Shown: one piece after another, positions 1 through 64,000 of the stretch
How positions within the stretch are numbered: the stretch's first letter is position 1
Layout of the letters: the number at the start of each line of letters is the position of its first letter
NCBI RefSeq assembly: GCF_002158865.1
Contig: NZ_CP021455.1
Span: forward strand, 1,096,835-1,160,834
Source: Comamonas serinivorans
GTDB taxonomy: Bacteria; Pseudomonadota; Gammaproteobacteria; Burkholderiales; Burkholderiaceae_C
Direction of reading: 5' to 3'
DNA length: 64,000 nt
Position numbers and translations under genes: made by a program
The notes under the pieces: model-generated
The model's database searches: none
Seen by the model: the letters and a program-made list of their open reading frames with translations, nothing else
Told to the model about the DNA's origin: nothing

Positions 1-537
1 GCGCGCTGGGCCAACGTGCAGGACTTCTGCGACTGGATCGTGGGCCGCTGCGGCGGCGAGATCGAGGACGGCACCAACGTGATGAGCGAGCGCCGCAGCG
101 TGCTCGAGGTGGCGCAGACCATCGCCCTCATCACCTCGCTGAAGGAGAAGGAGCAGGACGCCAACCAGATCACGCTGTCCACCCTGCATGCCAGCAAGGG
201 GCTCGAGTGGCCGCACGTGATGCTGGTGGGCGTGGTCGAAGGCCTGCTGCCGTTCCAGAGCGATGCCGAGGGCGCCCCCCCCATGACCGCCCAGCGCGTG
301 GAGGAGGAGCGTCGGCTGATGTACGTGGGCATCACGCGCGCGCAGCGCAGCCTGCAGGTGAGCTGGAGCCGTCAGCGCAAGAAAGGGCGCAGCCACGTGC
401 CGGCCTTGCCCAGCCGCTTCATCGGCGAGATGGCGCTGAACCACGCCACCACCCGCGAAGACCCGCGCGAAAAGCTCAAGGCCTTGCGTGCGGAGTTCGC
501 CAAGCGCGCCGCCAGCGCGCCGCGCGGCAATGCCTGA
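1..537 (+). CDS. rep: ATP-dependent DNA helicase Rep, C-terminal part (5' end outside window)
   Basis: Frame open from the window edge. TLHASKGLEWPHVMLVG...EERRLMYVGITRAQRSL...PSRFIGEM is collinear with the SF1 helicase motif V/VI region and the C-terminal tail of E. coli Rep. Confidence 0.8.
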   Translation, partial: ARWANVQDFCDWIVGRCGGEIEDGTNVMSERRSVLEVAQTIALITSLKEKEQDANQITLSTLHASKGLEWPHVMLVGVVEGLLPFQSDAEGAPPMTAQRVEEERRLMYVGITRAQRSLQVSWSRQRKKGRSHVPALPSRFIGEMALNHATTREDPREKLKALRAEFAKRAASAPRGNA

Positions 538-541
538 TCAA

Positions 542-590
542 GGGTATGACTGTGCTTCCGTTGTTTCTACATCGGCAATGAGGCGATACT
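542..590. repeat. nested-palindrome repeat family, copy R0
   Basis: GGGTATGAC...TTCCGTT-GTTTCTAC-ATCGGCAA...GCGATACT. Between the rep stop and the GIY-YIG start. Confidence 0.7.
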
Positions 591-594
591 GCGC

Positions 595-1095
595 ATGATG
601 CATCCCGACGCCACGACCCACACCAATCCCGCTTCGTCGGATGCTCGGGCCACCTTGCGCCTGCACGGCCTGGTGCCTTGCGGGGCCTGGGCGCCCGGCC
701 GCTACGCCAGCGTGAGCCATTTGCGCGACCAATGCGCGTTTGGCCTCGCCTACGAGGTGCAGGCCGATTGGCGCACGCGGCCGCATGTGGTGTACGCCTT
801 CGTCGCCGGCGAGGCGGTGCTCTATGTCGGCGAAACCTCGGCCGGCATGGCGGCGCGCTTTGCCGGTTACCGCTACGGCAACCCCCTGGTCAGCGACACG
901 GACAACCGTGTCAAGCTCGCCCTCACGCGCACCCTGCAGGCGGGCGGCAGCGTGGCCATCTGGGCCACGCAACCGCAGGCCAGCCTCAGCCTGCCGGACG
1001 GCACGGTGTTGACCGTGCCCGCCAGCAAGCCGCTGGAGGAGGTCCTGATCGCGCGGATTCGGCCCGAGCTGAATGTGAAAATGCTCGCTGTCTGA
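595..1095 (+). CDS. GIY-YIG nuclease-domain protein
   Basis: VVYAFVAGEAVLYVGETS...RF.GY...E.VLIARIRPELN fits the GIY..YIG..R..E pattern of the GIY-YIG fold. Repeat copy R0 lies directly upstream. Confidence 0.6.
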   Translation: MMHPDATTHTNPASSDARATLRLHGLVPCGAWAPGRYASVSHLRDQCAFGLAYEVQADWRTRPHVVYAFVAGEAVLYVGETSAGMAARFAGYRYGNPLVSDTDNRVKLALTRTLQAGGSVAIWATQPQASLSLPDGTVLTVPASKPLEEVLIARIRPELNVKMLAV

Positions 1096-1112
1096 TTTGC
1101 TGGATCGCCCCC

Positions 1113-1760
1113 ATGCCTCAACCCCACGACACCGCCACGTCCCTGTCTTCGCCCGTCACGTTCACGCGCCTGGTGCGGGCGCGCCTGTGGCGCTGGGCCG
1201 GTTTGATGGGGGTGCTGGGGCTCACGGCCTGCGCCTCGGACGATTTCATGCGGCAGTACCAGGACATCGGCCGCACGACCTTGCCCGCGCTGCCCACGCC
1301 GCGGGCCACGGCCGAACCAGGCACCTGCCGGGACGTGACGCGCATGACCGCCCGCGACCTCTACGGCGAGTGGCGGCTCAGCCTGCTCAAGCCCAACGTG
1401 GGCGGCCACATGCGGCTGTCGCAGCACCCCGAGTTCTCGGAAAGCCTGCGCGGCCACATCGCCTACGGCGACGTGCAGGCCATTGCCTCGGGCGACGTCA
1501 CGGCCGGCCAGTTCGACCTCGACGAGTCTGCGGACGGCAAGCGCATGACCGCCACCTGGTCCGGCAAACTGACGCCCGCCGCCTGTGGCAACGAAATCCG
1601 CGGCACCTGGACCGACCTGGAGCGCGACCAGAGCAGCGCTTTCGTGCTTCGGCGCGTGGGCGGCGCAGCGGCTGCGGCCGACGCCGCCAGCACGCCCGTG
1701 CGCGACGAACTGCCCGATGGCGTGCAGGTGTTGCCGGTGCCCGAACCGTCGCTGAACTGA
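1113..1760 (+). CDS. hypothetical lipoprotein
   Basis: Internal ATG of the 678..1760 ORF. Signal peptide plus lipobox (GVLGLTAC). The upstream part of the long ORF overlaps the GIY-YIG gene out of frame. Confidence 0.55.
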   Translation: MPQPHDTATSLSSPVTFTRLVRARLWRWAGLMGVLGLTACASDDFMRQYQDIGRTTLPALPTPRATAEPGTCRDVTRMTARDLYGEWRLSLLKPNVGGHMRLSQHPEFSESLRGHIAYGDVQAIASGDVTAGQFDLDESADGKRMTATWSGKLTPAACGNEIRGTWTDLERDQSSAFVLRRVGGAAAAADAASTPVRDELPDGVQVLPVPEPSLN

Positions 1761-1829
1761 GGCCTCAGCCGGGGCTGCGCGTGGCGCGGCTCCGGGCCGC
1801 GTCGGGCAAACAAACGCGTGGGATGCGGA

Positions 1830-2906
1830 TCAGGCGGCGTGGCCCGTGGCCAGGCTGCTCCGCGTCCTGACCTCGCCCGTTCGCTCGTCGATGGGCAGCA
1901 AGGGCAGGCGATCGCGGTGGTCGCCATACAGGCGCGCCACGCGTTCGTCCAGGCTGGGGTGGCTGGCCAGGCGTTCGCGCCAGCCACTGGCATTCTGTTC
2001 CCACTCGACCAGCAGCAGGTGGGCCATGGGCGCCCACAGCACGTCGCCCAGCGGCAGGCGGTTGGCGCGGCTGACGCTGTGCGTGACCTGCTGCGTCATC
2101 ACCTTGCGCAGCACGCCGCCCAGGCCGTCCACGTCGCGCGTCCACTGCACAGCGTGCGCGTCGGCCAGAAACTCGCGCTCGCGCGAGGCTGCGGCCTGCA
2201 GCAGGCGCGCGCCCAGCCAGCCCACGAAGCCCAGCGCCATGAACAGCCAGCCGATGGCGATCAGCTTGGGCAGCGGCAGGTCTTCGCGGCTGGTGTCGCT
2301 CATCCACTGGCCGTAGGTGTGCACCATGGCCAGGCCGCCCACCATGCCCATGAGCTGCAGGTTGAAGGCGGTGTCGCCCTCGCGCAGGTGGCTGCACTCG
2401 TGCGCCACCAGGCCTTGCAGCTCGCGGCGCGACAGGTGGGTGAGCGCGCCCTGCGTGACCACGATCAGCCAGTCCTTGGGCGTGAGCCCCAGCGCGAAGG
2501 CGTTGATCTCGTCGGCGCGGGGCAGCAGCATGACGCGCGGGCGGCGCATCTGGGCCGACAGCGCCATTTCGCTGACGATGTTGGCCAGCCGCTGCTCGGC
2601 AAAGCTGTGGGCCGTGCGCAGCTCGCGCGCACCCAGCCGCTGCGCCAGGCGCTCGCTGCCCTGGCGGATGACGCCGGCTTCCAGCCACCAGCCGCCCAGC
2701 GTCAGGAACAGCGCAATGCCCACGAAGGGCCAGGCCACCTTGGCGGGCAGGTGAAACGGCTGGCCGCTGACCAGGCTGATGACCCAGGCGCCACCCGCCA
2801 GCACGCCCAGCGGCGCCAGCACCGTGGCGGCGCTGACCAGGGCGAACGCCAGCATCAGCCGGCGCGAGCGTCGGCGGGCGGTGGCCTGGTGATCGAAGAA
2901 GCGCAT
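1830..2906 (-). CDS. M48 family metallopeptidase (HtpX-like)
   Basis: Two N-terminal TM segments, HECSH zinc motif, and the usual placement downstream of lemA. Confidence 0.8.
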   Translation of the reverse strand: MRFFDHQATARRRSRRLMLAFALVSAATVLAPLGVLAGGAWVISLVSGQPFHLPAKVAWPFVGIALFLTLGGWWLEAGVIRQGSERLAQRLGARELRTAHSFAEQRLANIVSEMALSAQMRRPRVMLLPRADEINAFALGLTPKDWLIVVTQGALTHLSRRELQGLVAHECSHLREGDTAFNLQLMGMVGGLAMVHTYGQWMSDTSREDLPLPKLIAIGWLFMALGFVGWLGARLLQAAASREREFLADAHAVQWTRDVDGLGGVLRKVMTQQVTHSVSRANRLPLGDVLWAPMAHLLLVEWEQNASGWRERLASHPSLDERVARLYGDHRDRLPLLPIDERTGEVRTRSSLATGHAA

Positions 2907-2930
2907 GGCGGCATCAGCAGGTTGTGATGG

Positions 2931-2980
2931 GGGTATGGGCGAGTTGTCGATTTTGTGTCATCGGAAATATGGCCATACCC
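2931..2980. repeat. nested-palindrome repeat family, copy R1
   Basis: GGGTATGGGC ... GTCGAT-TTTGTGTC-ATCGG ... GGCCATACCC. Between lemA and the M48 gene. Confidence 0.8.
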
Positions 2981-3122
2981 TGTAAAAAATGGGGTGAAGG
3001 CGTGCCTGGCCGCCGTCACCGGTGCAGGGCCTGGGTGTGTGCCGGGTCCGGCGGAGTCAACGCGTCACCGGCCAGGCGGCCCTGCAGCGTGTGGACCCGC
3101 GCTGCGCAACGGCGCCGCGCCC

Positions 3123-3710
3123 TCAAAACTGCACCTTGACGGGCTGCCGCTCGGCCTCGCTTTGCGTGGCCTGCAGCGCGCTGGCGGGCGTGAAGCCGGC
3201 CAGGCGCGCGACGAGCACCGTGGGCACGACCTGGCTGGCCGTGTTGAAGTCCAGCACGGCATCGTTGAACGCCTGGCGCGCAAAGCCGATGCGGTTTTCC
3301 GTGCTCGTCAGCTCTTCGCTGAGCTCGCGCATGGTCTGGTCCGCTTTCAGGTCGGGGTAGGCCTCGGACACCACCATCAGGCGCCCCAGGGCGCCCCCCA
3401 GCAGGCCATCGGCGGCGGCCAGGCCGGCCATGGCCTGGGCGTTGCCGGGTTCGCGCCGGGCCACCGCGGCGGCCGACTGCGCCTGGCCGCGGGCCGCGAT
3501 GACGGCCTGCAGCGTGTCGTGCTCGTGGCTCAGGTACTTCTTCGCCACCTCGACCAGGTTGGGCACCAGGTCGTGGCGGCGCTTGAGCTGCACGTCGATC
3601 TGGGCGAACGCATTGGCGATGCGGTTGCGCAGCTCGACCAAGCGGTTGTAGGCCATGACGGCCCAGACGATCACGCAAGCCAGCACGGCCGCTGCAATCC
3701 ACCATCCCAT
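3123..3710 (-). CDS. lemA: LemA family protein
   Basis: 195-aa product from MGWWIAAAVL. N-terminal TM followed by YNRLV.LRN....A.AQIDVQLKRRHDLVPNLVE, the LemA signature. The longer 3123..4499 ORF is an artefactual extension. Confidence 0.85.
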   Translation of the reverse strand: MGWWIAAAVLACVIVWAVMAYNRLVELRNRIANAFAQIDVQLKRRHDLVPNLVEVAKKYLSHEHDTLQAVIAARGQAQSAAAVARREPGNAQAMAGLAAADGLLGGALGRLMVVSEAYPDLKADQTMRELSEELTSTENRIGFARQAFNDAVLDFNTASQVVPTVLVARLAGFTPASALQATQSEAERQPVKVQF

Positions 3711-3775
3711 GTCGCACCTCCTCGATGTCGCCGCACCGTGCGGCGGTTGTGTGTCGGCCTGATGAGTCAGGGTTA

Positions 3776-3800
3776 GACATAACATGACGCATATTATGTC
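3776..3800. promoter_or_regulatory. AT-rich inverted repeat in lemA upstream region
   Basis: GACATAA-N11-TTATGTC, 66 bp upstream of the lemA start. Function unknown. Confidence 0.25.
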
Positions 3801-4061
3801 CAGCGAGCCACGCCTGGACAAGCGATTTTCGGGGCAGCCGTCGCGGCAGCGCAGAGCGATCTGTGCGTCACCGCGCGCTCCGTTCATGGCGTCTGGGCAT
3901 CGATGCAGCCGTTTCGCGTTACACGGGTGGTGTCGCGGGCTGTGTGCGCTGCATCGCGGTGCGGCCGCATAGACGCCGTTGGCGGGGTCTGCAGCCGCTC
4001 GGGTTGACCGGAGCCGCCGCCAGGGCCGGTTAGGATGCTGCGCTTTGCACGGACCCGAACC

Positions 4062-4376
4062 ATGAGCTTTGCCGACAACCTGCGTGACCTGCCCGCCATC
4101 GACCACCTGGCCGCCCTCGAGCTGCTGGACGAGGCGGGCCAGGTGGTGGCCTCGATCCCGAACCAGCCCGGCAAGGCGGGTTCGCTCAAGCTGTATGCGG
4201 CCCTGGCCGCCCGCCACGGCGCCATCAACCTGGCCGCCGCCGAAGAAGGCCTGGCCTTGTTCGCCGAACACACCGAGGATGCGCGCCAGCACCCGGGCAG
4301 CCACCCCAACATCGACCGCCTGTTCGAGGTCATCGCCACGGGCAAGCCCCTGTCGGTGCGCCTGTTGCCGGCTTGA
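4062..4376 (+). CDS. small conserved hypothetical protein
   Basis: 104-aa ORF with GC-rich third positions. Start at MSFADNL (alternative ATG at 4035). No family recognised with confidence. Confidence 0.45.
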   Translation: MSFADNLRDLPAIDHLAALELLDEAGQVVASIPNQPGKAGSLKLYAALAARHGAINLAAAEEGLALFAEHTEDARQHPGSHPNIDRLFEVIATGKPLSVRLLPA

Positions 4377-4406
4377 GGGGAGCCTCCTCGCGGTGTTTTG
4401 ATTCAA

Positions 4407-4459
4407 GGGGGTATGCGCCCATTTCCGTTTAAAGAAAAACGCAAGTGGATGCATACCCC
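4407..4459. repeat. nested-palindrome repeat family, copy R2
   Basis: GGGGGTATGC ... CCATTTCCGTTT-AAAGAAA-AACGCAAGTGG ... GCATACCCC. Confidence 0.8.
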
Positions 4460-4617
4460 ATGCATTGCGTGCGGATAAAGGGTGGCGCCATGCCGTCATG
4501 GCCAGCCATCCCGTCCCGGTGCCTCGGCCCCGCGCATGGGCTCAGGCACTTGGCCAGACGCCGACCCTACGGGCCGCCCGCCAACCGCAGACCCCCCATC
4601 GAGGTGGGTGCCGCCGG

Positions 4618-6603
4618 TCACTCGGGTGAGGGCGTCGGATCAGGGTGCCGCCTGCAGCCGTCAGTCGCCGGCTGCAACAGGTCTTGCACGCGTGCGCGCA
4701 TGGTCTCCAGCGTCTGCGCTTCGGGGGGCATGGCCTCGCCCACGCTCAGGCCCACCGGGCTGAAGGTCCCACGCCGGAATGGCTTGGTCATGGCGCCCGT
4801 GGGTTCGATGCGCGAGAAGTAGCTGCCCCAGAGGTTGGTCAGCGCCATGGGCACCACGGGCACGCTCAGGCCGTCGGCGCGCGCCTGCTCCAGGATCTTC
4901 AGCACCCCGCTCTTGAACGCACCCAGCTCGCCGTCGCGCGTGATGGCGCCTTCGGGGAAGATGGCCAGCAGCTCGCCTTCGCGCAGCACCTGGGCGGCTT
5001 CGACGAAGGCGCGCTCGTAGGCCGCGGGGTCGTCGCGTGCGGGGGCGATGGGGATGGCCTTGGCGAGCTTGAACAGCCAGCCCAGCACGGGCACCTTGAA
5101 GATCTGGTGGTCCATGATGAAGCGGATGGGCCGCGGGCTGGCCGCCATCAGCAGCACGGCGTCGATGAAGCTGACGTGGTTGGCGATGAGCACGGCCGGA
5201 CCGTCGGCCGGGATGTGGTCACGCCCGGTGATGCGGAAGCGGTACACCAGCTTGGTGAGCACCCAGGCGTGAAAGCGCAGCCAGTACTCGGGCACCAGGA
5301 AGAAGATGTAGGCCGCCACCAGCGCATTGGCGATGCCGGTGAACAGGAAGATCTGCGGGATGGAGAAGCCGGCCTGCAGCAGCGCGCCCGCGATCACGGC
5401 CGAGGCGATCATGAACAGCGCGTTGAGGATGTTGTTGGCCGCGATGATGCGCGCGCGGTGCGAGGGCCGGGCGCGCAGCTGGATGAGCGCGTACATGGGC
5501 ACGCTGAACAGGCCGGTGAACATCGACATCAGGCCCAGGTCGGCCATCACGCGCCAGTGCGCGCCCTGTTGCAGAAAGCCGCCCACGTCGAACAGGCCAC
5601 TGGCGGGCGGCGCGGGCAGGCTGCGCGTGGCGAAGAACAGGTCGATGGCGAACACCGTCATGCCGATGGCGCCCACGGGCACCAGCCCGATCTCGACCTG
5701 GTGGCCCGACAGCTTTTCGCACAGCAGCGCCCCCACGCCGATGCCGACCGAGAACACGGCCAGCAGCAGCGAGGCGACGTGGGCGTCGCAGTGCAGCACT
5801 TCTTTGGCAAAGGCCGGAAACTGGCTGAGGAACACAGCGCCGAAGAACCACATCCACGAGATGCCCAGCAGCGAGCGGAACACGGCCAGCTGCTCGTGCG
5901 CCAGGCGCAGGTTGCGCCAGGTTTCGGTCACAGGGTTCCAGTTCACCTGCAAGCCGGGGTCGGTGGCCGGCGACACAGGGATGAACTGCGCCGCAAGCCG
6001 CCCCAGCAGGGCCAGCACCACGCACGAGATGCCCACCCATTCGGGCCCCACCTGCGGCACCACCACCAGCACCCCGCCCACCAGCTGGCCCAGCAAGATG
6101 GCGACGAAGGTGCCCATTTCGACCATGCCGTTGCCGCCCGTCAGTTCGCGCTCGGACAGGTGCTGCGGCAGGTAGGCGAACTTCACCGGGCCGAACAGGG
6201 TGGAGTGCAGGCCCATGAGGAAGGTGCACAGCAGCAGCACCGGCACGTTGGCGCTGAAGAAGCCCCAGGCCGCCAGGGCCATGATGGCCACCTCCAGCCA
6301 TTTGACGAAGCGGATCAGCGCGCGCTTTTCCAGCTTGTCGGCCAGCTGGCCGCTGGTGGCCGAGAACACCAGATAGGGCAGGATGAACAGCGCGCCGATC
6401 ACCAGGCCCGCCATGTCGGCCGGCAGCCAGCTCACCTGCAGCATGTAGGTCACCATCACGGTGAACGCGAACTTGAAGAGGTTGTCGTTCGCGGCGCCGG
6501 CAAACTGGGTCCAAAAAAACGGCGCAAAGCGGCGCTGGCCCAGCAAGGCGAACTGCCCGGAGGGCGCTTGGCCGGCCTGGGCCTGGCGGGTCGATTCGGT
6601 CAT
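4618..6603 (-). CDS. MFS lysophospholipid transporter fused to acyltransferase (LplT/Aas-like)
   Basis: Twelve-TM MFS body followed by a PlsC-type acyltransferase domain with NHVSFIDAVLL (HX4D) and FPEGAITRDG. Start trimmed to MTESTRQ. Confidence 0.8.
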   Translation of the reverse strand: MTESTRQAQAGQAPSGQFALLGQRRFAPFFWTQFAGAANDNLFKFAFTVMVTYMLQVSWLPADMAGLVIGALFILPYLVFSATSGQLADKLEKRALIRFVKWLEVAIMALAAWGFFSANVPVLLLCTFLMGLHSTLFGPVKFAYLPQHLSERELTGGNGMVEMGTFVAILLGQLVGGVLVVVPQVGPEWVGISCVVLALLGRLAAQFIPVSPATDPGLQVNWNPVTETWRNLRLAHEQLAVFRSLLGISWMWFFGAVFLSQFPAFAKEVLHCDAHVASLLLAVFSVGIGVGALLCEKLSGHQVEIGLVPVGAIGMTVFAIDLFFATRSLPAPPASGLFDVGGFLQQGAHWRVMADLGLMSMFTGLFSVPMYALIQLRARPSHRARIIAANNILNALFMIASAVIAGALLQAGFSIPQIFLFTGIANALVAAYIFFLVPEYWLRFHAWVLTKLVYRFRITGRDHIPADGPAVLIANHVSFIDAVLLMAASPRPIRFIMDHQIFKVPVLGWLFKLAKAIPIAPARDDPAAYERAFVEAAQVLREGELLAIFPEGAITRDGELGAFKSGVLKILEQARADGLSVPVVPMALTNLWGSYFSRIEPTGAMTKPFRRGTFSPVGLSVGEAMPPEAQTLETMRARVQDLLQPATDGCRRHPDPTPSPE

Positions 6604-6901
6604 GGGGGCTTGGGTCCTGTGACGGCCTGGGGAAATGCGAGTGTGCGGCGCAGATTGTGAAGCCATGGCCGGCCGCACGGCCAGCGCCTGGACAGGCGGC
6701 GACGCCGCCAGGCTTGGTCGGATGCGTCGTCGTCCCCATCGACGCGGCGAACAGCTACGGTGAGTGGAGAGGACCAAGAGGGCAGGCCTGGGGCATTCGC
6801 CTGAGGACAGGGCGGCCACGCCGCCTCGCAGCGTCGCCCGAGGTGCCGGACGCGCGGCGGCCGGTGGACTCGGTGGGCGGCAGCGCGAACGCGACCCGGC
6901 A

Positions 6902-7753
6902 TCAGCGCCGCCGCATGGCCCAGCCGATGGGCACCACCGCCAGCGCCGCCACCGCGTGCTTGAGGCTGTGGCCGGCCACCCAGCCCTGGGTCAGCTCGAA
7001 CACGGCGTGGTCGCCCAGCTCCAGCACCTTGGCGGCGATGTAGGCCAGCACCACCCAAAGCCAGCGCACCCCCAGGCCGTCCGGCCGGTTGGGACTCAGG
7101 CCCAGACCCACCAGCAGCGCCAAGCCGGCGCCTTGCACCAGCGCCCAGGGCGTCATGTTGCCCACCTGCCAAGCCCACAGGGCCGCGCTGGCCGAGGCCA
7201 GCAGCAGCGGCAGCGGCAGCGCGCGACCCAGGCGGGGGCTCACGCGGTCGGCCACAGCCAGGCCGATCACGCCGGCAAAGGCCAGCGACATGCCGAGCCG
7301 GTCCACGGCCAGGCCCGCATCGCCGGGCGCCCAGTGGTAGACGCTGGAGCCCGCGGCCGTGGCGATCAGGCCCAGCACCACCCATCGCACGAGCACCATG
7401 CAAGTATGGTCGGCCATTCGATCATGGATGAAGGTAGATGAACCGATACCCGATGAAAAGATGGCGGCTCGCCGCCACAGCCACAGCGCCGCCAGGACGA
7501 ACGGTGCGTTGCTGAGCACGTCCAGGGCGTGCGGCAGTGCGCCCCAGGCGCGCTGGTCGGCGAAGTCGTGGTAGCCGGCGGGCAAGGGTGCGGCGGGCAG
7601 GCCGGCGGCCAGCACCACGGCGGCCAGCAAGGCCAGCAGCACGAGCCACTCGGCGCGGCGCAAGGGACCGAGGGCAGGGTGGGCGGGTTGGACGACGCCG
7701 GCCACGCCGGTAGACGGGGACGGGCGAGCGGCGGGCGGGCGAGCGTGTGGCAT
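6902..7753 (-). CDS. polytopic membrane protein, ceramidase (alkaline phytoceramidase)-like family
   Basis: YHDFADQR..G.P...DVLSN motif, several TM segments and SSVYHW/DRLGM motifs. Carries repeat copy R3 in frame (see findings). Confidence 0.5.
   Translation of the reverse strand: MPHARPPAARPSPSTGVAGVVQPAHPALGPLRRAEWLVLLALLAAVVLAAGLPAAPLPAGYHDFADQRAWGALPHALDVLSNAPFVLAALWLWRRAAIFSSGIGSSTFIHDRMADHTCMVLVRWVVLGLIATAAGSSVYHWAPGDAGLAVDRLGMSLAFAGVIGLAVADRVSPRLGRALPLPLLLASASAALWAWQVGNMTPWALVQGAGLALLVGLGLSPNRPDGLGVRWLWVVLAYIAAKVLELGDHAVFELTQGWVAGHSLKHAVAALAVVPIGWAMRRR
7403..7451. repeat. nested-palindrome repeat family, copy R3 (inside CDS 6902..7753)
   Basis: AGTATGG ... TTCGATCATGGATGAA ... CCGATACCC. 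Translated in frame as SGIGSSTFIHDRMADHTC. Locally AT-rich third positions. Confidence 0.6.
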
Positions 7754-7901
7754 TAGGCGCGACAAGGGGTGGACGCAGAAGTGGCCTGCACTGTGCGCAA
7801 GGCGCCGCCAACCGTCGCGTACATTGCGCCTCGGTGGCGCGGCTTCACGCTCAGGGTATCGTCGCACGCGCCCGAACCATCGACACGGAGGGAGGATTTC
7901 G

Positions 7902-8633
7902 ATGAGCACCACGCAGGACCTGGTCACCGCACTCAAACACGAACTGAAGGCCGCGCAGATGACCTATGCGGACCTGGCCAAGGAGCTCGGCATGGCCGAG
8001 TCCAGCGTCAAACGCATGCTGGCCAAAGGCGACATGCCGCTGACCCGCATCGACGCCATCTGCCGTGCGCTCAAGCTCGACTTTGCCGACCTGGCGCGCC
8101 GCGTGGCCGACGCCCAGCCCCTGCTCAGCCAGCTCACGCAGGCCCAGGAGGTGGCCGTGGTGGCGGACAAAAAGCTGCTGCTGTGCGCCATCTGCGTGCT
8201 GAGCCACTGGACGCTGGAGCAGATCTGCGAGGCCTACCGCATCGACGAGCCCGAGTGCATCCGCCACCTGGTGATGCTCGACCGCATCGGCATCATCGAG
8301 CTGCGGCCGCTGAACCGCTACCGCCTGAAGCTGGCCAAGACCTTCCGCTGGCGGCCCAACGGCCCGGTGATGGATTTCTTCCGCGAGAACGTGCTGCTGG
8401 ATTACTACGGCGGCAGCTTCGACCGCGACGACGAGGTGCTGCAGCTGGTGCACGGCACCATCGGCCACAGCATGGGGCCGGTGTTCGTCGAACGCATCCA
8501 GCGCATTGCGCAGGACTTTGCCAAGCAGCACCTGGCCGATCAGAAGCTGCCTGACGACATGCGCGAGGGCTACACCCTGCTGCTGTCCATGCGGCGCTGG
8601 GAATTCGCGGCCTTCACCGCCTTGCGGCGCTGA
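7902..8633 (+). CDS. XRE-family helix-turn-helix transcriptional regulator
   Basis: N-terminal HTH (MTYADLAKELGMAESSVKRMLAKGDM). RBS GGAGGGAGG lies upstream of the ATG at 7902. Confidence 0.7.
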   Translation: MSTTQDLVTALKHELKAAQMTYADLAKELGMAESSVKRMLAKGDMPLTRIDAICRALKLDFADLARRVADAQPLLSQLTQAQEVAVVADKKLLLCAICVLSHWTLEQICEAYRIDEPECIRHLVMLDRIGIIELRPLNRYRLKLAKTFRWRPNGPVMDFFRENVLLDYYGGSFDRDDEVLQLVHGTIGHSMGPVFVERIQRIAQDFAKQHLADQKLPDDMREGYTLLLSMRRWEFAAFTALRR

Positions 8634-8771
8634 TCGGGGCGCGGCCCTGGACCCGGGTGTGGACCATCCCGCCGGCGGGGGAAGTCGGGCGCCGGGCTGA
8701 CGACCTGCGGGTGCCGCACATCCCGGCAAGGGTGTGAGGTCGCTGCACGGGCCTAGGGTGGAGATGTCGTG

Positions 8772-8820
8772 CAGTATGGGGCGGTCTCCGGTGCAAAGAA
8801 AACGACAGTTGGCGAATACG
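8772..8820. repeat. nested-palindrome repeat family, copy R4 (degenerate)
   Basis: CAGTATGGGG ... CCGGT-GCAAAGAA-AACGA ... CGAATACG. Confidence 0.4.
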
Positions 8821-8868
8821 GGGCGAGTGCCGATGAAGCAATCGTGACGGTGGTGGCCCGCAGCTGAG

Positions 8869-8882
8869 CTGCATTGCAGTCT
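8869..8882. repeat. 14-nt direct repeat copy 1 (CTGCATTGCAGTCT)
   Basis: An exact 14-mer containing the palindrome ACTGCA-T-TGCAGT. It recurs at 9014. Confidence 0.6.
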
Positions 8883-9013
8883 TGTGGGTCTTGCCCAGTC
8901 GCCCCAGACCAGCGCGGCCGCCAGCGGCCTCGCAGGGCGCTGGCCAGGCCTGCGCGCGGCGTTGAGCATGACGCACCGAGCCGCCAGCGTGTGGTCGCTG
9001 GGGTGTGCCAGAA

Positions 9014-9027
9014 CTGCATTGCAGTCT
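9014..9027. repeat. 14-nt direct repeat copy 2 (CTGCATTGCAGTCT)
   Basis: Identical 14-mer 145 bp downstream of copy 1. Both lie inside the 630-bp gene-free gap 8634-9263. Confidence 0.6.
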
Positions 9028-9263
9028 CATACACAACCTCCAGCCACCGCAAACCGGGTGCGGCCACCTAGACTGGCGCGAGCGGTCAACGGCATGGTGG
9101 GCCCCAGGCCACGTTGAGGTGATACCGGGCCGGCACGAGGGGCTGCATGGCAGTCCCATGAATCGACCCCCAGCACCTGAGCGTGGGCCAGCCCATCGCC
9201 AGACCCAGGTTGCCCGGGCTGCATGCCGGGCGCCCCTCTTTCACCTGTTCCAGCGGAGTTTCC

Positions 9264-9992
9264 ATGAACCCACAGAAAGCTGTGCTCGTCATCGGTGCGG
9301 GCGATGCCACGGGAGGCGCGATTGCCCGCCGCTTTGCGCGCGAGGGCTACATCGCCTGCGTCACGCGCCGCAGCGCCGACAAGCTGCAGCCCCTGGTCGA
9401 GCAGATTCGCGCCGACGGCGGCCAGGCGCATGGCTTTGGCAGCGATGCCCGCCAGGAAGAGGCCATGGCCTCGTTGGTGGCGCACATCGAGCGTGACATC
9501 GCCCCCATCGAGGTGGCGGTGTTCAACATCGGCGCCAACGTGCGCTTTCCCATCACCGAGACCACCGCGCGCGTCTACTTCAAGGTGTGGGAGATGGCCT
9601 GTTTCGCCGGCTTTCTGATGGGACGCGAGGCGGCCAAGGTGATGGTGCCGCGGGGCCGCGGCACCATTCTGTTCACCGGGGCCACGGCCAGCCTGCGGGG
9701 GCGCGACGGGTTCGCGGCCTTTGCCGGCGCCAAGCACGGCTTGCGGGCGCTGGCACAGAGCATGGCGCGCGAGCTGTGGCCGAAGGGCATCCACGTCGCC
9801 CACCCCATCATCGACGGCGCCATCGACACCGACTTCATCCAGAGCAATTTCCCCGAACGCTATGCGACCAAGGCGCAGGACGGCATCGTCAACCCCGAGC
9901 GCATCGCCGAGCTGTACTGGCAGATCCACCAGCAGCCGCGCGACGCCTGGACGCACGAAACCGAGCTGCGGCCCTGGATGGAGCCGTGGTGA
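9264..9992 (+). CDS. short-chain dehydrogenase/reductase (SDR)
   Basis: VIGAGDATGGAIARRFA Rossmann motif; NIGAN; S...Y..AK-type catalytic region (FAGAKHGLRALAQSMA). Confidence 0.85.
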   Translation: MNPQKAVLVIGAGDATGGAIARRFAREGYIACVTRRSADKLQPLVEQIRADGGQAHGFGSDARQEEAMASLVAHIERDIAPIEVAVFNIGANVRFPITETTARVYFKVWEMACFAGFLMGREAAKVMVPRGRGTILFTGATASLRGRDGFAAFAGAKHGLRALAQSMARELWPKGIHVAHPIIDGAIDTDFIQSNFPERYATKAQDGIVNPERIAELYWQIHQQPRDAWTHETELRPWMEPW

Positions 9993-10220
9993 GGCCGCGT
10001 GAGCCTGGGTGACGCGCCGATGTGCGCGGGCCGGCGATGATGGCGAACACGGTGGCGTGGCGATCCGCCCATGAGCCTGGACCAGCCCGGCTACGCGGGC
10101 GATGGCCGCGACCGCGTGGCTGTCACCCAGCTGGGCGCGCCGTCTTGGCCGTGGGTGAGGTGGCGTGGTCCACAGGCGCCATCGGCGCGACACCCGTTGT
10201 GATGCAAAGATGAATTAAAC

Positions 10221-10272
10221 GCAGTATGCATGGCTTGCCGTTTGAAGATGAACGGCAATGGCTGCATACTGC
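10221..10272. repeat. nested-palindrome repeat family, copy R5
   Basis: GCAGTATGCA / TGCATACTGC perfect 10-bp outer arms. Inner TTGCCGTT-TGAAGATG-AACGGCAA. Confidence 0.9.
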
Positions 10273-10293
10273 ACACTGAATGCAGGAGACACC

Positions 10294-10896
10294 ATGAGCA
10301 AGACCGCGGATTTTCTGTTTGACTTCGGCAGCCCCAATGCCTACCTGAGCCACAAGGTGATCCCGCAGATCGAGGCGCGCACGGGCGCGCGGTTCACCTA
10401 CGTGCCCATTTTGCTGGGCGGCTTGTTCAAGGCGGCCAACAACCGCTCGCCCATGGAGGCCTTCGCCGACATCCCGAACAAGCTCGCCTACGAGCGCGTG
10501 GAGCGCGAGCGCTTCGTCAAGCGGCATGCGCTCACCGCCTTCCGCCACAACCCGCACTTTCCGGTCAACACGCTGCAGATCATGCGTGGCGCGGTGGCGG
10601 CGCAGCAGCTCGGCTGCTTCGAGCGCTACGTCGACGTGGTCTACGCCAGCATGTGGGAGCGCGGCGCCAACATGGCCGACGCTGCCGTCATCGCGGCCGA
10701 ACTCACGGCGGGCGGGCTGGACGCGGCGGCCATCCAGGCCGCCTCGCAGGCGCCCGAGGTCAAGGCCGGGCTGCTGGCCAACACGCAGCAGGCCTTCGAG
10801 CGCGGGGCCTTCGGCTCGCCCACCTTCTTCGTCGGCCCGGAGATCTACTTTGGCAAGGACAAGCTGCGCGAGGTCGAAGAGGCGCTGGCGGCTTGA
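10294..10896 (+). CDS. 2-hydroxychromene-2-carboxylate isomerase family (DsbA-like) protein
   Basis: FLFDFGSPNAYL...GAFGSPTFFVG.EIYFGKDKL is the typical HCCA isomerase / DsbA-fold pattern. Confidence 0.8.
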   Translation: MSKTADFLFDFGSPNAYLSHKVIPQIEARTGARFTYVPILLGGLFKAANNRSPMEAFADIPNKLAYERVERERFVKRHALTAFRHNPHFPVNTLQIMRGAVAAQQLGCFERYVDVVYASMWERGANMADAAVIAAELTAGGLDAAAIQAASQAPEVKAGLLANTQQAFERGAFGSPTFFVGPEIYFGKDKLREVEEALAA

Positions 10897-11023
10897 CGCC
10901 GAGCCTTGTTCACGGCCAACGCCGCGGCGTTGGGGCATGGCGCGGCCTGCTGAGGCAGCTCAGCGCCTGCAGCCCCATCACCACGTGCGTGCGACATTCC
11001 ATGAACCCCAAGGAGACACGGAC

Positions 11024-11437
11024 ATGAGCGACATCCATTACCAGGCCGTGCTGCCCGAGGGCTGGCAGCGCCCGCGCGGTTTTTCGCATGGCGTGGTGGC
11101 CCAGGGCAGCAAGCTGCTGCGCATCGCGGGGCAGATCGGCAGCAAGCCGGACGCGCACGGCGTGGAAGCGGGGCTGGATTTCGGCCAGCAGTGGGAGCGC
11201 GCGCTGGGGAATGTGGTGGCCGTGGTGCGCGCCGCTGGCGGCAGCGCGAGCCACCTGGTGGCGCTGCGCGTCTACGTCACCCGCATGGACGACTTTCGCG
11301 AGCACGGCGCCGCGATCGGCGCGGCCTGGTCCACGCACCTGGGCAAGCACTTTCCGGCCATGACGCTGGTGCAGGTGGCGGGCTTGCTCGATGCCCACGC
11401 CACGGTGGAGATCGAAGCCGAGGCCGTGCTGGCCTGA
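11024..11437 (+). CDS. RidA/YjgF family deaminase-like protein
   Basis: 137 aa; GQIG...LRVYVT...P A.T.V.V..L......VEIEAEAV C-terminal signature; RBS AAGGAGA. Confidence 0.8.
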   Translation: MSDIHYQAVLPEGWQRPRGFSHGVVAQGSKLLRIAGQIGSKPDAHGVEAGLDFGQQWERALGNVVAVVRAAGGSASHLVALRVYVTRMDDFREHGAAIGAAWSTHLGKHFPAMTLVQVAGLLDAHATVEIEAEAVLA

Positions 11438-11929
11438 ACGCTCGCCACGACCGGCGAGGCGCCGACGTGGCGGTTCGTCGCCATCGCGGGAAGCCCCATG
11501 CGCAGCACCAGGTGCCTGGCTGGGCTTGCAGCACTCGGCACCACCGGGTCATTGGCGTCAACGCCAGAGGTGACCGCCACCAGCTGCCTGTGGTTCAGGC
11601 CCTGGCCGTTCACCAGGCCCATACCGGCTTTGCCGGGGCGGTCTGGGCGATGGTGGATGCTGCGGTGGAGCGCCAGCCGGGAAGCGGAACATCACCTTGT
11701 CCCGACTGCTTCGGCGCAGAGCCATGACGACACAGCTGACGTGCGGGGCGGTGATGCGTGACGCGTGACGATGGCCTGTTGGATCAACAGGCAGCCGAAC
11801 TGCAAATCACCACGGCCACCTCCGCCGCTGAGCAACGGAAGTGTTCGTCATGCGGTGAGCGCGTCTGCGTCTGAGATGTCCACGACCTCCCATGCAATCC
11901 GGGGCCGTCGGCCTGGCCCGGGCGACGTG

Positions 11930-12991
11930 TCAGACAGGGGTGCCTGGCGGCCGCTCGCCCTGGCCGTGTGCAGCCTGGGTTGGCGGGATGTGCTGGGCAT
12001 CGGCGGGGGAGTTTGCGCCAGTTTCCGATGATGTTTCGGGTTCATTGACGTAATACTGCTGGCCGCCACCCGACTCGTAGTAAATGCGTGTGAGCAGCTC
12101 GCCAATCAGGCCGGCGGCGACGAAGGTGATGCCCATCAGCACCAGCATCACGCCGACGATGAGCAGCGGGCGCCCGCCGATGTCGTGACCGAACAGCTTG
12201 AGGAGGAACAGCCAGGCCAGGATGAGGAAACCCGGCGTGGCCAGCCACAGGCCCACGCCCCCGAAGGCGTGCAGCGGGCGCTGGCGGTAGCGCATCAGGA
12301 AGACCATGAGGATCAGGTCCAGGATGACGCGGAAGGTGCGGTCGATGCCGTACTTGGACACGCCGCGTGTGCGGGCGTGGTGGCGCACGGGCACCTCGGT
12401 GATGCGGGCGCCGGCATCGCGCGCCAGCGATGGGATGAAGCGGTGCAGTTCGCCATAAAGGTGGATGCGGTCGATGATGTGCCGCCGGTAGGCCTTGAGC
12501 GCGCAGCCATAGTCGTGCAGCTGCACGCCGGTGGCCTGGGAGATCAGGCGGTTGGCGATTTTGGACGGCAGCTTGCGCGAGAGCGCCGCGTCCTGCCGGT
12601 CCTTGCGCCAGCCCGAGACCATGTCCACGTCGGGATCGGTCTCGAGCCGGTTCAGCAGCAGCGGGATGTCGTCGGGCTCGTTCTGCAGGTCGGCATCCAG
12701 CGTGACCACGTAGCGGCCGCGCACGCGGTCGAAGCCCGCCTGCAGGCCGCTGGACTGGCCGTAGTTGCGGGCCAGCAGCACGGGGCGCAGCCAGGGCCGC
12801 GTGCGGGCCAGCTCGAGCAGCAGCTTGCCGCTGCCGTCGCGGGAGCCGTCGTCCACGGCAATCAGCTCGAACGACAGCGGCTGGCTGCGCATGGCGGCCT
12901 CGATGCGCGTGACCAGGTCGGGCAGGTTGTCCACCTCGTTGTAGATGGGGACGACGATGGAGACCTCAGGGGGTGTGGAAATGGGCTGCAT
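11930..12991 (-). CDS. GT2 polyprenyl-phosphate glycosyltransferase (ArnC/RgtE-like)
   Basis: SIVVPIYNE...AVDDGSRDGS...LARNYGQ...TLDADLQNEP followed by two C-terminal TM segments. The C-terminal tail is read through repeat copy R6. Confidence 0.85.
   Translation of the reverse strand: MQPISTPPEVSIVVPIYNEVDNLPDLVTRIEAAMRSQPLSFELIAVDDGSRDGSGKLLLELARTRPWLRPVLLARNYGQSSGLQAGFDRVRGRYVVTLDADLQNEPDDIPLLLNRLETDPDVDMVSGWRKDRQDAALSRKLPSKIANRLISQATGVQLHDYGCALKAYRRHIIDRIHLYGELHRFIPSLARDAGARITEVPVRHHARTRGVSKYGIDRTFRVILDLILMVFLMRYRQRPLHAFGGVGLWLATPGFLILAWLFLLKLFGHDIGGRPLLIVGVMLVLMGITFVAAGLIGELLTRIYYESGGGQQYYVNEPETSSETGANSPADAQHIPPTQAAHGQGERPPGTPV
12008..12059. repeat. nested-palindrome repeat family, copy R6 (in the 3' end of the GT2 gene)
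   Basis: GGAGTTTGC ... TTTCCGATGA-TGTT-TCGGG ... GTAATACTGC. The minus strand resembles R13 (TCATCGGAAA.TGGC.GCA.ACTCC). Confidence 0.6.
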
Positions 12992-13159
12992 GGCGGGTGG
13001 ATGAGGCGGGCGATGACGCATGGGCACGCTGGCGAACCGGCGTCCGGTGTCCTGGCGACAGGCCTGGCGCTGCGGGGCAGGTGGATAATCACCGCAAACG
13101 CCGATTGTGCCCATTCCGAGTTCCGTCGCGCGCTGCGCCACCGCCTGCCGCCCACCTCC

Positions 13160-14752
13160 ATGCCCCGTTCGCCCGCTGCTTCCTCAGACGCCGCCCGTCC
13201 GTCCCCTGCGCAGCGGCCCTGGCTGCAAGCCCTGTACGACAACCCCTGGCCCTGGCTGCTGGCCTTTTTGCTGGCCCACGTGGTGTCGCGCGGCGTGATC
13301 TCAACCGGCATGAAATGGGACGAGTCCGAGCAGATTCTCTGGTCGCAGCAGCTGGCCCTGGGCTATGGCGCGCAGCCGCCGCTCTACACCTGGCTGCAGT
13401 GGGCCGTGATCCAGGTGCTGGGGCCGTCGGTGCTGGCGCTGGCGCTGGTCAAGCACGCGGCCATTGGCCTGACCTATGTGCTGGCCTGGCTGGCCGCGCG
13501 GCAGCTGCTCACGGCGCGCGGTGCCTTCTGGGTCGCCAGCGGGCTGCTGCTGATGCCGCCTTTCGGCTGGAACGCGGTGCGCGACCTGACCCACACCGTG
13601 CTCGTCACGGCGATGGCGCTGGGCCTGTGCGGGGCCGTGCTGCGCCTGGTGCAGGCGCCCAGACCGGGCCACTACGCGCTGGTGGGCCTGTTCTGCGGCC
13701 TGGGCATGATGGCCAAGTACAGCTTTGCCCTGAGCATCGGCGCGTTCTTCGTCGCCTGCCTCACGGTGCCGCAGGCGCGGCGCGCCCTGTTTCAGCGCGG
13801 CTGGTGGCTGGCGCCGCTGGTGGGCCTGCTGATCTTCGCGCCCAACGGCTGGTGGGTGCTGAACCATTGGCACGAGGCCACGGCGGCCACCCTGGACAAG
13901 ATGGAGATCTCGCAGCAGGTGTCGGTCTTCACCGGCGCCGCGAACCTGCTGCAGATCACGGCGTCCACGTTGCTGCTGTGGGCCCTGGTGGTGGTGCTGG
14001 CCTTTCGCGGCCAGCTGCGCGCGCCCTTGCCCGCCGACGCCGATGCCCGCTGGCCCTGGCGCAGCTGGGCCTGGCCGCTGCTGGGGCGCTACCTGCTGTT
14101 CGTCGGCCTGGCCATGGTGGCCATGGTCGTGCTGGGCGATGTGAGCAACTTCAAGGAGCGCTGGCTGCTGCCCCTGGTGGCCGTGGTGCCGTTGGCGTTC
14201 TTCGTCTGGCGCCCGTCGCTGCAGGCCGACGACAACCCGCGCGGCGGCCTGTACACCGGGGCGGTGCTGGTGTTCGCGCTGATCTTCTTCGCCATGGCGA
14301 CGGCGCGGCCCTGGGTGGCCGGTGCACGCAACCAGGACAAGCCCGGCGAGGCCGACGAGCTGACTTTTCCGGTGCCCGAGCTGGCGGCCCGGCTGCGCCA
14401 GGCGGGCTACGACGGGCGTGGCGACATCGTGGGCGCCGACCACATGCTGGCGGCCATGATGCGGTCCGAGTTTCCCCAGGTGCAGGCGCGCGGCTGCGCG
14501 CCTTTGCCAGGTCGCACGCCGGCGGCCTGCGTGGCCCAGGCCCTGCAGCAGGCGCGTGCCACAGGGCGGGGCCTGCTGCTGGTGTCGCGTGCCCGTGACG
14601 CGGGCTGGTGGGCCGCAGTATTGCCCCAGACTGGTTACAAAGAGTACGAGAGCATGGCCATACCTTCTTCCAAAATGCCTGTTGACGCGGCACCGATGCC
14701 GTTCCATTTCGTGTGGGTGCCCCCGCAGACCGTGCCGGGGGCGCAGCCATGA
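13160..14752 (+). CDS. ArnT/PMT-like (GT39/GT83) lipid-linked sugar transferase
   Basis: Polytopic protein starting [26 protein letters not shown]. Divergent from the GT2 gene. The first 325 aa of the 12185..14752 ORF are antisense to the GT2 gene and were trimmed. Confidence 0.75.
14615..14664. repeat. nested-palindrome repeat family, copy R7 (in the 3' end of the ArnT-like gene)
   Basis: GCAGTATTG ... GGCCATACC outer arms with a degenerate interior. A partial inner-arm-like GATGCCGTTCCATTTCG follows. Confidence 0.5.
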
Positions 14753-15768
14753 GCACGGTGCTGGTCACCGGCGTGGCGGGCTTCATCGGCATGCATTGCG
14801 CGCGCGAGCTGCTGGGCCAGGGCCACCAGGTCGTGGGCATCGACAACCTCAACGCCTACTACGAGGTCTCGCTCAAGCAAGCGCGGCTGGCCCAGCTGCA
14901 GGCGCACCCGCATGCCGCGAACTTCCGCTTCGAGCGGCTGGACGTGGCCGACCGCGACGGCATGGCCCGGTTGTTCGACGCCACGCGCCCCACGCGCGTG
15001 CTGCACCTGGCCGCCCAGGCCGGCGTGCGCTACTCCATCGACCAGCCCGACGACTACACCGACGCCAACCTGCTGGGCTTTGGCAACGTGCTGCAGAACG
15101 GCCGCCGCCACGCCGTGCAGCACCTGGTGTATGCCAGCAGCTCCAGCGTCTACGGCGGCAACGCCAAGATGCCCTATGCCGAGCGCGATGCCGTCGACCA
15201 CCCCATCAGCTACTACGCGGCCACCAAGAAGGCCAACGAGCTGATGGCGCACACCTACGCCCACCTTTACGGCATGCCGACGACGGGCTTGCGCTTCTTC
15301 ACCGTCTATGGGCCCTGGGGCCGGCCCGACATGGCCTTGTTCAAGTTCACGCGCGCCATGCTGGCGGGCGAGGCCATCGACGTCTACGGCCAGGGCCAGC
15401 TGGTGCGCGACTTCACCTTCATCGACGACATCGTCCAGGGGGTGCTGCGCGTGCTGGACAAACCCGCCACGCCCGATGCCCAGTACGACGCCATGGTGCC
15501 CAATCCGGGAACGAGCACGGCCCCATACCGCATCTTCAACATCGGCAACAGCCAGCCCACGGTGCTGATGGACTACATCGCCGCCATCGAGCGCGCCCTG
15601 GGCGTCACCGCCAACAAACGCATGCTGCCCATTCAGCCGGGCGACATGCAGGCCACTTCGGCCGACACGCGTGCCCTGCGCGACTGGGTCGGCTTCGAGC
15701 CCGGCACGCCCGTGACCGTCGGCGTGCAGCGCTTCGTGGATTGGTACAGGGAGTTTTTCCGCACATGA
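14749..15768 (+). CDS. UDP-glucuronate 4-epimerase (NAD-dependent epimerase family)
   Basis: [69 protein letters not shown] are hallmarks of the LpsL/Cap1J-type epimerases. ATGA overlap with the upstream gene. Confidence 0.8.
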
Positions 15769-17135
15769 AAGTCACCGTATTTGGCACCGGCTACGTGGGC
15801 CTGGTGCAGGGGGCCGTGCTGGCCGATGCCGGCCACCACGTGCTCTGCGTGGACGTGGACGCCGACAAGGTGGCGGGCCTCCAGGCCGGCCGCATGCCCA
15901 TCCACGAGCCTGGCCTGGAGGCGCTGGTGCACCGCACCCAGCAGCTCGGCCGGCTGGACTTCACCACCGATGCCGCCGAGGGCGTGCGCCGCAGTCCCGT
16001 CATCTTCCTGGCCGTGGGCACGCCGCCCGACGAGGACGGCAGCGCCGACCTGCAGTACGTGCTGGCCGTCGCGCGCACCATCGCCACGCACATGGATGGC
16101 CCCCGCACCGTCATCAACAAATCGACGGTGCCCGTGGGCACGGCCGACAAGGTGGCGCAGGTGTTGCGCCAGGTGCTGGCCGAGCGCGGTGCCGACCACG
16201 TGTTCGACGTCGTCTCCAACCCCGAATTCCTCAAGGAGGGCGCCGCCGTGGCCGATTGCCAGCGGCCGGACCGCATCATCGTCGGCACCGACAGCCCGCG
16301 GGCCGAAGCCCAGCTGCGCGAGCTGTACGCGCCCTTCAACCGCAACCACGACAAGATCGTGGTGATGGACGTGAAGAGCGCCGAGCTGACCAAGTACGCC
16401 GCCAACGCCATGCTGGCGACCAAGATCAGCTTCATGAACGAGATCGCCAACATCGCCGAGCGCATGGGGGCCGACATCGAGGCCGTGCGCCGCGGCATCG
16501 GCAGCGATCCGCGCATCGGCTACCACTTCATCTACCCCGGGGTGGGCTATGGCGGCAGCTGCTTTCCCAAGGACGTGAAGGCCCTCATCCACACCGCACA
16601 AGAGGCCGGCTTCGAGCCCACGCTGCTCGACGCCGTGGAGGCACGCAACCGCGCCCAGCGCGAGGTGCTGTTCTCGAAGATCAGTGCGCATTACGCGGCC
16701 CGGGGCGGGTCGCTGGCCGGCAAGACCGTCGCCGTCTGGGGCCTGGCCTTCAAGCCCAACACCGACGACATGCGCGAAGCGCCCAGCCGCAACCTGCTGC
16801 AGGCCCTGTGGCAGGCCGGCGCCACCGTGCAGGCGCATGACCCCGTGGCCATGGCCGAGGCCCGCCGCATCTTCGGCGAGCGCCCCGACCTGCGCCTGGT
16901 GGACAGCCCCATGGCCGCGCTGCAGGGGGCCGACTGCCTGGCCATCGTGACCGAGTGGCAGAGCTTTCGCGTGCCCGATTTCGACGAGCTGGCCCAGGCC
17001 CTGACAGACCGCATCGTGTTCGACGGCCGCAACCTGTACGACCCCGCCGTGGTCGCCCGCCACGGGCTGACCTACGTGTCGATCGGTCGGCCGGTGCGCG
17101 GTGAGCCCGCCGGAGACTGGCTGAATCCGGTTTGA
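15765..17135 (+). CDS. ugd: UDP-glucose 6-dehydrogenase
   Basis: [14 protein letters not shown]...GGSCFPKDV...[19 protein letters not shown] overlap with the epimerase gene. Confidence 0.9.
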
Positions 17136-17142
17136 ACATCAG

Positions 17143-17195
17143 CCAGTATGGGTTGGTTGCCGTTGATGAAAAAACGGCAATGAGCTTATACCCCC
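17143..17195. repeat. nested-palindrome repeat family, copy R8
   Basis: CCAGTATGGG ... TTGCCGTT-GATGAAAA-AACGGCAA ... CTTATACCCCC. Between ugd and the GIY-YIG/DUF4357 gene. Confidence 0.85.
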
Positions 17196-17219
17196 ATTCA
17201 AGATGACACAAGGCAAGCC

Positions 17220-18149
17220 ATGAGCATCGGCCGCAGCATTCGCCTGTTCCTGGTGGACGGGTCTTCCAATGGCCTGCTGACCGCAGAAATCATGAACTGG
17301 ACCGGCCACGTGCTGACCGGTCCGCGCAGCAAGCTGGCCGAGGTGGTGCGGCGGCCCGAGTGCGCGCGCACCGGCATCTACTTCCTGATCGGCCCCGATC
17401 CCGACAACGCCTTGCTGACGCGCGTCTACATCGGTGAATCCGACGATGTGGCGGAGCGCCTCAAGCAGCACAACCGGCCCGAAACCCCGGACGGCAGGGG
17501 CGGCAAGGACTTCTGGGAGCGCGTGTGCCTGGTCACCAGCAAGGACATGAACCTGACCAAGGCGCACGCCAAGTACCTGGAGAGCAAGCTCATCGGCATC
17601 GCCACGGCTGCGGGGCGCTGCGTGGTGTCCAACGGCACGGCGCACGACTACGGGGCGCTGCCCGAGTCCGACCGCGCCGACATGGCGTACTTCCTCGACC
17701 AGATCCGCACCGTGCTGCCCGTGCTGGGCTTCGACTTTCTGCACGAGGCGCGACGGGCGCCGTCCACCTTGCCCGTCCCGCCGGTGGCCGACGCGCAAGG
17801 CTTCGAGATGAGCGTGCCGCGCCATGGCATCCAGGCCTTCGCCAAAGAGGTGGATGGCGAGTTCGTGGTGCAGCAGGGCTCGCGCGCACGCGGCAGCTGG
17901 ATCGGCGGCATCAGCGGCTACCAGGGGCTGTTTGAACAGCTGGTGGCCAGCGGCATCCTGCAGGCCGACGGGGCCGACCACTGCCGGTTTGCCGAGGACC
18001 ACGCCTTCAGCAGCCCCAGTGCCGCCGCGTCGGTGGTGTGCGGCCGCATCGCCAACGGCCGCACCAGCTGGCTGGTGCAAGGCAGCTTGCAAACCTATGC
18101 CGATTGGCAGGACGCCCAGCTCAAGGCCGACGGGGCGCCAGCCGAGTGA
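17220..18149 (+). CDS. GIY-YIG nuclease family protein with DUF4357-like C-terminal domain
   Basis: GIYFLIG...VYIGESDDVAERLKQH...KYLESKLI in the N-terminal half. C-terminal FVVQQGS.AR......Y..L.E.L...G.L...F.ED..FSSPSAAASVV.GR..NG...W matches the DUF4357 pattern. Confidence 0.7.
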   Translation: MSIGRSIRLFLVDGSSNGLLTAEIMNWTGHVLTGPRSKLAEVVRRPECARTGIYFLIGPDPDNALLTRVYIGESDDVAERLKQHNRPETPDGRGGKDFWERVCLVTSKDMNLTKAHAKYLESKLIGIATAAGRCVVSNGTAHDYGALPESDRADMAYFLDQIRTVLPVLGFDFLHEARRAPSTLPVPPVADAQGFEMSVPRHGIQAFAKEVDGEFVVQQGSRARGSWIGGISGYQGLFEQLVASGILQADGADHCRFAEDHAFSSPSAAASVVCGRIANGRTSWLVQGSLQTYADWQDAQLKADGAPAE

Positions 18150-18518
18150 CGCGCGACTGGCTGTGAGGACGCGCTGACGCGCTGGGCAAACGCAGCCATT
18201 GGTGCGCCCCTCACCGCCGGCCGTTCAGGGGGTGCACCGTGTTGCCAACTTGGCGCCTCGCCTTTTTGCCGCGACCGCGCGGAGCAGCTTCCTTCACGGT
18301 CACTTTGCTTCGGCGTCCCGTGACAAGTATGCGCAGGCGAATGGCGCACGCGAGGACACGCGTAGGCGGTACACAGGCCGTGTCAACACAAACCGCGTGG
18401 TCACCTGCGACCACCCCGAGCCGCCGGTGAGGGCTGCGCATCGGCTGCGTGGCCCGCGGGGGCCACGCCGGTTCGCGCCCCGCGGCGGGTGCCAGGCTGG
18501 CGCAGACCCTGGGCCGAC

Positions 18519-19406
18519 TCAGCGCCCGAAGGCGAACACGGCCGGGTCGTGCTTGCTGGGCAGGGCCACGGCATTCGCCTCGGCGTTCGCCCCGCTGGCG
18601 CGCAGCCAGCTGCGCCACTGGCTCACGCTGCCGCTGCGCGTGTGGCCGCCCGGCAGGGTCAGGCCCCAGCTCAGCGACAGCCGCGTGTTGGGCTGCAAGC
18701 CTTGCACCAGCGCCTGCAGCAGCGCGGCGTTGCGGAACGGGGTTTCGATGGCGATCTGCGTTTGCCCGGTTTTGAGCGCGTGCGCCTCCAGCTGCTTGAT
18801 GCGCGTGCTGCGTTGGCTGGCGTCCTGCGGCAGGTAGCCGATGAAGGCAAAGCTCTGCCCGTTCAGGCCGCTGGCGGCCAGCGCCAGCAGCAGCGACACC
18901 GGGCCGGGCAGGACGACCACGGGCACGCCCAGGGCATGTGCGGCCCGCACCACGGCGCTGCCGGGGTCGGCAATCGCGGGCATGCCGGCCTCGCTGATCA
19001 GGCCCACGTCCAGGCCTTGCTGGGTGGGGGCCAGCCAGGCGCGGGCCGCGGCCTCGGTCTGGCGGCCGGCCTCGTGGGTGCCGTCGTGGTCGCCCTGCTT
19101 GTGCGCGGCGCGCGGCAGTTCGCTGATCTGCATCTGCTGCAGCGGCACGGCCAGCGGGCAGACCTCGCCGATGCGTTTGAGCACGGCCCGGGCCGTCTTG
19201 GCGTTTTCGCACACCCAGTGCGTGATCTGCGAGGCGGTGTGCAGCACGCCGTGGGGCAGCACCTCGGTGATGGGCACACCCGCTTCGCAGCCGAAGTCCA
19301 GCGGCGCCGGCACCAGCACCAGGCGCCCCGGCGCACGCGGGCTTGGTTGCTCGCTGGGGGATGAAGAAACTTCGGCAGTATCGGGATTTTCCGTTGAGTG
19401 CGTCAT
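18519..19406 (-). CDS. SAM-dependent methyltransferase, tetrapyrrole-methylase (RsmI-like) superfamily
   Basis: GLISEAGMPAIADPG...VVVLPGPVSLLLALAASGL...F.F.GYLP. Lies immediately downstream of maf. The annotated start codon and first ~11 codons lie inside repeat copy R9, so the start is uncertain. Confidence 0.65.
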   Translation of the reverse strand: MTHSTENPDTAEVSSSPSEQPSPRAPGRLVLVPAPLDFGCEAGVPITEVLPHGVLHTASQITHWVCENAKTARAVLKRIGEVCPLAVPLQQMQISELPRAAHKQGDHDGTHEAGRQTEAAARAWLAPTQQGLDVGLISEAGMPAIADPGSAVVRAAHALGVPVVVLPGPVSLLLALAASGLNGQSFAFIGYLPQDASQRSTRIKQLEAHALKTGQTQIAIETPFRNAALLQALVQGLQPNTRLSLSWGLTLPGGHTRSGSVSQWRSWLRASGANAEANAVALPSKHDPAVFAFGR

Positions 19407-19426
19407 CGGTAATGCTAGATACTGGG
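19374..19426. repeat. nested-palindrome repeat family, copy R9
   Basis: GGCAGTATCGGG ... TTTTCCGTT-GAGTGCGTC-ATCGGTAA ... CTAGATACTGGG. Fills the maf/methyltransferase junction. Confidence 0.75.
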
Positions 19427-20047
19427 TCAGATGGGCATGCCGACGGCACGCAGCAAGCGGCAGGTGCGGATCAGCGGCAGGCCGATGAGGGCCGTGGGGT
19501 CGTCGTTGTCGATGGCGTCGAGCAGGCTGATGCCCAGGCCTTCGCTCTTGGCGCTGCCGGCGCAGTCGTAGGGCTGCTCGGCGTGCAGGTAGTGCTCGAT
19601 CTCGGCCTCCGTCAGCGTGCGAAAGCGCACGGCCACCTCCGCCACCTCGTGCTGCACAAAGCCGATGTCCTGGCAGACCACGGCCACGGCGGTGTGAAAC
19701 CGCACGGTCTGCCCGCTCATGCGCGTGAGCTGCGCCACCGCACGCTCGTGCGTGCCAGGCTTGCCCAGCGGCTCGCCATGCAGGTCGGCCACCTGGTCCG
19801 ACCCGATGACCGCGGCGTCGGGCCGCTGGCGCGCGACCGCCTGGGCCTTGGCCACCGCCAGGCGCAGCGCCAGGGCGCCGGGCAGCTCGCCCGCCAGCGG
19901 CGTCTCGTCCACCTCGGGCCCGATCACCTCGAAGGGCAAGCGCAGCCGGTGCATCAGCTCGGCCCGGTAGCGCGAGGTGGAGCCCAGCACCAGCGGACGC
20001 GGCAGGTTGAGGGACGAATTGAGGGAGATTTCGTGGACGTGCGACAT
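19427..20047 (-). CDS. maf: Maf-like nucleoside triphosphate pyrophosphatase
   Basis: LVLGSTSRYRAELM......E..DE......P..LA..KA......VIGSDQV....G...GKP........Y.CAGS.K.EGLGI is the Maf/YceF pattern. Confidence 0.85.
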   Translation of the reverse strand: MSHVHEISLNSSLNLPRPLVLGSTSRYRAELMHRLRLPFEVIGPEVDETPLAGELPGALALRLAVAKAQAVARQRPDAAVIGSDQVADLHGEPLGKPGTHERAVAQLTRMSGQTVRFHTAVAVVCQDIGFVQHEVAEVAVRFRTLTEAEIEHYLHAEQPYDCAGSAKSEGLGISLLDAIDNDDPTALIGLPLIRTCRLLRAVGMPI

Positions 20048-20229
20048 GTGGCGATTGTGCCGCTGAGCGGTGCCGCCGCGCGGTAACGCCACGCGGTAAC
20101 GCCGTGTCGTGCTGTCGAGCCAGCCTGGGGGCGGTTTGCACCCACGCGTGTGGCCCGCGACCGTTCGGCGCCAGGCCCGGCCGCCACGTCCAGCCGGGAC
20201 TACACTGCGGGCCGCGCCCTGGAGGCCCC

Positions 20230-20862
20230 ATGCCCGACACCCACCACCTGATTGCCTTCGCCCTGCTGTCGCTGGGCATGGCCCTGACCCCGGGGCCCAA
20301 CATGATCTACCTGATCTCGCGCTCGATCAGCCAGGGCCACCGCGCCGGCTTGATCTCGCTGCTGGGCGTGGCCGTGGGTTTCCTGTTCTACCTGCTGTGC
20401 GCGGCGCTGGGCATCACGGCCTTGCTGATGGCCGTGCCCTTTGCCTATGACGCGCTGCGCCTGGGCGGCGCGGCCTACCTGCTGGTGCTGGCCTGGCAGT
20501 CGCTGCGGCCCGGCGGCAGCTCGCCGTTTCAGGTGCGCCGGCTGCCTGCCGACAGCCCGCGCAAGCTGTTCCTCATGGGGTTGGTGACGAACTTGCTCAA
20601 CCCCAAGATCGCCATCATGTACCTGTCGCTGTTGCCGCAGTTCATCGCGCCAGGCCAGGGCCACGTGCTGGCGCAGTCGCTGGTGCTGGGGGCCGTGCAG
20701 ATCGTGTTCAGCATCGCCATCAATGGCCTGGTCGTGTTCACGGCCGGCGGCATTGCCGTGTTCCTGGCCACGCGGCCGCGCTGGCAGCTGGTGCAGCGCT
20801 GGGTCATGGGCACGGCGCTGGCCACGCTCGCGGTGCGCATCGCGCTCGATGGCAAGCGCTGA
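20230..20862 (+). CDS. LysE/RhtB family amino-acid exporter
   Basis: LTPGPNMIYLISRS...NLLNPKIAIMYLSLLPQF; six TM segments. Confidence 0.8.
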   Translation: MPDTHHLIAFALLSLGMALTPGPNMIYLISRSISQGHRAGLISLLGVAVGFLFYLLCAALGITALLMAVPFAYDALRLGGAAYLLVLAWQSLRPGGSSPFQVRRLPADSPRKLFLMGLVTNLLNPKIAIMYLSLLPQFIAPGQGHVLAQSLVLGAVQIVFSIAINGLVVFTAGGIAVFLATRPRWQLVQRWVMGTALATLAVRIALDGKR

Positions 20863-20871
20863 CTGGCAAGC

Positions 20872-20920
20872 CAGTATGGGGTGTTGACCGATCTGAAATT
20901 GATCGACGACGGCTGATACC
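20872..20920. repeat. nested-palindrome repeat family, copy R10
   Basis: CCAGTATGGGG ... ACCGATC-TGAAAT-TGATCGAC ... GGCTGATACC. Confidence 0.7.
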
Positions 20921-21265
20921 TCGGTCCATGGCGGTGCTTGCGAGGGCCATTTGCGCGGACCTCGGTGCTGCTGTCGCTGTGTCGATCAGGCCCCAGCTTC
21001 TGCAGCAGGGCGCGCCAGCTGACGCGGCCGCGGCGCTCGGACCCGCTGTCGGCTTGGCACCAGACCCTGGCCGGATGCGACCTCGAAGCACGGGCGCAGG
21101 GTGCATGAACGGTTGGCCGCCTGGGCGAGCGACACCCCGATGTGCCTCCACCCCTTCGCACTTTGCGCCTGCCATGGCGTGCCCGTCGTGTGGCAAACCG
21201 GCGCCCGGCGTTTGCGGCATGGCGGGCCTGCGGTCGCATCCGGGGCGCCGCCGGAGTGAGGCACT

Positions 21266-21898
21266 TCAGCCGGCCGGATCGGCCTCGCGCCAGGCGCCGG
21301 GGGCCAGGCCGGCCAGCGTGTGCGGCCCGATGGCCGCGCGCACCAGGCGCAGCGTGGGGTGGCCCACGGCGGCCGTCATGCGGCGCACCTGGCGGTTGCG
21401 GCCCTCGCGGATGACCAGCTCCAGCCAGCAGTCGGGGATGTGCTGGCGCACGCGGATGGGCGGGTTGCGGGGCCACAGCGCCGGCGCCTCGGGCAGCAGG
21501 CGCGCCTGCGCGGGCAGGGTGGGGCCGTCGTTCAGCAGCACGCCGTTGCGCAGCGCCTGCAGCGCGGCCTCGCTGGGCACGCCCTCCACCTGCGCCCAGT
21601 AGGTCTTGGCCATCTTGTGGCGCGGGTCGGCGATGCGCGCCTGCAGTGCGCCGTCGTTGGTCAGCAGCAGCAGGCCTTCGCTGTCGGCGTCGAGCCGGCC
21701 GGCCACGTAGACGCCGGGCATGGCGATGAAATCCTGCAGCCCCTGCCAGCGGCCTTCGGGCGTGAACTGGCTCAGCACGCCATAGGGCTTGTTGAAGCAC
21801 AGCAGCCGCGTGGGCTCGCGCGAGGCCGGGCTGGCGCGGCGGGGTGTGCGCGGGCTGCGGGGGGCGTGGCGCGAGGGTGAGGGAGGACGAGCGGGCAT
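21266..21898 (-). CDS. RsuA/RluE-family 23S rRNA pseudouridine synthase
   Basis: [11 protein letters not shown]....[18 protein letters not shown]...H...K.Y...V......L..L..GV.L. Basic N-terminal tail. Resembles RluE. Confidence 0.75.
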
Positions 21899-22235
21899 GG
21901 TGGGCTCGGTAGCAAGCAAAGGCGGGCCGCGTGCGAGGGCGAAGGCCGTGGCCACGGCCCATGCGGCAGGGGGCCGATCATAGGCGGGGAGGACCTGGCG
22001 GTGTGGCGGCGAGCCGAGCAGGTGTTCGAGCACTGAGCGGACAACGGCAGCGCCCCCGACTTGGCCAGCGGGTCCGTAGGCCGCGCCGGCCTTGGGCTGC
22101 TGGGGTGACCGCACCCAGCGCCTGATGAGCGGTGCGGTGCGACAATCGCAGATTGCCTTGCCCACTGCACCGCGGCAGGCGGCGCCGGCGCTGCATGCGC
22201 TGTCCTGCGCTCGCCCACGCCCGCACCGCCAGACC

Positions 22236-23612
22236 ATGACCCTGACCGCCTTGCCCCTGCGTTTGTCCACCACCCAGGCTGATTTCGAGCAGCGTTTTGC
22301 CGAACGCCTGCACTGGAGCGCCGACCAGGACGCCGCCATCGAGCAGCGCGTGGCCGACATCCTGGCCGACGTGCAACAGCGCGGCGACGCCGCCGTGCTG
22401 GACTACACGGCGCGCTTCGACGGCCTGCAGGCCCAGGCCATGGCCGATCTGGAGCTGACCCAGGCCGACTTCAAGCAAGCGTTCGACAGCCTGCCGGTGG
22501 AGCAGCAGCGCGCGCTGCAGGCCGCGGCCGACCGCGTGCGCCGCTACCACGAGGCGCAGAAAAAAGCCAACGGCGAGAGCTGGAGCTACCGCGACGAAGA
22601 CGGCACGCTGCTGGGCCAGAAGGTGACGCCGCTGGACCGCGTGGGCATCTACGTGCCGGGCGGCAAGGCCGCCTACCCCAGCAGCCTCATCATGAACGCC
22701 GTGCCGGCCCACGTGGCCGGCGTGGCCGAAATCATCATGGTGGTGCCCACGCCGGCCAAGGGCAGCGTGGCCACCGGCGGCAGCGGCGAGACCGGCTCGG
22801 CCGCCCCGCAGCGCGGCGAGCGCAACCCGCTGGTGCTGGCCGCGGCCCACGTGGCGGGCGTCACGCGCGCCTTCACCATCGGCGGCGCCCAGGCCGTGGC
22901 CGCGCTGGCCTATGGCACGGCCACCATCCCCAAGGTGGACAAGATCACCGGGCCGGGCAACGCCTACGTGGCCAGCGCCAAGAAGCGCGTGTTTGGCCAG
23001 GTGGGCATCGACATGATCGCCGGCCCGAGCGAAATCCTGGTGCTGGCCGACGGCAGCACGCCGCCCGACTGGGTGGCCATGGACCTGTTCTCGCAGGCCG
23101 AGCACGACGAGCTGGCGCAGTCCATCCTGCTGTGCCCCGATGCGGCCTACATCGACGCCGTGCAGCGCGAAATCGACCGCCTGCTGCCCGAGATGCCGCG
23201 CCGCGACATCATCGCCAAGAGCCTCAATGGGCGCGGCGCGCTCATCCTGACGCGTGACATGGACGAAGCCTGCGCCATCAGCAACCGCATCGCCCCCGAG
23301 CACCTGGAGGTCAGCAGCCGTGACCCGCACCGCTGGGAGCCGCTGCTGCGGCACGCGGGCGCGATCTTCCTCGGCGCCTACACCAGCGAAAGCCTGGGCG
23401 ACTACTGCGCCGGCCCCAACCACGTGCTGCCCACCAGCGGCACGGCGCGCTTTTCGTCGCCGCTGGGCGTGTACGACTTCCAGAAACGCTCCAGCCTGAT
23501 CGAGGTCAGCGAAGCCGGCGCGCAGGTGCTGGGCCAGACGGCCGCCGTGCTGGCCTATGGCGAGGGCCTGCAGGGCCACGCGCGCGCCGCGGAGATGCGC
23601 CTGAAGCGTTGA
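22236..23612 (+). CDS. hisD: histidinol dehydrogenase
   Basis: [76 protein letters not shown]. Contains a short low-complexity insertion ([19 protein letters not shown]). Confidence 0.9.
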
Positions 23613-23666
23613 GGGTAGTACGGGTCAATTCCCGTTGAAAATATAACGATAATGGATGCATACCCC
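23613..23666. repeat. nested-palindrome repeat family, copy R11
   Basis: GGGTAGTACGGG ... ATTCCCGTT-GAAAATAT-AACGATAAT ... GCATACCCC. Starts 1 nt after the hisD stop. Confidence 0.7.
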
Positions 23667-23964
23667 TTGATGATTTGCCTCTGAATGCCGTTTTGGCGTC
23701 ACAAGCCCGGATGTTCACAGGAGCGGCCTGTCGAAGCCGACGCCTGCTGGCGGGGTGTTCACGCCAACGTTGGGTGGGCCAGGCGCGCTGTCGGTCCTGG
23801 TGCCCGTGGCTGGGCGCGGGTTGCATGGCGCGGGTTGTCGTCGCCAGCCAGCTTGGGCCAGCGGCCCATTCACCCGCAGGGCGCGGGAGATGCGGGGCCG
23901 GGCCATCCGGCCCGGGCGCATCCGTTTTAGGCTTGTGCTTTCCCTGCTGCGACAAGGACTGGCC

Positions 23965-24360
23965 ATGCCCACTCTGCCACGACGCCGTTTCCACACCCAA
24001 CTGCTGGGGGCCGCGGGGCTGGCTGCCCTGCTGACCAGCGCCGCCGCCTGGGCGCATCACGGCTGGTCCTGGGCCGACGGTGACCAGACCACGCTGACCG
24101 GCACCCTCGAAGCCATTGCCATGGCGCCGCCGCACCCCATGCTCCTGGTCAAGGCCGACGGCGTCACCTGGCAAGTCGACCTGGGCAACCCGTCGCAGAC
24201 CGAGCGGTCCGGCTTCACCGGACAGTCGGCCAAGGTCGGCGATGCCATCACCGTGCTGGGCAACCGCTCCAAGGACCACAGCCAGCGCCACATGAAGGCT
24301 GTGCGCATCACGCTGGACGGCAAGCACTACGACATGTACCCCGAACGCCTGGGCCGGTGA
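23965..24360 (+). CDS. periplasmic protein, DUF6152-like
   Basis: Tat-like signal (RRRFHTQLLGAAGLAAL) followed by AHHGWSW. Family assignment is from memory of the motif only. Confidence 0.45.
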   Translation: MPTLPRRRFHTQLLGAAGLAALLTSAAAWAHHGWSWADGDQTTLTGTLEAIAMAPPHPMLLVKADGVTWQVDLGNPSQTERSGFTGQSAKVGDAITVLGNRSKDHSQRHMKAVRITLDGKHYDMYPERLGR

Positions 24361-24387
24361 GCCGCGCACCCGCGCACGAGCCTGTCC

Positions 24388-24882
24388 ATGGACGACCTGC
24401 TGAACCTGCTGGCAGCGTGGCCCGGTGCGCGCTGGCTGCAGGGCTCGGGCACCGCCTACCTGGTCGTGAACGCGGCGCACATCCTGGGTCTGGGGCTGCT
24501 GATCGGCGCCATCGTGCCGCTGGACGTGGCCGTGCTGCGCCACAAGCCGCCGGCTGCTGCCGGCACGGCTGCCGAGCGCCTGCGCGTGCTGCTGGACGTG
24601 TTGCCGCGCGCCGCGGCGCAGGGGCTGGTGCTGGCGCTGCTCACCGGCGTCTGGCTGTTCAGCGTGCGGCCGCACGACTACCTGGGCAATGCGGCCTTCC
24701 TGGCCAAGCTGGCGCTGCTGACCCTGGCCCTGCTCAACGTGGCCTGGCAACACCGCGGTCCCGCCTGGGCGGCGCTGCGGCGTGGGGCGCCGTCCACGGC
24801 CGGCCAGCGCCTGCGTGCGGCCCTGTCGCTGCTGCTGTGGGGAGCGGTGCTGCTGGCGGGGCGGTGGATCGGGTTCGTGTGA
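24388..24882 (+). CDS. hypothetical integral membrane protein
   Basis: 164-aa ORF with four hydrophobic segments, 27 nt downstream of the previous gene. Confidence 0.5.
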   Translation: MDDLLNLLAAWPGARWLQGSGTAYLVVNAAHILGLGLLIGAIVPLDVAVLRHKPPAAAGTAAERLRVLLDVLPRAAAQGLVLALLTGVWLFSVRPHDYLGNAAFLAKLALLTLALLNVAWQHRGPAWAALRRGAPSTAGQRLRAALSLLLWGAVLLAGRWIGFV

Positions 24883-25444
24883 GCGACCGGACCCGCCGCG
24901 CGTGATCTGCGGCAGTGGGGACCGGGGTGCCGCCGCGTGAACCGCAGCCGTTCCCGCGGCAAGGCGGGCAACACCCGGCAGCAGGGGAACTCGCCGATTC
25001 ACGAAGGTGCTGCCTGAGCGGCGCCAATGGCTTGCCTGGCGCGGCGGGCGCAGAAGGCACCCGGGGCGCATCCACCGACAACCCCGCGAATCCCTCGCGC
25101 GGCGGCTTGGGAGACGAGCCTGTGCCGACAGGACTGGCACTGCCCAGTCCGGTGGACGACAACGCGACGGCCACCCATCCCCCGAGCCCTTTGCTGGCGC
25201 GAGGTGGCGTCGGCGACGGCGTGCGCCTGGACGCACAGGCCGTCAAGCCGGGGCCTCCTCAGTGCGCCCGATACCGCCCCCTTACGGGCGCGCTGGCATC
25301 ACCTCGACCCCTCGCCAACGGTGGCACGCTGCAGGCCGAGCCCGGCGCAGGGTGGAGACCCGCCACGCGGCCTGTGCCTCGGCGGGAGGGGCAACAGTCC
25401 TGAGGGTTTGATTCACTCTGAACCTGCTGGAGCAGACGCAGACA

Positions 25445-25496
25445 GAGGTATGAGGCTGTGTCCGTTTCAAGGTAAACGGACAGATGGTCATACTCG
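25445..25496. repeat. nested-palindrome repeat family, copy R12
   Basis: GAGGTATGAGG ... CTGTGTCCGTTT-CAAGGT-AAACGGACAG ... GGTCATACTCG. Confidence 0.85.
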
Positions 25497-25617
25497 GAAT
25501 CCGAACGTATGGTGGCCAGCATCTGATGACCGGGTTGGCGCGCGGGCAGGGCTGCAGCGACCGGGCCTCATGCGGTGGATGTACCCCCGCTACCCCGTCA
25601 ACCCGCGGGGCAGTGGG

Positions 25618-26385
25618 TCAACGCGGGTTGGTGGCGGCGGACGCAGCGGGCAGCGCAGGCGTGGCTGGCGCCGAAGGCGTCGGCGCGGTGCCGGTTGGCC
25701 TGGCGCTGGGCGCGGGCTCGGTGGGCACGTCGGTCACCACGGTCTGCACGCCGGCGGCGGCGTTCGGAAAGTCCTTCAACGCCGCGTTCAGCATGGCCGC
25801 GAAGATGGCGTCGTTGAGCCCGCTGGGGCTTTCGTTGCGGGCGCGGGTTTCGTACACCGTCTGGCCGGTGCTCAGGTTCTGGATCGCCACGCGCAGCTCG
25901 CGCAGGTAGGTGCTGGGCGGCATGTAGGCGCCGCCCCAACCCCATCCCGGGTAGCCGTAGCCCAGGCCAAACCGCCAGCCGGGACGCCACGGTCCCCAGG
26001 GGCCCCAGCCACCCGGGCCCCAGTCGTCGACCCAGGCGGTGCGCAGGCTGGCCGACACCTGCACCGCGAGGCTGGCCGACGCGTCGTCGCGCACGAGGCC
26101 GTGGCGGTCCAGCGCGGCCTGGGTCATGGCCTGCAGCGGCGCGAGGTCCAGCCGCGATTGCGACGGCAGCACGTCGAAACGGTAGCGAGCCCCTTGCCAC
26201 TGCATCGGGGCCGCGGTGCCCGCAGGGGCGCTGAAGGCCTGTACCTCGGTGTTCACACGCAGGGGGCCGCTGGCGCAGCCGGCCAGAACCAGCGCCGCCA
26301 CGAGGGCGCCGGCGCGGACACAGGTGCGCGCGCCCGCGCCCAGGGCGCGCAGCGGAAGCGGGGGGGAAATCGTCAGGGTGACCAT
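25618..26385 (-). CDS. lipoprotein, DUF4136-like with Gly/Trp/Pro-rich insert
   Basis: Lipobox LVLAGCAS. Start trimmed to MVTLT. The rest of the 25618..26904 ORF is an upstream extension. Confidence 0.55.
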   Translation of the reverse strand: MVTLTISPPLPLRALGAGARTCVRAGALVAALVLAGCASGPLRVNTEVQAFSAPAGTAAPMQWQGARYRFDVLPSQSRLDLAPLQAMTQAALDRHGLVRDDASASLAVQVSASLRTAWVDDWGPGGWGPWGPWRPGWRFGLGYGYPGWGWGGAYMPPSTYLRELRVAIQNLSTGQTVYETRARNESPSGLNDAIFAAMLNAALKDFPNAAAGVQTVVTDVPTEPAPSARPTGTAPTPSAPATPALPAASAATNPR

Positions 26386-26546
26386 GGGATGAAGGCGTGA
26401 AGCGGGGCGCAAGGCTGTGTTGGATGGCGCAGTGTGGCCGCAGTTCCACCGTCGTGTCGACAACAGGGTGAACGAGACCGCCGGGCGCGCGAGCCGGCCC
26501 ACCGGAAGTGGGCGTGGTCGCGCAGCGGGTTGGGACAGGCCGTGGC

Positions 26547-27512
26547 TCAGCTTTTCTGTGTCAGCGCGGCCATCTTCTGGTAGCGGGCCAGCTCGCGGCG
26601 CTGGAACTGCAGCATGTCGGCCGGGCCGTAGTCCAGCGTGGTGCCGGGCTTGCCCTGCATCTGCCGCTGCACCGTGGGCGACTTCAGGGCCTGCGCCGTG
26701 GCGCGCGAGAGGGCGTCGACGATGGGGGCCGGCGTGCCAGCCTTGGCCGACAGCGAGCTCCAGACGTAGGACTCGAGCTCGGCGTAGCCCAGCTCCTTCA
26801 TGGTGGGCACATCGGGCGCTTGCGCATCGCGCGTGGCGCCGGTCTGTACCAGGGCTTTGACCTTGCCGGCCTTGATCAGCTCCACGGCGCTGGTGGCGTC
26901 GCACAGGCCCAGGTCCAGCCGGCCGCCAACGAGGTCGATCATCATGTTGGCCGGGCCTTTGTAGGTGATGTGGGTGGCGGGCGCGCCCTCCAGCGAGGTC
27001 ACCCAGGTGGCGAGCAGCTTGTAGCCCTCGGTGTAGTTGCCGATGTTGAGCGGCCGGCCTGCGGCCTTGGCCTGTTGCAGCGCCTGCTTGAGGCCGGCAA
27101 ACGCCGTGTTGGCCGGGGCGACGATGAACGGGGCCGAGATGTTCAGACCATGGACGGGCGTCAGGTCCCTGAAGGGGTCGTAGCTCAGGTCCTTGACGGT
27201 CACGAGGTTGACGACCAGCACCGAGGTCGGCGCCACCAGCAGCGTGTAGCCGTCGGCGGGCTGAGCGATGACGTGGCTGGCGGCGATGGCACCCACCGCG
27301 CCGGGCCGGTTTTCGACCACCACGGGCACCTTGAGGATGCGCTGCAGTTCATCGGCCACGGCGCGGGCGTTTTCGTCGGCGCCGCCACCGGGGGTGTAGG
27401 GCATGACGACCTTGATGGATTTGCTGGGCCAGCCCGATTCGGCGGCCTGCAGGGCGGGGTGGAGCAGGCCGGCACCCAGGGCGGTGCAGGCTTGGCGGCG
27501 AGTGAGGCTCAT
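26547..27512 (-). CDS. Bug-family tripartite tricarboxylate transporter substrate-binding protein (TctC)
   Basis: Tat-like signal, then [23 protein letters not shown]...[10 protein letters not shown]......ADGYTLL. Confidence 0.85.
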
Positions 27513-27730
27513 GGCGAGGTCCTTGGCAAAAACCGACGGCTGACGAGGGACGGGCACGGCGGGCATGCCGTGCGCGGGTTCACTGCCCGGCCAGCTTTGC
27601 AAGCCTGGGCGGCCGAGGCTGTGCTTTAGGCGTCAGCGCAGGCCGCAGATGCCGTGCCTGGCCGGTGGCGAACGCCCGCCTGCGGCCGCGGAGCGCGCGG
27701 CGGCCAGGCGGACTAAAATCACCGGCTTCG

Positions 27731-27847
27731 CACCAAGGAGCGCTGCAGTTGGCCCAGGCCTTGCCTGGCCGGGCCTGTCAGGCTTGGTGCGGAACGTGTC
27801 GCGCCGGCCACGCCTGCGCTGGCGCGTGGTGTCAACGGCGCTCACCT
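27731..27847 (+). promoter_or_regulatory. SAH (S-adenosylhomocysteine) riboswitch in the metH leader
   Basis: CCAAGGAGCGCTGC (27733-27746) ... CAGGCTTGG (27779-27787) ... CAACGGCGCTCACC (27833-27846) match the conserved SAH-element cores (AGGAGCGCUGC / CAGGCUCGG / AACGGCGCUCAC). P1 is CCAAG/CTTGG and extra hairpins occupy the variable positions. CTCACCTG (27841-27848) can pair with CAGGTGAG (27872-27879), which contains the metH RBS. Confidence 0.75.
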
Positions 27848-27883
27848 GTTGTGTTGCTTGTCGGTTTTTTGCAGGTGAGTGTG

Positions 27884-30652
<2,769 letters not shown>

Positions 30653-30657
30653 GGTGA

Positions 30658-30709
30658 GGAGTATGGAGTGTTTATCGATGATTCTTCATCGGAAATGGCT
30701 GCATACTCC
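30658..30709. repeat. nested-palindrome repeat family, copy R13
   Basis: GGAGTATGG ... TTTATCGATGA-TTCT-TCATCGGAAA ... GCATACTCC. Confidence 0.85.
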
Positions 30710-30722
30710 ATGTAGATGATGC

Positions 30723-31343
30723 TCAATCGCTGCGGCCGAATCCGGCGACAGGGTGTCGCAGGCGATCGTGGCGGTAGTCCTCGGCGACCTGTGCCCGCAG
30801 CACCTGCCAGTGCGCGCGGGACACATGCTGGCCCAGCGGCTGCCAGGCCGGGTAAGGGTTGTAGACCGCCACGTCGTCGGGGTACAGAAACGGCTGGAAC
30901 TTGAACGGGATGGGCAGCTGCGGTGCGGGCCCCAGGTTCAGCAGGGCCAGCAGACGCGCACAGCGGCCGCGAATGCGCTGCCAGTGTTCGCCCTCCACAA
31001 AGCCGCGGTGCGAGGTGTGCCAGGCCAGCTCGCGCACCACCTCGCGTTTCAAGGCTGGCGGAAAACGGTGCGCGTCGATCAGCCCATGCAGGCGCGGGTC
31101 GTCCAGCACGGCATCGGCCAGGTTCATCAGCTCGAAGTCCTGCAGCACCAGGGCGCAGAACAGCTGGTAGGCCGGGTTGCTGATGCGGTAGCCATGCTCC
31201 TCATCCAGCGTGATGGCGGCTTGGTGCGCGCCGGGGCTCACTGGCGTCAGCGTGCAGGTGTAGAAGTGCGCGAGCTGGGTGGCTGCTGGCAACTGGCCGA
31301 AGTGCAGCAACGCGTGCAGGTGGTTCAGGTCAAGCATCGGCAT
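30723..31343 (-). CDS. hypothetical protein (orphan, no recognised domain)
   Basis: 206-aa ORF, same strand and 77 nt downstream of the SPFH gene, with a 9-bp-stem hairpin (31379..31404) in the gap. Confidence 0.45.
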   Translation of the reverse strand: MPMLDLNHLHALLHFGQLPAATQLAHFYTCTLTPVSPGAHQAAITLDEEHGYRISNPAYQLFCALVLQDFELMNLADAVLDDPRLHGLIDAHRFPPALKREVVRELAWHTSHRGFVEGEHWQRIRGRCARLLALLNLGPAPQLPIPFKFQPFLYPDDVAVYNPYPAWQPLGQHVSRAHWQVLRAQVAEDYRHDRLRHPVAGFGRSD

Positions 31344-31420
31344 CCCCAGTCAGCGTCGCGCACAAAGCGTGGCAACTTGAGCGGCACGGTTCACGGTGCC
31401 GCTCATCCAGTGCTCGGCGC

Positions 31421-32581
31421 TCACCCTGGCTGGCGCAGCGTCACCAGGCCGTTCAGCACCTGATCGAGCCCGCCGACGACGGAGATCTTGTCGATGCGCT
31501 CGGCCACGCGCTCCAGCGTTTCCAGCTCCTTCATGCGCAGGGCGACGGGGTTGCCCTCCATCACCTTGGCGGTGTTCAACAGCGAACGCGTGGCCGCCGT
31601 TTCCTCGCGGCGGCGGATCACGTTGGCCTGGGCCGACTTTTCGGCCTCCACGACCTGGGCGAGGATGGTCTTCATCTCGCCGGGCAGGATGATGTCTTTC
31701 ACGCCCACGCTGTCCAGCGCCACGCCCGATTCAGCCAGGCGCTCGCGCACCTGGGCCAGCACGGCGCCATCGATGGCGGCCTTGTTTTCCAGCAACGCAT
31801 CCAGGTTCTGTTCGCCCACGGCGGCGCGCAGGCCGAATTGCAGCTCGCGGTAGACGTGGTCGGCTGGCTTGGGCATGCGCGCCAGCGCGCGCTGCACGTC
31901 GGTGAAGTGCCACACGGCCGAGAGGTTCAGTCGCAGGCCCACCTTGTCACGGGTCAGGATTTCCTGGCCATTCACCTCGGCGATCTGCGCTCGCAGGTCC
32001 ACGGTGCTCACGCTCACCTGACGGTTGAAGCGCCAGAAGCCATGCACGCCTGCCGGCAGCAGCGCTTGCATCTGGCCGTCCAGCGTGAGCACGCCAGCGT
32101 GGAACTCGGGCACCTGCACCAGCAGCACGCCGTCCAGGCCGCGCACGGCGCGCGGGCGCAGTGCCACGCTGTGCAGCTTGGCCAGCAACTCGGCGGGCAG
32201 GCGCGCGTCGGCGCTCAGGTCGACCACGTCCACGCGCTGTTCGCGCAGGCCGCGCCAGAACAGCTGGCGCGTGGACGGCGGCAGGATCTCGACCAGCACG
32301 CCGTCTTCGTGGCGCAGGCCGACCTCGGTTTCGCCCAGCACCACCTGCACGAACTCGCGGGCCAGCAGGGCCGGCTCGTGGGCTACGAAGTAGTCGGCCA
32401 GCTCGTGCTCAAAGCGCGCCGGCGCGTCCGGTTTGCCCAGCGAAAAGCGTTCCAGCGTCACATCGTCCAGGCCTGTGAACACGCGGTGCTTGCCCGGGCC
32501 AAACAGGCCGGCGAAATCGCCATCGCGCAGCAGCAGCGCGCGTTCGTGCTTTTTGACGGTGAAAATGGTGAATCCCAGCAT
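31421..32581 (-). CDS. SPFH/Band-7 (slipin-like) domain protein without TM segment
   Basis: C-terminal half: VGVKDIILPGEMK.ILAQVVEAEK.AQANVIRRREETAATRSLLNTAK is typical SPFH plus coiled-coil. N-terminal ~180 aa form an extra beta-rich region. RBS GGGAGAG. Confidence 0.75.
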   Translation of the reverse strand: MLGFTIFTVKKHERALLLRDGDFAGLFGPGKHRVFTGLDDVTLERFSLGKPDAPARFEHELADYFVAHEPALLAREFVQVVLGETEVGLRHEDGVLVEILPPSTRQLFWRGLREQRVDVVDLSADARLPAELLAKLHSVALRPRAVRGLDGVLLVQVPEFHAGVLTLDGQMQALLPAGVHGFWRFNRQVSVSTVDLRAQIAEVNGQEILTRDKVGLRLNLSAVWHFTDVQRALARMPKPADHVYRELQFGLRAAVGEQNLDALLENKAAIDGAVLAQVRERLAESGVALDSVGVKDIILPGEMKTILAQVVEAEKSAQANVIRRREETAATRSLLNTAKVMEGNPVALRMKELETLERVAERIDKISVVGGLDQVLNGLVTLRQPG

Positions 32582-32608
32582 GTTGCTCTCCCGGTGTGTT
32601 GTTGGTCA

Positions 32609-32660
32609 TGGGTATGGCCGTGTCGTCATTGATGATCAGTCGCAAAAATTGCCATACCCA
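32609..32660. repeat. nested-palindrome repeat family, copy R14
   Basis: TGGGTATGGC / GCCATACCCA perfect 10-bp outer arms. Interior TCATTGATGA. Lies just upstream of the SPFH start. Confidence 0.8.
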
Positions 32661-32933
32661 AGTTCTGTTCAAGGTGCCCAGCTCGCACAGGCTGCGGGCG
32701 ATCGGCGGGGTGCCGGCGCGCGTGGTCGTGCTCCCGGTTGTGTTGCTGGCACTGGCCTGGGCCAGGTGCACGGCCGCACAACCGCGATGGCGGCTGGCGC
32801 GCCAGGCACCGAAGCGCGAGGCACAGGCAGCCTGTGCGGGCAAGGTGCGCCGGGCGGCAGGACCAAGCCATTCGCCAAGCGCCGCCTTGCCAGGGCGGGT
32901 GGGGCTTTCGCCCCCATCCAAGCGGTGCAAGCA

Positions 32934-33040
32934 CCGCGGCAATGGGCGGGAATCGAACCCGCAGCCGCCACCGAAGTCGCGGTGTTCAACCATGAACAAG
33001 TCTTGGACCGAAACCAAGCGTCACCTCAGCCCATCCGCGG
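32934..33040 (-). ncRNA. tRNA-like structured RNA 3 (canonical T-arm, extended bulged stem)
   Basis: Minus strand: closing stem CCGCGGATGG / CCAT-TG-CCGCGG and a canonical T-arm GCGGG-TTCGATT-CCCGC. Internal hairpins are CTTGG-TTTCGGT-CCAAG, TGTTCA-TGGT-TGAACA, and CCGCGAC-TTCG-GTGGCGG (UUCG tetraloop). It begins ~85 nt downstream of promoter P1. Confidence 0.55.
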
Positions 33041-33134
33041 CATACCGCCCACCCAAGAACGGGTCTGGCGGGCGGCACCGGGCCGCATGCATGCGGCACC
33101 TCGTGCGGATGACTGCGTCCGACAGCAGGTGTCT

Positions 33135-33150
33135 TGCAGACGCCGTGCCA
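33135..33150 (-). promoter_or_regulatory. sigma-54 promoter P1 (divergent from rtcR)
   Basis: Minus strand reads TGGCACGGCGTCTGCA, with GG and GC elements at the exact consensus spacing (TGGCAC-N5-TTGCW). Confidence 0.7.
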
Positions 33151-33280
33151 ACTTCCGGCCCAGGCCGTTTCCGCGTGGAGGCCGCTGCGCCAATGCCTTG
33201 ATTTGCAAGCGGTTCGGTGCCCCTGGCCCGCTGACCTGCGTGTCAGCGGGCGATCGTCGGTGTTTGCTAGACTGAGGACC

Positions 33281-33310
33281 CTTGATTCATCCGGCGCGTT
33301 CTTGATTCAG
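33281..33310 (+). promoter_or_regulatory. candidate UAS direct repeats CTTGATTCA x2 upstream of P1 / at rtcR start
   Basis: CTTGATTCATCC (33281-92) and CTTGATTCAG (33301-10), plus a related CTTGATTTGCAAG at 33197-33209. They lie 130-160 bp upstream of P1 on its template. Confidence 0.35.
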
Positions 33311-33312
33311 CC

Positions 33313-34965
33313 ATGAAACCCATTCACGTCATCACCTTCCTGGGCACCCAGCTGGACAGCGGCAACGGTGCCGGCCGCTGGGAGAAGTGGCGGCCCACCG
33401 TGGCGCTGACCCAGCACGAGGACATGGAGGTCGCGCGGCTGGACCTGCTGCTGACCGGGCCCAGCCACCGGGCGCTGGCCGAGCGCGTGCGCGCCGACAT
33501 CGGCACGGTGTCGCCCGCCACCGAGGTCGTGCTGCACGAGTTGGCCGTGGACGATCCCTGGGACTTCGACGTCGTCTACACGCAGCTGTTCGATTGGGCC
33601 CGCGCGCAGGCCTTCGATACCGAGGCCGCGCAGTACTGGGCGCACATCACCACCGGCACGCATGTGGCGCAGATCTGCCTGTTCCTGCTGACCGAGTCGC
33701 GCGTGCTGCCCGGGGTGCTGTGCCAGACCTCGCCGCCCAAGCGGCAGCGCGAGGGCGCGGCCGGTGCCTACACGCTGATCGACCTCGACCTCTCGCGCTA
33801 CGACGCCATCGCCCAGCGCCATGCGGCCGACCAGCGCGATGCAGTGGCCTTCCTGAAAAGCGGCATCGCCACGCGCAATGCGCGCTTCAACGCGCTCATC
33901 GACGAGGTCGAGCGCGTGGCCGTGCGCTCCACCGCGCCGGTGCTGTTCGTGGGGCCCACGGGCGCGGGCAAGTCCTTCCTGGCCCGGCGCATGCACGAGC
34001 TGAAGAAATCGCGCCACCAGATCAACGGCGCCTTCGTCGAAGTCAACTGCGCCACGCTGCGTGGCGACGGCGCGGCCTCGACGCTGTTCGGCCACAAGCG
34101 CGGTGCTTTCACCGGCGCCGCCACCGACCGGCCCGGCCTGCTGCGCGCCGCCGATGGTGGGCTGCTGTTCCTCGACGAAATCGGCGAGCTGGGGGCCGAC
34201 GAGCAGGCCATGCTGCTCATGGCCATCGAAGACAAGCGCTTCTACCCCCTGGGTTCGGACCGCGAGGTGACCAGCGACTTTCAGCTGGTGGCGGGCACCA
34301 ACCGCGACCTGCGCGCCGAGGTCGCCGCGGGGCGGTTTCGCGAAGACCTGTTCTCGCGCATCAACCTGTGGACCTACGAGCTGCCTGGCCTGGCGGGCCG
34401 GCCTGAGGACATCGAACCCAACGTCGACTACCTGCTCACCCGCCATGCGCAAGCCTCGCGCCGCGCGGCCCGCTTCAACGTCGAAGCGCGCCGCGCCTAC
34501 CTGCGCTTTGCGCAAAGCGGCGAAGCGCTGTGGCGCGGCAATTTCCGCGACCTGTATGCCAGCGTGACGCGCCTGGCGACCCTGGCCGAGGGCGGGCGCA
34601 TCACCGAGCCGCTGGTGGTGGCTGAGATCAAACGGCTGCGCTGGATGTGGACGCGCGACAGCGCGGTGGCGGCGCCCGGCGCGCGCGCCTCGGGGGGCTC
34701 GCCGGGGGCGATGGCGGTCGATGCGGCGAGCGTGGACCTGGCCGACTTCTACGACGAAGCGGCCCTGGAGCAGATCGACCTGTTCGACCGCGTGCAGCTG
34801 CAGGGCGTCATCGCGGTGTGCCAGCGCTCGCGCACGCTGTCGGACGCGGGGCGCCAGCTGTACCAGGCCTCGCGGGCGCAACGCGCGGCGTTGAACGATT
34901 CGGACCGCCTGCGCAAGTACCTGGCCAAGTTCAACCTGAGCTGGGACCGCGTCAGCACACGATGA
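33313..34965 (+). CDS. rtcR: sigma-54-dependent transcriptional regulator RtcR (CARF-AAA+-HTH)
   Basis: Collinear over the full length with E. coli RtcR as I recall it: WEKWRPTV N-terminal region, HITTGTHVAQICLFLL, GPTGAGKSFLARR, GAFTGA loop, FLDEIGELG, and C-terminal DRLRKYLAKF HTH. Confidence 0.85.
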   Translation: MKPIHVITFLGTQLDSGNGAGRWEKWRPTVALTQHEDMEVARLDLLLTGPSHRALAERVRADIGTVSPATEVVLHELAVDDPWDFDVVYTQLFDWARAQAFDTEAAQYWAHITTGTHVAQICLFLLTESRVLPGVLCQTSPPKRQREGAAGAYTLIDLDLSRYDAIAQRHAADQRDAVAFLKSGIATRNARFNALIDEVERVAVRSTAPVLFVGPTGAGKSFLARRMHELKKSRHQINGAFVEVNCATLRGDGAASTLFGHKRGAFTGAATDRPGLLRAADGGLLFLDEIGELGADEQAMLLMAIEDKRFYPLGSDREVTSDFQLVAGTNRDLRAEVAAGRFREDLFSRINLWTYELPGLAGRPEDIEPNVDYLLTRHAQASRRAARFNVEARRAYLRFAQSGEALWRGNFRDLYASVTRLATLAEGGRITEPLVVAEIKRLRWMWTRDSAVAAPGARASGGSPGAMAVDAASVDLADFYDEAALEQIDLFDRVQLQGVIAVCQRSRTLSDAGRQLYQASRAQRAALNDSDRLRKYLAKFNLSWDRVSTR

Positions 34966-34966
34966 T

Positions 34967-35019
34967 GGGGTATGGTGTGAATGCCGTTTTCCATGAAACG
35001 GAAATGGCCTGATACTGCC
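34967..35019. repeat. nested-palindrome repeat family, copy R15
   Basis: GGGGTATGG ... TGCCGTTT-TCCATG-AAACGGAA ... CTGATACTGCC. Starts 2 nt after the rtcR stop. Confidence 0.85.
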
Positions 35020-35133
35020 AAGGCTAAGCATTCCACAATGGGATGATCAACAGCGCGCCCGCCGGCTTGCACGGTGGGGCGCATGCAGCGGCTGGCCCAA
35101 GGCCGGGTGCACGACATGGAGAGGGAGACGCAC

Positions 35134-35802
35134 ATGGCGCAGTACATCGAGGTCATTGGACAGGCCAGCGTGAGCGAAGTGGCCGTGGAGCAGCGCGTGG
35201 CGCTGACGGTGTCGCACCGCGGCAAGGGCGGTGGCATGTCGGACAAGGTGGTGGCGCACAAGGCCACGCAGCAGCGTGAGCGGGTGATCGCCACGCTGCT
35301 GGCCCACGGCATGCGGGAGCACGAATTGCATGAGGGCGGCATGGACAGCGGCACCTGGCACTTCAAGCGCAAGCGCGAGGTGCACCACAGCCACCGCATC
35401 CTGCTGATCTGCGAGGACGACGCGCGCCTGTTTGCGGCCCTCGAGGCCCTGGCGCCGCTGCAGGACGAGGGCGAGCTTGACTTGCAACTGGACATGCTGG
35501 ACGCCCGCTACGAGGTGCCGGCCGGTGCGCTGAGCGGGGCGCAGCAGGCGGCGGTGGCGCATGCCCGTGAGCATGCGAATGGCCTGGCGCAGGCTGCCGG
35601 CGTGGCGCTGGGCGCGGTGGTGCAGGTGCAAGAGCTGGCGCCGGCGCGGGAGCGTTCGGGTGCCTATGGCGAGTCCTGGTATGGCTTGGCCGCCGCAGGC
35701 GGCGCGGCTGCGGCACCGGCCATGACCCTCTTGGCGAGTAACCAGCGCACGCGCACCTTGAGCTACCGCGTGCGCTTTGCGCTGCAGCGGGCTGTGCCCT
35801 GA
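35134..35802 (+). CDS. SIMPL (DUF541)-like protein, no signal peptide
   Basis: YIEVIGQASVSEVAVEQRVALTV...A...A...A..LAQAAGVALGAVVQVQE pattern. RBS GGAGAGGGAG lies 6 nt upstream of the ATG at 35134. Confidence 0.55.
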   Translation: MAQYIEVIGQASVSEVAVEQRVALTVSHRGKGGGMSDKVVAHKATQQRERVIATLLAHGMREHELHEGGMDSGTWHFKRKREVHHSHRILLICEDDARLFAALEALAPLQDEGELDLQLDMLDARYEVPAGALSGAQQAAVAHAREHANGLAQAAGVALGAVVQVQELAPARERSGAYGESWYGLAAAGGAAAAPAMTLLASNQRTRTLSYRVRFALQRAVP

Positions 35803-35883
35803 CGCGCGTCGTTCGCCGCAACGCCTGGGCCGCGGTGGCCTGAATGTCGGTCCGACCGTGCACTGGGCAGGACGTGGGGCCAG

Positions 35884-35916
35884 TGAATCGCCTGCAACGC
35901 CCCTGCAGACGATTCA
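35884..35916 (+). promoter_or_regulatory. candidate enhancer (UAS) inverted repeat upstream of P2
   Basis: TGAATCG-N19-CGATTCA lies 110-140 bp upstream of P2. It shares the GATTCA core with sites upstream of P1 and P3. Confidence 0.35.
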
Positions 35917-36025
35917 TGGGCGGGCGTAGAGTTCGCATCGAAAGCGATACAGTGGGATCGTGTTCGGCGGTCATGGTGGCGTGCAGCCCTGCTGTCGCCC
36001 TGGGGTGAAGCGGGATGGGCCGAAC

Positions 36026-36041
36026 TGGCACGGCCGTTGCG
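36026..36041 (+). promoter_or_regulatory. sigma-54 promoter P2
   Basis: TGGCACGGCCGTTGCG is a perfect TGGCAC-N5-TTGC. The predicted start lies a few nt before the stem of tRNA-like RNA 1 (36059). Confidence 0.75.
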
Positions 36042-36058
36042 AAGGATGAGGTGAACGT

Positions 36059-36146
36059 GGGCCCAGGTCTGGGGTGGCGCAAAGCGAGCGCGTCGGACTT
36101 GAATCCGAAGGGTGCTGGTGCAAGTCCAGCCCCCAGACCTGGGCCC
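36059..36146 (+). ncRNA. tRNA-like / Y-RNA-like cloverleaf RNA 1
   Basis: Perfect 16-bp stem GGGCCCAGGTCTGGGG (36059-74) / CCCCAGACCTGGGCCC (36131-46). It encloses TG, D-like arm GCGC-AAAGCGA-GCGC, G, anticodon-like arm TCGGA-CTTGAA-TCCGA, AGGGT, and T-like arm GCTGG-TGCAAGT-CCAGC. There is no CCA end. Confidence 0.65.
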
Positions 36147-36292
36147 GCGAAACCCGGGGGCGCGACGGCGCGAGGCAGGCCTTGACGCGGCGGCCGTGTC
36201 GGCAAGGGTGCAGCGAGAAGCGGCTACCAGGCCGGTTGCCACGCATCGCAGCCCGTCGGCCAGCCCGACCGGCAGGGGATGAGGTCAGGTGT

Positions 36293-36373
36293 GCAACGGT
36301 CTGGCGCAGTTCAAGGAGAACGCCCGACCATGCATCGGGAAGGTGCTGGACAAGCCAGCCGCCAGACCGTTGC
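36293..36373 (+). ncRNA. tRNA-like / Y-RNA-like cloverleaf RNA 2 (paralogue of RNA 1)
   Basis: Perfect 14-bp stem GCAACGGTCTGGCG / CGCCAGACCGTTGC. It encloses CA, GTTC-AAGGA-GAAC, G, CCCGA-CCATGCA-TCGGG, AAGGT and GCTGG-ACAAG-CCAGC. The topology matches RNA 1, with compensatory changes in the D-like and anticodon-like stems. Confidence 0.65.
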
Positions 36374-36422
36374 GCATGGGCCAGTCCCCGTCCCGATCCA
36401 CACGAACACAGGGAGAGCGGCC

Positions 36423-39320
36423 ATGGGCCAGCACGACGAAGAGCACTCACCGGACGCCGGTGAGCACCCGGTGCCGCCGGCGCATGCGGCATCCGGGCTT
36501 GCCCAGGCGAACCCGGGCTGGGCAGCCGGCCAGCTTGCACGCGCCCGTGCGGCTTTGGCACAGGCACAGGTACAGCGGGACCCGTCAGGGCCCGACGCGG
36601 CCGGCGCTGCGTCATCCGCGGATACCGACGCTGCAGGCCACGCCGTGGCGCGTGCGCTGGCCAAGGTGAATGCCTGGCGCCAGGCCTTGGCCGGCATGGC
36701 CAGTGGCGAGCTGCAGGTGGGGTCGCGCACGCCGCTGCGCAACGTGGCGGCCTGGCTCACGCCGAATGTGTTGCACGGCGGATTCGCCTCGGGCCAGCTG
36801 ATGGCCGGGGGGCGCGCGCAAGCACACGAGACGCACTGGCTGGCGCAACTGGCGGCCGGTCAGCCGCTGGGCAGCACGCCGACCGACTGTGCCCGGATGG
36901 CCACGCTGGCGGCACAGCCCGTGGACCGCAGCACGCTGCCCCAGAAGCTGGACCGCACGCCGCTGAACGACTGGTTCCTGACCGAGGCGGGCCTGCAGCA
37001 GCTGATGCAGTGGCTGGACGACGGCCGCTGGCGCATCGCCGTGCCCGAGGAGGGCGCCTTGCTGGTGGTGGCCTGGCTGCTGAGGCAGGGGCATGACACC
37101 TCGGCGGCCCGCCTGTTGGACACCCTGTCGCCCTACTGGCACCGCGTTCGCTTTTACCCGCAGCCCGCTGCGACGCCCATGCCGGCGCTCGACCGCGTGA
37201 GCCTGCGCAGCGCGCAGGACGTGATGGCGCAGTTGAACCAGCTGCAGACGCCGCCCGCGGTGCTGGCCCAGCACCAAGCCATCCACGTGTGGCGCCCCTT
37301 GCTCGACGAGCTGGTGCTGCTGTGGCTGCAGGCCGTGCCCGGCGCGCTGCACGGCCCTGACGCTGCCGCGGCCCATGGCGAATCCGGGCGAGGTGCCGAC
37401 GGCGCCGTGACGGATGCGCTGCCGCGCCTGCGTGCCGGCACGCGCGAGGCCGAAGGCGGCTTGCCCCTGGCCGAGCCCGACGCCGACTGGCGGCAGCAGG
37501 CGGCGGCCTGGCGCCTGCGGGCGCGCGAGGCCGAGGCGCAGCACACGCGCAGCCGGGCGCACCGCAAGCCCGGCTCGCACGTGGCGCAGTTGTGGGCCAT
37601 GCTGGACCAGGTGCTGCAAGGTCAGGCCCTGAGCGAGGCACAGCGCCGCCGGCTGCGCTTTGTGCTGGCGTGCCAGGTCAGCGCCCATGGCGTGCCAGGC
37701 GATGCGAGGCACCACACCTGGCGCGCCGCGCAACGGGCGCAGACCGACACCGTGTGGCGCGCCCACTGGGCGTACGCACTGGCCGCGCGCGTGCAGGCGC
37801 AGGGCCCCTACGCGCTGGGCGATGGCCTGCCGGATCTGGACACCGCGCTGCAAGCTGCCACGGCGCAAGAGGCACAACAACATGCGCACCTGCCCGAAGG
37901 CACCGTGGTCTGGCCCAGCCTGCGCCGCAAGCTGCGCCGCGCCCACTTGGCCACCGTGCCGCAGCTGGTGCAAGCCGGCATCGTGCCGTCGAGCGAGGTG
38001 CTGGCCAGCGTGCTGCCCGGCACCACGGGCGCACAGCTGGCGCGCACCATGCCCGATGCGGCCAGCGCGCGGCTGCTGGGCGCGCTGTGGCGTGCGTTTC
38101 GCGGGCGACGCTCGGTGCTGCTGCTGAACCACGAGTCGCAGGTGCGCTTTCACGAGCTGCCCTGGGTGCTGCGCTTGCAGCAGCACGCCTGCGTGCCGGC
38201 GACGGCCGCCGGGACCGAGGGCGATTCGGCACATCGCTGGGACATGGCCGGCCTGGCGCGCAGCCAGGCGTTGGCGCAGCTGGATGCGGCCGCGCGCCTG
38301 GCGCTGACGCAATTCCCGCAATCGGCCTTCCCGAACCCGCTGCTGTGGGAGCTTCGCGCGCTGGCCGAGCAGGGTGGCTGGCAGCCGCCGTGGGTCGAAG
38401 ACATCGCGGCCGACATCTTCATGGGCAGCTTTGGGCCCAAGTTCGGGCAGGCCGTGCACGACGCGCTGCCCTGGTTGCAGGGCAGCCTGTATGCGCAGCA
38501 TTTCCAGCTCGACCTGGAGGCGCTGCGCCTGGCCATGGCGCCGGCCGTGGCCTGCCACGCGGCCTTTCAGCGTTACGCCGAAACGCCAGCGGGCTCACCC
38601 GGCAACCCCGCGGCCAAGCGCGAACAACAGGCCTTGCTGCAGCGCTATCACGCGGCGCCCGACCTGCTGGTGGCGCACCTGCGTGCGCGCACGGGCTGGT
38701 CGGCCGACGCCCGCGGCGTGGGCGCGAATGGCGCCGTCATCGAGCAGATGGGCCTGGTCAGCACGGCCAACTTCGCGCCGCTGGCGCAGCGCTTTGGCTG
38801 GGGCGTGGCCGGTGCCGGTTTGCGCGATGCCACGGCCCAGGCGCGCGAGCTCCAGGGGTGGGCGCAGGCCGCACGCACGGGCTTCGAGCGGCTGTGCGCG
38901 GGGCTGGACCTGGGCGTGCGCGAAGCCGGCGCCATGCTGGACAAGCCGCCAACCCAGATCCAGGCGACAAACCCGGCGGATGCCCATGCGGCAGCGACAG
39001 AAGCCCAGGCCGCCGACCGCCTGCTGGCCGAGCGCGTGCGCCGGGCCGCCACCAGCTGGCGCCAGGTCGTGCTGCTGCTGAGCCTGCTGCCCGCCGAGCA
39101 GCAGCGCGCCAACCTGCTGGGCATGCAGCGCCACCTCGCGGCCTGTGACACCCCCGCCAGCCGGGGCGTGACGCGCGCCCTGGCGCCCCAGCTGGCCGAC
39201 CTGATGGCCTGTGTGCAAGGCCAGGCGCGCGACGCCGGTCGGCCACCGTTCCACGGCTGGACCCAGCCAGGGCAGCGGGGCGTGCTGTTCACCCTGCGCC
39301 AGGGCCTGAAGGCCGGGTGA
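36423..39320 (+). CDS. large orphan protein (965 aa), predicted all-alpha, no recognised domain
   Basis: Longest frame in the region. RBS GGGAGAG upstream of the ATG at 36423. Ala/Leu/Gln/Trp-rich composition, versus an Arg/Gly-rich antisense ORF. Lies downstream of sigma-54 promoter P2 and the two tRNA-like RNAs. Confidence 0.6.
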   Translation: MGQHDEEHSPDAGEHPVPPAHAASGLAQANPGWAAGQLARARAALAQAQVQRDPSGPDAAGAASSADTDAAGHAVARALAKVNAWRQALAGMASGELQVGSRTPLRNVAAWLTPNVLHGGFASGQLMAGGRAQAHETHWLAQLAAGQPLGSTPTDCARMATLAAQPVDRSTLPQKLDRTPLNDWFLTEAGLQQLMQWLDDGRWRIAVPEEGALLVVAWLLRQGHDTSAARLLDTLSPYWHRVRFYPQPAATPMPALDRVSLRSAQDVMAQLNQLQTPPAVLAQHQAIHVWRPLLDELVLLWLQAVPGALHGPDAAAAHGESGRGADGAVTDALPRLRAGTREAEGGLPLAEPDADWRQQAAAWRLRAREAEAQHTRSRAHRKPGSHVAQLWAMLDQVLQGQALSEAQRRRLRFVLACQVSAHGVPGDARHHTWRAAQRAQTDTVWRAHWAYALAARVQAQGPYALGDGLPDLDTALQAATAQEAQQHAHLPEGTVVWPSLRRKLRRAHLATVPQLVQAGIVPSSEVLASVLPGTTGAQLARTMPDAASARLLGALWRAFRGRRSVLLLNHESQVRFHELPWVLRLQQHACVPATAAGTEGDSAHRWDMAGLARSQALAQLDAAARLALTQFPQSAFPNPLLWELRALAEQGGWQPPWVEDIAADIFMGSFGPKFGQAVHDALPWLQGSLYAQHFQLDLEALRLAMAPAVACHAAFQRYAETPAGSPGNPAAKREQQALLQRYHAAPDLLVAHLRARTGWSADARGVGANGAVIEQMGLVSTANFAPLAQRFGWGVAGAGLRDATAQARELQGWAQAARTGFERLCAGLDLGVREAGAMLDKPPTQIQATNPADAHAAATEAQAADRLLAERVRRAATSWRQVVLLLSLLPAEQQRANLLGMQRHLAACDTPASRGVTRALAPQLADLMACVQGQARDAGRPPFHGWTQPGQRGVLFTLRQGLKAG

Positions 39321-39710
39321 GCAGGTCGGGTGAGGTCAGGTGAAGCCAGCGGGGCCATGGGGCCCCATCTTCCAGGTTGGCCCGAATGGTGACCGTGGGT
39401 CTGGGTGCCGGTGCTGCCGCCCCAGGCGTTCGCTGTGGGCGCCTGGCGGACTGGCGCCGAGGAACGGAGGAGCTTGCGCGACAATCCGGCATCCGGTCCG
39501 GGCGAGGCTCGCTAGGACATGGCCATGGCGCGCGGCGGTCAGCACGCGGCGGTGTCGGCCCCGCAGCCGCGCGATCCCGGTGGTCGGGTGCAAGTGCCCT
39601 GTCGGCTTGCGTTCCACGCCAACAGGCCTGCTGCCGTGCCTCGTGCCATGTCAACCGTTGCTTGACGGTCGGCGGGCCCCGTGCCCACGCCGTGTTGTTC
39701 AGAAGTACCC

Positions 39711-40454
39711 ATGCCTTTACGCATCGACGAAGCCATCACCCAGCTGGATCACGGCTGGCTCAGCCATTTGAAATCGCAGGGTTACGGCGGCGATGCCTTG
39801 CGCCAGGCGATCGACCTGGTGCTGTACGCCCAACAGCAGGCGGCGGCGCGCAACAGCGCCGAGTTCAAGGCCGCCATCGCGCGCGTCAACCACCTGGTGG
39901 GGGCGGGCATCGCGTGTGACAACAACGGCGACTACCTGTACACGGCCGAGTGGCGCGACCCGGCTTGCGCCGGGCTGGGCTTCGCCATCGAATACGCGGC
40001 CGACCCGGCCAGCTGGCGGGCCGAGTTCCGCATGCCCGGCTGCTGGCCGCACACCGTGGACAACCTCGACATCACCGACACCCGCGCTGTGGACCACGAC
40101 TTTGCGCTCTGGCTGGCGCGCGCCAGTGCCCGCCATTTCACGCACCTGATCGAACGCCAGCTGCCCGAAGGCGAAGCACTGCGCGCGCCCTGTACGGCGG
40201 CCGTGCGGGCCGGCACCTGGGCCGAATTCGTGTGCCTGCACCCACTGCAACCCGTGGCCCGCCTGGGGCACGAGCGGCTGGAGCAGGCCGCCTGGTCGGC
40301 CCAATACCCCAGTGCCGCCCAGCGCGAGTTGCAGGCCCGCTTCGATGTGCAGAGCGCCTTGCTGCTGCGCTTGATCGTGGTTCAGCAGGCAGCATGGGCT
40401 TGGCATGAAGAGTATGGCGACAATCGCGATGACGATTCAACGGGAAGGCATTGA
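39711..40454 (+). CDS. orphan protein (247 aa), no recognised domain
   Basis: ORF between the 965-aa gene and rtcA on the same strand. The last ~15 codons and the stop lie in repeat copy R16. Confidence 0.5.
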   Translation: MPLRIDEAITQLDHGWLSHLKSQGYGGDALRQAIDLVLYAQQQAAARNSAEFKAAIARVNHLVGAGIACDNNGDYLYTAEWRDPACAGLGFAIEYAADPASWRAEFRMPGCWPHTVDNLDITDTRAVDHDFALWLARASARHFTHLIERQLPEGEALRAPCTAAVRAGTWAEFVCLHPLQPVARLGHERLEQAAWSAQYPSAAQRELQARFDVQSALLLRLIVVQQAAWAWHEEYGDNRDDDSTGRH

Positions 40455-40460
40455 TACTCC
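40410..40460. repeat. nested-palindrome repeat family, copy R16
   Basis: GAGTATGGCG ... ATCGCGATGACGATTCAACGGGAA ... TTGATACTCC. Supplies the last codons and the stop of the 247-aa ORF. Confidence 0.65.
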
Positions 40461-40814
40461 ATTTGATGTGGCGCTTGCTGAGGGCTGCTTGCCCGACACC
40501 GGAAGGCTGGCGTCGACGCAGGGACATGACGCGTGGCCAGCGGTGCATGGGCTCGCCAGCCGCCCGCACAGCGCCCCCAACCCGCTGACTGGGCGTCCTG
40601 ATGCAGCAGGCCTGGCTCGACCTGCCCGTGCTCTTTCGCCTGCATGCGCAGGCGCGTGGCCAACAGGTGGCGCAGCCCGAGCGGGCCGATGGGGTGTTCG
40701 CCATCCAGGGCACGGCCAGCGCGCAGCCTCACACCGTCCGAGACGGACCGCATCCGGGCCGATTGCCTGTGAAGGCGGGCTTGCAAGGGGCGCTGCATGG
40801 ATCGCTGGCGCGCT

Positions 40815-40828
40815 GGATGAATCAAGCC
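40815..40828 (-). promoter_or_regulatory. candidate UAS upstream of P3
   Basis: The reverse complement reads GGCTTGATTCATCC, nearly identical to the 33281 site and ~110 bp upstream of P3. Weaker CTTGATCCGG (40886-95) and TTGATTTGG (40919-27) sites follow. Confidence 0.35.
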
Positions 40829-40934
40829 AGTTTGGCTTGCGGTGGCTGAGCCGTGGCGAGGCGCAGGCGCCCTCGACGCCAAGTGCTTGATCCGGCAAGG
40901 GTTTGCGCGGCTCGCCTGTTGATTTGGCGGGGCC

Positions 40935-40950
40935 TGGCACGCCGCGTGCA
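40935..40950 (+). promoter_or_regulatory. sigma-54 promoter P3 (rtcA)
   Basis: TGGCACGCCGCGTGCA has correct GG/GC spacing and lies 38 nt upstream of the rtcA ATG. Confidence 0.65.
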
Positions 40951-40987
40951 ACGAGGATGGCCACACACAACTCAACTGGGAGCACAC

Positions 40988-42193
40988 ATGCCAACCGACG
41001 ACCAGGTGGAGGCGAAGCCGCGTCACCGTGACCCAGCTCGCACGGCCACCGCCGCAGACACCAAAAGCGTGACCGGCGCAGCGCAGACGGGCCGTGGCGC
41101 AGCCATCGAGATCGATGGCTCGCAGGGCGAGGGCGGCGGGCAGATCCTGCGCACGGCGCTGGCCTTGTCCATGATCACCGGCCAGCCGCTGCACCTGCGC
41201 GCCATCCGCGCCAAGCGGCCCAAGCCCGGGCTCATGCGCCAGCACCTGATGTGCGTGCAGGCGGCCGCGCAGGTCAGCGGGGCCCACATCAGCGGGGCCG
41301 AGCTGGGGGCCACCGAGTTGCGCTTCGCGCCGGGCCCGGTGCGGGCGAGCGCCTACGAATTTGCCATGGCCAGCGCAGGCAGCTGCATGCTGGTGCTGCA
41401 GACCGTGCTGCCGGCGTTGATGCTGGCCGATGCCCCCAGCACGCTGGTGCTGCGGGGCGGCACGCACAACCCCATGGCGCCCAGCTTCCACTTTGTGCGC
41501 GATGCCTTTGCGCCGCTGGTGCAGCGCCTGGGCGCCGGCCTGACGCTGCAGCTGCAGCGGCTGGGCTTTTACCCCGCAGGCGGTGGCGAGGTCACGGCCA
41601 CCATCACGCCTGCGGCCCGCCTGACCCCGTTCGACCTGACCGAGCGTGGCGAGCTGCAGCAGGGCGATGCTCTGTGCCTGACGCCGGGGCTGTCGGGGTC
41701 GATCGCGCGCCGCGAGCTGACGGCGCTGGGCCAGGCCATGGGCTGGGGCGAGGACCGCTTGCGCTTTGGCGAGGCCAGGCAGCACGAGGGGCCGGGCAAT
41801 GCCTTGATCGCCCGCCTGCGCTACGCCCACGTGACCGAGGTGTTCGTCGAGCTTGGGGCCCGCAACCTGTCGTCGGAGCAGGTGGCCGGCAAGCTGGTGC
41901 AGGCCATCCGGGCGTTTCAACGCCGGCCAGGTGCCGCGGTGGGCCCACACTTGGCCGACCAGCTGGTGCTGCTGCAGGCCCTGGCCGTGTGGCAGGCCGG
42001 ACGGACCGGCAGCCAGGCGGATGCGCCCCACGCCGATGTGCCCCAGGCGGATGTGCCGCAAGCACGCTTCTCGTGCAGCGAGGTGACCGAGCACTTGCGC
42101 ACCAACTGCGTGGTGATCGAACGCTTTCTGCCCGTGCGCTGCACGCTGACCCAGGGCCCTGTGTCCCGGGTGACGGTGCGCTGGGCGGGGTGA
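40988..42193 (+). CDS. rtcA: RNA 3'-terminal phosphate cyclase RtcA
   Basis: IEIDGSQGEGGGQILRTALALS..TG.P..L..IRA.R..PGL..QHL. RBS GGGAG upstream of the ATG at 40988. N-terminal ~35-aa extension and a 15-nt x3 in-frame repeat near the C-terminus. Confidence 0.85.
   Translation: MPTDDQVEAKPRHRDPARTATAADTKSVTGAAQTGRGAAIEIDGSQGEGGGQILRTALALSMITGQPLHLRAIRAKRPKPGLMRQHLMCVQAAAQVSGAHISGAELGATELRFAPGPVRASAYEFAMASAGSCMLVLQTVLPALMLADAPSTLVLRGGTHNPMAPSFHFVRDAFAPLVQRLGAGLTLQLQRLGFYPAGGGEVTATITPAARLTPFDLTERGELQQGDALCLTPGLSGSIARRELTALGQAMGWGEDRLRFGEARQHEGPGNALIARLRYAHVTEVFVELGARNLSSEQVAGKLVQAIRAFQRRPGAAVGPHLADQLVLLQALAVWQAGRTGSQADAPHADVPQADVPQARFSCSEVTEHLRTNCVVIERFLPVRCTLTQGPVSRVTVRWAG
42017..42061 (+). 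repeat. 15-nt x3 in-frame tandem repeat inside rtcA
   Basis: GCGGATGCGCCCCAC / GCCGATGTGCCCCAG / GCGGATGTGCCGCAA, encoding ADAPH-ADVPQ-ADVPQ. Confidence 0.7.
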
Positions 42194-42365
42194 GTCCCGC
42201 GCGCCAGTCGGGGCACTGAGGCGGGCTGGCGGGGCCCCTGGCCTCGCCGGCCGGGCCCATGCCATCCCGCGCAAGGCCCGCCGGCGCCGAGGTGCCCGGC
42301 GCCGCGCAACGGACGATGCGCGGAGCTAGGGCCGGGGTGAGCGGGATGGGCGACAATCGCGCGCC

Positions 42366-43250
42366 ATGACTGCAGCCAACCCCTCTGCGGATTCGACCGT
42401 GAATTCCAACGCCTACATCCTGACCCTGTCTTGCCCCGACCGCACGGGCATCGTCCATGCCGTTTCGGGCTTTCTGCTGGAGCAGGGCGGCAACATCGAA
42501 GAAGCCGCGCAATTCAACGACCCGGGCACCGGCCTGTTCTTCATGCGCGTGCGTTTTGCCAGTGCCAGCGCGGACTACGAGGCCCTGCGCGCCAAGCTGA
42601 CCGACTTCGCCAAGCCGCTGGACATGAAGCTGCGCCTGTATTCGACCAGCGAGCCCATGCGCACGGTGATCTTCGTCAGCAAGGAAGGCCACTGCCTCAA
42701 CGACCTGCTGTTCCGCTGGAAGTCGGGCCTGCTGCCCATCGACATCCGCGCCATCGTCAGCAACCACCGCGACTTCTACCAGCTGGCCGCGAGCTACAAC
42801 ATCCCGTTCCACCACCTGCCCATGACCCGGGACAACAAGGCCGAGGTCGAGGCCAAGCAGTTCGAGATCATCAAGCAGGAAAGCGCCGACCTGGTGGTGC
42901 TGGCGCGCTACATGCAGATCCTGTCGGATGACCTGTGCCGCAAGCTGGCGGGGCGGGCCATCAACATCCACCACAGCTTCCTGCCCAGCTTCAAGGGCGC
43001 ACGCCCCTACTACCAGGCGCACGAGCGCGGGGTGAAGCTCATCGGCGCCACGGCGCACTACGTGACGGCCGACCTCGACGAGGGGCCCATCATCGAGCAG
43101 GACGTGGCGCGCGTGGACCACTCGCGCACCGTGGAAGACCTGACCGCCATCGGCCGCGACACCGAGAGCCAGGTGCTGGCCCGCGCCGTGAAGTGGCACA
43201 GCGAGCACCGCGTGCTGCTCAATGGCCACAAGACCGTGGTGTTCCGCTGA
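42366..43250 (+). CDS. purU: formyltetrahydrofolate deformylase
   Basis: ACT-like N-terminus (ILTLSCPDRTGIVHAVSGFL), then SNH.D......IPF.H......K, INIHHSFLPSFKGA.PY.QA, ATAHYVT..LDEGPIIEQ. Confidence 0.9.
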   Translation: MTAANPSADSTVNSNAYILTLSCPDRTGIVHAVSGFLLEQGGNIEEAAQFNDPGTGLFFMRVRFASASADYEALRAKLTDFAKPLDMKLRLYSTSEPMRTVIFVSKEGHCLNDLLFRWKSGLLPIDIRAIVSNHRDFYQLAASYNIPFHHLPMTRDNKAEVEAKQFEIIKQESADLVVLARYMQILSDDLCRKLAGRAINIHHSFLPSFKGARPYYQAHERGVKLIGATAHYVTADLDEGPIIEQDVARVDHSRTVEDLTAIGRDTESQVLARAVKWHSEHRVLLNGHKTVVFR

Positions 43251-43388
43251 GCGCCTGAACGGGCGTCGTTCGCGGGTTTTGGGGAGTGCGCCGGCACGCC
43301 GGATGCCGGGTGCTCAACGGGGCCTGCATCGCACGCCGCAGCGCCAGCGGTGCGTGTCGTGTCTGGACGAGGTTGATGGGTGTGTGAC

Positions 43389-43440
43389 GGGGTATTGGGT
43401 CAGCCCCGTTCATATATCAACGGCGAGTAAGCCATACCCC
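43389..43440. repeat. nested-palindrome repeat family, copy R17
   Basis: GGGGTATTGG ... GCCCCGTT-CATATATC-AACGGCGA ... GCCATACCCC. Confidence 0.85.
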
Positions 43441-43599
43441 TGATTGATTCGGGTGTGGCATTCACGCCATCCAGCGCCGAGGATGAGGCGCTCAAGAGGA
43501 GCACCACCACTGACGCCTGGCCACCCGCGCATCCCGCATGGCGGCGCGTGCAATCGGCCACGCGGCCACGCCGTCGACCTGCCGCGTTGGGCACGCGAC

Positions 43600-44067
43600 T
43601 CAGCGTGCGCTGGATTCGCCGGCCGCGGGCTGCACCGGCCTGGGGCTTGCGCTGTTGGCCGCCGGCACCACGGCAGGCTGCGCGGGCTTGCGTGCGGGTG
43701 CTGGGGCCGTCGCAGCGCGGGCGGCGGGGCGCGTGCCGCCAACCGGCAACTCGGCATACGGGCGCGACAAGCCGTTGGCCAGGCAGTTGCGCATGGCCTC
43801 GCGGCGCAGCTGCGTCGTGTGCTTGGTCGACTCCCCCTGCACGGCGTTCGAGCTGCGGCGGCAATCGCGCTCGATCGCGGCTTCGGCCTTGGCGCGTCGT
43901 TGCAGGCAGGCCTTGAACTCGCTGGGGCGCTGTTCGGCTGGCAGGGCTTGCAACTCGTGTTGGCACATCTGCATGCGCGTGGGCACGTGCCCGGCGGCGA
44001 CGCCGTCGGCCTGGGCGGCGGACCAGGGCAGCGTCAGGACCAACAGAAGCGGGGTGAGGGGTTTCAT
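43600..44067 (-). CDS. hypothetical secreted protein (Cys-containing, Pro/Ala-rich tail)
   Basis: Signal peptide MKPLTPLLLVLTLPWSAAQA, four Cys residues and a low-complexity C-terminus. Confidence 0.5.
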   Translation of the reverse strand: MKPLTPLLLVLTLPWSAAQADGVAAGHVPTRMQMCQHELQALPAEQRPSEFKACLQRRAKAEAAIERDCRRSSNAVQGESTKHTTQLRREAMRNCLANGLSRPYAELPVGGTRPAARAATAPAPARKPAQPAVVPAANSASPRPVQPAAGESSAR

Positions 44068-44729
44068 GGTGACCGCATTGTCTCCGAGTCCCTGGCCGGC
44101 CCGCGTGACGATGCTGGCCGGTGTGGCGTGATGGAAACGGTGCAGGCGGCGCCCGCGCGTGGCCTGTAGATCCAGTGCGAATGCGCGTCGCGGGTCGCTG
44201 CGTGCGCCTCATGCCGACACGCGCGGCCACACAGGCTGTGTGGCTTGTCCTGCGGCTTCAGAGCGCTCAGGTGCATGCGCCGACGCTGATCGCCGGCTTC
44301 CACCGCCTGCGGCTTGGCCCATGCCCCTTAGACCGCGTGGCGCCGATGTGGCCAGCCGTGGGCATTCGACTGGGCAGCCGTTGGCGAGCGGTGCTTGGCG
44401 CGCCGGATGCGATCGTGTGGCTGAGCAGGACCAGTTCGGCAAAGGCGAGTGGCTTGGCACGCCGGTTTGGCATGCTGATTTGCAAAACAGTTGTGAGCAC
44501 GCGCCTGGGGCCTGGCCCTGGGGCAAGATCGGGCGTTTGGCGCGCATGGCCGCGGCGCGTGGGCCCGTGCGGTCATCGCAATGGCTTCGCGGCCGGCTGG
44601 TGTGCCAGCGCGGCGTGGTTCGCTGGGACCGGCGAGGCTGGCGCGGGCAGGCTGCCTGCGACGCCTTGCACTACGTGCGACTTGCGCATGCGGCCGCAGG
44701 CGCGGGTGAATGGGACGAAGGATGTGGGC

Positions 44730-45134
44730 ATGCAGGCCTTGATGGGGTTGATGTGGTTGCTGGTGTTTCAGGCGGGGGGCGAGTTGCTGGCCCAGAGCCT
44801 GGGACTGGCCTTGCCGGGGGCGGTGCTGGGCATGGCCCTGCTGGTGGTGGCCTTGCGCTGGCGCGCGGTGCGCGAGCCGGTGGCGGCCTGTGCCGACTTC
44901 CTGCTCACGCACCTGTCGCTGCTGTTCGTACCGGCCGGCGTGGGGGTCCTGGCCCACATGGGGCTGGTGACGCAGCATGGCCTGGTGCTGCTGGTCATCC
45001 TGCTGGTGTCCACCGCCATCGGGCTGGTGGTGACTGCCGTGCTGCTGAACTGGCTCACGCGCCATGAAGCCGCTCCATCGGCCGTCCCGCCTGGCGCGGC
45101 GTCGCTCCCTTCGTCGACGGAGCAGGGCGGATGA
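44730..45134 (+). CDS. CidA/LrgA family holin-like protein
   Basis: 134 aa with four TM segments and an ATGA overlap with the following LrgB gene. The long 44121 start is an artefactual extension. Confidence 0.7.
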   Translation: MQALMGLMWLLVFQAGGELLAQSLGLALPGAVLGMALLVVALRWRAVREPVAACADFLLTHLSLLFVPAGVGVLAHMGLVTQHGLVLLVILLVSTAIGLVVTAVLLNWLTRHEAAPSAVPPGAASLPSSTEQGG

Positions 45135-45880
45135 CGGCGCTCTCTGCCTGGGCCGGCCAGGCCGCAGCGCTGTGGCACAGCTGGGCGGCCACGCCGCTGT
45201 TCGGGCTCACGCTCACGCTCATGGTGTACCTGGCGGTGCAAACCGTGTACCGGCGCCTGGGCAACCTGACCTGGGCCAACCCCGTGTTCTGGTCGGTGCT
45301 GGTGGTGGCCGTGGTGCTCAGCGTCACCGGCGTGCCCTATGCGCGCTATTTCGCCAGCGCGCAGTTCATCCACCTGTTGCTGGGCCCGGCCGTGGTGGCC
45401 ATGGCCTGGCCGCTGTGGCAGCGCCGCGCGGCCTTGCGCCAGCGCGGCGTCAAGCTGTTGGCCGTGGCGATGGTGGGCGGCGCATGCGCCGCCGGCTCGG
45501 CCGTGCTCATGGCCTGGTGGTGGGGGCTGCCGCGCGAGGTGATCCTCTCGCTGGCGCCCAAGTCGGTCACCACGCCGGTGGCCATGGGCGTGGCCGACGC
45601 GATCGGTGGCATCCCGGCCCTGTCGGCGGTGTTCGCGGTGCTGACCGGCATGATCGGCGCCATTGGCGGCAAGACCGTGTTTGCCCTGCTGCGCCTGCCG
45701 GCCACCAGCCGCGGCGACATGGTGCGCGGCTTTGCCATGGGCACGGCGGCGCATGGCATCGGCTCGGCGCGCGCGCTGCAGGTCAACGCCGAGGCGGGCG
45801 CCTACGCCGGCCTGGCCATGGGGCTGCAATCGCTGCTGGCGGCCCTGCTGATTCCGCTGCTGGTGCAACTGTGGCCGTGA
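45131..45880 (+). CDS. LrgB family protein
   Basis: SLAPKSVTTPVAMGVA...GG.PAL.AVFAVLTG..GA; MGTAAHGIG.ARA. Confidence 0.8.
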   Translation: MTALSAWAGQAAALWHSWAATPLFGLTLTLMVYLAVQTVYRRLGNLTWANPVFWSVLVVAVVLSVTGVPYARYFASAQFIHLLLGPAVVAMAWPLWQRRAALRQRGVKLLAVAMVGGACAAGSAVLMAWWWGLPREVILSLAPKSVTTPVAMGVADAIGGIPALSAVFAVLTGMIGAIGGKTVFALLRLPATSRGDMVRGFAMGTAAHGIGSARALQVNAEAGAYAGLAMGLQSLLAALLIPLLVQLWP

Positions 45881-46192
45881 AGGCGGGTGGTCGGGCGGCC
45901 AGGCGAGCGCGTTCACCGTGGCCGACGTGGCGCGCGGCCATGGCGTCTGCCCCACGCCACTGAACACCACGCCCGCAACCGGGGTGGTGCTTTGATGGCC
46001 CAGGGCGGCGCTGCGCGCAGCATGCGCTCTGCCGCGGTTCGCGTGGGATGCCGCGCCGCCACGAATGCAATTGAGAATGCATGGCATGTGCATGCAGAGC
46101 GCCAATCAGGGGACATTGCGCCGCCGCTTTGTGGACGGCCCTGGGGGCGGGGATACTCTGGGCATTCGGATGAACCCTGAGGAGAATCGACC

Positions 46193-46669
46193 ATGCAAGG
46201 CGACGCCCAAGTTGTGGACTGCCTGATCGCGCTGCTGCGCGGCGAGCTTGCCGCACGCGACCAGTATTTCGTGCATTCGCGCACCTACGAGGACCAGGGC
46301 TTCACCAAGCTCTACGAGCGCCTCAACCACGAAATGGAAGAGGAAACGCAGCACGCCGACGCCATCCTGCGCCGCATCCTCATGCTGGGGGCGCGACCCG
46401 ACATGCGGCCCACCGCCTTCGAGCCGGGCCTGACGGTGCCCGACATGCTGCGCAAGGACCTGGCCACCGAGTACGAGGTGCGCGCCAACCTGCAGGCCGG
46501 CATTGCGCTGTGCGAGGCGCAGCGTGACTTCGTCACGCGCGACATCCTGCTCGCGCAGCTCCGCGACACCGAGGAAGACCACGCTTACTGGCTCGAAAAG
46601 CAGCTCGGCCTGATCGACAAGGTGGGCCTGCAGAACTACCTGCAGTCGCAGACCAGCGCTGGCGTGTGA
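46193..46669 (+). CDS. bfr: bacterioferritin
   Basis: MQGD..V...LN.LL..EL.A..QYF.H.R....G...L......E...E..HAD........LG..P; 158 aa; E/H ferroxidase ligands. Confidence 0.9.
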
Positions 46670-46986
46670 CAGCGCGGCGGGCCTTGGCTGGCTCGGCCAG
46701 CGGGTGACTGGTTGGCGGCGGGGCTTTGTCCCTGACCGCGGGCACTCGACCTTGGCGCGCCGCCGTTCCCTCCACCCGTTCGCTTGTTCAGCGGTGCGCC
46801 ACAGCTGCCGGCGAACACGGTGTTGCCACCTCCGTCAAGGGCAGACTCACCGCCAACACCTCACAGCCCACACCAACCATCTGACCTGTGCAGCCCTTGG
46901 CCATCCGCCACCCGGTGGTTGACGAGCTGTCAGCGTTTGCAACCAGCCATGACACATGTGGGTGCAGTGTATGGCTTTAGGTGTGA

Positions 46987-47039
46987 CCAGTATGGGTTGA
47001 TTGTCGTTGTTCAAAAAACGGAAATGGCCGCATACTGGG
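46987..47039. repeat. nested-palindrome repeat family, copy R18
   Basis: CCAGTATGGG ... TTGTCGTT-GTTCAAAA-AACGGAAA ... GCATACTGGG. An extra half-arm GCAGTGTATGGC lies at ~46965. Confidence 0.85.
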
Positions 47040-47158
47040 TCAGCTGTTGAATGACCTGCGGCATGCCAGACGACCAACCGGTCCATCGCAGCCCGCGCGT
47101 GGGGCCACCCCAGGTGGTCATAATGGCCCCCGTCTCAACTGACCTGGATGCCCTTCGA

Positions 47159-47626
47159 ATGACCAAGTTCCATGTGCCCTTGCTCGCCGCCCTGATGGCC
47201 ACCGCGTTGACCGCCTGTGCGGGCAACCCCGGTGACAAGTCCGCCGCTGCCGCGCAGCCGCAGCCGGCCGCAGCGCCCGCCGCGCCGGGCAAGGCCGTGA
47301 CCACCGCGAGCGGCCTGACCTACCAGAGCCTGAAGGACGGCACGGGCGCATCGCCCAAGGCCACCAACACCGTGCGCGTGCACTACCACGGCACCCTGGC
47401 GGACGGCAAGGTCTTCGACAGCTCGGTGCAGCGCGGCCAGCCGGCCGAATTCCGCCTGAACCAGGTCATCCCCTGCTGGACCGAAGGCGTGCAGATGATG
47501 AAGGTCGGCGGCAAGGCCAAGCTGACCTGCCCGCCGCAGATCGCCTACGGTGCCCGCGGCGCCGGCGGCGTGATCCCGCCCAACGCCACGCTGACCTTCG
47601 AGGTCGAGTTGCTCGACGTCAAGTGA
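47159..47626 (+). CDS. FKBP-type peptidyl-prolyl cis-trans isomerase lipoprotein
   Basis: Lipobox ALTAC. V.VHYHGTL.DGKVFDSS..RG.PAEF.L..VIP.W.EG...MKVGGK..L..P...AYG..G.GG.IPPNATL.FEVELL. Confidence 0.85.
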   Translation: MTKFHVPLLAALMATALTACAGNPGDKSAAAAQPQPAAAPAAPGKAVTTASGLTYQSLKDGTGASPKATNTVRVHYHGTLADGKVFDSSVQRGQPAEFRLNQVIPCWTEGVQMMKVGGKAKLTCPPQIAYGARGAGGVIPPNATLTFEVELLDVK

Positions 47627-47657
47627 CGCCTGGCCTGCAAGCGGCAGGCCATGACAC

Positions 47658-47683
47658 AGCCGACCTCAGGGTCGGCTTTTTTG
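47658..47683 (+). terminator. Rho-independent terminator after the FKBP gene
   Basis: AGCCGACC-TCAG-GGTCGGCT followed by TTTTTT. A second hairpin GGCCTGC-AAGCG-GCAGGCC lies at 47632-47650. Confidence 0.8.
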
Positions 47684-47909
47684 TGGGCGAGCCGGGCGGT
47701 GACGCTGGCTTCGGGTGTGATGCGGTGAGCGCCCTGTGTCACCTCGCCCACGGCTTGCCATGGCGGTGCAGCGGGACTGACCCATCGGCGTCGGGGCTGC
47801 GGCCGTGAAGCGATGGCGGTTGCTGCACCACCGCCTGTGCGCCAGGGGGCGGCTGAGTGGCGGCCCGATGGCCCGGCGCGGGCGGGAACGGGGTTATCCT
47901 CCGCGTCCC

Positions 47910-49190
47910 ATGTCATTTCACTCTCTGGGCTTGAGCCCCGCGCTGGCGCGCGCCGCCGCCGACCTGGCCTTTGACCAGCCCACGCCGATTCAGGCCGAGG
48001 CGGTGCCCGTCATCCTGCGCGGGGCCGACCTGCTGGCGCGCGCGCAGACGGGCTCGGGCAAGACGGCGGCGTTTGCGCTGCCGCTGCTGCAGGCCTTCGA
48101 GATCTCGCCAGACCAGGGCCCGCGCCGCGTGCAGGCGCTGGTGCTGGCACCCACGCGCGAGCTGGCGGCCCAGATCGGCGAGACGCTGCGCAGCCTGGCG
48201 CGGCACCTGGCGCGGGCGCCGCGCATCGCGGTGGTGTTCGGCGGGGCGTCCATCAACCCCCAGATGATGCGGCTGCGCGGTGGCGCCGACATCGTGGTGG
48301 CCACGCCGGGGCGGCTGCTCGACCTGGTGGACCACAACGCGCTGCGTCTCGCCGAGGTGCGCACGCTGGTGCTCGACGAAGCCGACCGTTTGCTCGACCT
48401 GGGCTTTGCCGACGAGCTGGGCCGTGTGCTGGCGCTGTTGCCGGCGCGGCGGCAGAACCTGCTGTTCTCGGCCACGTATGGCGGCGCGGTGCAGGCGCTG
48501 GCCGAGCGCCTGTTGCACGAGCCGGTGCAGGTCACGATCGCAGCGCCTGCAGTGGCTGACGCGCTGGTGCAGCAACGCGCCATCGCCGTCGATGCGGCCC
48601 AGCGCGCACCGCTGTTGCGCCACCTGCTGCGCCATGCGGGCTGGAGCCGGGTGCTGGTGTTCGTGGCCACGCAACATGCGACGGAGCACCTGGCTGCCAA
48701 GCTGCGCAGCCACGGCATCGCCGCCGCGCCGCTGCACGGGCAATTGAGCCAAGGCGCACGCACGCAGGCGCTGGAGGCCTTCAAGGCCGCGCAGGTGCAG
48801 GTGCTGGTGGCCACCGACCTGGCCGCGCGCGGCATCGACATCGCCCAGCTGCCCGTGGTACTGAACTACGACCTGCCGCGCTCCACCGTCGACTACACGC
48901 ACCGCATCGGCCGCACCGCGCGGGCCGGGCAGGCCGGGCTGGCGGTGAGTTTCGTCAGCGCCGAGACCGAGGCCCATTTCGCGCTGATCGAAAAGCGCCA
49001 GGGCCTGAGCCTGACGCGCGAGCAGATTGCCGGCTTTGAACCCACGCAGACCGACGCGCTACCGCTGGCATTGGTCGATGGCACGGGCGGCATCAAGGGC
49101 AAGCGGCCGAGCAAGAAGGACAAGCTGCGGGCCGCCGCCGCCGCCGCAGCAGCAGCAGCCGCCGCCGACAGCCCGCACCAGGCGGACTGA
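47910..49190 (+). CDS. DEAD-box ATP-dependent RNA helicase (RhlE-like)
   Basis: Q-motif PTPIQ, AQTGSGKTAAF, PTRELA, DEAD, SAT, HGQLSQ, ARGIDI and HRIGRTARAG. Basic, Ala-rich C-terminal tail. Confidence 0.85.
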   Translation: MSFHSLGLSPALARAAADLAFDQPTPIQAEAVPVILRGADLLARAQTGSGKTAAFALPLLQAFEISPDQGPRRVQALVLAPTRELAAQIGETLRSLARHLARAPRIAVVFGGASINPQMMRLRGGADIVVATPGRLLDLVDHNALRLAEVRTLVLDEADRLLDLGFADELGRVLALLPARRQNLLFSATYGGAVQALAERLLHEPVQVTIAAPAVADALVQQRAIAVDAAQRAPLLRHLLRHAGWSRVLVFVATQHATEHLAAKLRSHGIAAAPLHGQLSQGARTQALEAFKAAQVQVLVATDLAARGIDIAQLPVVLNYDLPRSTVDYTHRIGRTARAGQAGLAVSFVSAETEAHFALIEKRQGLSLTREQIAGFEPTQTDALPLALVDGTGGIKGKRPSKKDKLRAAAAAAAAAAAADSPHQAD

Positions 49191-49251
49191 CGCGTAGCGA
49201 GCGTCAGGCCTGCGCGGGCCGGATGTCTGTGTCCAGGCTGGCGCATTGCAT

Positions 49252-49305
49252 GCCAGTATGGGGAAGATGCCGTTGTTAAAAAAACGGGAGGGGCTAGATA
49301 CTGCC
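49252..49305. repeat. nested-palindrome repeat family, copy R19
   Basis: GCCAGTATGGGG ... ATGCCGTT-GTTAAAAA-AACGGGAG ... CTAGATACTGCC. Confidence 0.85.
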
Positions 49306-49372
49306 TGCTCGCTGCGCCTGCGTGGCATCACGCCGTGCAGCGGTCCGGCGCTTGGCTTGCGATGGCGCCTCG

Positions 49373-50305
49373 TCAGTCGTCCACGTCATCGTCGGGTGCA
49401 ACGCCTTGCGCCGCGGCCTGCGGGTAGATGGCCTGCACGCACGCCAGCCAAGCACGGGCGGCGCGCGAGAGGCGACCGCGCCGCCACAACAGGACCACGT
49501 CCCAGGCCAGCTCGGGCTCGATGAGCGGGCGGCTGGCCACGCGGGCGGGGTCGAAGCGCGCGATGACGTGCTCGAACATGACGCCCACGCCCAGGTTGGC
49601 GGCCACGAGGTCGCCGAGGAAATCCCAGTAACGCGTCTGCAGCTTCACCTCGGGCGTGAAGCCGGCTGCGGCGCAGGCGTCGAGCACGGCCTGGTGCAGG
49701 TGAAAGTCGGACGTGTAGAGGACGAAGGGCTGATCGGCCAGCTCGCGCCAGCGCACGGGCTGGTGGGGGTCGGCAACGGCCGCGGCCGGGAAGACCGCGC
49801 GCGTGACCTGGTGGGCGAGCACCCACTGCTGCAGCTCGGGATCGCGTTCGCCCCCGGGCTCGTCCCCCAGGCCCACCGTCATGTCGACCTCGCCGTCGAT
49901 CACCGCCTGACGCAGGCCGCGCGCGCCCAGCTCGGCCACCTGCAGCGTGACGCCCGGATGCAGCCGGGCAAAGCGCGCCAGCACCGGGGCCATGTAGTGG
50001 CCGCTGGTGGGCATGACGCCGACGGTGAGGGTGCCGCGTGCCATGCCGTCGACCTCGGCCACCTCCTGCTGCAGGCGCTGTGCATCGGCCAGCAGCTGCT
50101 GGCCGCGCGCGAACACGACCTGGCCGGCGTCGGTCAGCCGCACGCCACGGCCCTGGCGCACCAGCAGCGGGCCGCCCAGCTCGTCTTCGAGTGCGCGCAC
50201 CATCTTGCTGATGGTGGGCTGGGTGACGAACACGGCCTGGGCAGCGCGCGAGAAGCTGTTGTGGTTGACGACTTCGACGAAGTAGCGGAGCGCGCGCAAG
50301 TCCAT
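49373..50305 (-). CDS. LysR-family transcriptional regulator (CidR-like position)
   Basis: MDLRALRYFVEVVNHNSFSRAAQAVFVTQPTISKMVRALEDELG HTH. Divergent from the lrgAB-like pair. Confidence 0.85.
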   Translation of the reverse strand: MDLRALRYFVEVVNHNSFSRAAQAVFVTQPTISKMVRALEDELGGPLLVRQGRGVRLTDAGQVVFARGQQLLADAQRLQQEVAEVDGMARGTLTVGVMPTSGHYMAPVLARFARLHPGVTLQVAELGARGLRQAVIDGEVDMTVGLGDEPGGERDPELQQWVLAHQVTRAVFPAAAVADPHQPVRWRELADQPFVLYTSDFHLHQAVLDACAAAGFTPEVKLQTRYWDFLGDLVAANLGVGVMFEHVIARFDPARVASRPLIEPELAWDVVLLWRRGRLSRAARAWLACVQAIYPQAAAQGVAPDDDVDD

Positions 50306-50389
50306 GGTGGATCAATCATTCGTAGGGTGAATTGATTTCATGAAAATAAGTCATTTTGAGAATATCAGCGTAAACCCTAGGATGGGGCC

Positions 50390-50899
50390 ATGTCTCAGCC
50401 CCTGCAGAACGCGGACTTGTCGCACACCCACGCCGCACGCGCCGCCAAGGCCGCCCGGGCGCTGACCGGCGTGGTGGCGCAGGTGGCGGTGCTCAGCGCC
50501 ATCTGGGTGGCCATGGAGCAGCTGCGGCTGCTCCTGGGCTGGCGCATGCCGGCGGGCTTGCTGGGCCTGGCGCTGCTGGCCCTGGGCCTGTTCGCAGGCT
50601 GGGTGAAGGCCGATTGGCTGCGGCGGGGCACCAACTGGCTGTTGGCCGACATGCTGCTGTTCTTCGTGCCCGCCATGCTGGTGGTCACCGACTACCCCGA
50701 TCTGGTGCGCGCGCAGGGCTGGCGCATCCTGGCGGTGATCGTGCTGTCCACGGCGTGCGTGCTGGCCGTCACCGCGGTGGCGGTGGACCGGGTGTACCGC
50801 CTGGAGCTGGCGTGGGCGCGCCGCCGGTCCACCCGGCGTGCGCGGCTGAAGGTGCATGGGTATCAGGCTGCATCGATCGATCAACAAACGCAAAGCTGA
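50390..50899 (+). CDS. CidA/LrgA family protein (second copy)
   Basis: Four TM segments. The C-terminal ~14 codons and the stop lie in repeat copy R20. Confidence 0.65.
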   Translation: MSQPLQNADLSHTHAARAAKAARALTGVVAQVAVLSAIWVAMEQLRLLLGWRMPAGLLGLALLALGLFAGWVKADWLRRGTNWLLADMLLFFVPAMLVVTDYPDLVRAQGWRILAVIVLSTACVLAVTAVAVDRVYRLELAWARRRSTRRARLKVHGYQAASIDQQTQS

Positions 50900-50908
50900 A
50901 GTACTGCG
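50858..50908. repeat. nested-palindrome repeat family, copy R20
   Basis: GGGTATCAGG ... CATCGATCGATCAACAAACGCAAAG ... CTGAAGTACTGCG. The interior resembles R21. Overlaps the 3' end of the second lrgA-like gene. Confidence 0.55.
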
Positions 50909-50939
50909 CCATGATGAAACCAAACACCGAGGGCGTGCC

Positions 50940-51644
50940 ATGCTGACCGCCGTGTCCCCGGAAGCGGTCGCCCTGGGCTCGCTGCTGGTCACGGTGGCTT
51001 GCTATGTGCTGAACAAACGCCTCTACCGCGCCTGCCCGCATGTGCTGCTGATGCCGTTGATCGCCACGCCCGCGCTGCTCATCGCGCTGGCCTGTGCGTT
51101 GCAGGTGAGCCATGGGCAGTACATGACCCACACGCACTGGCTGGTCTGGCTGCTGGGCCCCACCACGGTGGCGTTTGCCCTGCCGCTGTACGACCACCGG
51201 CAGGTGCTGGCGCGGCACGGGCTGTCCATCGGCACCGGGGTGGTGGTGGCCAGCGCCGTGTCGATCTGCACCACGGTGTGGCTGGCGCGTTGGCTGGGGC
51301 TGCCGGTGGCGGTGCAAAAAGGCCTGGCTGTGCGCTCGGTCACGACGCCGTTCGCCATCGAGGCCGAGCGCGCACTGGGCGGCCCGACCGACCTGGCCGC
51401 GCTGTTCGTGCTGTTGACGGGGGTGGCCGGCATGTTGCTGGGCGGGTTGGCCCTGCGCGGGCTGCCCCGCGTGCGCGAGCGCCTGGCCGGCGGCGCGGTG
51501 TTGGGCGCGGCGGCCCACGGCACGGGCGTGGCCACGGCGCGCCAGCTGGGCGAGGTGCAGGCGGTGGTCGCGTCGCTGGTGATGATGATCGCCGGGGCGG
51601 TGAACGTGCTGATCGCGCCGTGGGTGCGCCTGGTGTTCTTCTGA
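50940..51644 (+). CDS. LrgB family protein (second copy)
   Basis: KGLAVRSVTTPFAIE....GG...LAALFVLLTG..GM; LGAAAHGTG.A.A. Confidence 0.75.
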   Translation: MLTAVSPEAVALGSLLVTVACYVLNKRLYRACPHVLLMPLIATPALLIALACALQVSHGQYMTHTHWLVWLLGPTTVAFALPLYDHRQVLARHGLSIGTGVVVASAVSICTTVWLARWLGLPVAVQKGLAVRSVTTPFAIEAERALGGPTDLAALFVLLTGVAGMLLGGLALRGLPRVRERLAGGAVLGAAAHGTGVATARQLGEVQAVVASLVMMIAGAVNVLIAPWVRLVFF

Positions 51645-51770
51645 CCCGTGTCGGCGTCGGCGCGATGCCGGCAGAGGTGACCGGCAGCTGGCTTTGGCAG
51701 CTTCGCGCTCGACACGGCGGCATGCGCCCCCCCAAAATGTTGTCGTTTGTAACGAAGCGAGGAGGCCGAC

Positions 51771-52634
51771 ATGGGCAACAGGGCATGCGCAAGCGGGGGC
51801 CGGTGCGGCGTGTTGGTCATCGGCGCCTGGCTGGCGGGCAGTGCCGCGGCGGCGGTGGTCACCACGCCGGCCGGGGTGCTGGTGGGGCCGGCCGGCGATG
51901 CGCCGGTGGCCGAGGTCTGGCAGCGCACCAACGTGCGCGTCGGGTCGTCGGCGGGCATCACGGCGGACTACCCGAACGCCAGCACGGCGTCGGGCCTGTT
52001 GACCTCGGACAGCGTGAACGGCAAGGCCGACTGGCAGTACCTGGCCGCCACCCCCTTGGGCCCCCTGAGCAGCTTCCGCTCGGCCACCTACCAGTGGTAC
52101 CGCGACGGCGCCAGCACCGTGGCGGGGCATTTCAGCCCGTTGCTGCGCATGCTGGTCGATGTGGATGGCAACCCGGCCACCACAGACCTGGCCTGGGTCA
52201 TTTACGAACGCGGCGCCATCGATGCCGTGACCCCGGTGCCAACCGACACCTGGGTCACCGAAACCATCGACGGCGACACGCGGGTGTGGGTGCATCAGGT
52301 GGGCTCGACCAACAACCAGGTGCCCTACACGCGGATGGCGGACTTCGCCGCCGGCACGCATGTGCCCGAAGCCGGCGGCACCCAGATCACGGGCGCCAGC
52401 CTGATCCTGGGCTTGCAGGCGGGCATCGGCTCGGGCTGGGACGGCGTGTTTCGCGGCGCGGTCGACCACATCGGCCTGGTGGCCCAGCGCAGCCTGGGGC
52501 CGGACAACTTCGAGCTGGCGCCCCCACCGCCGAGTCCCGCGCCCGCGGCCGTGCCGGCCGCATCGTGGTGGAGCCTGCTGGGACTGGGCAGCCTGCTGGT
52601 CTGCTGGGGCGCGTGGCGCCGCCGCAGGGCTTGA
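51771..52634 (+). CDS. secreted protein with IPTL-/PEP-CTERM-like C-terminal sorting tail
   Basis: RBS GAGGAGG, signal peptide, and a C-terminus of VPAASWWSLLGLGSLLVCWGAWRRRRA (short motif + TM + Arg cluster). Confidence 0.55.
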   Translation: MGNRACASGGRCGVLVIGAWLAGSAAAAVVTTPAGVLVGPAGDAPVAEVWQRTNVRVGSSAGITADYPNASTASGLLTSDSVNGKADWQYLAATPLGPLSSFRSATYQWYRDGASTVAGHFSPLLRMLVDVDGNPATTDLAWVIYERGAIDAVTPVPTDTWVTETIDGDTRVWVHQVGSTNNQVPYTRMADFAAGTHVPEAGGTQITGASLILGLQAGIGSGWDGVFRGAVDHIGLVAQRSLGPDNFELAPPPPSPAPAAVPAASWWSLLGLGSLLVCWGAWRRRRA

Positions 52635-52901
52635 TGCACACGGGCTTGGCGTGGCTGGACGATGGCCTGGCCCACCAAGCCGCGCAGGACCTGGCCTCGG
52701 GCGGCGCGGCGTGCGCCCGCGCGCTCGCGTTGGTTCGGCCTCGCGTCCAACCGCCTGGTGCCCGCAGCACCCACCGCACGGCGGGCACAGGCCCGGCGAA
52801 AGCCTGGCCGGATCGGCACGGGAGCCGGCCGCGGCCGCACGCATACCCGTGAAGGCTGGATGAGGGCTGCATTCACTCCCGGGCGTCGTGACCGCCCGGG
52901 C

Positions 52902-53345
52902 TCACGCCAGGTACTGCGCGGCGAACTCGGCGCTGGGGGCAATGGGCGTGATCACGTCGATCAGCGTGCCCTCGGGCCCCTGGGCGATGAAGTGGCGCTG
53001 GCCAAAGGCCTCGCTGCGCAGCGGCAGCAGGATGGGCAGCACCTCGCGCAGGCGCGCCCACTCGGCGTCCACGTCCGCCACCTCCAGGTTCAGCAGCAGG
53101 CCGTGCGCCCGGGCGCCGCGCTGGGCTGCGGGCACGGTGTCGTGGCTGGCGTCCAGCACGGCCAGGTTGGCCTGAGGATTGCCCGCGGACTGCAGGTGCA
53201 CGTACCAGCTGCTCTCGAACAGGGCCTGAAAGTCGAAGTGGGTGCGGAAGAAGGTGGCGGTCTGCGCCACGTGGGCGGTCATCAGCACCGGGTAGAACGA
53301 GCGGATGGGCGACGCGGTGACAGGGCTGGCAGCAGGGGAGGGCAT
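52902..53345 (-). CDS. VOC/glyoxalase-family protein
   Basis: ~147 aa with a beta-alpha-beta-beta-beta-type pattern. Divergent from the TetR gene. Start at MPSPAAS. Confidence 0.55.
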
Positions 53346-53357
53346 GGCGATTCCTTC

Positions 53358-53403
53358 AAAACATACAATCTGCATGTCTAAAGATTAAAACATACAGGCT
53401 GCA
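53358..53403. promoter_or_regulatory. probable TetR operator pair in divergent VOC/TetR intergenic region
   Basis: AAAACATACAATCTGCATGT (contains the imperfect palindrome ACATACA-ATC-TGCATGT) and AAAACATACAGGCTGCA are repeated 29 bp apart in an AT-rich 61-bp gap. Confidence 0.5.
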
Positions 53404-53406
53404 CGC

Positions 53407-54000
53407 ATGCAAGACAAGCCCACCCGAACCAACGCCGAACGCACGCAGGCCACGCGCGGTGCCCTCCTCACCGCGGCCCGCGCGCTGTTTGTGCAGCGCG
53501 GGTATGCCGACACCAGCACGCCCGAGATCGTGGCCGCCGCCGAGGTCACGCGCGGCGCGCTGTACCACCACTTCGCGGACAAGCGGGCGCTGTTCCTGGC
53601 CGTGGCGCAGGCTTCGGCGTTCGAGGTGGCCGAGGCCGTGGCGCACGCGAGCGACGGGGCCCCCGATGCCGTGCAGGCCCTGAACCGGGGCGCGCAGGCC
53701 TACCTGCAAGCCATGGCCGAGGCCGGGCGCGCGCGCGTGCTGCTCGTCGAGGCGCCGGCGGTGCTGTCGGCACCCGAGCTGCTGGCCCTGAGCGACCAGG
53801 CGGGTGCCCAGGCCTTGGCGCAGGGCCTGGGCGAGTTGTTTGGCGAGCGGGGCGTGGCGGTGCCCGCCGACGAACTGCATGCGCTGGCCCAGCTGTTGTC
53901 GGCCGCGTTCGACCGCATGGCCCTGGCGCTGGCGCGGGGCGAGGCGGTCGAACCCTATGCGGCCGCCATGCAGCGCCTGCTGGCGGGCTTGGCGGGCTGA
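53407..54000 (+). CDS. TetR/AcrR-family transcriptional regulator
   Basis: TRGALLTAARALFVQRGYADTSTPEIVAAAEVTRGALYHHFADKRALF is the canonical TetR HTH. Confidence 0.8.
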   Translation: MQDKPTRTNAERTQATRGALLTAARALFVQRGYADTSTPEIVAAAEVTRGALYHHFADKRALFLAVAQASAFEVAEAVAHASDGAPDAVQALNRGAQAYLQAMAEAGRARVLLVEAPAVLSAPELLALSDQAGAQALAQGLGELFGERGVAVPADELHALAQLLSAAFDRMALALARGEAVEPYAAAMQRLLAGLAG

Positions 54001-54056
54001 GGAAGGCCTTTGGCGCGGGGCCGCTGCAGAAGCCGTGCTGCGCCGTTGTGGAGGAT

Positions 54057-54106
54057 GAGTATCAGCCCATTGCCGTTCATCAACAAACGGTGATGGGGTG
54101 ATACGG
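54057..54106. repeat. nested-palindrome repeat family, copy R21
   Basis: GAGTATCAGCCCA ... TTGCCGTT-CATCAACA-AACGGTGA ... TGGGGTGATACGG. Confidence 0.85.
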
Positions 54107-54127
54107 TCTGAAAATGGTTGAGGCCTG

Positions 54128-55264
54128 TCAAACGCCCATCTGGTCGAGTGCGGCCTGAAGCTGTGCCACGCTGCGGTCCACGTTGCCCCACTTGTCCAGG
54201 CCGAACAACCCGAGGCGGAAGGTCCGGAAGTCCGGCCCTTCGCCGCATTGCAGCGGCACGCCGGCGGCGGCCTGAACGCCCACGGCTGCGAACTTGCGCG
54301 TGTTCTGGATGTCCGGGTCGCTGGTGTAGCTCACCACCACGCCGGGCGACTGGAAGCCCGCGGCTGCCACGCTGGGGAAGCCGCGTGATTCGAGCAGGGC
54401 CCGCACCTGCGTGCCCAGCGCGATCTGCTGGTCGCGCAGCGTGGCCAGGCCGCGGTCGCGCGCTTCGAGCATGGTGTCGCGCACCTGGGCCAGTGCATCC
54501 GTGGGCATGGTGGTGTGGTAGGCGTGCTGGCCATTCACATAGCCTTCGGCGATCTGCAGCCACTTCTTCAGATCGCAGGCAAAGCTGGAACTGGTGGTGC
54601 CGTCGATGGCGGCGCGGGCACGCTCGTTCAGCATGACGAAGGCGCCGCAGGGCGAGGCGCTCCAGCCCTTTTGCGGGGCGCTGATGAGCACGTCGACGCC
54701 GGTTGCCGCCATGTCCACCCAGATCGCGCCCGAGGCGATGCAGTCCAGCACGAACAGCGCACCCACCTCGTGCGCGGCGTCGGCCACCGTGCGCAGGTAG
54801 TCGTCGGGCAGCAGGATGCCGCTGGCGGTTTCGCAATGCGGGGCGAACACGACCTTGGGCTTTTCGGCGCGGATGGTGGCCGCCACCTCGTCCGCCGGCA
54901 TGGGTGTCCAGGGCGCCTGCGGGCCGCTGCCGACCTGGCGGGCCGCGCAGACGGTGGCGCCGCCATTCAGGCCGAAATGGCCCATGTCGAAGATCTGCGA
55001 CCAGCGGAAGCTGAAGAAGCCGTTGCGCACGATGAGCACCTTTTCGCCGTTGGCGAACTGGCGGGCCACGGCCTCCATGCCGAAGGTGCCGCTGCCGGGC
55101 ACGATGGCTGCGGTGTGGGCGTTGTAGGTGGTCTTCAGCGTGGCCAGGATGTCCTGCATGACGCCGATGAAGCGCTGGGACATGTGGTTGAGCGCGCGGT
55201 CGGTGTACACGACCGAGAACTCGAGCAGGCCATCGGGGTCGACGTGGGGCAGCAGGGCGGGCAT
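54128..55264 (-). CDS. class-V aminotransferase (serine-pyruvate/alanine-glyoxylate type)
   Basis: VPGSGTFGMEA, H.ETASG, D.IAS.G and SAPQKGW (PLP lysine region). Confidence 0.8.
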   Translation of the reverse strand: MPALLPHVDPDGLLEFSVVYTDRALNHMSQRFIGVMQDILATLKTTYNAHTAAIVPGSGTFGMEAVARQFANGEKVLIVRNGFFSFRWSQIFDMGHFGLNGGATVCAARQVGSGPQAPWTPMPADEVAATIRAEKPKVVFAPHCETASGILLPDDYLRTVADAAHEVGALFVLDCIASGAIWVDMAATGVDVLISAPQKGWSASPCGAFVMLNERARAAIDGTTSSSFACDLKKWLQIAEGYVNGQHAYHTTMPTDALAQVRDTMLEARDRGLATLRDQQIALGTQVRALLESRGFPSVAAAGFQSPGVVVSYTSDPDIQNTRKFAAVGVQAAAGVPLQCGEGPDFRTFRLGLFGLDKWGNVDRSVAQLQAALDQMGV

Positions 55265-55706
55265 GGGGGTCTCCGGGTGTGGGGTGGGCAATCGGCGTGC
55301 GGACGGTGCGACCGTGCGCGGTCTGCGCCGCAGGGCGCGCGGTGCGGGAACCTGGGGCCACCGGTTGGTGGCAGCGGCCCGATTCTAGGGCGTGCCTTCA
55401 GGTGCAGCGGCGGCCCGGCTGGGCGGGTTGGGCGGCATGGCTGCGGGCGGGTGCCGCTGTGCAAGGCATCGCCCGGGCGGTCGAGGCATCTTGGCCAGAG
55501 ATGGGTCGGGGCGGTCAGGTCGCGGCGGCTGAGCGATGGCGCCACGCTGGCGATGCTGCACGCCTTTTTCCGTCTCACCTGGGCTGTGCGCGGCCCGACG
55601 TGCTTGCCGCCATGGCGTTCAGCGTGGTGGGCCATTTCGCATCGCCGGCATCGGCGGTATGGGTGGGACGTGTGTGGCGTGAATGGCCAGTTCTGAGGTT
55701 TTGATG

Positions 55707-55758
55707 TGAGTATGGCCTCATTCCCGTTGTTCATTGAACGGGAACGAGGCCATACTCA
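55707..55758. repeat. nested-palindrome repeat family, copy R22 (most regular copy)
   Basis: TGAGTATGGCCTC / GAGGCCATACTCA perfect 13-bp outer arms. Inner TTCCCGTT-GTTCATTG-AACGGGAA is a perfect 8 bp. Confidence 0.9.
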
Positions 55759-55796
55759 TGTGCCATGATTCGCGCCACGCGTCAGCGCGCCGCTGC

Positions 55797-57044
55797 TTAC
55801 AGCCCGGTTTCCAGCGCCAGCAGGTCGTCCACGGTCTGGCGGCGGCGAATCAGCCGCGCCTGGCCGCCATCGACCAGCACCTCGGCCGCCAGCGGGCGCG
55901 TGTTGTAGTTGCTGGACATGCTGGCGCCATACGCGCCGGTGTCGTGAATCACCAGCAAGTCGCCGACCTGCGCGGCCGGCAGCATGCGCGGCAGCACCAC
56001 GCCGCCTTCGCCCTGGGTGAACACGTCCCCCGATTCGCACAGCGGGCCCGCCACCACGCTGGCCACCTCGGCGGCCTGGCTGCCATCCCGGCGCAGCAGG
56101 CCCATGGCGTGGTAGCTGCCGTACATGGAGGGGCGCATCAGTTCGTTGAAGCCCGTGTCGACCAGCACGAAATGCGAGCGGCCCTGGTTCTTGACGGCGC
56201 GCACCTGGCCCAGCAGCACGCCCGATTCGGCCACGAGGAAACGGCCGGGCTCGATCTCCAGGTGCAGGGCATGGCCCACGATGGCCTCGGCCTGCTGACG
56301 CGCGGCATGCCACAGGCTGAAGTAGTGCGCGGTGTCGATGCGATCGCCCCCCGCCTGGTAGGGGATGGACAGCCCGCCGCCGGCCGACAGGGCCTGCAGG
56401 TCCATGCCCGCGGCGCGGGTTTGCTCGACCAGGCCGACCATGGCGCCGCAGACGTTCTGCAGGTGGGCGTAGTCCACGCCCGAGCCGATGTGCATGTGCA
56501 GGCCGACCAGCGTCAAGCCATTGCGCTGCACGGCGGCCAGGGCCGCGGCCAGGTCGCCGTGCCAGATGCCGTGCTTGCTGTGCTCGCCGCCGGTGTTGGT
56601 CTTGTTGCTGTGGCCGTGGCCGAAGCCGGGGTTGATGCGCAGCCACACGGCATGGCCGGGCGAGGCCGCGCCGAGCTGGTCCAGCATGTCGATGGAGCCG
56701 GCGTTCACGGGCACGCGGTGTTCGACCACGGTGGCGAGCGTGGCCGGGTCGAACACGTCGGCCGTGAAGACGATGGGGGCGGGCTCGTCAAACCCGGGCT
56801 GGTAGCCGGCGGCCAGCGCGCGCAGGATCTCGCCGCGCGAGACGGCATCGACCCGGACGCCGCGCTCGCGCATCAGCGACAGGATGTGGATGTTGGAGCA
56901 GGCTTTTTGCGCAAAGCGCACGGTGTCGAAGGCCTGCAGCTGGGCGATGCGCTCGCGGATGGTGGCGGCGTCATACACCCACAGCGGGGTGCCGAACTCG
57001 TCGGCCAGGGCCCAGAGCTGGGCGGCAGAAAAAGGATTGGACAT
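55797..57044 (-). CDS. lysA: diaminopimelate decarboxylase
   Basis: FGTPLWVYD, FAQKACSN, HIGSG, GGGL.IPY, EPGR.LVA, and CESGD with a downstream D.GAY. Confidence 0.9.
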   Translation of the reverse strand: MSNPFSAAQLWALADEFGTPLWVYDAATIRERIAQLQAFDTVRFAQKACSNIHILSLMRERGVRVDAVSRGEILRALAAGYQPGFDEPAPIVFTADVFDPATLATVVEHRVPVNAGSIDMLDQLGAASPGHAVWLRINPGFGHGHSNKTNTGGEHSKHGIWHGDLAAALAAVQRNGLTLVGLHMHIGSGVDYAHLQNVCGAMVGLVEQTRAAGMDLQALSAGGGLSIPYQAGGDRIDTAHYFSLWHAARQQAEAIVGHALHLEIEPGRFLVAESGVLLGQVRAVKNQGRSHFVLVDTGFNELMRPSMYGSYHAMGLLRRDGSQAAEVASVVAGPLCESGDVFTQGEGGVVLPRMLPAAQVGDLLVIHDTGAYGASMSSNYNTRPLAAEVLVDGGQARLIRRRQTVDDLLALETGL

Positions 57045-57232
57045 GGGCAGGTGGCGTGGCGTCGGCCGGTGCAAGGCTGCGTGGCCGGTGAACCCGCGAT
57101 TGTCGCCGCAACGGCGCCAGGGGGCGCCGTGCGGGTGTGTCATTGAGGCGATGCAACAGGCGCCGGTGGCCTGCAGGCCATGGGCGGCATCGGCGGCCTT
57201 GCGCCGTGCGGGCTTGCCTGGGTGTCAGCCCC

Positions 57233-58801
57233 TTATCCGTTGTCGTCGCCGCCCTCGGGCAGGCGCTCGATCCGCACGGTCTTGATGCGCTGGGGATCCA
57301 CCTCGTCCACCGTGAACGCGTAGCCCTGGTGAACCGTGCTGGCGCCGCGCGCGGGCAGCTCACCAAACACGCGCAGCAGGTAGCCGGCCAGCGAATAGGC
57401 CTCGCTGCCCTGCACCAGGCCGTCCACGCCGAGGGTGCTTTCCAGCTGGTGCAGGTCAGCCGTGCCGGCCACGCGCCAGCGCCCGTCGCCGGCCGGCTGG
57501 ATCTCCAGCTGTTCGTCCTCGTCGGGGAATTCGCCGGCAATCGCTTCCAGCACGTCGATGGGGGTGACGATGCCCTTGAGGGTGCCGTCCTCGTCGTTGA
57601 CCAGCACCAGTTGGCCCTTGGCGCTTCGCAACACGCCGATCACGTCGATGACCAGCATGGATTCGGGCACGAACACGGGCTGGCGCAGGTAGCCGTTGGG
57701 CTCCAGCCGGCCCCTCTCTTCGATGGCGCCGAGCAGGTCCTTGGCGCGGGCCACGCCCAGCACCTGGTCCAGCGAGCCCTGGCACACCGGGTACATGCCG
57801 TGCGGCGCGGCCAGCAGCTTGCGTCGGTTCACGGCGCCATCGTCATCGACGTCCACCCACGAGATGTTGGAGCGCAAGGTCATGATGGAGCGCACGTTGC
57901 GCTCGGCCAGGCGCAGCACGCCGCCCACCATGTGGCGCTCTTCGGCCGCGAAGGCCGGTTCCGGGGCATCCGGCTCGGCTCCGCCACCCGCGGTGGCCGC
58001 CTGGGTGGCCTGCGCCGTCGTGCGGTGCCCCAACAGGCTCAGCACGCGCTCGGCCGTGCGTTGGCGCAGTGGCAGGCGCGCCTCGTGCTTGGCCGCGTTG
58101 CGGTTGGCCAGCTGGTTGAAGAACTCGATCAGGATGGAGAAACCGATCGCCGCGTACAGGTAGCCCTTGGGCAGGTGGAAGCCCAGGCCCTCGGCCACCA
58201 GCGACAAGCCGATCATGAGCAGGAAGCTCAGGCACAGCACGACGACGGTGGGGTGCGCGTTGACGAAGCGCGTGAGCGGCTTGGAGGCCAGCAGCATCAC
58301 GCCGATGGAGATGACCACGGCGGCCATCATCACGGGCAGCTGGTCCACCATGCCGACGGCGGTGATCACGGCGTCGAGCGAGAACACCGCGTCGAGCACC
58401 ACGATCTGCGCCACCACGAGCGAGAAGCTCGAGTAGGCGACTGTGGCGGTGGCCTGGTGCTGCACGCCTTCCAGCCGCTCGTGCAACTCCGAGGTGGCCT
58501 TGAACAGCAGGAACAGGCCGCCAAAGAGCAGGATCAGGTCGCGTCCCGAGAACGGATGGCCGAACACGTGGAACAGCGGTGACGTGAGCGTCACCAGCCA
58601 GGAGATCACCGACAGCAGGCCCAGGCGCATGATCAGCGCGAGGCTCAGTCCGATCACGCGGGCGCGGTCACGCTGGTGCGGCGGCAGCTTCTCGGCCAGG
58701 ATGGCGATGAAGATCAGGTTGTCGATGCCCAGGACGATTTCCAGGACGACGAGCGTGGCCAGGCCGACCCAGACGGCCGGGTCGGTCAGTAATTCAAGCA
58801 T
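57233..58801 (-). CDS. TerC-family membrane protein with CBS pair and CorC/HlyC C-terminal domain
   Basis: [16 protein letters not shown].. TerC motifs, then CBS domains and a transporter-associated C-terminal domain. Confidence 0.85.
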
Positions 58802-59112
58802 GGTGGGGATGGGTTAGGCGCGAGACCGGCCAGGCCGGCAAGGGCTGCCGGCAGCGGTGCGCACAAGAAGATGGGGGACGACCAGCACGGGATGCTGGCG
58901 GGTGGTGTCGAGCAAGGCCGTCGACTGGGGGGCTCGGCGTCGCTTGACGCAGAAGGAGAGTCCATGCGCAAAATTTTATCGGGGCCTCGAATGTCCCCGA
59001 GAGGCCCGGGCCGAAGGGGGCTTTAGCGGGCCGCCGAAGGCTGGTGCCATCGACCGGATGTCCGACAGGCATGGTCGGTCCTTCTATGCTTGGCCGTTTG
59101 AGCGGATCTCGC

Positions 59113-59703
59113 ATGCACCTTTTTCCACCGGCACACCCCTTGCTCACGCCGCGGCTGCAACTGCGGCGTTTTCGCGACACCGACTTCGCCGCGTATGCCG
59201 CCTACCACGGTGACCCGCAGGTGTACCGCTTTCTGTACCAGGCCGCACCCGAGGCCGACCGGCTGGGAACGCAGTTCGCCGAGGTGTTGCGCGCACCGTT
59301 CGACGGCGATGGGCACGCCTTGCGCCTGGCGGCCGTGCGCCAGGCCGATGAGGCCGTTGTCGGTGAGGTGCTGCTCAAGATCGCCAGCCTCGCGGCCTTG
59401 CAGCTGGAGGTGGGCTACATCTTCAACCCGCGCTTTGGCGGCCAGGGCTATGCGACTGAGGCGGTGCGCGCCCTGCTGAATTGGGGCTTCGAGGGCATGG
59501 GCGCCCACCGGATCTTTGCGCGGCTGGATGCGCTCAACACGGCCTCTGTCAAGGTGGTGGAGCGCCTGGGCATGCGCCGGGAAGCCCACTTGATCCAGAA
59601 CGACCGGTTCAACGGTGTCTGGGGAGACGAGTACATCCATGCGTTGTTGCGGTCCGAGTGGCCGCAGGTGGCTGTGTGCCCTGGCCAGGGCCCAGCAGGA
59701 TGA
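59113..59703 (+). CDS. GNAT-family N-acetyltransferase (RimJ/RimL-like)
   Basis: T.RL.LRRF...D......Y..DP.V..F; VGY.F.P.F.GQGYATEA..A.L..GF......HRI.A......N..S..V.E.LGM..E. Confidence 0.75.
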   Translation: MHLFPPAHPLLTPRLQLRRFRDTDFAAYAAYHGDPQVYRFLYQAAPEADRLGTQFAEVLRAPFDGDGHALRLAAVRQADEAVVGEVLLKIASLAALQLEVGYIFNPRFGGQGYATEAVRALLNWGFEGMGAHRIFARLDALNTASVKVVERLGMRREAHLIQNDRFNGVWGDEYIHALLRSEWPQVAVCPGQGPAG

Positions 59704-60055
59704 GGTGTTCGGCCTGGGGCAGGCCAGATGCCGGTCGAGCGACCCGGCCTCGGTCCCGATGATGGGGTGGCGAGGCATCGCAGCGCCATCTTGGGTGACT
59801 ACGCGATGGCATCGCCCATGGCGAACACCCTCTGCATGACGTGGGCGGCCACGGGTGTGAGGCTGCGTCTTGCCTGCGCGACCTGGCCGGGGGTCTGCTG
59901 ATGGATGCCATCGGCGTCGTGGCCTTCGCGCCGGTGCTGCTGGCGCGGCGCTGCTGGGCGTGGCCCTGCTGCTGCAACGCAGATCGCCCGCTCACCCGGC
60001 GCTGCAAGCCTGCTGGGCCGTTGTCCAGCCATCCACATCGCAGTGCAATTCTTGT

Positions 60056-60108
60056 GCAGTATGGGTCAACTTCCGTTTGATTGACATCGGATATGCGGGT
60101 ATACCCAT
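60056..60108. repeat. nested-palindrome repeat family, copy R23
   Basis: GCAGTATGGGT ... CTTCCGTTT-GATTGAC-ATCGGATA ... GGGTATACCCAT. Confidence 0.65.
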
Positions 60109-60149
60109 GTTGATGTGGCGTTTGCGGTGCCCGCCCCGAAGTCGGGTGA

Positions 60150-61547
60150 TCAGTCGCGTGCCGGGGCACCGCCTGCAGCCGGCTCCCCCGTGTCAGCGGC
60201 CCCAGCCTGGGGACCACCGGGCTCGGCATCCATGGAGAAGCCGATCGTCGTGCGGCCCTGGGCGGAATGGGCCGACGCCTGCCCGCCGTGCATGCGCGCA
60301 ACGGCGCTGACGATGGCCAGACCCAGGCCGTGGTGGCGGGCGGCGTCGGTGCGCGCGGCATCCACGCGGTAGAAGCGGTCGAACAGGTGCGGCAGGTGGC
60401 TGGCATCCAGGGGCGCGCCCTGGTTGCTCACCGCCAGCGTCACCTGGCCGTTGCCAGGGACGATGTCGATGCAGAGGTCGGAGCCCGCATCGGCATGGCG
60501 CACGGCATTCGACAGCAGGTTGGACAGGGCGCGCTCCACCAGCGGCTGGTCCAAGGCGCCGACGTGGTCGCCCCGAATCCGCAGGCCCAGACCGGCCTCG
60601 GCCAACTCGGCTTCGTGGTAGCTGGCGACCCGCTGTGCCACCGCAGCCAGGCTGGCGGGTGGGCCGCGCCGTGCGAGCGCCCCGCGGTCGGCCCGGGACA
60701 GGAACAACATGTCCTGAACGATGCTGGCCATGCGGTGCAGCTCTTCGAGGTTGGCGCCCAGCGTGTCGCGCAGGGTGCCCGCATCGCGTTGCCGCCGCAG
60801 GGCAATCTCGGTGCCGCCGATGAGGTTTGCCAACGGGGTGCACAGCTCATGCGCCACGTCGGCGTTGAAGCCCTCCAGCTGCTGGTAGGCGTGCTCCAGG
60901 CGCTCCAGCAGCGCGTTGAACTGCTCGACCAGGGGCCGCAGCTCGTCGGGCTGGCCGGCGAGCAGAAGGCGTTGGTGCAGGGTGTCGGCGCTGAGCTGGC
61001 GTGCCTGGTCGGTCAGCAGCCGCAAGGGGCGCAGGCCCTGCCGCACCAGGACAAAGCCGCCGGCCGAGATCAGCGCGGCCCCGATCACGCTCGCCAGCAC
61101 CAGGATCCAGGCGATGCGGGCCAGCAGCACTTGGTCGTCGTCGATCGACAGGCCGAGTTGGCCGCTCACCCGGGGTCGGCCTGCACCCGGCACACCCGGC
61201 AGGGCGCTCTCGATGGCCCGGGTGCGTTGGGCACGGCGGGGCACGTCGCCCGCTGGCGGGCGTGCATAGAACACCGTGCCGTCGGCGTGGCGCAGCACCA
61301 GCGACATGTCGCCATGCCCGAGCAGGAACTCATCGAGCCGATGGCGCAGGTCCGCCGCGCTGGACTCCGCGAACAGGTGCGCGAGCAGGGTGGTTTTCTC
61401 GTCGAGGAAGCGCGTCTGCCGCGATTCCAGCCCCATCGCAATCGCGGCATAGATGGCGAGGCAGATGGCGGCCAGGCCGGCCAGGCTTTGCAACGCCAGC
61501 CACATCGACAGGCGTCGGCCCAGGGAATGAGGGCTGTGCGCTGTCAC
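60150..61547 (-). CDS. heavy-metal-type sensor histidine kinase (CusS/CzcS-like)
   Basis: Two TM segments, HAMP, H-box FNADVAHELCTPLANL, N/G boxes (LLSNAVRHA, GLGLAIV). 4-nt overlap with the regulator gene. Confidence 0.85.
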   Translation of the reverse strand: MTAHSPHSLGRRLSMWLALQSLAGLAAICLAIYAAIAMGLESRQTRFLDEKTTLLAHLFAESSAADLRHRLDEFLLGHGDMSLVLRHADGTVFYARPPAGDVPRRAQRTRAIESALPGVPGAGRPRVSGQLGLSIDDDQVLLARIAWILVLASVIGAALISAGGFVLVRQGLRPLRLLTDQARQLSADTLHQRLLLAGQPDELRPLVEQFNALLERLEHAYQQLEGFNADVAHELCTPLANLIGGTEIALRRQRDAGTLRDTLGANLEELHRMASIVQDMLFLSRADRGALARRGPPASLAAVAQRVASYHEAELAEAGLGLRIRGDHVGALDQPLVERALSNLLSNAVRHADAGSDLCIDIVPGNGQVTLAVSNQGAPLDASHLPHLFDRFYRVDAARTDAARHHGLGLAIVSAVARMHGGQASAHSAQGRTTIGFSMDAEPGGPQAGAADTGEPAAGGAPARD

Positions 61548-62233
61548 GTCGAACGGGGCTCCAGGACGTAGCCCATGCCGCGAACCGTGTGCAACAGGGG
61601 GTGCGAAAACGGCTCGTCTATCTTGCTGCGGAGTCGGCGCACGGCCACGTCGATCACGTTCGTGCCATGGTCGAAGTTCACGTCCCAGACCTGCTCGGCG
61701 ATCTCGGTGCGCGACAAGACCTCGCCCGTGCGCCGCATCAGCAACGACAGCAGCTGGAACTCCTTGGCCGACAGGTCCAGCCGCCTGCCGTTCCGCGTGG
61801 CGCGCCGGCGGACCAGGTCCAGGTGCAGATCGGCCACGGTCAGCTGCAGCGTGTCGGCCAGGCCCGGCGCGGTCGCGCGCCGCAGCAGCACCTCGATGCG
61901 GGCCAGCAGCTCGGTGAACGCAAACGGCTTGACGAGGTAGTCGTCGGCGCCGGCCTTGAGCCCCTGCACGCGGTCTTCGACCTGGCCCCGTGCGGTCAGC
62001 ATCAGGATGGGGATGTGGGCCCGCGGTGACTGCCGGAGCGCCGCCAGCACCCCCAGGCCATCGATGCCGGGCAGCATGCCGTCCAACACGATGAGGTCGT
62101 GGTGGCCTTCGGTCGCAAGGTGCAGGCCATCGATGCCGTTGTGCGTCACCTCCACCACATAGCCTTCTTCGCCCAGCCCCTTGCGCAGGTAATCGGCCAG
62201 CTTGACCTCGTCTTCGACCACCAGGATCTTCAT
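61544..62233 (-). CDS. OmpR-family response regulator (CusR/CzcR-like)
   Basis: MKILVVEDE...DLIVLD...LMLTA...GADDYL.KPF receiver plus a winged-helix domain (RGMGYVL). Confidence 0.9.
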   Translation of the reverse strand: MKILVVEDEVKLADYLRKGLGEEGYVVEVTHNGIDGLHLATEGHHDLIVLDGMLPGIDGLGVLAALRQSPRAHIPILMLTARGQVEDRVQGLKAGADDYLVKPFAFTELLARIEVLLRRATAPGLADTLQLTVADLHLDLVRRRATRNGRRLDLSAKEFQLLSLLMRRTGEVLSRTEIAEQVWDVNFDHGTNVIDVAVRRLRSKIDEPFSHPLLHTVRGMGYVLEPRST

Positions 62234-62392
62234 GGCGCGATCCGATCCGTGGCGCGCCTCTGACATGACAGAACTGTCATCTGCCGGACCCGTTCCTGTT
62301 GGGTGCGGCTTCCTACAGTGGCCCCCATGCCTCGTGGCATGCGAGACGCGTTGAGAACACGTCCGCAATTTCCGCTGACAGGAGTGATCACC

Positions 62393-62716
62393 ATGAACAA
62401 GACTTTTTCCATTTTGACCATTGTCGCTGGCGTGCTGTCGGCCCCGGTGGCCGCGCATGCCGCATCGGCCTGGCACGAGGGCAACGGCAACGTGGTTCAG
62501 TTCACGCCCCACCACATCGGCTCCCAGCCGCGGGCCGAAGTGCAGGCCGACACCCGTGCGGCGCGCGAAGGCGGCACCCTGAGCACCTACCAGAGAGCGA
62601 TTCCCGTGCCGGGCAAAAGTTCGGCCAGCCCCAAGACGCGCGCCGAGGTGATCGAGGAGATGCGCACCCAGTCGCCGGAAGCCCGCCAGGCGTACAAGGC
62701 GCTGTACGGCGGCTGA
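62393..62716 (+). CDS. DUF4148-like small periplasmic protein
   Basis: Signal peptide ending AHA. C-terminal KTRAEV..E...... motif. Confidence 0.5.
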   Translation: MNKTFSILTIVAGVLSAPVAAHAASAWHEGNGNVVQFTPHHIGSQPRAEVQADTRAAREGGTLSTYQRAIPVPGKSSASPKTRAEVIEEMRTQSPEARQAYKALYGG

Positions 62717-62808
62717 TCGCCGCCGGGGGGGCGCCGACGCGCGCCGCGCTCGCATCGTCCAGGCCTGGCAGACGGCCTGAGACGATCTCCCTACAATCGC
62801 CCTCGCTC

Positions 62809-63246
62809 ATGAACCAGGCATCCCTTCGCAGCGCATCGAGCGGCGGCTCCGCCGCCGCGATGCCGGCTCGCCGTCAGCGGCTGGCCGGCTGGCTGCTGCT
62901 GGCCTTGCTGTGCCTGATGCCGCTGCAATTCAGTTGGGCGGCCGTGGCCCGCTATTGCCAGCACGAGGCCGTGGCCCCGGCTCAGCAGCCCCATGCCGGG
63001 CACCACAGCCACGAGCACCGGGCGCAGGTGGCGGGCGTGGTGTCCAGCCTGCCCGATGCGGATTGCCACTACTGCCATGCCTCGGTGGCGCCGTTCGTGA
63101 TCTCGCAGTACGCGCAGCAGGCGCCCAGTGTGCCGCCCCAGCAGCGGCTGCAGTCCCCCAACCCCGCTTTCCCTGGCTGGATTCCGCCCGGCATCGACCG
63201 CCCCAATTGGCCTTGGACCGACCGTTCCGGCATGGCGGAGGCTTGA
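62809..63246 (+). CDS. His/Cys-rich periplasmic protein, CzcI-like position upstream of the efflux OMP
   Basis: TM/signal segment, HAGHHSHEH and CHYCH motifs. Lies directly upstream of the CzcC-like gene. Confidence 0.45.
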   Translation: MNQASLRSASSGGSAAAMPARRQRLAGWLLLALLCLMPLQFSWAAVARYCQHEAVAPAQQPHAGHHSHEHRAQVAGVVSSLPDADCHYCHASVAPFVISQYAQQAPSVPPQQRLQSPNPAFPGWIPPGIDRPNWPWTDRSGMAEA

Positions 63247-63306
63247 GCTTGCTTTGACCTTGGCCATGTCGGATTCACGTTGGTTCGAGACTGAACGGAG
63301 AATTCG

Positions 63307-64000
63307 ATGGGCAAAGTTCGTGTGCCGCTCGCCTGGTTGGCGTGTGCGGCCTTGGCCGGCAATGCGCTGGCGGATGAGGGTCGGCTGGGGGATGCAGCAC
63401 CCCCTGTGCGAGGCGGGTTGAGCGAGCCCGCCCCTGCGCCCGCGACGGGCGCAGGGCTGGACCTGGCGACGGCGTTGCACCGCGCCGAGGCGCGCAGCCC
63501 CGACATGGCGGCCTCACAGCTGGAGGCGGAGGCGACGCGCCACGAGCTGGCGCAGGCGGGTGTTCGGCCCAACCCTGAACTGGGGGTGGACGTGGAGGAC
63601 GCGAACCGTCGCCAGCGCACGACCACCGTGCTGCTGAGCCAGCGCATGGAGCTGGGCGGCAAGCGCGACGCGCGGGTGCAGGCCGCGCGCAAGGCCAGCG
63701 AGCTGGCCACCGTTCAGACGCAGCAGCAGCGCGTGGAAACGCGTGCGGCGGTGACCCGCGCGTTCTTCGACACCCTGATCGCGCAGGAGCGCGTCCAGCT
63801 GGCGCAAGAGGCCTTGAACCTGGCGCAGCTCGGCGCCGCGGTGGCCGACAAGCGCGTGCAGGCGGGCAAGGTGTCGCCGGTCGAGCTGACCCGGGCCCGT
63901 GTGGCCCAGGCGCAGACGCGCATGGCGCTGACCCAGGCGCAGGGCGAGCTGCAGACCAGCCTGCACGCGCTGCATGCGGCGCTGGGCGGCGACACCCGCG
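63307..64000 (+). CDS. TolC-family outer-membrane efflux protein (CzcC/CusC-like), N-terminal part, runs off window
   Basis: My own translation from the ATG at 63307 (absent from the ORF track because no stop is reached): signal peptide LACAALAGNALA, then LDLATAL..A.ARSPD......E......L.QAG..PNPEL and the usual heptad-rich helices. Confidence 0.8.
   Translation, partial: MGKVRVPLAWLACAALAGNALADEGRLGDAAPPVRGGLSEPAPAPATGAGLDLATALHRAEARSPDMAASQLEAEATRHELAQAGVRPNPELGVDVEDANRRQRTTTVLLSQRMELGGKRDARVQAARKASELATVQTQQQRVETRAAVTRAFFDTLIAQERVQLAQEALNLAQLGAAVADKRVQAGKVSPVELTRARVAQAQTRMALTQAQGELQTSLHALHAALGGDTR

Follow-up and report, generated by a model that had tools for sequence, protein, structure and literature searches.

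The 64-kb window, the whole stretch of the Comamonas serinivorans chromosome analyzed here, carries a dense nested-palindrome family between positions 544 and 60104. The 46-nt repeat unit, GTAT-N10-(C)CG(T/A)T-N8-A(A/T)CG(G)-N10-ATAC, is present in 21 copies, 20 of them ungapped and one with a 1-nt deletion, and together these form a previously undescribed family of an ordinary kind of bacterial REP-like element. Judging from the sequences, we think it probable that the family is old and lineage-restricted, that it was mobilized as a hairpin, and that it acts as an mRNA 3′-end structure. No Rfam family matches the repeat, and we found no description of it in the searchable literature.

Copies and architecture of the repeat unit

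An earlier note on this DNA, made by reading the letters alone, had counted 24 copies; the present analysis supports 21. Three look-alikes (12011-12056, 15483-15528 and 14611-14667) fall within conserved coding sequence, reach at most 22 bits and resemble chance matches; we rejected them. The copies are as follows, with strand given as "." throughout, covariance-model scores in bits and, for the copies tested, the fold z-score.

544..589 (.), copy 6 nt past the stop of a UvrD-like helicase gene (+), co-directional gap; weak hairpin; 41.1 bits, z = 0.14
2933..2978 (.), CGAT/ATCG-subfamily copy separating the LemA (-) stop from the M48 peptidase (-) start; 48.5 bits, z = -4.0
4411..4456 (.), copy in the convergent gap of DUF2322 (+) and an MFS/acyltransferase gene (-); 53 bits, z = -6.2
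7404..7449 (.), in-frame copy within the ceramidase-like gene 6902-7663 (-), CCO03_04625; orthologous copies in L018, L019, L021 and L034; 37.2 bits
8774..8819 (.), copy 140 nt past the HTH_26 regulator (+) stop; orthologs at L018 2984-3040 (left arm lost by deletion) and L019 652-697; 38.3 bits
10224..10269 (.), copy in a co-directional gap, 24 nt upstream of a DsbA-like gene start; 46.9 bits, z = -6.8
17146..17191 (.), copy 10 nt past the UDP-glucose dehydrogenase stop, occupying most of an 84-nt gap; 54.9 bits, z = -5.7
19378..19422 (.), 21st copy, 45 nt (1-nt deletion), its end 4 nt from the Maf gene (-) stop; 19.5 bits
20874..20919 (.), CGAT-type copy in a convergent gap, 11 nt past the LysE (+) stop; 36.4 bits
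23618..23663 (.), GTAC-variant copy 5 nt past the histidinol dehydrogenase (+) stop; 47.7 bits
25448..25493 (.), convergent-gap copy, 124 nt away from the DUF4136 gene (-) stop; 45.7 bits, z = -4.1
30661..30706 (.), copy of the CGATGA/TCATCG subfamily 8 nt past the metH stop, filling a 70-nt convergent gap; 51.9 bits, z = -6.4
32612..32657 (.), copy 30 nt ahead of the Band-7 gene (-) start, the sole copy in a divergent/non-coding gap; 41.6 bits
34970..35015 (.), copy 4 nt past the RtcR (+) stop; 45.2 bits, z = -1.8
40412..40457 (.), copy covering the last 43 nt of ORF 39711-40454 (+), whose TGA stop it provides; 43.3 bits
43392..43437 (.), copy in a convergent gap 3′ of a formyltransferase gene (+); 43.9 bits
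46990..47035 (.), copy between ferritin-like (+) and FKBP (+) genes; 55.3 bits, z = -4.0
49256..49301 (.), copy in the convergent gap of a DEAD-box helicase (+) and LysR (-) gene; weak mid-stem; 46.4 bits, z = -1.2
54059..54104 (.), copy in the convergent gap of TetR (+) and aminotransferase (-) genes; 46.8 bits, z = -6.0
55710..55755 (.), copy with a near-perfect 22-bp hairpin, 41 nt past the Orn/DAP decarboxylase gene (-) stop; 56.8 bits, z = -9.6
60059..60104 (.), convergent-gap copy, 45 nt away from the histidine kinase (-) stop; 37.3 bits

These are fixed-length units of a real family. All 20 full-length copies align with zero gaps, and a covariance model refinds each of them (E = 1e-5 to 6e-10), although it was trained on the same copies; exact matches to strict patterns number 3 and 7, compared with 0.00 in 100 shuffles. 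Half-site scoring recovered 39 of 40 halves, always paired, with only two extra matches (0-3 in shuffles) and no solitary half-copies in the window. The unit is laid out as a GTAT/ATAC foot, a poorly conserved mid-stem, a (C)CGNT/ANCG(G) inner stem and an A/T-rich 8-nt loop, in which GTAT/ATAC and the inner CG/CG are near-invariant. Its conserved ends read RGTATG...CATACY, and with the variable complementary flanks it spans 48-54 nt. The CGAT/ATCG (CGATGA/TCATCG) subfamily singled out earlier is real.

The window copies are strongly diverged (mean column identity 62%; best pair 82% identical) and include no near-identical pairs; nothing thus points to recent activity. The copies all stand alone, without clusters, dimers or mosaic partners, which leaves the earlier comparison with BIMEs unsupported; the flanks of different copies are unrelated to each other. 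The suggestion that the units are classical MITEs, derived by deletion from an insertion sequence with a DDE transposase and moving by cut-and-paste via their terminal inverted repeats, would account for a small palindromic element with conserved ends and high-density interspersion. However, no target-site duplication was found at 9 boundary offsets and 4 lengths, no internal body is present (the whole unit is one hairpin with a covarying inner stem, not a body bounded by terminal inverted repeats), and neither the window nor the fetched loci contain a related insertion sequence or transposase; we regard a MITE origin as very improbable. The REP-like part of the earlier reading is retained, as the unit is a short hairpin palindrome present at high density, extragenic and enriched at gene 3′ ends, occasionally intragenic, and free of target-site duplications.

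Compensatory changes in the hairpin arms

One strand of the unit is predicted to fold into a single long hairpin, and compensatory changes maintain its pairing. Arm cells are paired in 71.4% of cases, compared with 33-44% when partners are slid, and the observed pairing, double-change count and covariation score were each reached by 0 of 500 shuffles. Pair 22-33 is U-A in 11 copies, C-G in five and A-U in three, and pair 18-37 alternates among G-C, U-A and C-G. The paired changes beside the CCGTT/AACGG core that had been noticed by eye are also seen in the alignment (TTGCCGTT/AACGGCAA, TTCCCGTT/AACGGGAA, GTCCGTTT/AAACGGAC). Nine of the 12 copies tested have fold z-scores of -4 to -9.6, and three fold no better than shuffles; mid-stem positions pair only ~50-55% of the time. 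GTAT/ATAC and CG are retained even in the poorly folding copies, and block recognition therefore seems to count for more than the stability of the hairpin, as would also suit a protein-binding site.

This persistence of blocks where the stem has decayed is what we would expect if the units were double-stranded DNA sites for a host protein, such as a nucleoid-associated or topology-related one, with contacts at four blocks 14 bp apart (GTAT, CG, CG, ATAC), the hairpin a by-product of two-fold symmetry, and selection retaining sites anywhere. The invariance and fixed spacing of the blocks, with no indel in 20 of the 21 window copies or in the five orthologous in-gene copies, point the same way. 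A symmetric DNA-binding protein has no need, however, of the compensatory changes between and beside the blocks (pairs 22-33 and 18-37), the variable flanks beyond GTAT/ATAC also tend to pair, and no candidate protein is known. Taking these together with the gene placement described below, we consider host-protein sites unlikely.

Our preferred reading is instead that of a hairpin-mobilized REP-like family, in which the unit would have multiplied by copy-and-insert in the form of a single-stranded DNA hairpin. An HUH/Y1 enzyme of the RAYT or IS200/IS605 type would be the likely agent, recognizing the conserved foot together with the loop-proximal CG. Such a mobilizing enzyme is a conjecture; a Pfam search found no RAYT or other HUH transposase in the window, consistent with the earlier report of no transposase there, or in any fetched locus.

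Placement relative to genes

The copies are enriched at gene 3′ ends and depleted in divergent promoter regions, occupying 8 of 12 convergent gaps, 11 of 31 co-directional gaps and 1 of 12 divergent gaps (Fisher p = 0.02). They often lie 4-11 nt 3′ of a stop codon, with 7 of 18 copies no more than 11 nt from one (3.6 expected, P ~0.014); one of the 21 is clearly intragenic, and a second overlaps the 3′ end of a gene. This bias is typical of transcribed hairpins or tolerated insertions, and argues against host-protein sites. Canonical hairpin-plus-T terminators occur in the window only at chance level, leaving the repeat hairpins as the main structure at gene ends; as was noted before, no window copy has a U-tract.

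The placement would fit the previously suggested roles as 3′ stabilizer, terminator or protein-binding site. Transcribed at gene ends, the hairpin would form a 3′-end RNA structure, which could block 3′-to-5′ exonucleases or, though lacking a U-tract, make transcription pause or end. Copies as close as 4-11 nt to a stop codon may in addition weaken translation termination of the gene before them, an effect demonstrated for E. coli REPs.

The 3′-end location, often a few nucleotides past stop codons, and the scarcity of canonical terminators could also reflect terminators or attenuators that arose in place by hairpin selection and were never mobile. But independent origin would not repeat the 46-nt length, the termini and the inner stem 21 times, the U-tract is absent, and copies also lie upstream of starts and in one divergent gap. 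Moreover, one copy interrupts a reading frame and is missing from outgroup homologs, and the family is missing from neighboring genera with shared gene order. This explanation, already disfavored, strikes us as scarcely credible.

As for orientation, the A-rich loop bias on the + strand described in the earlier note is not upheld (loop A vs. T, 60 vs. 49, p = 0.34; seven A-rich and four T-rich loops). Shared polarity is weak (15 of 20 copies by leave-one-out scoring, p ~0.03-0.04) and is lost under an expectation-maximization control. G.T pairs exceed A.C pairs (42 vs. 25, p = 0.05), and the excess does not follow the direction of neighboring genes.

Persistence in relatives and comparison with known repeats

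The repeat is found in five metagenomic relatives and is absent from neighboring genera with the same gene order, with 0 copies in ~110 kb of other Comamonadaceae (L003, L004, L022, L023, L024, L032 and L033). A scan of 185,579 species genomes, in collections that do not include the C. serinivorans source genome, gave only two isolated matches. The family thus appears to be lineage-restricted.

The copy at 7404..7449 lies within the continuous reading frame of the ceramidase-like gene, and comparison with six outgroup homologs of the protein, all without the repeat segment, shows it to be an insertion; the unit thus once entered an open reading frame. It is present at the same site, always 46 nt long, in five genomes (the window, L034, L018, L019 and L021). 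Of 248 codon columns, just 4 carry A/T at the third position in every one of the five genomes, and three of these are within the element (Fisher p ~9e-4); GTAT/ATAC is retained though the encoded residues vary (one end encodes S-M, S-T or G-I, the other end H-T or Y-T). Several copies have been retained at orthologous sites in relatives, and their conserved blocks show nucleotide-level constraint. Constraint of this kind within coding sequence would suit host-protein sites too, as would orthologous copies kept while flanking DNA diverges: copy 8774 and L018 2984-3040 have derived features (CCGGT...CGAC) in common, while the intergenic DNA around the two copies cannot be aligned.

Fixation at the same orthologous sites in all relatives had been put forward as an argument against mobility. 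At least two copies are indeed fixed at orthologous sites across species, yet other sites differ between genomes and one copy is an insertion relative to outgroup proteins, and we infer from this combination that the family was mobile in the past and that many copies are old.

Known REPs include GTAG- and CGTC-tagged superfamilies, among them E. coli and Pseudomonas REPs and Stenotrophomonas SMAGs; they are 20-40 bp long, with stems of 6-13 bp and loops mostly of 2-4 nt, and the tag is unpaired, at one end, with a fourth base that is always G in variants (Di Nocera et al. 2013, PMC3733652). The C. serinivorans units are likewise short imperfect palindromes at very high density, mostly in convergent or co-directional gaps near an upstream stop codon (PMC3733652). 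Further likenesses are a conserved tetranucleotide tag at the stem foot, subfamilies defined by complementary stem changes, frequent G.T pairs, in-frame intragenic copies now and then, and the species-specific distribution seen in some REP families. Unlike REPs, the tag here is GTAT, paired with ATAC and at both ends, the unit measures 46-54 nt, its stem has ~19 positions and its loop is fixed at 8 nt, the solitary copies form no dimers or BIME-type clusters, and the element is A/T-rich (~49% G+C, compared with 70% for the genome).

A related comparison is with the REPIN/RAYT systems reportedly described by Bertels and Rainey. In these, hairpin-forming REP doublets are maintained together with a domesticated Y1 transposase (Nunvar et al. 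2010, PMC2817692). In both cases the hairpin is symmetric and carries the tag at each outer end, copies persist by vertical descent over long periods, occurrence is confined to one lineage, and target-site duplications are lacking. Here, by contrast, a half-unit does not form a stem-loop by itself and is never found on its own, and there is no population of near-identical copies; the RAYT search covered 64 kb.

The beta-proteobacterial repeat element (BRE) is an intergenic repeat of Comamonadaceae and Bordetella (Hot et al. 2011, PMC3110155); it is ~90 bp, often tandem, present in at most 29 copies per genome, and spread across families (PMC3110155). The present repeat is not BRE. Rickettsia palindromic elements (RPEs) are 100-150 bp and unrelated in sequence, and only one of the 21 copies here is clearly intragenic, unlike RPEs and intragenic REPs; nonetheless, the ceramidase-like gene resembles both in having an in-frame palindromic repeat inserted in a gene that has remained open and been passed on to descendant species.

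The 46-nt unit and its hairpin

The dense family of nested palindromes that an earlier note had read from the sequence is real, with 21 copies in 64 kb, although the count of 24 given there was not reproduced. Counted from the G of GTAT to the C of ATAC, the unit is 46 nt long, with the consensus R-GTAT-G(G)-N-TTN-CCGTT-N8-AACGG-NAA-N-(C/G)-ATAC-Y, and 20 copies, which the repeat search had grouped into overlapping families, align without gaps. Invariant positions are G, T and A at the 5′ end and A, T, A and C at the 3′ end, conservation of the inner CG/CG is at least 90%, and across the copies of the window and its relatives the tag is GTAT in 26 of 27 and GTAC in one. Strict patterns match 3 and 7 times in the window and 0.00 times in 100 dinucleotide shuffles. 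A covariance model trained on the 20 copies recovers all of them (36–57 bits, E = 1e-5 to 6e-10), and a search with it adds the 21st, at 19378-19422, which has a 1-nt deletion. A half-site matrix detects 39 of the 40 halves, always paired, with 2 extra matches against 0–3 in shuffles, so that only whole dyads of the element exist. If the density of the window were uniform, extrapolation would put the genome-wide copy number at ~1,500.

Three look-alikes (12011-12056, 15483-15528 and 14611-14667) were rejected as copies, as they lie in conserved coding sequence and score at most 22 bits. The first two are 46-nt GT(T/A)(T/C)...ATAC segments in glycosyltransferase and epimerase coding sequences and are probably due to chance, given their low scores and the lack of an insertion by Pfam coverage. 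The copies at 40412 and 60059 have a further 3′ flank in common, ATAC(T/C)CCAT(T/G)TTGATGTGGCG(C/T)TTGC (window 40458-40480 and 60105-60127), and GATG/TGATG words recur in many copy flanks; these may be a subfamily extension or mere stop and start codon context.

RNAalifold returned no consensus structure for the 20 window copies; the hairpin was imposed by hand and tested by pair counts, with slid partners and 500 shuffles as controls. Pairing occurs in 69.8% of cells in the 20 window copies and in 71.4% when relatives are included (27 copies), against 33–44% with slid partners, and in the 27-copy set pairing, double-change count and covariation score are each higher than in any of the 500 shuffles. 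At pair 22-33, 11 copies have U-A, five C-G and three A-U, and pair 18-37 is G-C, U-A, G-U or C-G; the alignment and pair counts likewise bear out both the paired base changes noted earlier around the CCGTT/AACGG core and the CGAT/ATCG subfamily. In mid-stem only about half of the cells pair. Of 12 copies tested for folding, nine form much more stable folds than shuffles (z –4 to –9.6); the other three do not (z 0.1 to –1.8) and nonetheless keep the conserved blocks. This persistence of invariant, equally spaced blocks beyond the stem is what favors the main rival to a spreading hairpin, in which a host protein would bind the units as duplex DNA, whereas the compensatory changes within the stem speak against it.

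The earlier claim that the A-rich loop strand lies mostly on the + strand is not significant (60 A vs 49 T, p = 0.34), and a weak shared polarity (15 of 20 copies by leave-one-out, p about 0.03–0.04) does not hold up in expectation maximisation with symmetrised shuffles as the control (observed 164, null 159 ± 25). G.T pairs outnumber A.C pairs on the + strand (42 vs 25, p = 0.05), and this excess does not track the direction of neighboring genes, so the asymmetry picks out no RNA strand.

Placement among genes and comparison with known repeats

With genes called by a codon-usage model and checked against Pfam, the occupied gaps comprise eight of 12 convergent, 11 of 31 co-directional and one of 12 divergent, and one copy is clearly intragenic (Fisher p = 0.02). 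A stop codon lies 4–11 nt away from seven of 18 copies, where conservative gap sizes predict 3.6 (P about 0.014). An ORF called at 39711-40454 (+), with no Pfam match, takes its final 14 codons and its TGA stop from the copy at 40412-40457.

That the units are terminators arisen in situ is poorly supported: they lack the G+C-rich hairpin plus U-tract of an intrinsic terminator, a terminator scan reports no copy, and the 3′ flanks are without T runs, in line with the earlier observation that no copy has a U-tract. Canonical terminators occur in the window only at chance level by a consensus scan. A promoter reading was rejected, since no copy contains a site by a sigma-70-type scan.

REP-like elements, which can account for 1–2% of a genome, affect mRNA stability, operon polarity and genome rearrangement, and have been characterised well chiefly in gamma- and alpha-proteobacteria. 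The Comamonas element is a REP in the broad sense, being a short imperfect palindrome that forms a stem-loop and is present in high copy number (21 per 64 kb), and being mostly extragenic, in convergent or co-directional gaps and near an upstream stop. Its properties as a discrete copied unit with at least one insertion into pre-existing sequence, no duplication, a compensated hairpin and accumulation at gene 3′ ends are those of the REP type (PMC3733652).

The earlier label of REP/BIME- or MITE-like survives in its REP part, through palindrome and placement, and is unsupported in the other two. Unlike REPINs or BIMEs, the copies are all single hairpins, with no inverted doublets or clusters. 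The reading as classical MITEs, derivatives of DDE transposons, is poorly supported: the combination of terminal inverted repeats and target-site duplication was not found, and direct repeats flanking the copies are no commoner than in shifted controls (offsets 0–8, lengths 2–5). Flanks masked for the core have nothing in common beyond 13–14 nt chance words, so that a longer composite element was rejected, and no second hairpin family accompanies the copies in the window.

The GTAG superfamily carries the tag variants GYAG, GYRG, GTRG, GTMG or GTGG, and the other superfamily the tag CGTC (PMC3733652, Di Nocera 2013). In both, the tag is unpaired and at one end, whereas GTAT is paired with ATAC, so that both ends are tagged; the element does not carry a GTAG or CGTC tag. 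Those REPs are 20–40 bp long with stems of 6–13 bp (PMC3733652), whereas the element has a 46-nt core (48–54 nt with paired flanks), a stem of 19–23 positions and a longer loop. Its copies also differ from the described REP superfamilies in being strictly solitary and A/T-rich. Because it departs from the GTAG and CGTC types in tag and size, we file it as a new REP-like family outside those superfamilies. BRE (PMC3110155) is a different element, and no description of the present one was found in the literature searched. No Rfam family matches any copy at gathering threshold, and the sole match at E up to 5 is a spurious microRNA at 55707. The kind of element is well known; its unusual part is an orthologous, in-frame copy that appears to be under nucleotide-level constraint. 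The family adds a clearly bounded case from the beta-proteobacteria (Comamonadaceae), and its symmetric GTAT/ATAC tag is unusual. In C. serinivorans, a strain that degrades lignin and is of interest to biotechnology (PMC6307125), the consensus can serve to annotate gene ends and to keep small RNAs or terminators from being called falsely.

Orthologous copies, relatives and a proposed history

The intragenic copy, at 7404-7449, lies within ORF 6902-7663 (–), CCO03_04625, which one source names an alkaline phytoceramidase. Third-position G+C is at least 0.9 in one frame to either side and falls only within the element, and the deposited 253-aa protein reads through it. In a protein alignment, the closest ceramidase-like homologues (54–62% identity) all have extra residues in the loop where the element lies, and six more distant ones, including those of Rhodoferax saidenbachensis and a Comamonadaceae MAG, have none. 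The DNA of four relatives carries the unit in the identical place and frame and always at 46 nt; directly upstream, the length of the protein loop is free to vary. The unit encodes varying residues, with S-M, S-T or G-I at one of its ends and H-T or Y-T at the opposite one, and GTAY/ATAC is unchanged. Across 248 ungapped codon columns in the five genomes, third positions are A/T in only 14.6%; just four columns are A/T in all five, and three of these fall within the element (Fisher p about 9e-4). The pattern points to constraint at the nucleotide and not the peptide level, and the in-gene copy in five genomes is a natural experiment in which the two levels of constraint on a repeat are separable. 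Should the constraint prove genome-wide, it would favor a view of such repeats as maintained functional parts of the chromosome and not junk. In an Ottowia sp. ceramidase-like gene (L032 8342-9235), the loop that bears the repeat in the C. serinivorans clade holds another A/T-rich insert (…LQRLSILRNKLLNWKQINAAF…), and insertions seem to be tolerated there repeatedly.

A second site with counterparts is that of copy 8774, downstream of an HTH_26 regulator, which has derived CCGGT...CGAC features in common with a unit on metagenomic contig L018 (2984-3040, left arm deleted); there is a counterpart on contig L019 too, and the surrounding intergenic DNA is unalignable. Between the HTH_26 stop and the element, L019 has ~100-nt repeated segments at 600-1050 (…CCCCCACGCTCCCTATGCGCTGCGCGCA…GGCCCTTCGC…) that are absent from the window and from L018. 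The site after the MFS/acyltransferase gene has no copy in L018. On presence or absence at orthologous sites, which the earlier note had tied to mobility, relatives are divided: copies 7404 and 8774 are shared, as fixed sites, and the MFS/acyltransferase site differs between genomes. Copy 4411 and L019 4993-5038 both follow the MFS/acyltransferase gene; with only 48% identity (hand count), unequal distances from the stop and similarity no higher than between paralogues, they do not support a claim of orthology.

Units of 46 nt with the form GTAT-N38-ATAC occur at similar density on five metagenomic contigs, with five in 14.9 kb (L018), three in 5.1 kb (L019), one each on L021 and L034, and on L020 an in-gene copy placed identically to that of L019. 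Neighboring genes on L018–L021 have 86–95% protein identity to those of the window. The inner arms of these relatives are CCGCT/AGCGG, CCGCC/GGCGG or GCGCT/GGCGG, all compensatory relative to CCGTT/AACGG. By contrast with the ~36 copies expected at window density, none was found in ~110 kb from seven other loci: a metagenome contig with an 84% TerC match (L003), Pseudorhodoferax Leaf274 (L004), L022, Comamonas sp. 4034 (L023), an Acidovorax MAG (L024) and Ottowia sp., in which local gene order is as in the window (L032 and L033). The metH neighborhoods of L022, L023 and L024 have no copies, and synteny is lost downstream of metH, which leaves copy 30661 without an orthologous comparison.

A strict pattern, GTAT-N10-CCGTT-N8-AACGG-N10-ATAC, has eight exact matches in the window alone and, in 185,579 species genomes among which C. 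serinivorans appears not to be represented, finds only two isolated hairpins (an Actinomycetota MAG and Olsenella). It is too narrow, because the inner arms of relatives are CCGCT/AGCGG or CCGCC/GGCGG, and would have missed such genomes. A looser pattern gave six matches in IMG/VR, which we attribute to chance, none being confirmed by the covariance model. The strict pattern gave 13 single matches in JGI metagenomes, mostly to an unrelated A/T-rich gut hairpin family. This perfect 46-nt hairpin, GTATAACGGTTTACCCGTT-N8-AACGGGTAAACCGTTATAC followed by TAATTTTGG, is common to human-gut metagenome contigs (39–49% G+C), and TAATTTTGG resembles the Bacteroidetes –7 promoter motif. Its geometry equals that of the Comamonas element, but that geometry is imposed by the scan pattern and kinship is unproven.

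Gut hairpin on metagenome loci
L005, 3746-3802
L006, 6364-6420
L008, 2035-2091 and 12546-12602
L009, L011, L013, L015, L016 and L017

As the earlier note had stated, the window holds no transposase: no transposase domain, and specifically no Y1_Tnp Pfam domain, is present among the 50 window proteins scanned, and tblastn with E. coli RayT, run on the window and 33 loci, gave no match (best E = 0.27). A REPIN system would have a cognate RAYT (Y1/HUH transposase) gene, as a rule with REPs of its own on either side. In the likeliest life history, the units would have spread as a single-stranded hairpin, via an enzyme of HUH/Y1 type, when a small clade of Comamonadaceae was still at its ancestor, and the copies would then have been long retained; transcribed hairpins would act as 3′-end structures. 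We also entertain, as a rather unlikely reading, a third kind of tagged palindromic repeat beside the GTAG and CGTC REPs, a symmetric GTAT/ATAC-footed hairpin of fixed length whose single copies are under nucleotide-level purifying selection, the signs of which would be orthologous sites kept across species, a retained 46-nt length and A/T-richness even at third codon positions. Were it true, the cell or a resident enzyme would actively use or maintain each copy, which would not be decaying selfish DNA.

Gene content and side features of the window

The window is chromosomal: its TerC-family, ceramidase-like and MetH proteins each match C. serinivorans proteins at 100% identity. It is ~70% G+C with a steadily rising cumulative GC skew, and its gene content is ordinary housekeeping, including a UvrD-like helicase, M48 peptidase, LemA, MFS/acyltransferase, histidinol dehydrogenase, MetH behind a SAH riboswitch, RtcR/RtcA, a DEAD-box helicase and LrgAB. 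Further features are as follows.

57233-58801 (–), TerC-family protein
27729-27850 (+), SAH riboswitch, directly upstream of metH (27926-30652)
5794-5915 (–), match to Rfam Bcj11 (Burkholderia RNA 11), 69 bits against a gathering score of 49
36068-36139 (+), tRNA-like sequence, Rfam tRNA 52.8 bits, to which ARAGORN assigns no anticodon

The Bcj11 match lies wholly within the MFS/acyltransferase coding sequence (4618-6603, –), which leaves two readings, a family that models conserved coding sequence or an RNA within the gene. The tRNA-like sequence sits in the rtc locus (33313-42193), among RtcR (33313-34965), a SIMPL protein, an 891-aa ORF without a Pfam match (36645-39320) and RtcA (40988-42193), and could be a Y-RNA/YrlA-type tRNA mimic. 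Adjoining the sole repeat copy of a divergent gap, ~650 nt without a coding frame (32660-33310) contain a string resembling a tRNA 3′ half (GGGCGGGAATCGAACCCGC), and this segment may be the remnant of an integration site.

Follow-up and report, generated by a model that had tools for sequence, protein, structure and literature searches.

The stretch of Comamonas serinivorans DNA analysed here (the window, 64,000 nucleotides) contains a membrane-protein gene (6902..7753, minus strand; CCO03_04625) that carries, in frame, a decayed copy of a dispersed 53-nt palindromic repeat. This copy, R3 (7400..7453, minus strand), supplies 18 codons that are translated as SGIGSSTFIHDRMADHTC (residues 101-118), and the same element occupies the same codons in nine further orthologues. 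The insertion was very probably a single ancient in-frame event that was inherited vertically and has since decayed in C. serinivorans.

The repeat family has the consensus GGAGTATGG..ATT.CCGTT, an 8-nt A/T-rich loop, and AACGG.AAT..CCATACTCC, the whole element forming one inverted repeat. Its copies have about 50% G+C in a genome of 70% G+C and occur at a density of roughly one per 3 kb, mostly shortly 3' of stop codons. We found 15 clean 53-nt palindromes in the window (alignment A3), to which a covariance model added three. About 21 copies are intergenic, many of them 1-60 nt past stop codons; among the approximately 24 copies in the window, one clear and two doubtful ones lie within ORFs. 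The copies at 541..593, 17143..17195, 23615..23667, 34967..35019 and 60056..60108 follow a stop codon by 3, 7, 2, 1 and 41 nt, respectively, and those at 30658..30710, 49253..49305 and 54056..54108 lie between convergent genes. Close to the R3 host gene, one copy (4408..4460) lies 157 nt past the end of the adjacent MFS/acyltransferase gene and has an equivalent in the relative L087 (4990-5042). On the other side, the copy at 8771..8823 follows the end of the HTH_26 regulator gene by 137 nt, and copies are likewise found downstream of the orthologous regulator gene in L001 (2987-3039), L089 (547-599) and L087 (648-700). Further copies lie at 10221..10273, 46987..47039, 2930..2982 and 40409..40461, the last two sharing a CGAT inner-arm variant with the copy at 30658..30710. 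The copy at 19375..19426 has a 1-nt deletion, those at 25445..25497 and 43388..43440 were detected by the covariance model only, and the one at 55707..55759 is almost fully palindromic, with an RNA fold of -41.2 kcal/mol (z = -10.1).

The head of the element, GTAT(G), is found in 14 of the 15 aligned copies, the exception being the copy at 23615, which has GTAC. A spaced skeleton, GTAT-N11-CGNT-N8-ANNG-N11-ATAC, gives 33 matches at 17 window loci and none in 100 shuffles. MITEs are marked by terminal inverted repeats together with a target-site duplication; here, the flanks of the copies are enriched in TGA and GATG in direct orientation, and no fixed duplication was seen. At 15479-15531, a weak match of the position weight matrix (PWM) and the model was dismissed as chance; it falls within an epimerase segment that is conserved and has 68% G+C. 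At the gathering score, Rfam matched none of the family copies, and at E≤10 it returned on them only spurious miRNA-precursor hairpins far below threshold. The repeats have no T-run and were not flagged in a scan for intrinsic terminators, the total count of which was not above chance. With no Rfam match, and unlike the BRE repeat discussed below, the family appears to be undescribed.

R3 aligns to this family without gaps, in a register of 7401-7453 on the plus strand and 7400-7452 in the coding sense. Its codons, TCG GGT ATC GGT TCA TCT ACC TTC ATC CAT GAT CGA ATG GCC GAC CAT ACT TGC, are read without interruption in the minus-strand ORF 6902-7753. The left outer arm, GTATG (7404..7408, plus strand), falls in invariant family columns and appears on the coding strand as CAT AC(T), that is His-Thr. 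The right outer arm, GATAC (7445..7449, plus strand), appears as G GT ATC, that is Gly-Ile. Between them, the family alignment places the inner arms and loop, TCGAT-CATGGATG-AAGGT (7418..7435, plus strand). The left inner arm is the family's minority CGAT variant, and the palindrome is broken in the right one, where the C of A(A/T)CGG is lost. Nevertheless, R3 shares all invariant columns of the 16-sequence alignment, and 7404-7449 matches the skeleton exactly, on one strand only.

R3 went unreported by the structured covariance model R1, which was run with filters off and a limit of E≤10, and its RNA fold (-13 kcal/mol, z = -0.28) is no better than that of shuffles; the hairpin of about 21 potential pairs that most orthologous in-gene copies form is absent from it. 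Both observations would fit an ancestral loop sequence that merely resembles the repeat by chance. Because the covariance model missed R3, we turned to three other measures: a PWM without gaps, a second PWM corrected for composition and compared with shuffles, and the spaced skeleton. Against the family background, the composition-corrected PWM gave 13.5 bits, a score reached by none of 20,000 shuffles (maximum 3.4); with the genome background, R3 scored 19.8 bits against a noise floor of about -5. The 13 bases of the skeleton are matched exactly where no match is expected by chance. Moreover, the eight relatives searched with the repeat model, which was built from the window's intergenic copies only, score 19-44 bits at the 18 codons (best 44 bits, E about 1e-8), and the segment is absent from outgroups. 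Chance resemblance is thus negligibly probable, and R3 is a member of the family by descent that has decayed.

The element stands out in composition as well. Locally (7400-7474) G+C drops to 0.48-0.54, compared to 0.70-0.82 in the flanks; GC3 is 0.50 in the 18 codons versus 0.93 in the remainder of the gene, and the G+C of the element is 0.50 versus 0.75 in the gene core. A sequence-only reading of this DNA had described R3 as an in-frame repeat copy in a membrane-protein gene, with A/T-rich third codon positions set between flanks of normal high-GC codon usage, and both descriptions hold. It had also held that the same segment with normal codon bias in all orthologues would mark an ancestral sequence; we found the segment in the close orthologues, where its codon bias is abnormal and the repeat model matches it strongly.

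Counted from the ATG at 7753, the host ORF encodes 283 amino acids, whereas the NCBI start, a TTG at 7663, yields a protein of 253 amino acids (P0001). Its AlphaFold model displays eight helices, namely a confident 7-TM core (pLDDT 90.9) and an additional N-terminal helix. The core adopts the fold of the CREST superfamily, which includes alkaline ceramidase (ACER3), AdipoR, SID-1 and Myomaker, and it superimposes on solved members. The host protein also shares with alkaline ceramidases and other CREST proteins the metal-site motif S-x3-H ... D ... H-x3-H, whose residues S136, H140, D151, H262 and H266 are invariant among 27 sequences. The spacing S136-x3-H140, D151, H262-x3-H266 resembles that of the zinc site of ACER3 (S77, H81, D92, H217, H221), to which these residues are putatively equivalent. 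By contrast, the N-terminal helix sets the host protein apart from this group, as does the missing match to Pfam Ceramidase: PF05875 did not match the window protein, its homologue P0090 reached 25.4 bits, below the gathering cut-off of 32.5, and a PDB profile search returned weak SIDT2 matches only (E 0.06). We refer to the host protein as a putative CREST or alkaline-ceramidase-like membrane hydrolase.

The gene is intact. It retains 38 of 38 invariant columns of the family alignment, including the five catalytic-type residues of the motif. Because these residues are kept, the core GC3 is 0.93 and the 7-TM model is confident, the gene is not the very recent pseudogene that had been proposed as one of its possible fates. 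In the model, residues 103-108 of the insert form a loop and residues 109-118 the beginning of the next helix (109-141), which thus includes the second half of the insert and is predicted with a pLDDT of about 93. The loop connects model helices 2 and 3, the first two helices (TM1 and TM2) of the 7-TM core. The earlier placement of the insert between the first two TM segments therefore stands with respect to the 7-TM core and to residues 103-108; it needs amending in that these are helices 2 and 3 of the model and that residues 109-118 are helical. A predicted tryptic peptide, AAIFSSGIGSSTFIHDR (residues 99-115 of the 283-aa ORF), reaches into the element.

The same element is present in nine further orthologues for which DNA was obtained (L001, L002, L003, L084, L086, L087, L089, L090 and L133), all of it through exact-protein look-ups; in L133, we placed it by reading its sequence and by alignment rather than by its repeat-model score. 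In all ten genes, including that of the window, the insertion has identical position, phase and length (18 codons, gapless). The HTH, ceramidase-like and MFS-acyltransferase genes are syntenic in the nine relatives wherever the contig is long enough, and a neighbour-joining tree unites the genes that carry the insertion in one clade. Outside this clade, 15 more distant homologues in the alignment lack the segment, and 12 of the 15 have a uniform stretch of 32 residues between the anchors, compared to 42-57 residues in the clade. The repeat model likewise found no match in 122 outgroup orthologous loci from other Burkholderiales (504 kb + 193 kb = 697 kb); these came from profile searches of genome and metagenome contigs, and among the matches listed the genome contigs reached at most 51% identity. 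The alignment thus bears out the proposal that a palindromic element entered coding DNA with a length and phase by which the ORF was spared.

What it does not bear out is the implied recency. An insertion confined to C. serinivorans, either a fresh protein innovation or the mark of a very recent pseudogene, would account for 18 codons that resemble an unameliorated newcomer, with A/T-rich third positions between normal flanks. Yet the nine other genes that carry the element at the same codons share only 52-62% protein identity with the window protein (clade alignment), and their core identity of 59-64% excludes that the relatives' contigs are chimeras or C. serinivorans DNA. The window copy is, moreover, the most decayed of all, as its fold and its absence from the structured model's report indicate, and it resides in a gene with every invariant family residue and a confident fold. 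Because all close orthologues carry the element at the same codons and phase, the insertion predates their divergence, and synonymous sites between the insertion-bearing orthologues are already saturated. A recent insertion is accordingly very improbable.

The size of the gain also differs from the roughly 17 added residues that had been claimed. The window protein is only about 10 residues longer than the outgroup homologues in this stretch, and a net gain of 10 instead of 18 requires that either a later deletion occurred or part of the ancestral loop was replaced. Indeed, the loop upstream of the element is 6-7 codons shorter in the window than in its sister P0002, in line with a loop that was shortened later. 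No empty-site allele turned up inside the clade or immediately beyond it that would fix the insertion boundaries or a target-site duplication.

A single event has to be weighed against recurrent ones, in which the repeat inserted independently at a hot spot in different lineages, or new copies from elsewhere in the genome replaced or converted it again and again. Recurrence would account for the young-looking palindrome and the A/T-ending codons, and the conservation of synonymous sites is equally expected from a younger age. It would also fit the inner arms, for which the in-gene variant is that of its own lineage's intergenic copies: CCGC..GCGG in L001, L003, L084, L086, L087, L089 and L090, and CGTT..AACG in the window family, L002 and L133. 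However, this U-A to C-G change between lineages could arise in parallel under G+C pressure combined with a pairing constraint. Also in favour of recurrence, this loop took up unrelated insertions in P0078 and in an Ottowia MAG; when the Ottowia insert was compared by local BLAST with all loci obtained, no further copies emerged. Against recurrence, 10 of 10 genes agree in where the element lies, in its phase and in its length. We found no clade member without the insertion. The element diverges in step with the gene, so that element similarity follows the gene tree, and the in-gene copies share variable stem bases with each other that intergenic copies on the same contigs do not have. We therefore regard recurrent events as rather unlikely and retain a single ancient insertion with vertical inheritance.

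Upon comparison of the orthologues, we noticed that the element keeps its bases in places where the gene core does not. In the core, identical residues share their codon between lineages in 0.55-0.71 of cases, and 0.56-0.57 is expected at saturation. Within the element, A/T-ending codons survive in 32 of 46 pairwise comparisons, versus 44 of 301 in the core; because only about five independent lineages were sampled, mostly as short metagenomic contigs, these pairwise codon statistics are not independent and a Fisher P value is inexact. Outside the element, AGT, CAT and ACT make up 4%, 20% and 5% of their respective synonymous sets. Inside it, AGT is kept in all eight relatives of the codon alignment (the window has GGT there), and CAT and ACT are each kept in eight of nine genes. 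The sense-strand hairpin of the in-gene copies is significant in five of nine genes (z = -3.5 to -5.0), weak in L087 and L089, and not significant in the window or L002. Across the in-gene copies, 69.5% of cells pair, compared to 26-44% in slid controls. Because hairpin and invariant bases are kept at synonymous sites despite saturation elsewhere, these data suggest that the in-gene copy is under nucleotide-level constraint in most relatives. Retention of the codons could, in part, reflect selection for rare codons or mRNA structure instead of selection on the element itself.

Alternatively, conservation may concern the peptide, or a pause in translation, rather than the repeat, that is, the 18 residues or their rare-codon cluster may have gained a role in the protein, for example by providing a positive-inside arginine or by pausing translation after TM1 for membrane insertion. 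Among 13 clade proteins, Arg112 and Thr117 do not vary and His116 hardly does, the model confidently makes the insert's second half the start of a helix, and the rare codons are clustered directly after a TM helix. However, the protein identity of the element is low between lineages (17-33% for the window versus the others), and the bases that persist coincide exactly with the family's invariant GTAT/ATAC and CG/CG positions. A role of the peptide or of pausing also leaves the identical synonymous codons (AGT, CAT and ACT) and the retained base pairing unexplained, and we consider it unlikely. The reading that we prefer, constraint on the nucleotide sequence, may be extended: the hairpin may function as a nucleic acid inside the ORF too, making this a dual-coding segment under the same constraint as hundreds of intergenic copies, with their GTATG/CATAC and CG/CG invariants and their complementary variable stem. 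We put this forward as a tentative possibility. If it is true, the family-wide, lineage-specific switch of one inner base pair (CCGTT..AACGG to CCGC..GCGG) would reflect co-evolution with a trans-acting factor, for which candidates would be a domesticated RAYT-like enzyme or a protein that binds DNA or RNA, and the repeats would constitute a genome-wide system of cis-elements rather than selfish DNA.

These observations can be assembled into a probable history. In the common ancestor of C. serinivorans and a group of uncultured relatives, a 53-nt REP-like palindrome would have entered the DNA encoding the short loop between helices 2 and 3 of a membrane hydrolase. Its length and phase would have preserved the frame, and it would have been translated ever since as 18 residues (xGT ATx ... 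CAT ACT). The insertion may have been tolerated because the loop is predicted to be cytoplasmic, as judged by the positive-inside rule applied to the AlphaFold helices, and the putative zinc-site residues would then lie at the opposite membrane face. In most relatives, the in-gene copy appears to keep the hairpin and the family's invariant bases in the form of rare A/T-ending codons, seemingly under the nucleotide-level constraint that acts on intergenic copies. In the C. serinivorans lineage, this constraint would have lapsed; the palindrome is broken and the upstream loop shorter, and R3 would now behave like ordinary, if still A/T-biased, loop-coding sequence. Of this history, our data show that R3 belongs to the family, that it is read in frame, that the insertion is orthologous and old, that outgroups lack it and that the gene is intact; the membrane side of the loop, selection on the nucleotide sequence and a function of the family are inferred.

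R3 belongs to a known kind of element, the in-frame intragenic palindromic repeat represented by Rickettsia palindromic elements (RPEs) and intragenic ERIC sequences: the family has many extragenic copies along with a copy in an ORF, and an indel is found in an intact host gene. Homologous RPE copies at orthologous positions were reportedly described by Ogata and colleagues in 2002. RPEs are palindromic repeats found in frame in unrelated protein genes, translated and compatible with the fold, according to a summary in PMC10969869 of earlier work (Ogata et al. 2000 Science 290:347; 2002 Genome Res 12:808). As outlined there, homologous in-frame copies occur in several Rickettsia species, and the elements measure about 100-150 bp, comprise about 10 families and are nearly half intragenic, in the A/T-rich reduced genomes of obligate intracellular alpha-proteobacteria (PMC10969869). 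The Comamonas repeat shares with RPEs the in-frame insertion, the translation into an extra segment and the preserved fold. It differs in its length of 53 nt, in its host, a free-living beta-proteobacterium of 70% G+C, and in being overwhelmingly intergenic. We rejected R3 as an RPE proper on the 53-nt length, the Comamonas host and the absence of an Rfam match to the copies; by description it is set apart from the RPE families, with no apparent sequence similarity to them. Intragenic ERIC and other enterobacterial small mobile sequences are, in the same account, imperfect palindromes that are usually intergenic and transcribed, with occasional in-frame fusions that add peptides (Delihas 2007, PMC10969869). 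Like them, the Comamonas repeat is normally an intergenic small palindrome that is occasionally found in frame inside a gene; ERIC, however, is an enterobacterial family of about 127 bp, and in the Comamonas case the repeat is also retained in orthologues that diverged deeply and seems to be constrained at synonymous sites.

REP and REPIN elements are mobilised by RAYT (TnpA-REP) transposases, and their canonical head tetranucleotide is GT[AG]G. With them, the Comamonas repeat shares its nature as a high-copy, short, imperfect extragenic palindrome with a conserved head (GTAT(G)) and a variable complementary stem, the concentration at gene 3' ends, and the organisation into lineage-specific families. 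By contrast, its head is GTAT instead of GT[AG]G, and it is a single 53-nt hairpin rather than a doublet of shorter palindromes. The repeat is thus REP-like by its features, a description short of established REP/REPIN membership. In the Comamonadaceae and Bordetella, BRE, the beta-proteobacterial repeat element, is a usually intergenic repeat, some copies of which lie entirely within coding sequences (PMC3110155). BRE units measure about 90 bp, have 69% G+C and form VNTR-like tandem arrays, with at most 29 copies per genome (PMC3110155). We rejected BRE as the identity of the family, whose members are 53 nt long, have about 50% G+C and are dispersed as single copies; unlike BRE, the Comamonas repeat is also absent from the 122 other Burkholderiales loci. 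BRE is the only other report of a Comamonadaceae repeat that we found, and the Comamonas family differs from it and has no Rfam match.

R3 is a further example, of a known kind, of a dispersed palindromic repeat that has turned into a protein loop. It provides a clean and datable case beyond Rickettsia and the enterobacteria, in a free-living, high-G+C beta-proteobacterium in which the A/T-rich signature makes the element easily followed. The ten orthologues, at differing stages of decay, form a natural series for the assimilation of repeats into coding sequence, in which loops change in length, the hairpin is gradually lost, and codon usage ameliorates slowly if at all. The invariant bases kept at synonymous sites hint at sequence-specific selection on these abundant hairpins, which may persist even where the repeat is translated.

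The ceramidase-like membrane-protein gene shares its repeat with a family of which the window holds 15 clean copies of a 53-nt palindrome, as delimited by a repeat finder and a hand-curated alignment. The consensus reads GGAGTATGG-nnn-ATT-n-CCGTT-(8 A/T-rich nt)-AACGG-n-AAT-GG-nnnn-ATACTCC, with GTA, CG.T, A.CG and ATAC invariant, and it folds into a full-length hairpin of 21 pairs, in which 76% of cells are paired compared to 33-46% with slid partners and ten pairs have changed on both sides. A covariance model, R1, trained only on the 15 intergenic window copies, recovers all of them and adds copies at 43388, 25445 and 19375. Most copies lie immediately 3' of genes, several between convergent genes, and seven begin 1-8 nt past a stop codon (541, 17143, 20871, 23615, 30658 and 34967 are among the copies so placed). 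Spacing this close points either to insertion directed at gene ends or to a function at mRNA 3' ends. The copies, which lack a T-run, were not flagged by an intrinsic-terminator scan, and a search of the copies against Rfam matched no family. BRE, a ~90-bp, G+C-rich, tandem element of Bordetella and Comamonadaceae, is by its description a different element. In 13 of 17 clean copies, the 12 nt next to the plus-strand left end include a TGA, irrespective of gene orientation, and the flanks tested (for example 529-540, 2918-2929, 30646-30657 and 46975-46986) carry TGAT- or GATG-like strings on both sides, direct rather than inverted; the in-gene copy, R3, has CCATG as its left flank and TGAAAAGATGG as its right. 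Such strings could stem from a preferred target or from a target-site duplication that has degenerated.

R3 (7400-7453) aligns to the family without gaps and retains every invariant column of a 16-sequence alignment. It matches exactly a 13-base spaced skeleton that occurs 33 times across 17 loci and never in 100 shuffles, and its composition-corrected score with the family's position weight matrix (PWM) is 13.5 bits, against a maximum of 3.4 in 20,000 same-base shuffles. The structured model R1 did not report it at E<=10. Because its right inner arm, AAGG, replaces A(A/T)CGG, R3 fits the skeleton on one strand only; its RNA fold (-13 kcal/mol, z = -0.28) resembles that of shuffles, and the intergenic copies reach z = -3.7 to -10. 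R3 is a decayed family member. The host gene, a minus-strand ORF of 283 aa at 6902-7753, stays open throughout the repeat, whose 18 codons (TCG GGT ATC GGT TCA TCT ACC TTC ATC CAT GAT CGA ATG GCC GAC CAT ACT TGC) encode SGIGSSTFIHDRMADHTC. G+C drops to 0.48-0.54 locally versus 0.70-0.82 in both flanks, and GC3 (G+C at third codon positions) is 0.50 in these codons versus 0.93 elsewhere in the gene. The sequence-only reading had placed a repeat copy in frame inside this gene, and the skeleton, the PWM, the gapless alignment, the uninterrupted translation and the G+C dip bear this out. Directly upstream of R3 in the coding sense, a G+C-rich hairpin with a T-run (GTGGCGGCGAGCCGCCAT CTTTTCATCG) lies within the ORF at 7461-7478 (minus strand); the terminator scan called 11 such sites in all against 8.5 expected, which does not exceed chance, so this one may mean nothing.

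CCO03_04625 of Comamonas serinivorans, named 'alkaline phytoceramidase' in UniRef, matches the ORF product at 100% identity; the NCBI start, a TTG at 7663, yields 253 aa. The window protein keeps 38 of 38 invariant columns in a 27-sequence alignment, including S136-x3-H140, D151 and H262-x3-H266, residues whose spacing matches that of the ACER3 zinc site. A Pfam search with the protein recognised no family, and a Foldseek search with its model was uninformative. The AlphaFold2 model is confident (mean pLDDT 90.9, pTM 0.87), with pLDDT falling to 79 across residues 101-110. Within the insert, only residues 103-108 (IGSSTF) are non-helical, and residues 109-118 open the helix 109-141. Applied to the model helices, the positive-inside rule predicts that the insert loop (RR at 97-98, R112) is cytoplasmic, and the putative metal site would sit where helices 109-141, 145-170 and 261-282 end on the periplasmic side. 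Because the membrane would thus separate the loop from the active site, an insertion there should be easily tolerated. The sequence-only reading's view of an inserted, translated element within a loop stands. Its alternative, a very recent pseudogene, falls to the intact invariant columns and the confident model: the host gene is not a pseudogene.

A protein search returned 499 matches at E<=0.001. Among the best 120 of these, identity to the window protein is above 51% only for P0002-P0012 (full-length, 54-61%) and for P0013, which is truncated. All twelve are metagenomic, and they and no others in the alignment carry extra residues in the same loop, with the common pattern G-S-M-x-x-L-x-x-x-N-G-R-Q-x-A-H-T-A. 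DNA was obtained for nine of these relatives. Where contigs suffice, the synteny is that of the window: HTH_26 regulator, ceramidase-like gene, MFS/acyltransferase gene. R1 places the repeat within the gene in the eight relative loci searched (19-44 bits, E down to 2e-8); the ninth, L133, begins just upstream of the element, and its repeat was placed by sequence reading and alignment. A codon alignment of the window gene with eight full-length relatives places the element, free of gaps, at one shared set of 18 codons and in one phase (xGT ATx ... CAT ACT); the L133 element has this phase too and likewise aligns gaplessly.

The segment is missing from more distant homologues: the stretch between the N-x-P-F and G-L-x-x-T anchors measures exactly 32 residues in 12 of 15 of them versus 42-57 in the insertion-bearing clade. 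R1 was run over 504 kb around 80 orthologues from other Burkholderiales genomes and over 193 kb around 42 metagenomic orthologues, with no match in either set. On these searches, the repeat family is confined to this clade. One orthologue (P0019, from the MAG Ottowia sp. VLC_002) carries an unrelated 16-residue insert, …QNRLQRLSILRNKLLNWKQINAA…, in the same loop, coded by a 40% G+C stretch within a G+C-rich gene (L022 3124-3183); local BLAST of it against the loci compared here found no further copy. P0078 likewise has 16 additional residues there, and insertions seem to land, or to be tolerated, repeatedly in this loop.

In a neighbour-joining tree, the insertion-bearing proteins form one clade, with the window sister to P0002. 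Element similarity follows gene-core similarity: L001 and L089 have an element identity of 0.87 and a core identity of 0.92; for the window against the others, the figures are 0.35-0.48 and 0.67-0.72. Variable stem bases are common to the in-gene copies of related genes rather than shared with intergenic copies on the same contig. This is the pattern that vertical descent from one insertion predicts, and it speaks against both recurrent insertion and wholesale conversion at this loop. The orthologues share the element, so the recent age implied by the sequence-only reading does not hold. Its expected clean ~50-bp indel is likewise absent for the window itself, whose loop was probably shortened after insertion: loop length later drifted to 10-25 residues beyond the outgroup, and the window's is the shortest (+10), with 6-7 codons fewer than its sister P0002 upstream of the element.

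Codon usage points to constraint beyond the protein. Identical core residues use the same codon in 0.55-0.71 of cases across five roughly independent lineages, near the saturation expectation of 0.56-0.57 from codon usage; synonymous sites in the core are therefore essentially randomised. Core GC3 is 0.82-0.93 in all nine codon-alignment genes and element GC3 0.39-0.78. A/T-ending codons are kept in 32 of 46 pairwise comparisons in the element versus 44 of 301 in the core (pairs are not independent, making the P value only indicative). Outside the element, AGT, CAT and ACT account for 4%, 20% and 5% of use in their respective synonymous sets; within it, AGT is kept in 8 of 8 relatives (the window has GGT), and CAT and ACT each in 8 of 9 genes. 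These kept bases coincide exactly with the family's invariant GTAT(G) / (C)ATAC. The folds of five of nine in-gene copies beat those of shuffles significantly (z = -3.5 to -5.0), and pairing across ten in-gene copies fills 69.5% of cells versus 26-44% in slid controls. The inner arms of in-gene copies are the variant of their own lineage's intergenic copies (six from relatives): the larger subclade has CCGC..GCGG, and the window's family, L002 and L133 have CGTT..AACG. Relatives' intergenic copies (L001 2987-3039, 10077-10129 and 11769-11821; L087 648-700; L089 547-599) mostly have CCGC(T/C)..(A/G)GCGG arms, found in none of 17 window copies, which have CCGTT..AACGG or CGAT..ATCG. In this small sample, the difference amounts to a lineage-specific compensatory change that affects one base pair throughout the family. 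Four lineages also have an intergenic copy 3' of the neighbouring HTH gene, and two have one 3' of the MFS gene; because the family is dense, this is suggestive of positional conservation, not proof. In the relatives, the element looks constrained at the nucleotide level, and the in-gene copy would have been under the family's shared constraint until that constraint lapsed in C. serinivorans. On all this evidence, the family's behaviour is closer to that of a conserved cis-element than to that of freshly mobile selfish DNA.

Two further segments of the window resemble the repeat within ORFs. At 12008-12060, in the minus-strand ORF 11930-12991, a 47% G+C segment scoring 19.1 bits with the PWM is read in frame as part of the C-terminal tail (QQYYVNEPETSSETGANS) of a family-2 glycosyltransferase, whose Pfam domain ends far earlier, at residue 175. 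Possibly this is a second in-ORF copy, also decayed; R1 does not report it, and the tail may be partly native sequence. A weak match at 14614-14666 (PWM 14.4 bits; R1 8.6 bits, E 9.7), in the plus-strand ORF 13268-14752, falls within the final 46 codons of a PMT_2 / ArnT-like glycosyltransferase, in frame and just ahead of the next gene's overlapping start, and may be a decayed copy now read through by the ORF. Elsewhere, Rfam matched Bcj11 (Burkholderia RNA 11) at 5794-5915 (minus; 69 bits vs gathering score 49, full model covered), wholly within the coding region of the MFS/acyltransferase gene 4618-6603; instead of an sRNA, the Rfam model may have picked up conserved coding sequence there. 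A SAH riboswitch at 27729-27850 (plus; 48 bits vs gathering score 37), upstream of a 908-aa ORF starting at 27926, and a tRNA gene at 36068-36138 (plus) look like ordinary features.

In-frame insertion of palindromic repeats into genes is already known as a phenomenon, established for Rickettsia palindromic elements, intragenic ERIC and other small enterobacterial elements (PMC10969869). R3 works like the Rickettsia elements and intragenic ERIC, but its repeat lies outside those sequence families. The family is REP-like in copy number, location and architecture, but its head is GTAT instead of GT[AG]G, and it is apparently undescribed so far. The part worth following is the deep conservation of a translated hairpin, apparently at synonymous sites too.

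Follow-up and report, generated by a model that had tools for sequence, protein, structure and literature searches.

A large protein of an unannotated family, which we call X, and a family-specific tRNA-like RNA encoded directly upstream of it on the same strand form an obligate gene pair in bacteria of many phyla (76/84 loci). The RNA abuts the X start codon, and the pair has been recruited repeatedly into rtcR/rsr/rtcB/rtcA operons. One such pair lies in an island at positions 30723-42193 of the 64,000-nt stretch of Comamonas serinivorans DNA analyzed here (the window), and a large protein behind its own tRNA-like RNA gene, so widely distributed, is the most interesting part of the locus; we found the pairing undescribed in the Pfam, NCBIfam, Rfam, PADLOC, and PHROGs libraries and in the literature searched. 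We tentatively conclude, at somewhat less than an even chance when the mechanism of the RNA–protein pair is included, that the island is a rearranged, composite RtcR/sigma-54 regulon made of two independently conserved modules (A and B) plus rtcA. In each module, a tRNA-like RNA precedes the protein genes. The initial annotation had proposed a variant RtcR/sigma-54 RNA-damage regulon with protein genes behind tRNA-mimic RNAs, and our results support that proposal.

Layout and promoters of the island

The features of the island are as follows.

30723..31343, minus strand: 206-aa ORF, a near-orphan occupying the rtcB position of related operons
31421..32581, minus strand: cytoplasmic SPFH/slipin protein, 386 aa (Pfam Band_7 1e-25; no TM segment)
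32582..33124, minus strand: structured leader/ncRNA, ~540 nt between P1 and the SPFH gene
~33006-32938, minus strand: RNA 3, the tRNA-like core of the leader (D arm, anticodon-like arm, T arm)
33136..33150, minus strand: P1, sigma-54 -24/-12 element (TGGCACGGCGTCTGC), divergent from rtcR
33281..33309, minus strand: TGAATCAAG repeat pair, two exact copies 20 nt apart, 131-159 nt upstream of P1
33313..34965, plus strand: rtcR, full length (CARF-type RtcR domain, AAA+ sigma-54 activator domain, C-terminal region)
35134..35802, plus strand: SIMPL/DUF541 protein without signal peptide (Pfam SIMPL 5.9e-11)
36026..36040, plus strand: P2, sigma-54 -24/-12 element (TGGCACGGCCGTTGC)
36059..36146, plus strand: tRNA-like RNA 1, core 36068-36139 (Rfam tRNA 52.8 bits)
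36289..36377, plus strand: tRNA-like RNA 2, core 36300-36368 (cloverleaf in the MFE fold)
36423..39320, plus strand: protein X, 965 aa, true ATG at 36423, all-alpha
39711..40454, plus strand: protein Y, 247 aa, no family match
40619..40769, plus strand: Z relic, C-terminal remnant of a lost 726-aa gene
40818..40826, plus strand: third exact TGAATCAAG, 117 nt upstream of P3
40935..40949, plus strand: P3, sigma-54 -24/-12 element (TGGCACGCCGCGTGC), 39 nt 5' of the rtcA start codon
40988..42193, plus strand: rtcA (RNA 3'-terminal phosphate cyclase), 401 aa with a 38-aa N-terminal extension

The gene set claimed for the locus is real: full-length rtcR (NCBIfam RNA_repair_RtcR 788 bits against a cut-off of 650, residues 5-548; Pfam RtcR and Sigma54_activat), rtcA (NF003246 at 373 bits, cut-off 352), and three sigma-54-type promoters are all present in the window. 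RtcR is 85% identical to that of locus L006, and rtcA is 71-72% identical to its counterparts in loci L005 and L006. The motif TGGCAC-N6-TGC occurs exactly three times in the window, as P1, P2, and P3. Because this count is not above chance (2.8 expected; three reached in 49/100 shuffles), the case for the promoters rests on their conserved positions. The P1 element is kept ~550 nt (-531 to -590) 5' of the SPFH start in more than 20 related loci with divergent rtcR, TGGCACGGC...TGCG of P2 is invariant at the equivalent position in L005 and L006, and equivalents of P3 lie ~50 nt 5' of rtcA in the same two loci (at 6867 and 16366, respectively). The three exact copies of TGAATCAAG in the window all fall inside the island, and we tentatively regard them as candidate activator-binding sites; Variovorax-type loci have not kept the motif 5' of P1.

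Using RtcB and Ro60 proteins of related loci as tblastn queries, we found neither gene nor remnant of either within the 64 kb, in agreement with the claimed absence of rtcB and rsr. The 206-aa, 965-aa, and 247-aa ORFs have no Pfam or NCBIfam family match, and the products of these three and of rtcR, rtcA, the SPFH gene, and the SIMPL gene contain no hydrophobic stretch (Kyte-Doolittle maximum ≤1.33 over 19 residues). Co-occurrence with rtcR in related genomes, raised as a test by the initial annotation, was observed for the SPFH, 965-aa, and 247-aa genes but not for the 206-aa ORF (~35 rtcR loci); thus, the objection that such orphans are not conserved fails for these three genes.

Module A and the minor genes

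Module A runs from P1 through the structured leader, with its tRNA-like D/anticodon/T core, to the cytoplasmic SPFH protein. The leader consists of a 5' multi-stem domain, the tRNA-like core, and then three hairpins; its conservation extends to Xenophilus, Variovorax, and metagenome loci (A3, A4), with compensatory changes in 18 of 75 predicted pairs, and its T-arm CGGGTTCGAnTCCCG is present again in almost all SPFH loci. The D, anticodon, and T arms of RNA 3 are conserved (18.8 bits, E 0.014), and it lacks a clean acceptor stem and is therefore a cloverleaf only in part. Of the three tRNA-like RNAs claimed, RNAs 1 and 2 are clear, while RNA 3 is partial and belongs to a separate tRNA-like class rather than with the other two.

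The SPFH protein combines a beta-rich N-terminal part of ~150 aa, the SPFH domain, and long helices, and its AF2 model resembles stomatin, HflK/C, and major vault protein. Its orthologues are 80-86% identical; rtcB is the next gene downstream in 64 of 83 related loci, and rtcR is divergent from the SPFH gene in 30 of the 83. SPFH followed by rtcB(-rtcA) is a common operon in Comamonadaceae, of which module A is the front end; here the module has lost rtcB, whose absence is established within 64 kb, and carries the orphan 206-aa ORF instead. Since both rtcB and Z have been lost, the island seems to be decaying in part.

Module A is of an already known kind. Burroughs and Aravind (NAR 2016) reportedly predicted that SPFH/Band-7 modules with a tRNA-like RNA take part in RNA repair. 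For P. aeruginosa (PaFlo8), an rtc locus containing an SPFH gene has been reported (PMC13086221), so that SPFH is not the newly seen component it was first taken for. In both kinds of locus, as in the window and the 83 related loci, the first gene after the RtcR-controlled promoter encodes a cytoplasmic SPFH protein, and an RNA with tRNA-like arms lies 5' of it. The window differs in having no rtcB downstream of SPFH and in its tRNA-like core, which has no clean acceptor stem and forms part of the ~540-nt leader.

The 206-aa ORF has only three homologues among 5.8 billion proteins and is absent from all 83 SPFH loci; its homologue in locus L091 is flanked by unrelated small ORFs. Both this ORF and the SIMPL gene had been counted as members of the island, but neither lies beside rtcR in any of the ~35 rtcR loci examined, and they have no conserved link to rtcR. 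The SIMPL gene may be co-transcribed with rtcR.

Protein X and its tRNA-like RNA

Module B runs from P2 through two tRNA-like RNAs, X, Y, the Z relic, and P3 to rtcA. The X family comprises ~1,900 clusters at 50% identity (1,877) and at least 462 genomic relatives, usually of 750-800 aa; X of the window carries lineage-specific insertions. We found no fold relative in the PDB, no recognizable RNA-binding or catalytic domain, and no structural relative, and X is absent from PADLOC models and viral contigs. No other neighbor gene is conserved at X loci: X stands alone with its RNA in most genomes, and most X loci have no RNA-repair neighbors. In Planctomycetota and Acidobacteriota, X and its RNA lie within canonical rsr/rtcB/rtcA operons. 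The following arrangements illustrate the linkage to RNA repair.

L025 (Pirellulaceae): rtcR / Ro60-RtcB-tRNA-like x2-X
L013 (Chloracidobacterium): rtcR / ...RtcB-RtcA-tRNA-like-X
L006: Ro60...rtcR-tRNA-like x2-X-Y-Z-rtcA
Massilia: RNA ligase and kinase adjoin the tRNA-like RNA and X

X had been placed initially in the position of RtcB or Rsr, a view contradicted by the operons that it shares with Ro60, RtcB, or RtcA (L025, L013). Its occurrence alone with its RNA in most genomes also rules against a stand-in role. Protein Y is 68-80% identical to genes downstream of X in L005, L006, and L007 and shows no relationship to the ORF that follows X in L025; its position downstream of X is conserved in the nearest relatives only.

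The gap between the RNA and the X start codon has a median of 2 nt and is ≤5 nt in 40 of 64 cases. The cloverleaf shows compensatory changes in 17 of 21 pairs, and 2-4 copies often lie in tandem. Several features argue against these RNAs being working tRNAs: the anticodon triplet is free to vary while the rest of the RNA is conserved (entropy of 1.7-1.9 bits at positions 34-36, beside invariant C32 and U33); some copies have 5-6-nt loops, and those of actinomycetes lack G18G19 and T54-Psi55. In the window, RNA 1 has a 6-nt anticodon loop, no G18G19, and an acceptor stem longer by ~9 bp, with covariation of the extended stem among the window, L005, and L006. RNA 2 was detected by neither ARAGORN nor Rfam, but model R1, which did not include it as a seed, gives it 53.2 bits (E 2e-11); its T and D loops are shortened, its acceptor stem is longer by ~11 bp, and it is conserved in L005 and L006. 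In the Comamonas lineage, acceptor stems are extended to 16-18 bp. Rfam YrlA did not match the window RNAs. A purely cis-acting processing signal explains a gap of 0-2 nt equally well.

A possible role for the X–RNA pair

Judging from gene arrangement, X and its RNA most likely constitute a co-transcribed RNA–protein pair that would act in the tRNA/RNA-damage response. As established for Salmonella, RNA damage would generate tRNA halves with 2',3'-cyclic phosphate ends that activate RtcR, whose CARF domain binds 5' tRNA halves with a terminal cyclic phosphate (PMC7790460). Activated RtcR would fire P1, P2, and P3, and RtcA would reinforce the signal; RtcA expression suffices for operon activation (PMC7790460). 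The P2 transcript would supply the tRNA-like RNAs together with X. In most lineages, RNase P and RNase Z or E would cut out the RNA, so that the X mRNA becomes leaderless or retains only a short leader; the extended acceptor stems of the Comamonas lineage may block RNase P/RNase Z processing, and these RNAs may stay longer and resemble Y RNAs. The freed RNA and X would act as a ribonucleoprotein on damaged tRNA or RNA, much like Y RNA with Ro60, an idea for which gene linkage is the sole basis.

The alternative that we take most seriously, although we consider it unlikely, is that the tRNA-like elements act only in cis as "tRNA punctuation", cut by RNase P and RNase Z to give a leaderless (actinomycetes) or short-leader X mRNA, such that X translation or stability is tied to tRNA-processing capacity and the RNA, once excised, does nothing by itself. 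This would account for the small gap (≤5 nt in 40/64) without a Shine-Dalgarno sequence and for the retention of the cloverleaf and of the acceptor/T-arm features required by processing enzymes while the anticodon is free. However, one cut would be enough, yet the RNAs often come as 2-4 tandem copies; processing does not require C32, U33, or the anticodon stem, all of which are invariant; the RNAs of the window, L005, and L006 lie 50-300 nt from an ORF with its own Shine-Dalgarno sequence and have extended stems; and recruitment into Ro/RtcB operons would be unexplained. A decoy role, which we also judge improbable, would have the RNAs serve as baits for anticodon nucleases or other tRNA-targeting toxins, either soaking up the nuclease or, once cleaved, supplying cyclic-phosphate 5' halves that keep RtcR on, with X binding, presenting, resealing, or degrading the cleaved decoy. 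The anticodon is indeed hypervariable in a near-invariant RNA, even among tandem copies and close Streptomyces relatives, cleaved tRNA induces the operons in which the module occurs (PMC7790460), and both operonic tRNAs (PMC8421152) and the YrlA tRNA-like domain (PMC7790460) have been proposed to act as sponges. Free variation could nevertheless mean mere absence of constraint, several copies with 5-6-nt loops would be poor nuclease substrates, X is missing from PADLOC models and viral contigs, and there is no sign that it is an enzyme.

We give little credence to the island being a decaying remnant without coherent function, in which the 206-aa, SIMPL, X, and Y genes are passengers and the promoter-like sites partly chance. 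The missing rtcB (present after 64/83 orthologous SPFH genes), the Z relic at 40619-40769, the chance-level promoter count, and the 206-aa and SIMPL genes unlinked to rtcR elsewhere point that way, but every ORF is intact, rtcR, rtcA, SPFH, and X give full-length scores, L005 and L006 retain the promoters and both RNAs, with covariation, and purifying selection on the X–RNA pair is obvious across phyla. Least probable of all, and very much so, is that RNAs 1 and 2 are genuine unusual tRNAs (for translation or as aminoacyl donors) and X a tRNA-dependent enzyme. Rfam tRNA matches reach 47-60 bits, 7-nt loops are frequent in the family, CCA is encoded by some members, and an EF-G paralogue lies upstream in Massilia. 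Against this, ~20 different anticodons occur on one conserved body, so that synthetase identity elements would clash; the window copy has a 6-nt loop and extended acceptor stems; actinomycete copies lack G18G19 and T54-Psi55; and the first pair is always Y1-R72.

The island and its RNA–protein pair have partial parallels in known systems. The window shares with the Salmonella rsr-yrlBA-rtcBA and E. coli rtcBA operons an RtcR whose sensor is of the CARF type, a sigma-54 promoter in divergent orientation, the rtcA gene, and a regulated transcript that includes tRNA-mimic non-coding RNAs. It differs from them in lacking rtcB and rsr, in having three promoters rather than one, and in the unrelated proteins SPFH, X, and Y; its RNAs follow the normal tRNA order with extended acceptor stems and not the circularly permuted topology of YrlA (PMC4201824). 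As with Ro60 and Y RNA, a large helical protein is encoded beside a dedicated tRNA-mimic RNA in RtcR/RtcB operons, and D. radiodurans Yrn1 has a 6-nt "anticodon" loop like that of RNA 1. X nevertheless shows no sequence or profile similarity to Ro60/TROVE and has no vWA domain, its RNA adjoins the ORF on the upstream side, not the downstream side as in the Ro60 system, and X and Ro60 coexist in L006 and L025. Under translational stress, additional tRNA/tRNA-like genes share their regulation with RNA-repair genes, with a proposed sponge role (PMC8421152), and SPFH-rtcB loci without rtcR carry arrays of this type. In contrast, the window has no such array, and the X-linked RNAs are one diverged family with arbitrary anticodons rather than a full decoding set.

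Genes and promoters of the rtcR island

Of the bacterial responses to RNA damage, RtcR systems are the best known. The island carries rtcR and rtcA together with uncharacterized ORFs, and Pfam and NCBIfam searches bore out these genes where the initial annotation had placed them:

30723–31343, minus strand: 206-aa ORF, without a Pfam or NCBIfam match
31421–32581, minus strand: SPFH/Band_7 protein (Band_7 at 1e-25)
33313–34965, plus strand: rtcR (NF038308, NCBIfam RNA_repair_RtcR, 788 bits, cut-off 650; PF06956 and PF00158 also match)
35134–35802, plus strand: SIMPL/DUF541 protein
36423–39320, plus strand: X, a 965-aa protein (CCO03_04750), without a Pfam or NCBIfam match
39711–40454, plus strand: Y, a 247-aa ORF, without a Pfam or NCBIfam match
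40988–42193, plus strand: rtcA cyclase (NF003246, 373 bits, cut-off 352)

Both the N-terminal CARF-type RtcR domain and the sigma-54 AAA+ domain are present in RtcR, and no island protein has a TM or signal-like hydrophobic stretch. Consistent with the reported absence of rtcB and rsr from the window, tblastn detected neither a gene nor a relic of RtcB in the 64 kb (four RtcB proteins from related loci as queries), and likewise none of Ro60/TROVE (Ro60 of the compared loci L006 and L025). The window thus has RtcR, sigma-54 elements, and RtcA in common with the RtcR-regulated Rtc operon but is missing RtcB from its 64 kb. It also differs from the Salmonella-type Ro60/YrlA module, which includes a TROVE/Ro60 gene (none in the 64 kb) and whose YrlA combines a permuted tRNA-like domain with a Ro-binding GNCGAA stem, whereas the window RNAs have the normal tRNA arm order. 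PADLOC gave zero matches for X, Y, the 206-aa ORF, the SPFH and SIMPL proteins, and Z (a 726-aa gene present here as a relic), so we rejected all six as known defence proteins; in PHROGs, the only real match was for Z (phrog_33734), those for SPFH and SIMPL being weak.

The island is flanked by metH with an SAH riboswitch on one side and by purU on the other. The B12-dependent methionine synthase ORF (27665–30652) lies directly upstream of the island, and the riboswitch (27729–27850, plus strand, 48 bits against a gathering score of 37) sits at its start. Rfam additionally matched the Burkholderia sRNA Bcj11 at 5794–5915 (minus strand, 69 bits against a gathering score of 49).

The window contains exactly three matches to the pattern TGGCAC-N6-TGC, and they fall where the initial annotation had put promoters P1, P2, and P3. 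Because 2.8 matches are expected by chance, the number proves nothing and it is placement that carries weight: a P1 element lies 531–590 nt upstream of SPFH in more than 20 related loci with divergent rtcR, and the positions of P2 and P3 are kept in L005 and L006, two orthologous loci from metagenomes, of which L005 has an extra sigma-54-type element ahead of its Z gene. P1–P3 match sigma-54 −24/−12 promoters in sequence and keep their positions in orthologous loci, in line with the promoter expected next to rtcR and predicted to drive the repair genes. No intrinsic terminators or sigma-70 promoters partitioning the island were found above shuffle expectation. The following repeats lie upstream of the promoters:

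33281–33309, minus strand: two copies of TGAATCAAG, 131–159 nt upstream of P1
35885–35917: inverted pair TGAATCG-N21-CGATTCA, upstream of P2 at a distance comparable to that of the TGAATCAAG copies
40818–40826, plus strand: one copy of TGAATCAAG, 117 nt upstream of P3

TGAATCAAG has no further exact copy in the 64 kb; all three are inside the island. We tentatively suggest a possible RtcR binding site in the C. serinivorans genome, rated no higher because the related loci have no conserved copy. A k-mer search for an RtcR motif shared upstream of P1–P3 and their orthologues gave, for P1, solely rtcR coding sequence, and we rejected such a motif.

The SPFH operon and its leader RNA

The SPFH gene of module A (P1, leader, SPFH) encodes a “slipin family protein” conserved in Comamonadaceae and other Burkholderiales at 80–86% identity. 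In Xenophilus, Variovorax, and Ramlibacter, a divergent rtcR is followed by a ~700-nt leader and SPFH-rtcB-(...)-rtcA. Across 83 surveyed SPFH loci, rtcB comes after SPFH in 64, essentially all of those with enough downstream sequence, and a divergent rtcR is present in 30; the 206-aa ORF, the SIMPL gene, and X are absent from all 83. The window shares the SPFH/Band-7 and tRNA-like module up to SPFH but lacks the downstream rtcB. What is unusual in its module A is therefore that rtcB is gone and the 206-aa orphan ORF occupies its place. Among 5.8 billion proteins, three are homologous to this ORF; on the one homologue contig recovered (L091), its neighbors are different. Of the genes expected to accompany rtcR in relatives, SPFH, X, and Y do so and the 206-aa ORF does not; the SIMPL gene, previously counted as an island member, has no rtcR link in relatives either.

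The leader is conserved and begins with a 5′ multi-stem domain and a hairpin. A D arm, then an anticodon-like arm, and then a T arm (CGGGTTCGAnTCCCG) follow in tRNA order, with three hairpins after them; compensatory changes occur in 18 of its 75 predicted pairs. The window SPFH protein has no membrane anchor, and the tRNA-like RNA upstream of it (RNA 3) has conserved D, anticodon, and T arms. Since the rtcR-type SPFH loci lack a clean acceptor stem, we regard RNA 3 as a three-armed tRNA mimic within a longer RNA. The AF2 model of SPFH (pLDDT 74) comprises a beta-rich N-terminal region of ~150 aa, the SPFH domain, and long helices; its matches are stomatin, HflK/C, and prohibitin. A further alignment, to the eukaryotic major vault protein, spans 420–490 columns (E about 1e-10) and is notable because vaults, too, contain a TROVE protein and small RNAs.

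In loci without rtcR, arrays of 10–20 tRNA genes and an HNH gene precede the SPFH-rtcB pair, with an ARAGORN-callable tRNA-like gene ~300–390 nt upstream of the SPFH start. The order in these array loci is tRNA array, HNH gene, and then the further tRNA-like gene just upstream of SPFH; the array tRNAs (L115–L171 and L090) are on the same strand and have different anticodons (e.g., L136:79–2341 and L155:198–2290). The abstract of Burroughs and Aravind (NAR 2016, 44:8525) reportedly lists, among RNA-repair cofactors, modules in which SPFH/Band-7 is paired with its own tRNA-like molecule of a novel type. An SPFH gene lies within the rtc locus of P. aeruginosa PaFlo8 (PMC13086221), and the loci without rtcR agree with known cyanobacterial L-array/HNH/rtcB neighborhoods (PMC8421152). 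Given the PaFlo8 gene and the modules of Burroughs and Aravind, module A is already known as a kind, and SPFH is not a novel component. One Variovorax locus is greatly expanded (L089:2860–5658 and 10648–13144), with the order SPFH-RtcB-zf_Tbcl-Apyc1-like metallo-beta-lactamase-RlaP-RtcA and with 2′-5′ RNA ligase-like, LMWPc-like, and SMI1/KNR4 genes behind rtcR.

X and its tRNA-like RNA

The interest of the locus comes from the pairing of X with a tRNA-like RNA. Confirmed X relatives number at least 462 in a scan of one genome per species, in actinomycetes (mostly Streptomyces), Planctomycetota, Verrucomicrobia, Acidobacteriota, Chloroflexota, Cyanobacteria, Myxococcus, Variovorax, and Massilia, and an exhaustive profile search yielded 1,877 clusters at 50% identity. 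Nearly all members are single-domain proteins of 720–850 aa. The AF2 model of X is all-alpha (pLDDT 85, pTM 0.81). A profile search against PDB sequences returned no match, PADLOC and PHROGs were equally empty, IMG/VR contained no X on viral or phage contigs, and kinship with Ro60/TROVE was rejected (hhalign probability 0.2). The conserved motifs, which include GSRTP...W.T..V..GGFATG, PEEGALL.VAWLL, AFRRRRSLLLL, AADIFMG, NG..IEQ, and AYAWRQ, do not point to a known catalytic site.

ARAGORN called a same-strand tRNA-like gene within 450 nt upstream of X in 66 of 87 loci. R1, a covariance model built from 39 X-linked RNAs, found the RNA in 76 of 84 X loci, frequently as tandem sets of 2–4. Every copy has Y1-R72 as its first pair and keeps C32 and U33 unchanged, the D and anticodon stems are conserved, and 17 of the 21 cloverleaf pairs show compensatory changes. 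Positions 34–36 are near random (1.67–1.87 bits) in an otherwise near-invariant molecule, some copies have 5–6-nt loops, and actinomycete copies have lost G18G19 and T54-Psi55. We conclude from these sequence features that the X-linked RNAs are evidently one family, distinct from ordinary tRNAs. The gap from RNA to X start codon has a median of 2 nt and is at most 5 nt in 40 of 64 cases; a typical junction reads ...CACGTCGGC-tt-ATG, without a Shine-Dalgarno sequence. Clustering of neighbor ORFs in 83 loci revealed no conserved protein partners of X beyond local Streptomyces synteny.

In the window, X belongs to module B (P2, two tRNA-like RNAs, X, Y, Z where present, P3, rtcA):

36068–36139, plus strand: RNA 1, a tRNA according to Rfam and ARAGORN, whose anticodon loop has 6 nt and which has no G18G19
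36300–36368, plus strand: RNA 2, folding as a cloverleaf and missed by both Rfam and ARAGORN
40619–40769: relic of Z

P2 precedes and X follows RNAs 1 and 2, in synteny with L005 and L006. In RNA 2, the D and T loops are shortened; in both RNAs, the acceptor stem is 9–11 bp longer, and the extensions covary among the window, L005, and L006. The family defined by R1 is marked by a cloverleaf with a Y1-R72 first pair, conserved C32-U33 and anticodon stem, and a place directly upstream of X on the same strand, and both RNAs appear to belong to it. X-linked copies outside the Comamonas lineage score 77–91 bits with R1 against 35–57 for tRNAs of the same loci, but since ordinary array tRNAs reach 70 bits, score alone is not discriminating for the window copies (RNA 1, a seed member, 72 bits; RNA 2, not in the seed, 53). 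A canonical tRNA has a 7-nt loop, a G18G19/T54-Psi55-C56 elbow, a 7-bp acceptor whose end is processed, and the same anticodon in its orthologues; we rejected this identity for RNAs 1 and 2 given the 6-nt loop of RNA 1, the shortened D and T loops of RNA 2, and the extended stems and variable anticodons of both, which differ between orthologues (tg/at) and are arbitrary across the whole family. RNA 3 was excluded from the family (18.8 bits, unpaired acceptor; SPFH-linked RNAs score 26–56 bits). The proposal of three tRNA-like RNAs therefore stands as cloverleafs for RNAs 1 and 2 but not for the three-armed RNA 3, which has no clean acceptor. In Rfam, tRNA was the sole match for the window RNAs, with no YrlA.

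The nearest relatives, whose RtcR is 85% identical, have the order rtcR-P2-RNA1-RNA2-X-Y-Z-P3-rtcA, with a Ro60 gene additionally upstream in L006. In relatives, Z lies between Y and rtcA; the intact gene (copies at L005:4543–6741, L006:14028–16208, and L068:10439–12469) matches phrog_33734, a phage family of unknown function, over its full length. Z also adjoins X in a Pyrinomonadaceae MAG. Y shows no relation to the ORF that follows X in L025.

Recruitment by RNA-repair operons and possible function

X recurs beside RNA-repair genes in distant lineages. A Pirellulaceae locus (L025) has rtcR with Ro60-RtcB-RNA-RNA-X, a Chloracidobacterium locus (L013) has rtcR with DUF6847-...-RtcB-RtcA-RNA-X, and in Massilia RNA-X comes after an EF-G paralogue and converges on genes for an RNA ligase (PF09414) and an AAA_33 kinase. 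Because X stands alongside RtcB and Ro60 in L025 and RtcB in L013, it replaces neither. The suggestion that unrecognized proteins occupy the RtcB and Rsr places thus applies to the 206-aa ORF at the rtcB position and not to X, which is an add-on. We conclude that X is an accessory module repeatedly and independently recruited by RNA-repair operons, and the notion of a variant RtcR regulon with tRNA-mimic RNAs is supported. In L013 (2597–6669), the DUF6847 protein opens the rtcR-divergent operon and RtcB contains an intein; in Massilia (L001:6223–9792 and L082), two small EFG_IV-domain ORFs also precede RNA-X.

5′ tRNA halves that end in a 2′,3′-cyclic phosphate activate RtcR, and expression of RtcA alone suffices for activation (PMC7790460). 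On the reading that we consider most likely, RNA damage would activate RtcR and fire P1–P3, RtcA from its own promoter would reinforce the signal, and P2 would supply X along with the mimic RNAs. Enzymes of tRNA processing would, in most lineages, cut the RNA free, leaving an X mRNA that has a short leader or none, and by analogy with Y RNA and Ro60, RNA and X may jointly act on damaged tRNA or RNA. The loci themselves show X and its RNA as a gene pair that RtcR, Ro, and RtcB operons have recruited repeatedly and, as predicted from the gene arrangement, that is fused at the transcript level. We tentatively propose, while thinking it somewhat improbable as a whole, that X and its dedicated RNA form an unrecognized, phylogenetically widespread RNP, with a new fold and a new class of tRNA mimic, that senses tRNA damage or serves in tRNA repair or quality control. 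Such an RNP would add a third system of RNA-repair cofactors to Ro60/Y RNA and SPFH/tRNA-like RNA, its RNA doubling as punctuation that yields a leaderless partner mRNA.

Other explanations bear on the same features. The tRNA-like elements could be purely cis-acting punctuation, and the 0–2-nt RNA/ORF junction is a natural model for tRNA-punctuated leaderless mRNA production in bacteria. They could be decoys or baits for anticodon nucleases, in a family with a conserved anticodon stem and near-random positions 34–36, or genuine tRNAs serving a tRNA-dependent enzyme, a role to be set beside the noncanonical loops and stems of RNAs 1 and 2. The island could also be a decaying locus: Z is reduced to a relic here, and the order of the other module B genes is that of the nearest relatives.

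Returning to the X-RNA pair, the locus led to a tRNA-like RNA and an 800-aa protein of unknown fold that are found together from Streptomyces to Planctomycetota, a concrete candidate, open to testing, for a new factor in the quality control of tRNA and other RNA, and it indicates that RtcR regulons are modular: the ligase can go while the cyclase and RNA-linked cofactors stay. None of Pfam, NCBIfam, Rfam 15, PADLOC, and PHROGs contains the pair, and as far as we checked it is undescribed; our literature search found no such pairing, though X may be mentioned in Burroughs and Aravind (2016). ARAGORN labels the RNAs upstream of X in Streptomyces and other actinomycetes (L009–L087) as tRNA-Pro, Gly, Ser, SeC, and others, so genome annotations may count them as decoding tRNAs; hundreds of actinomycete tRNA calls may belong to the mimic family instead.
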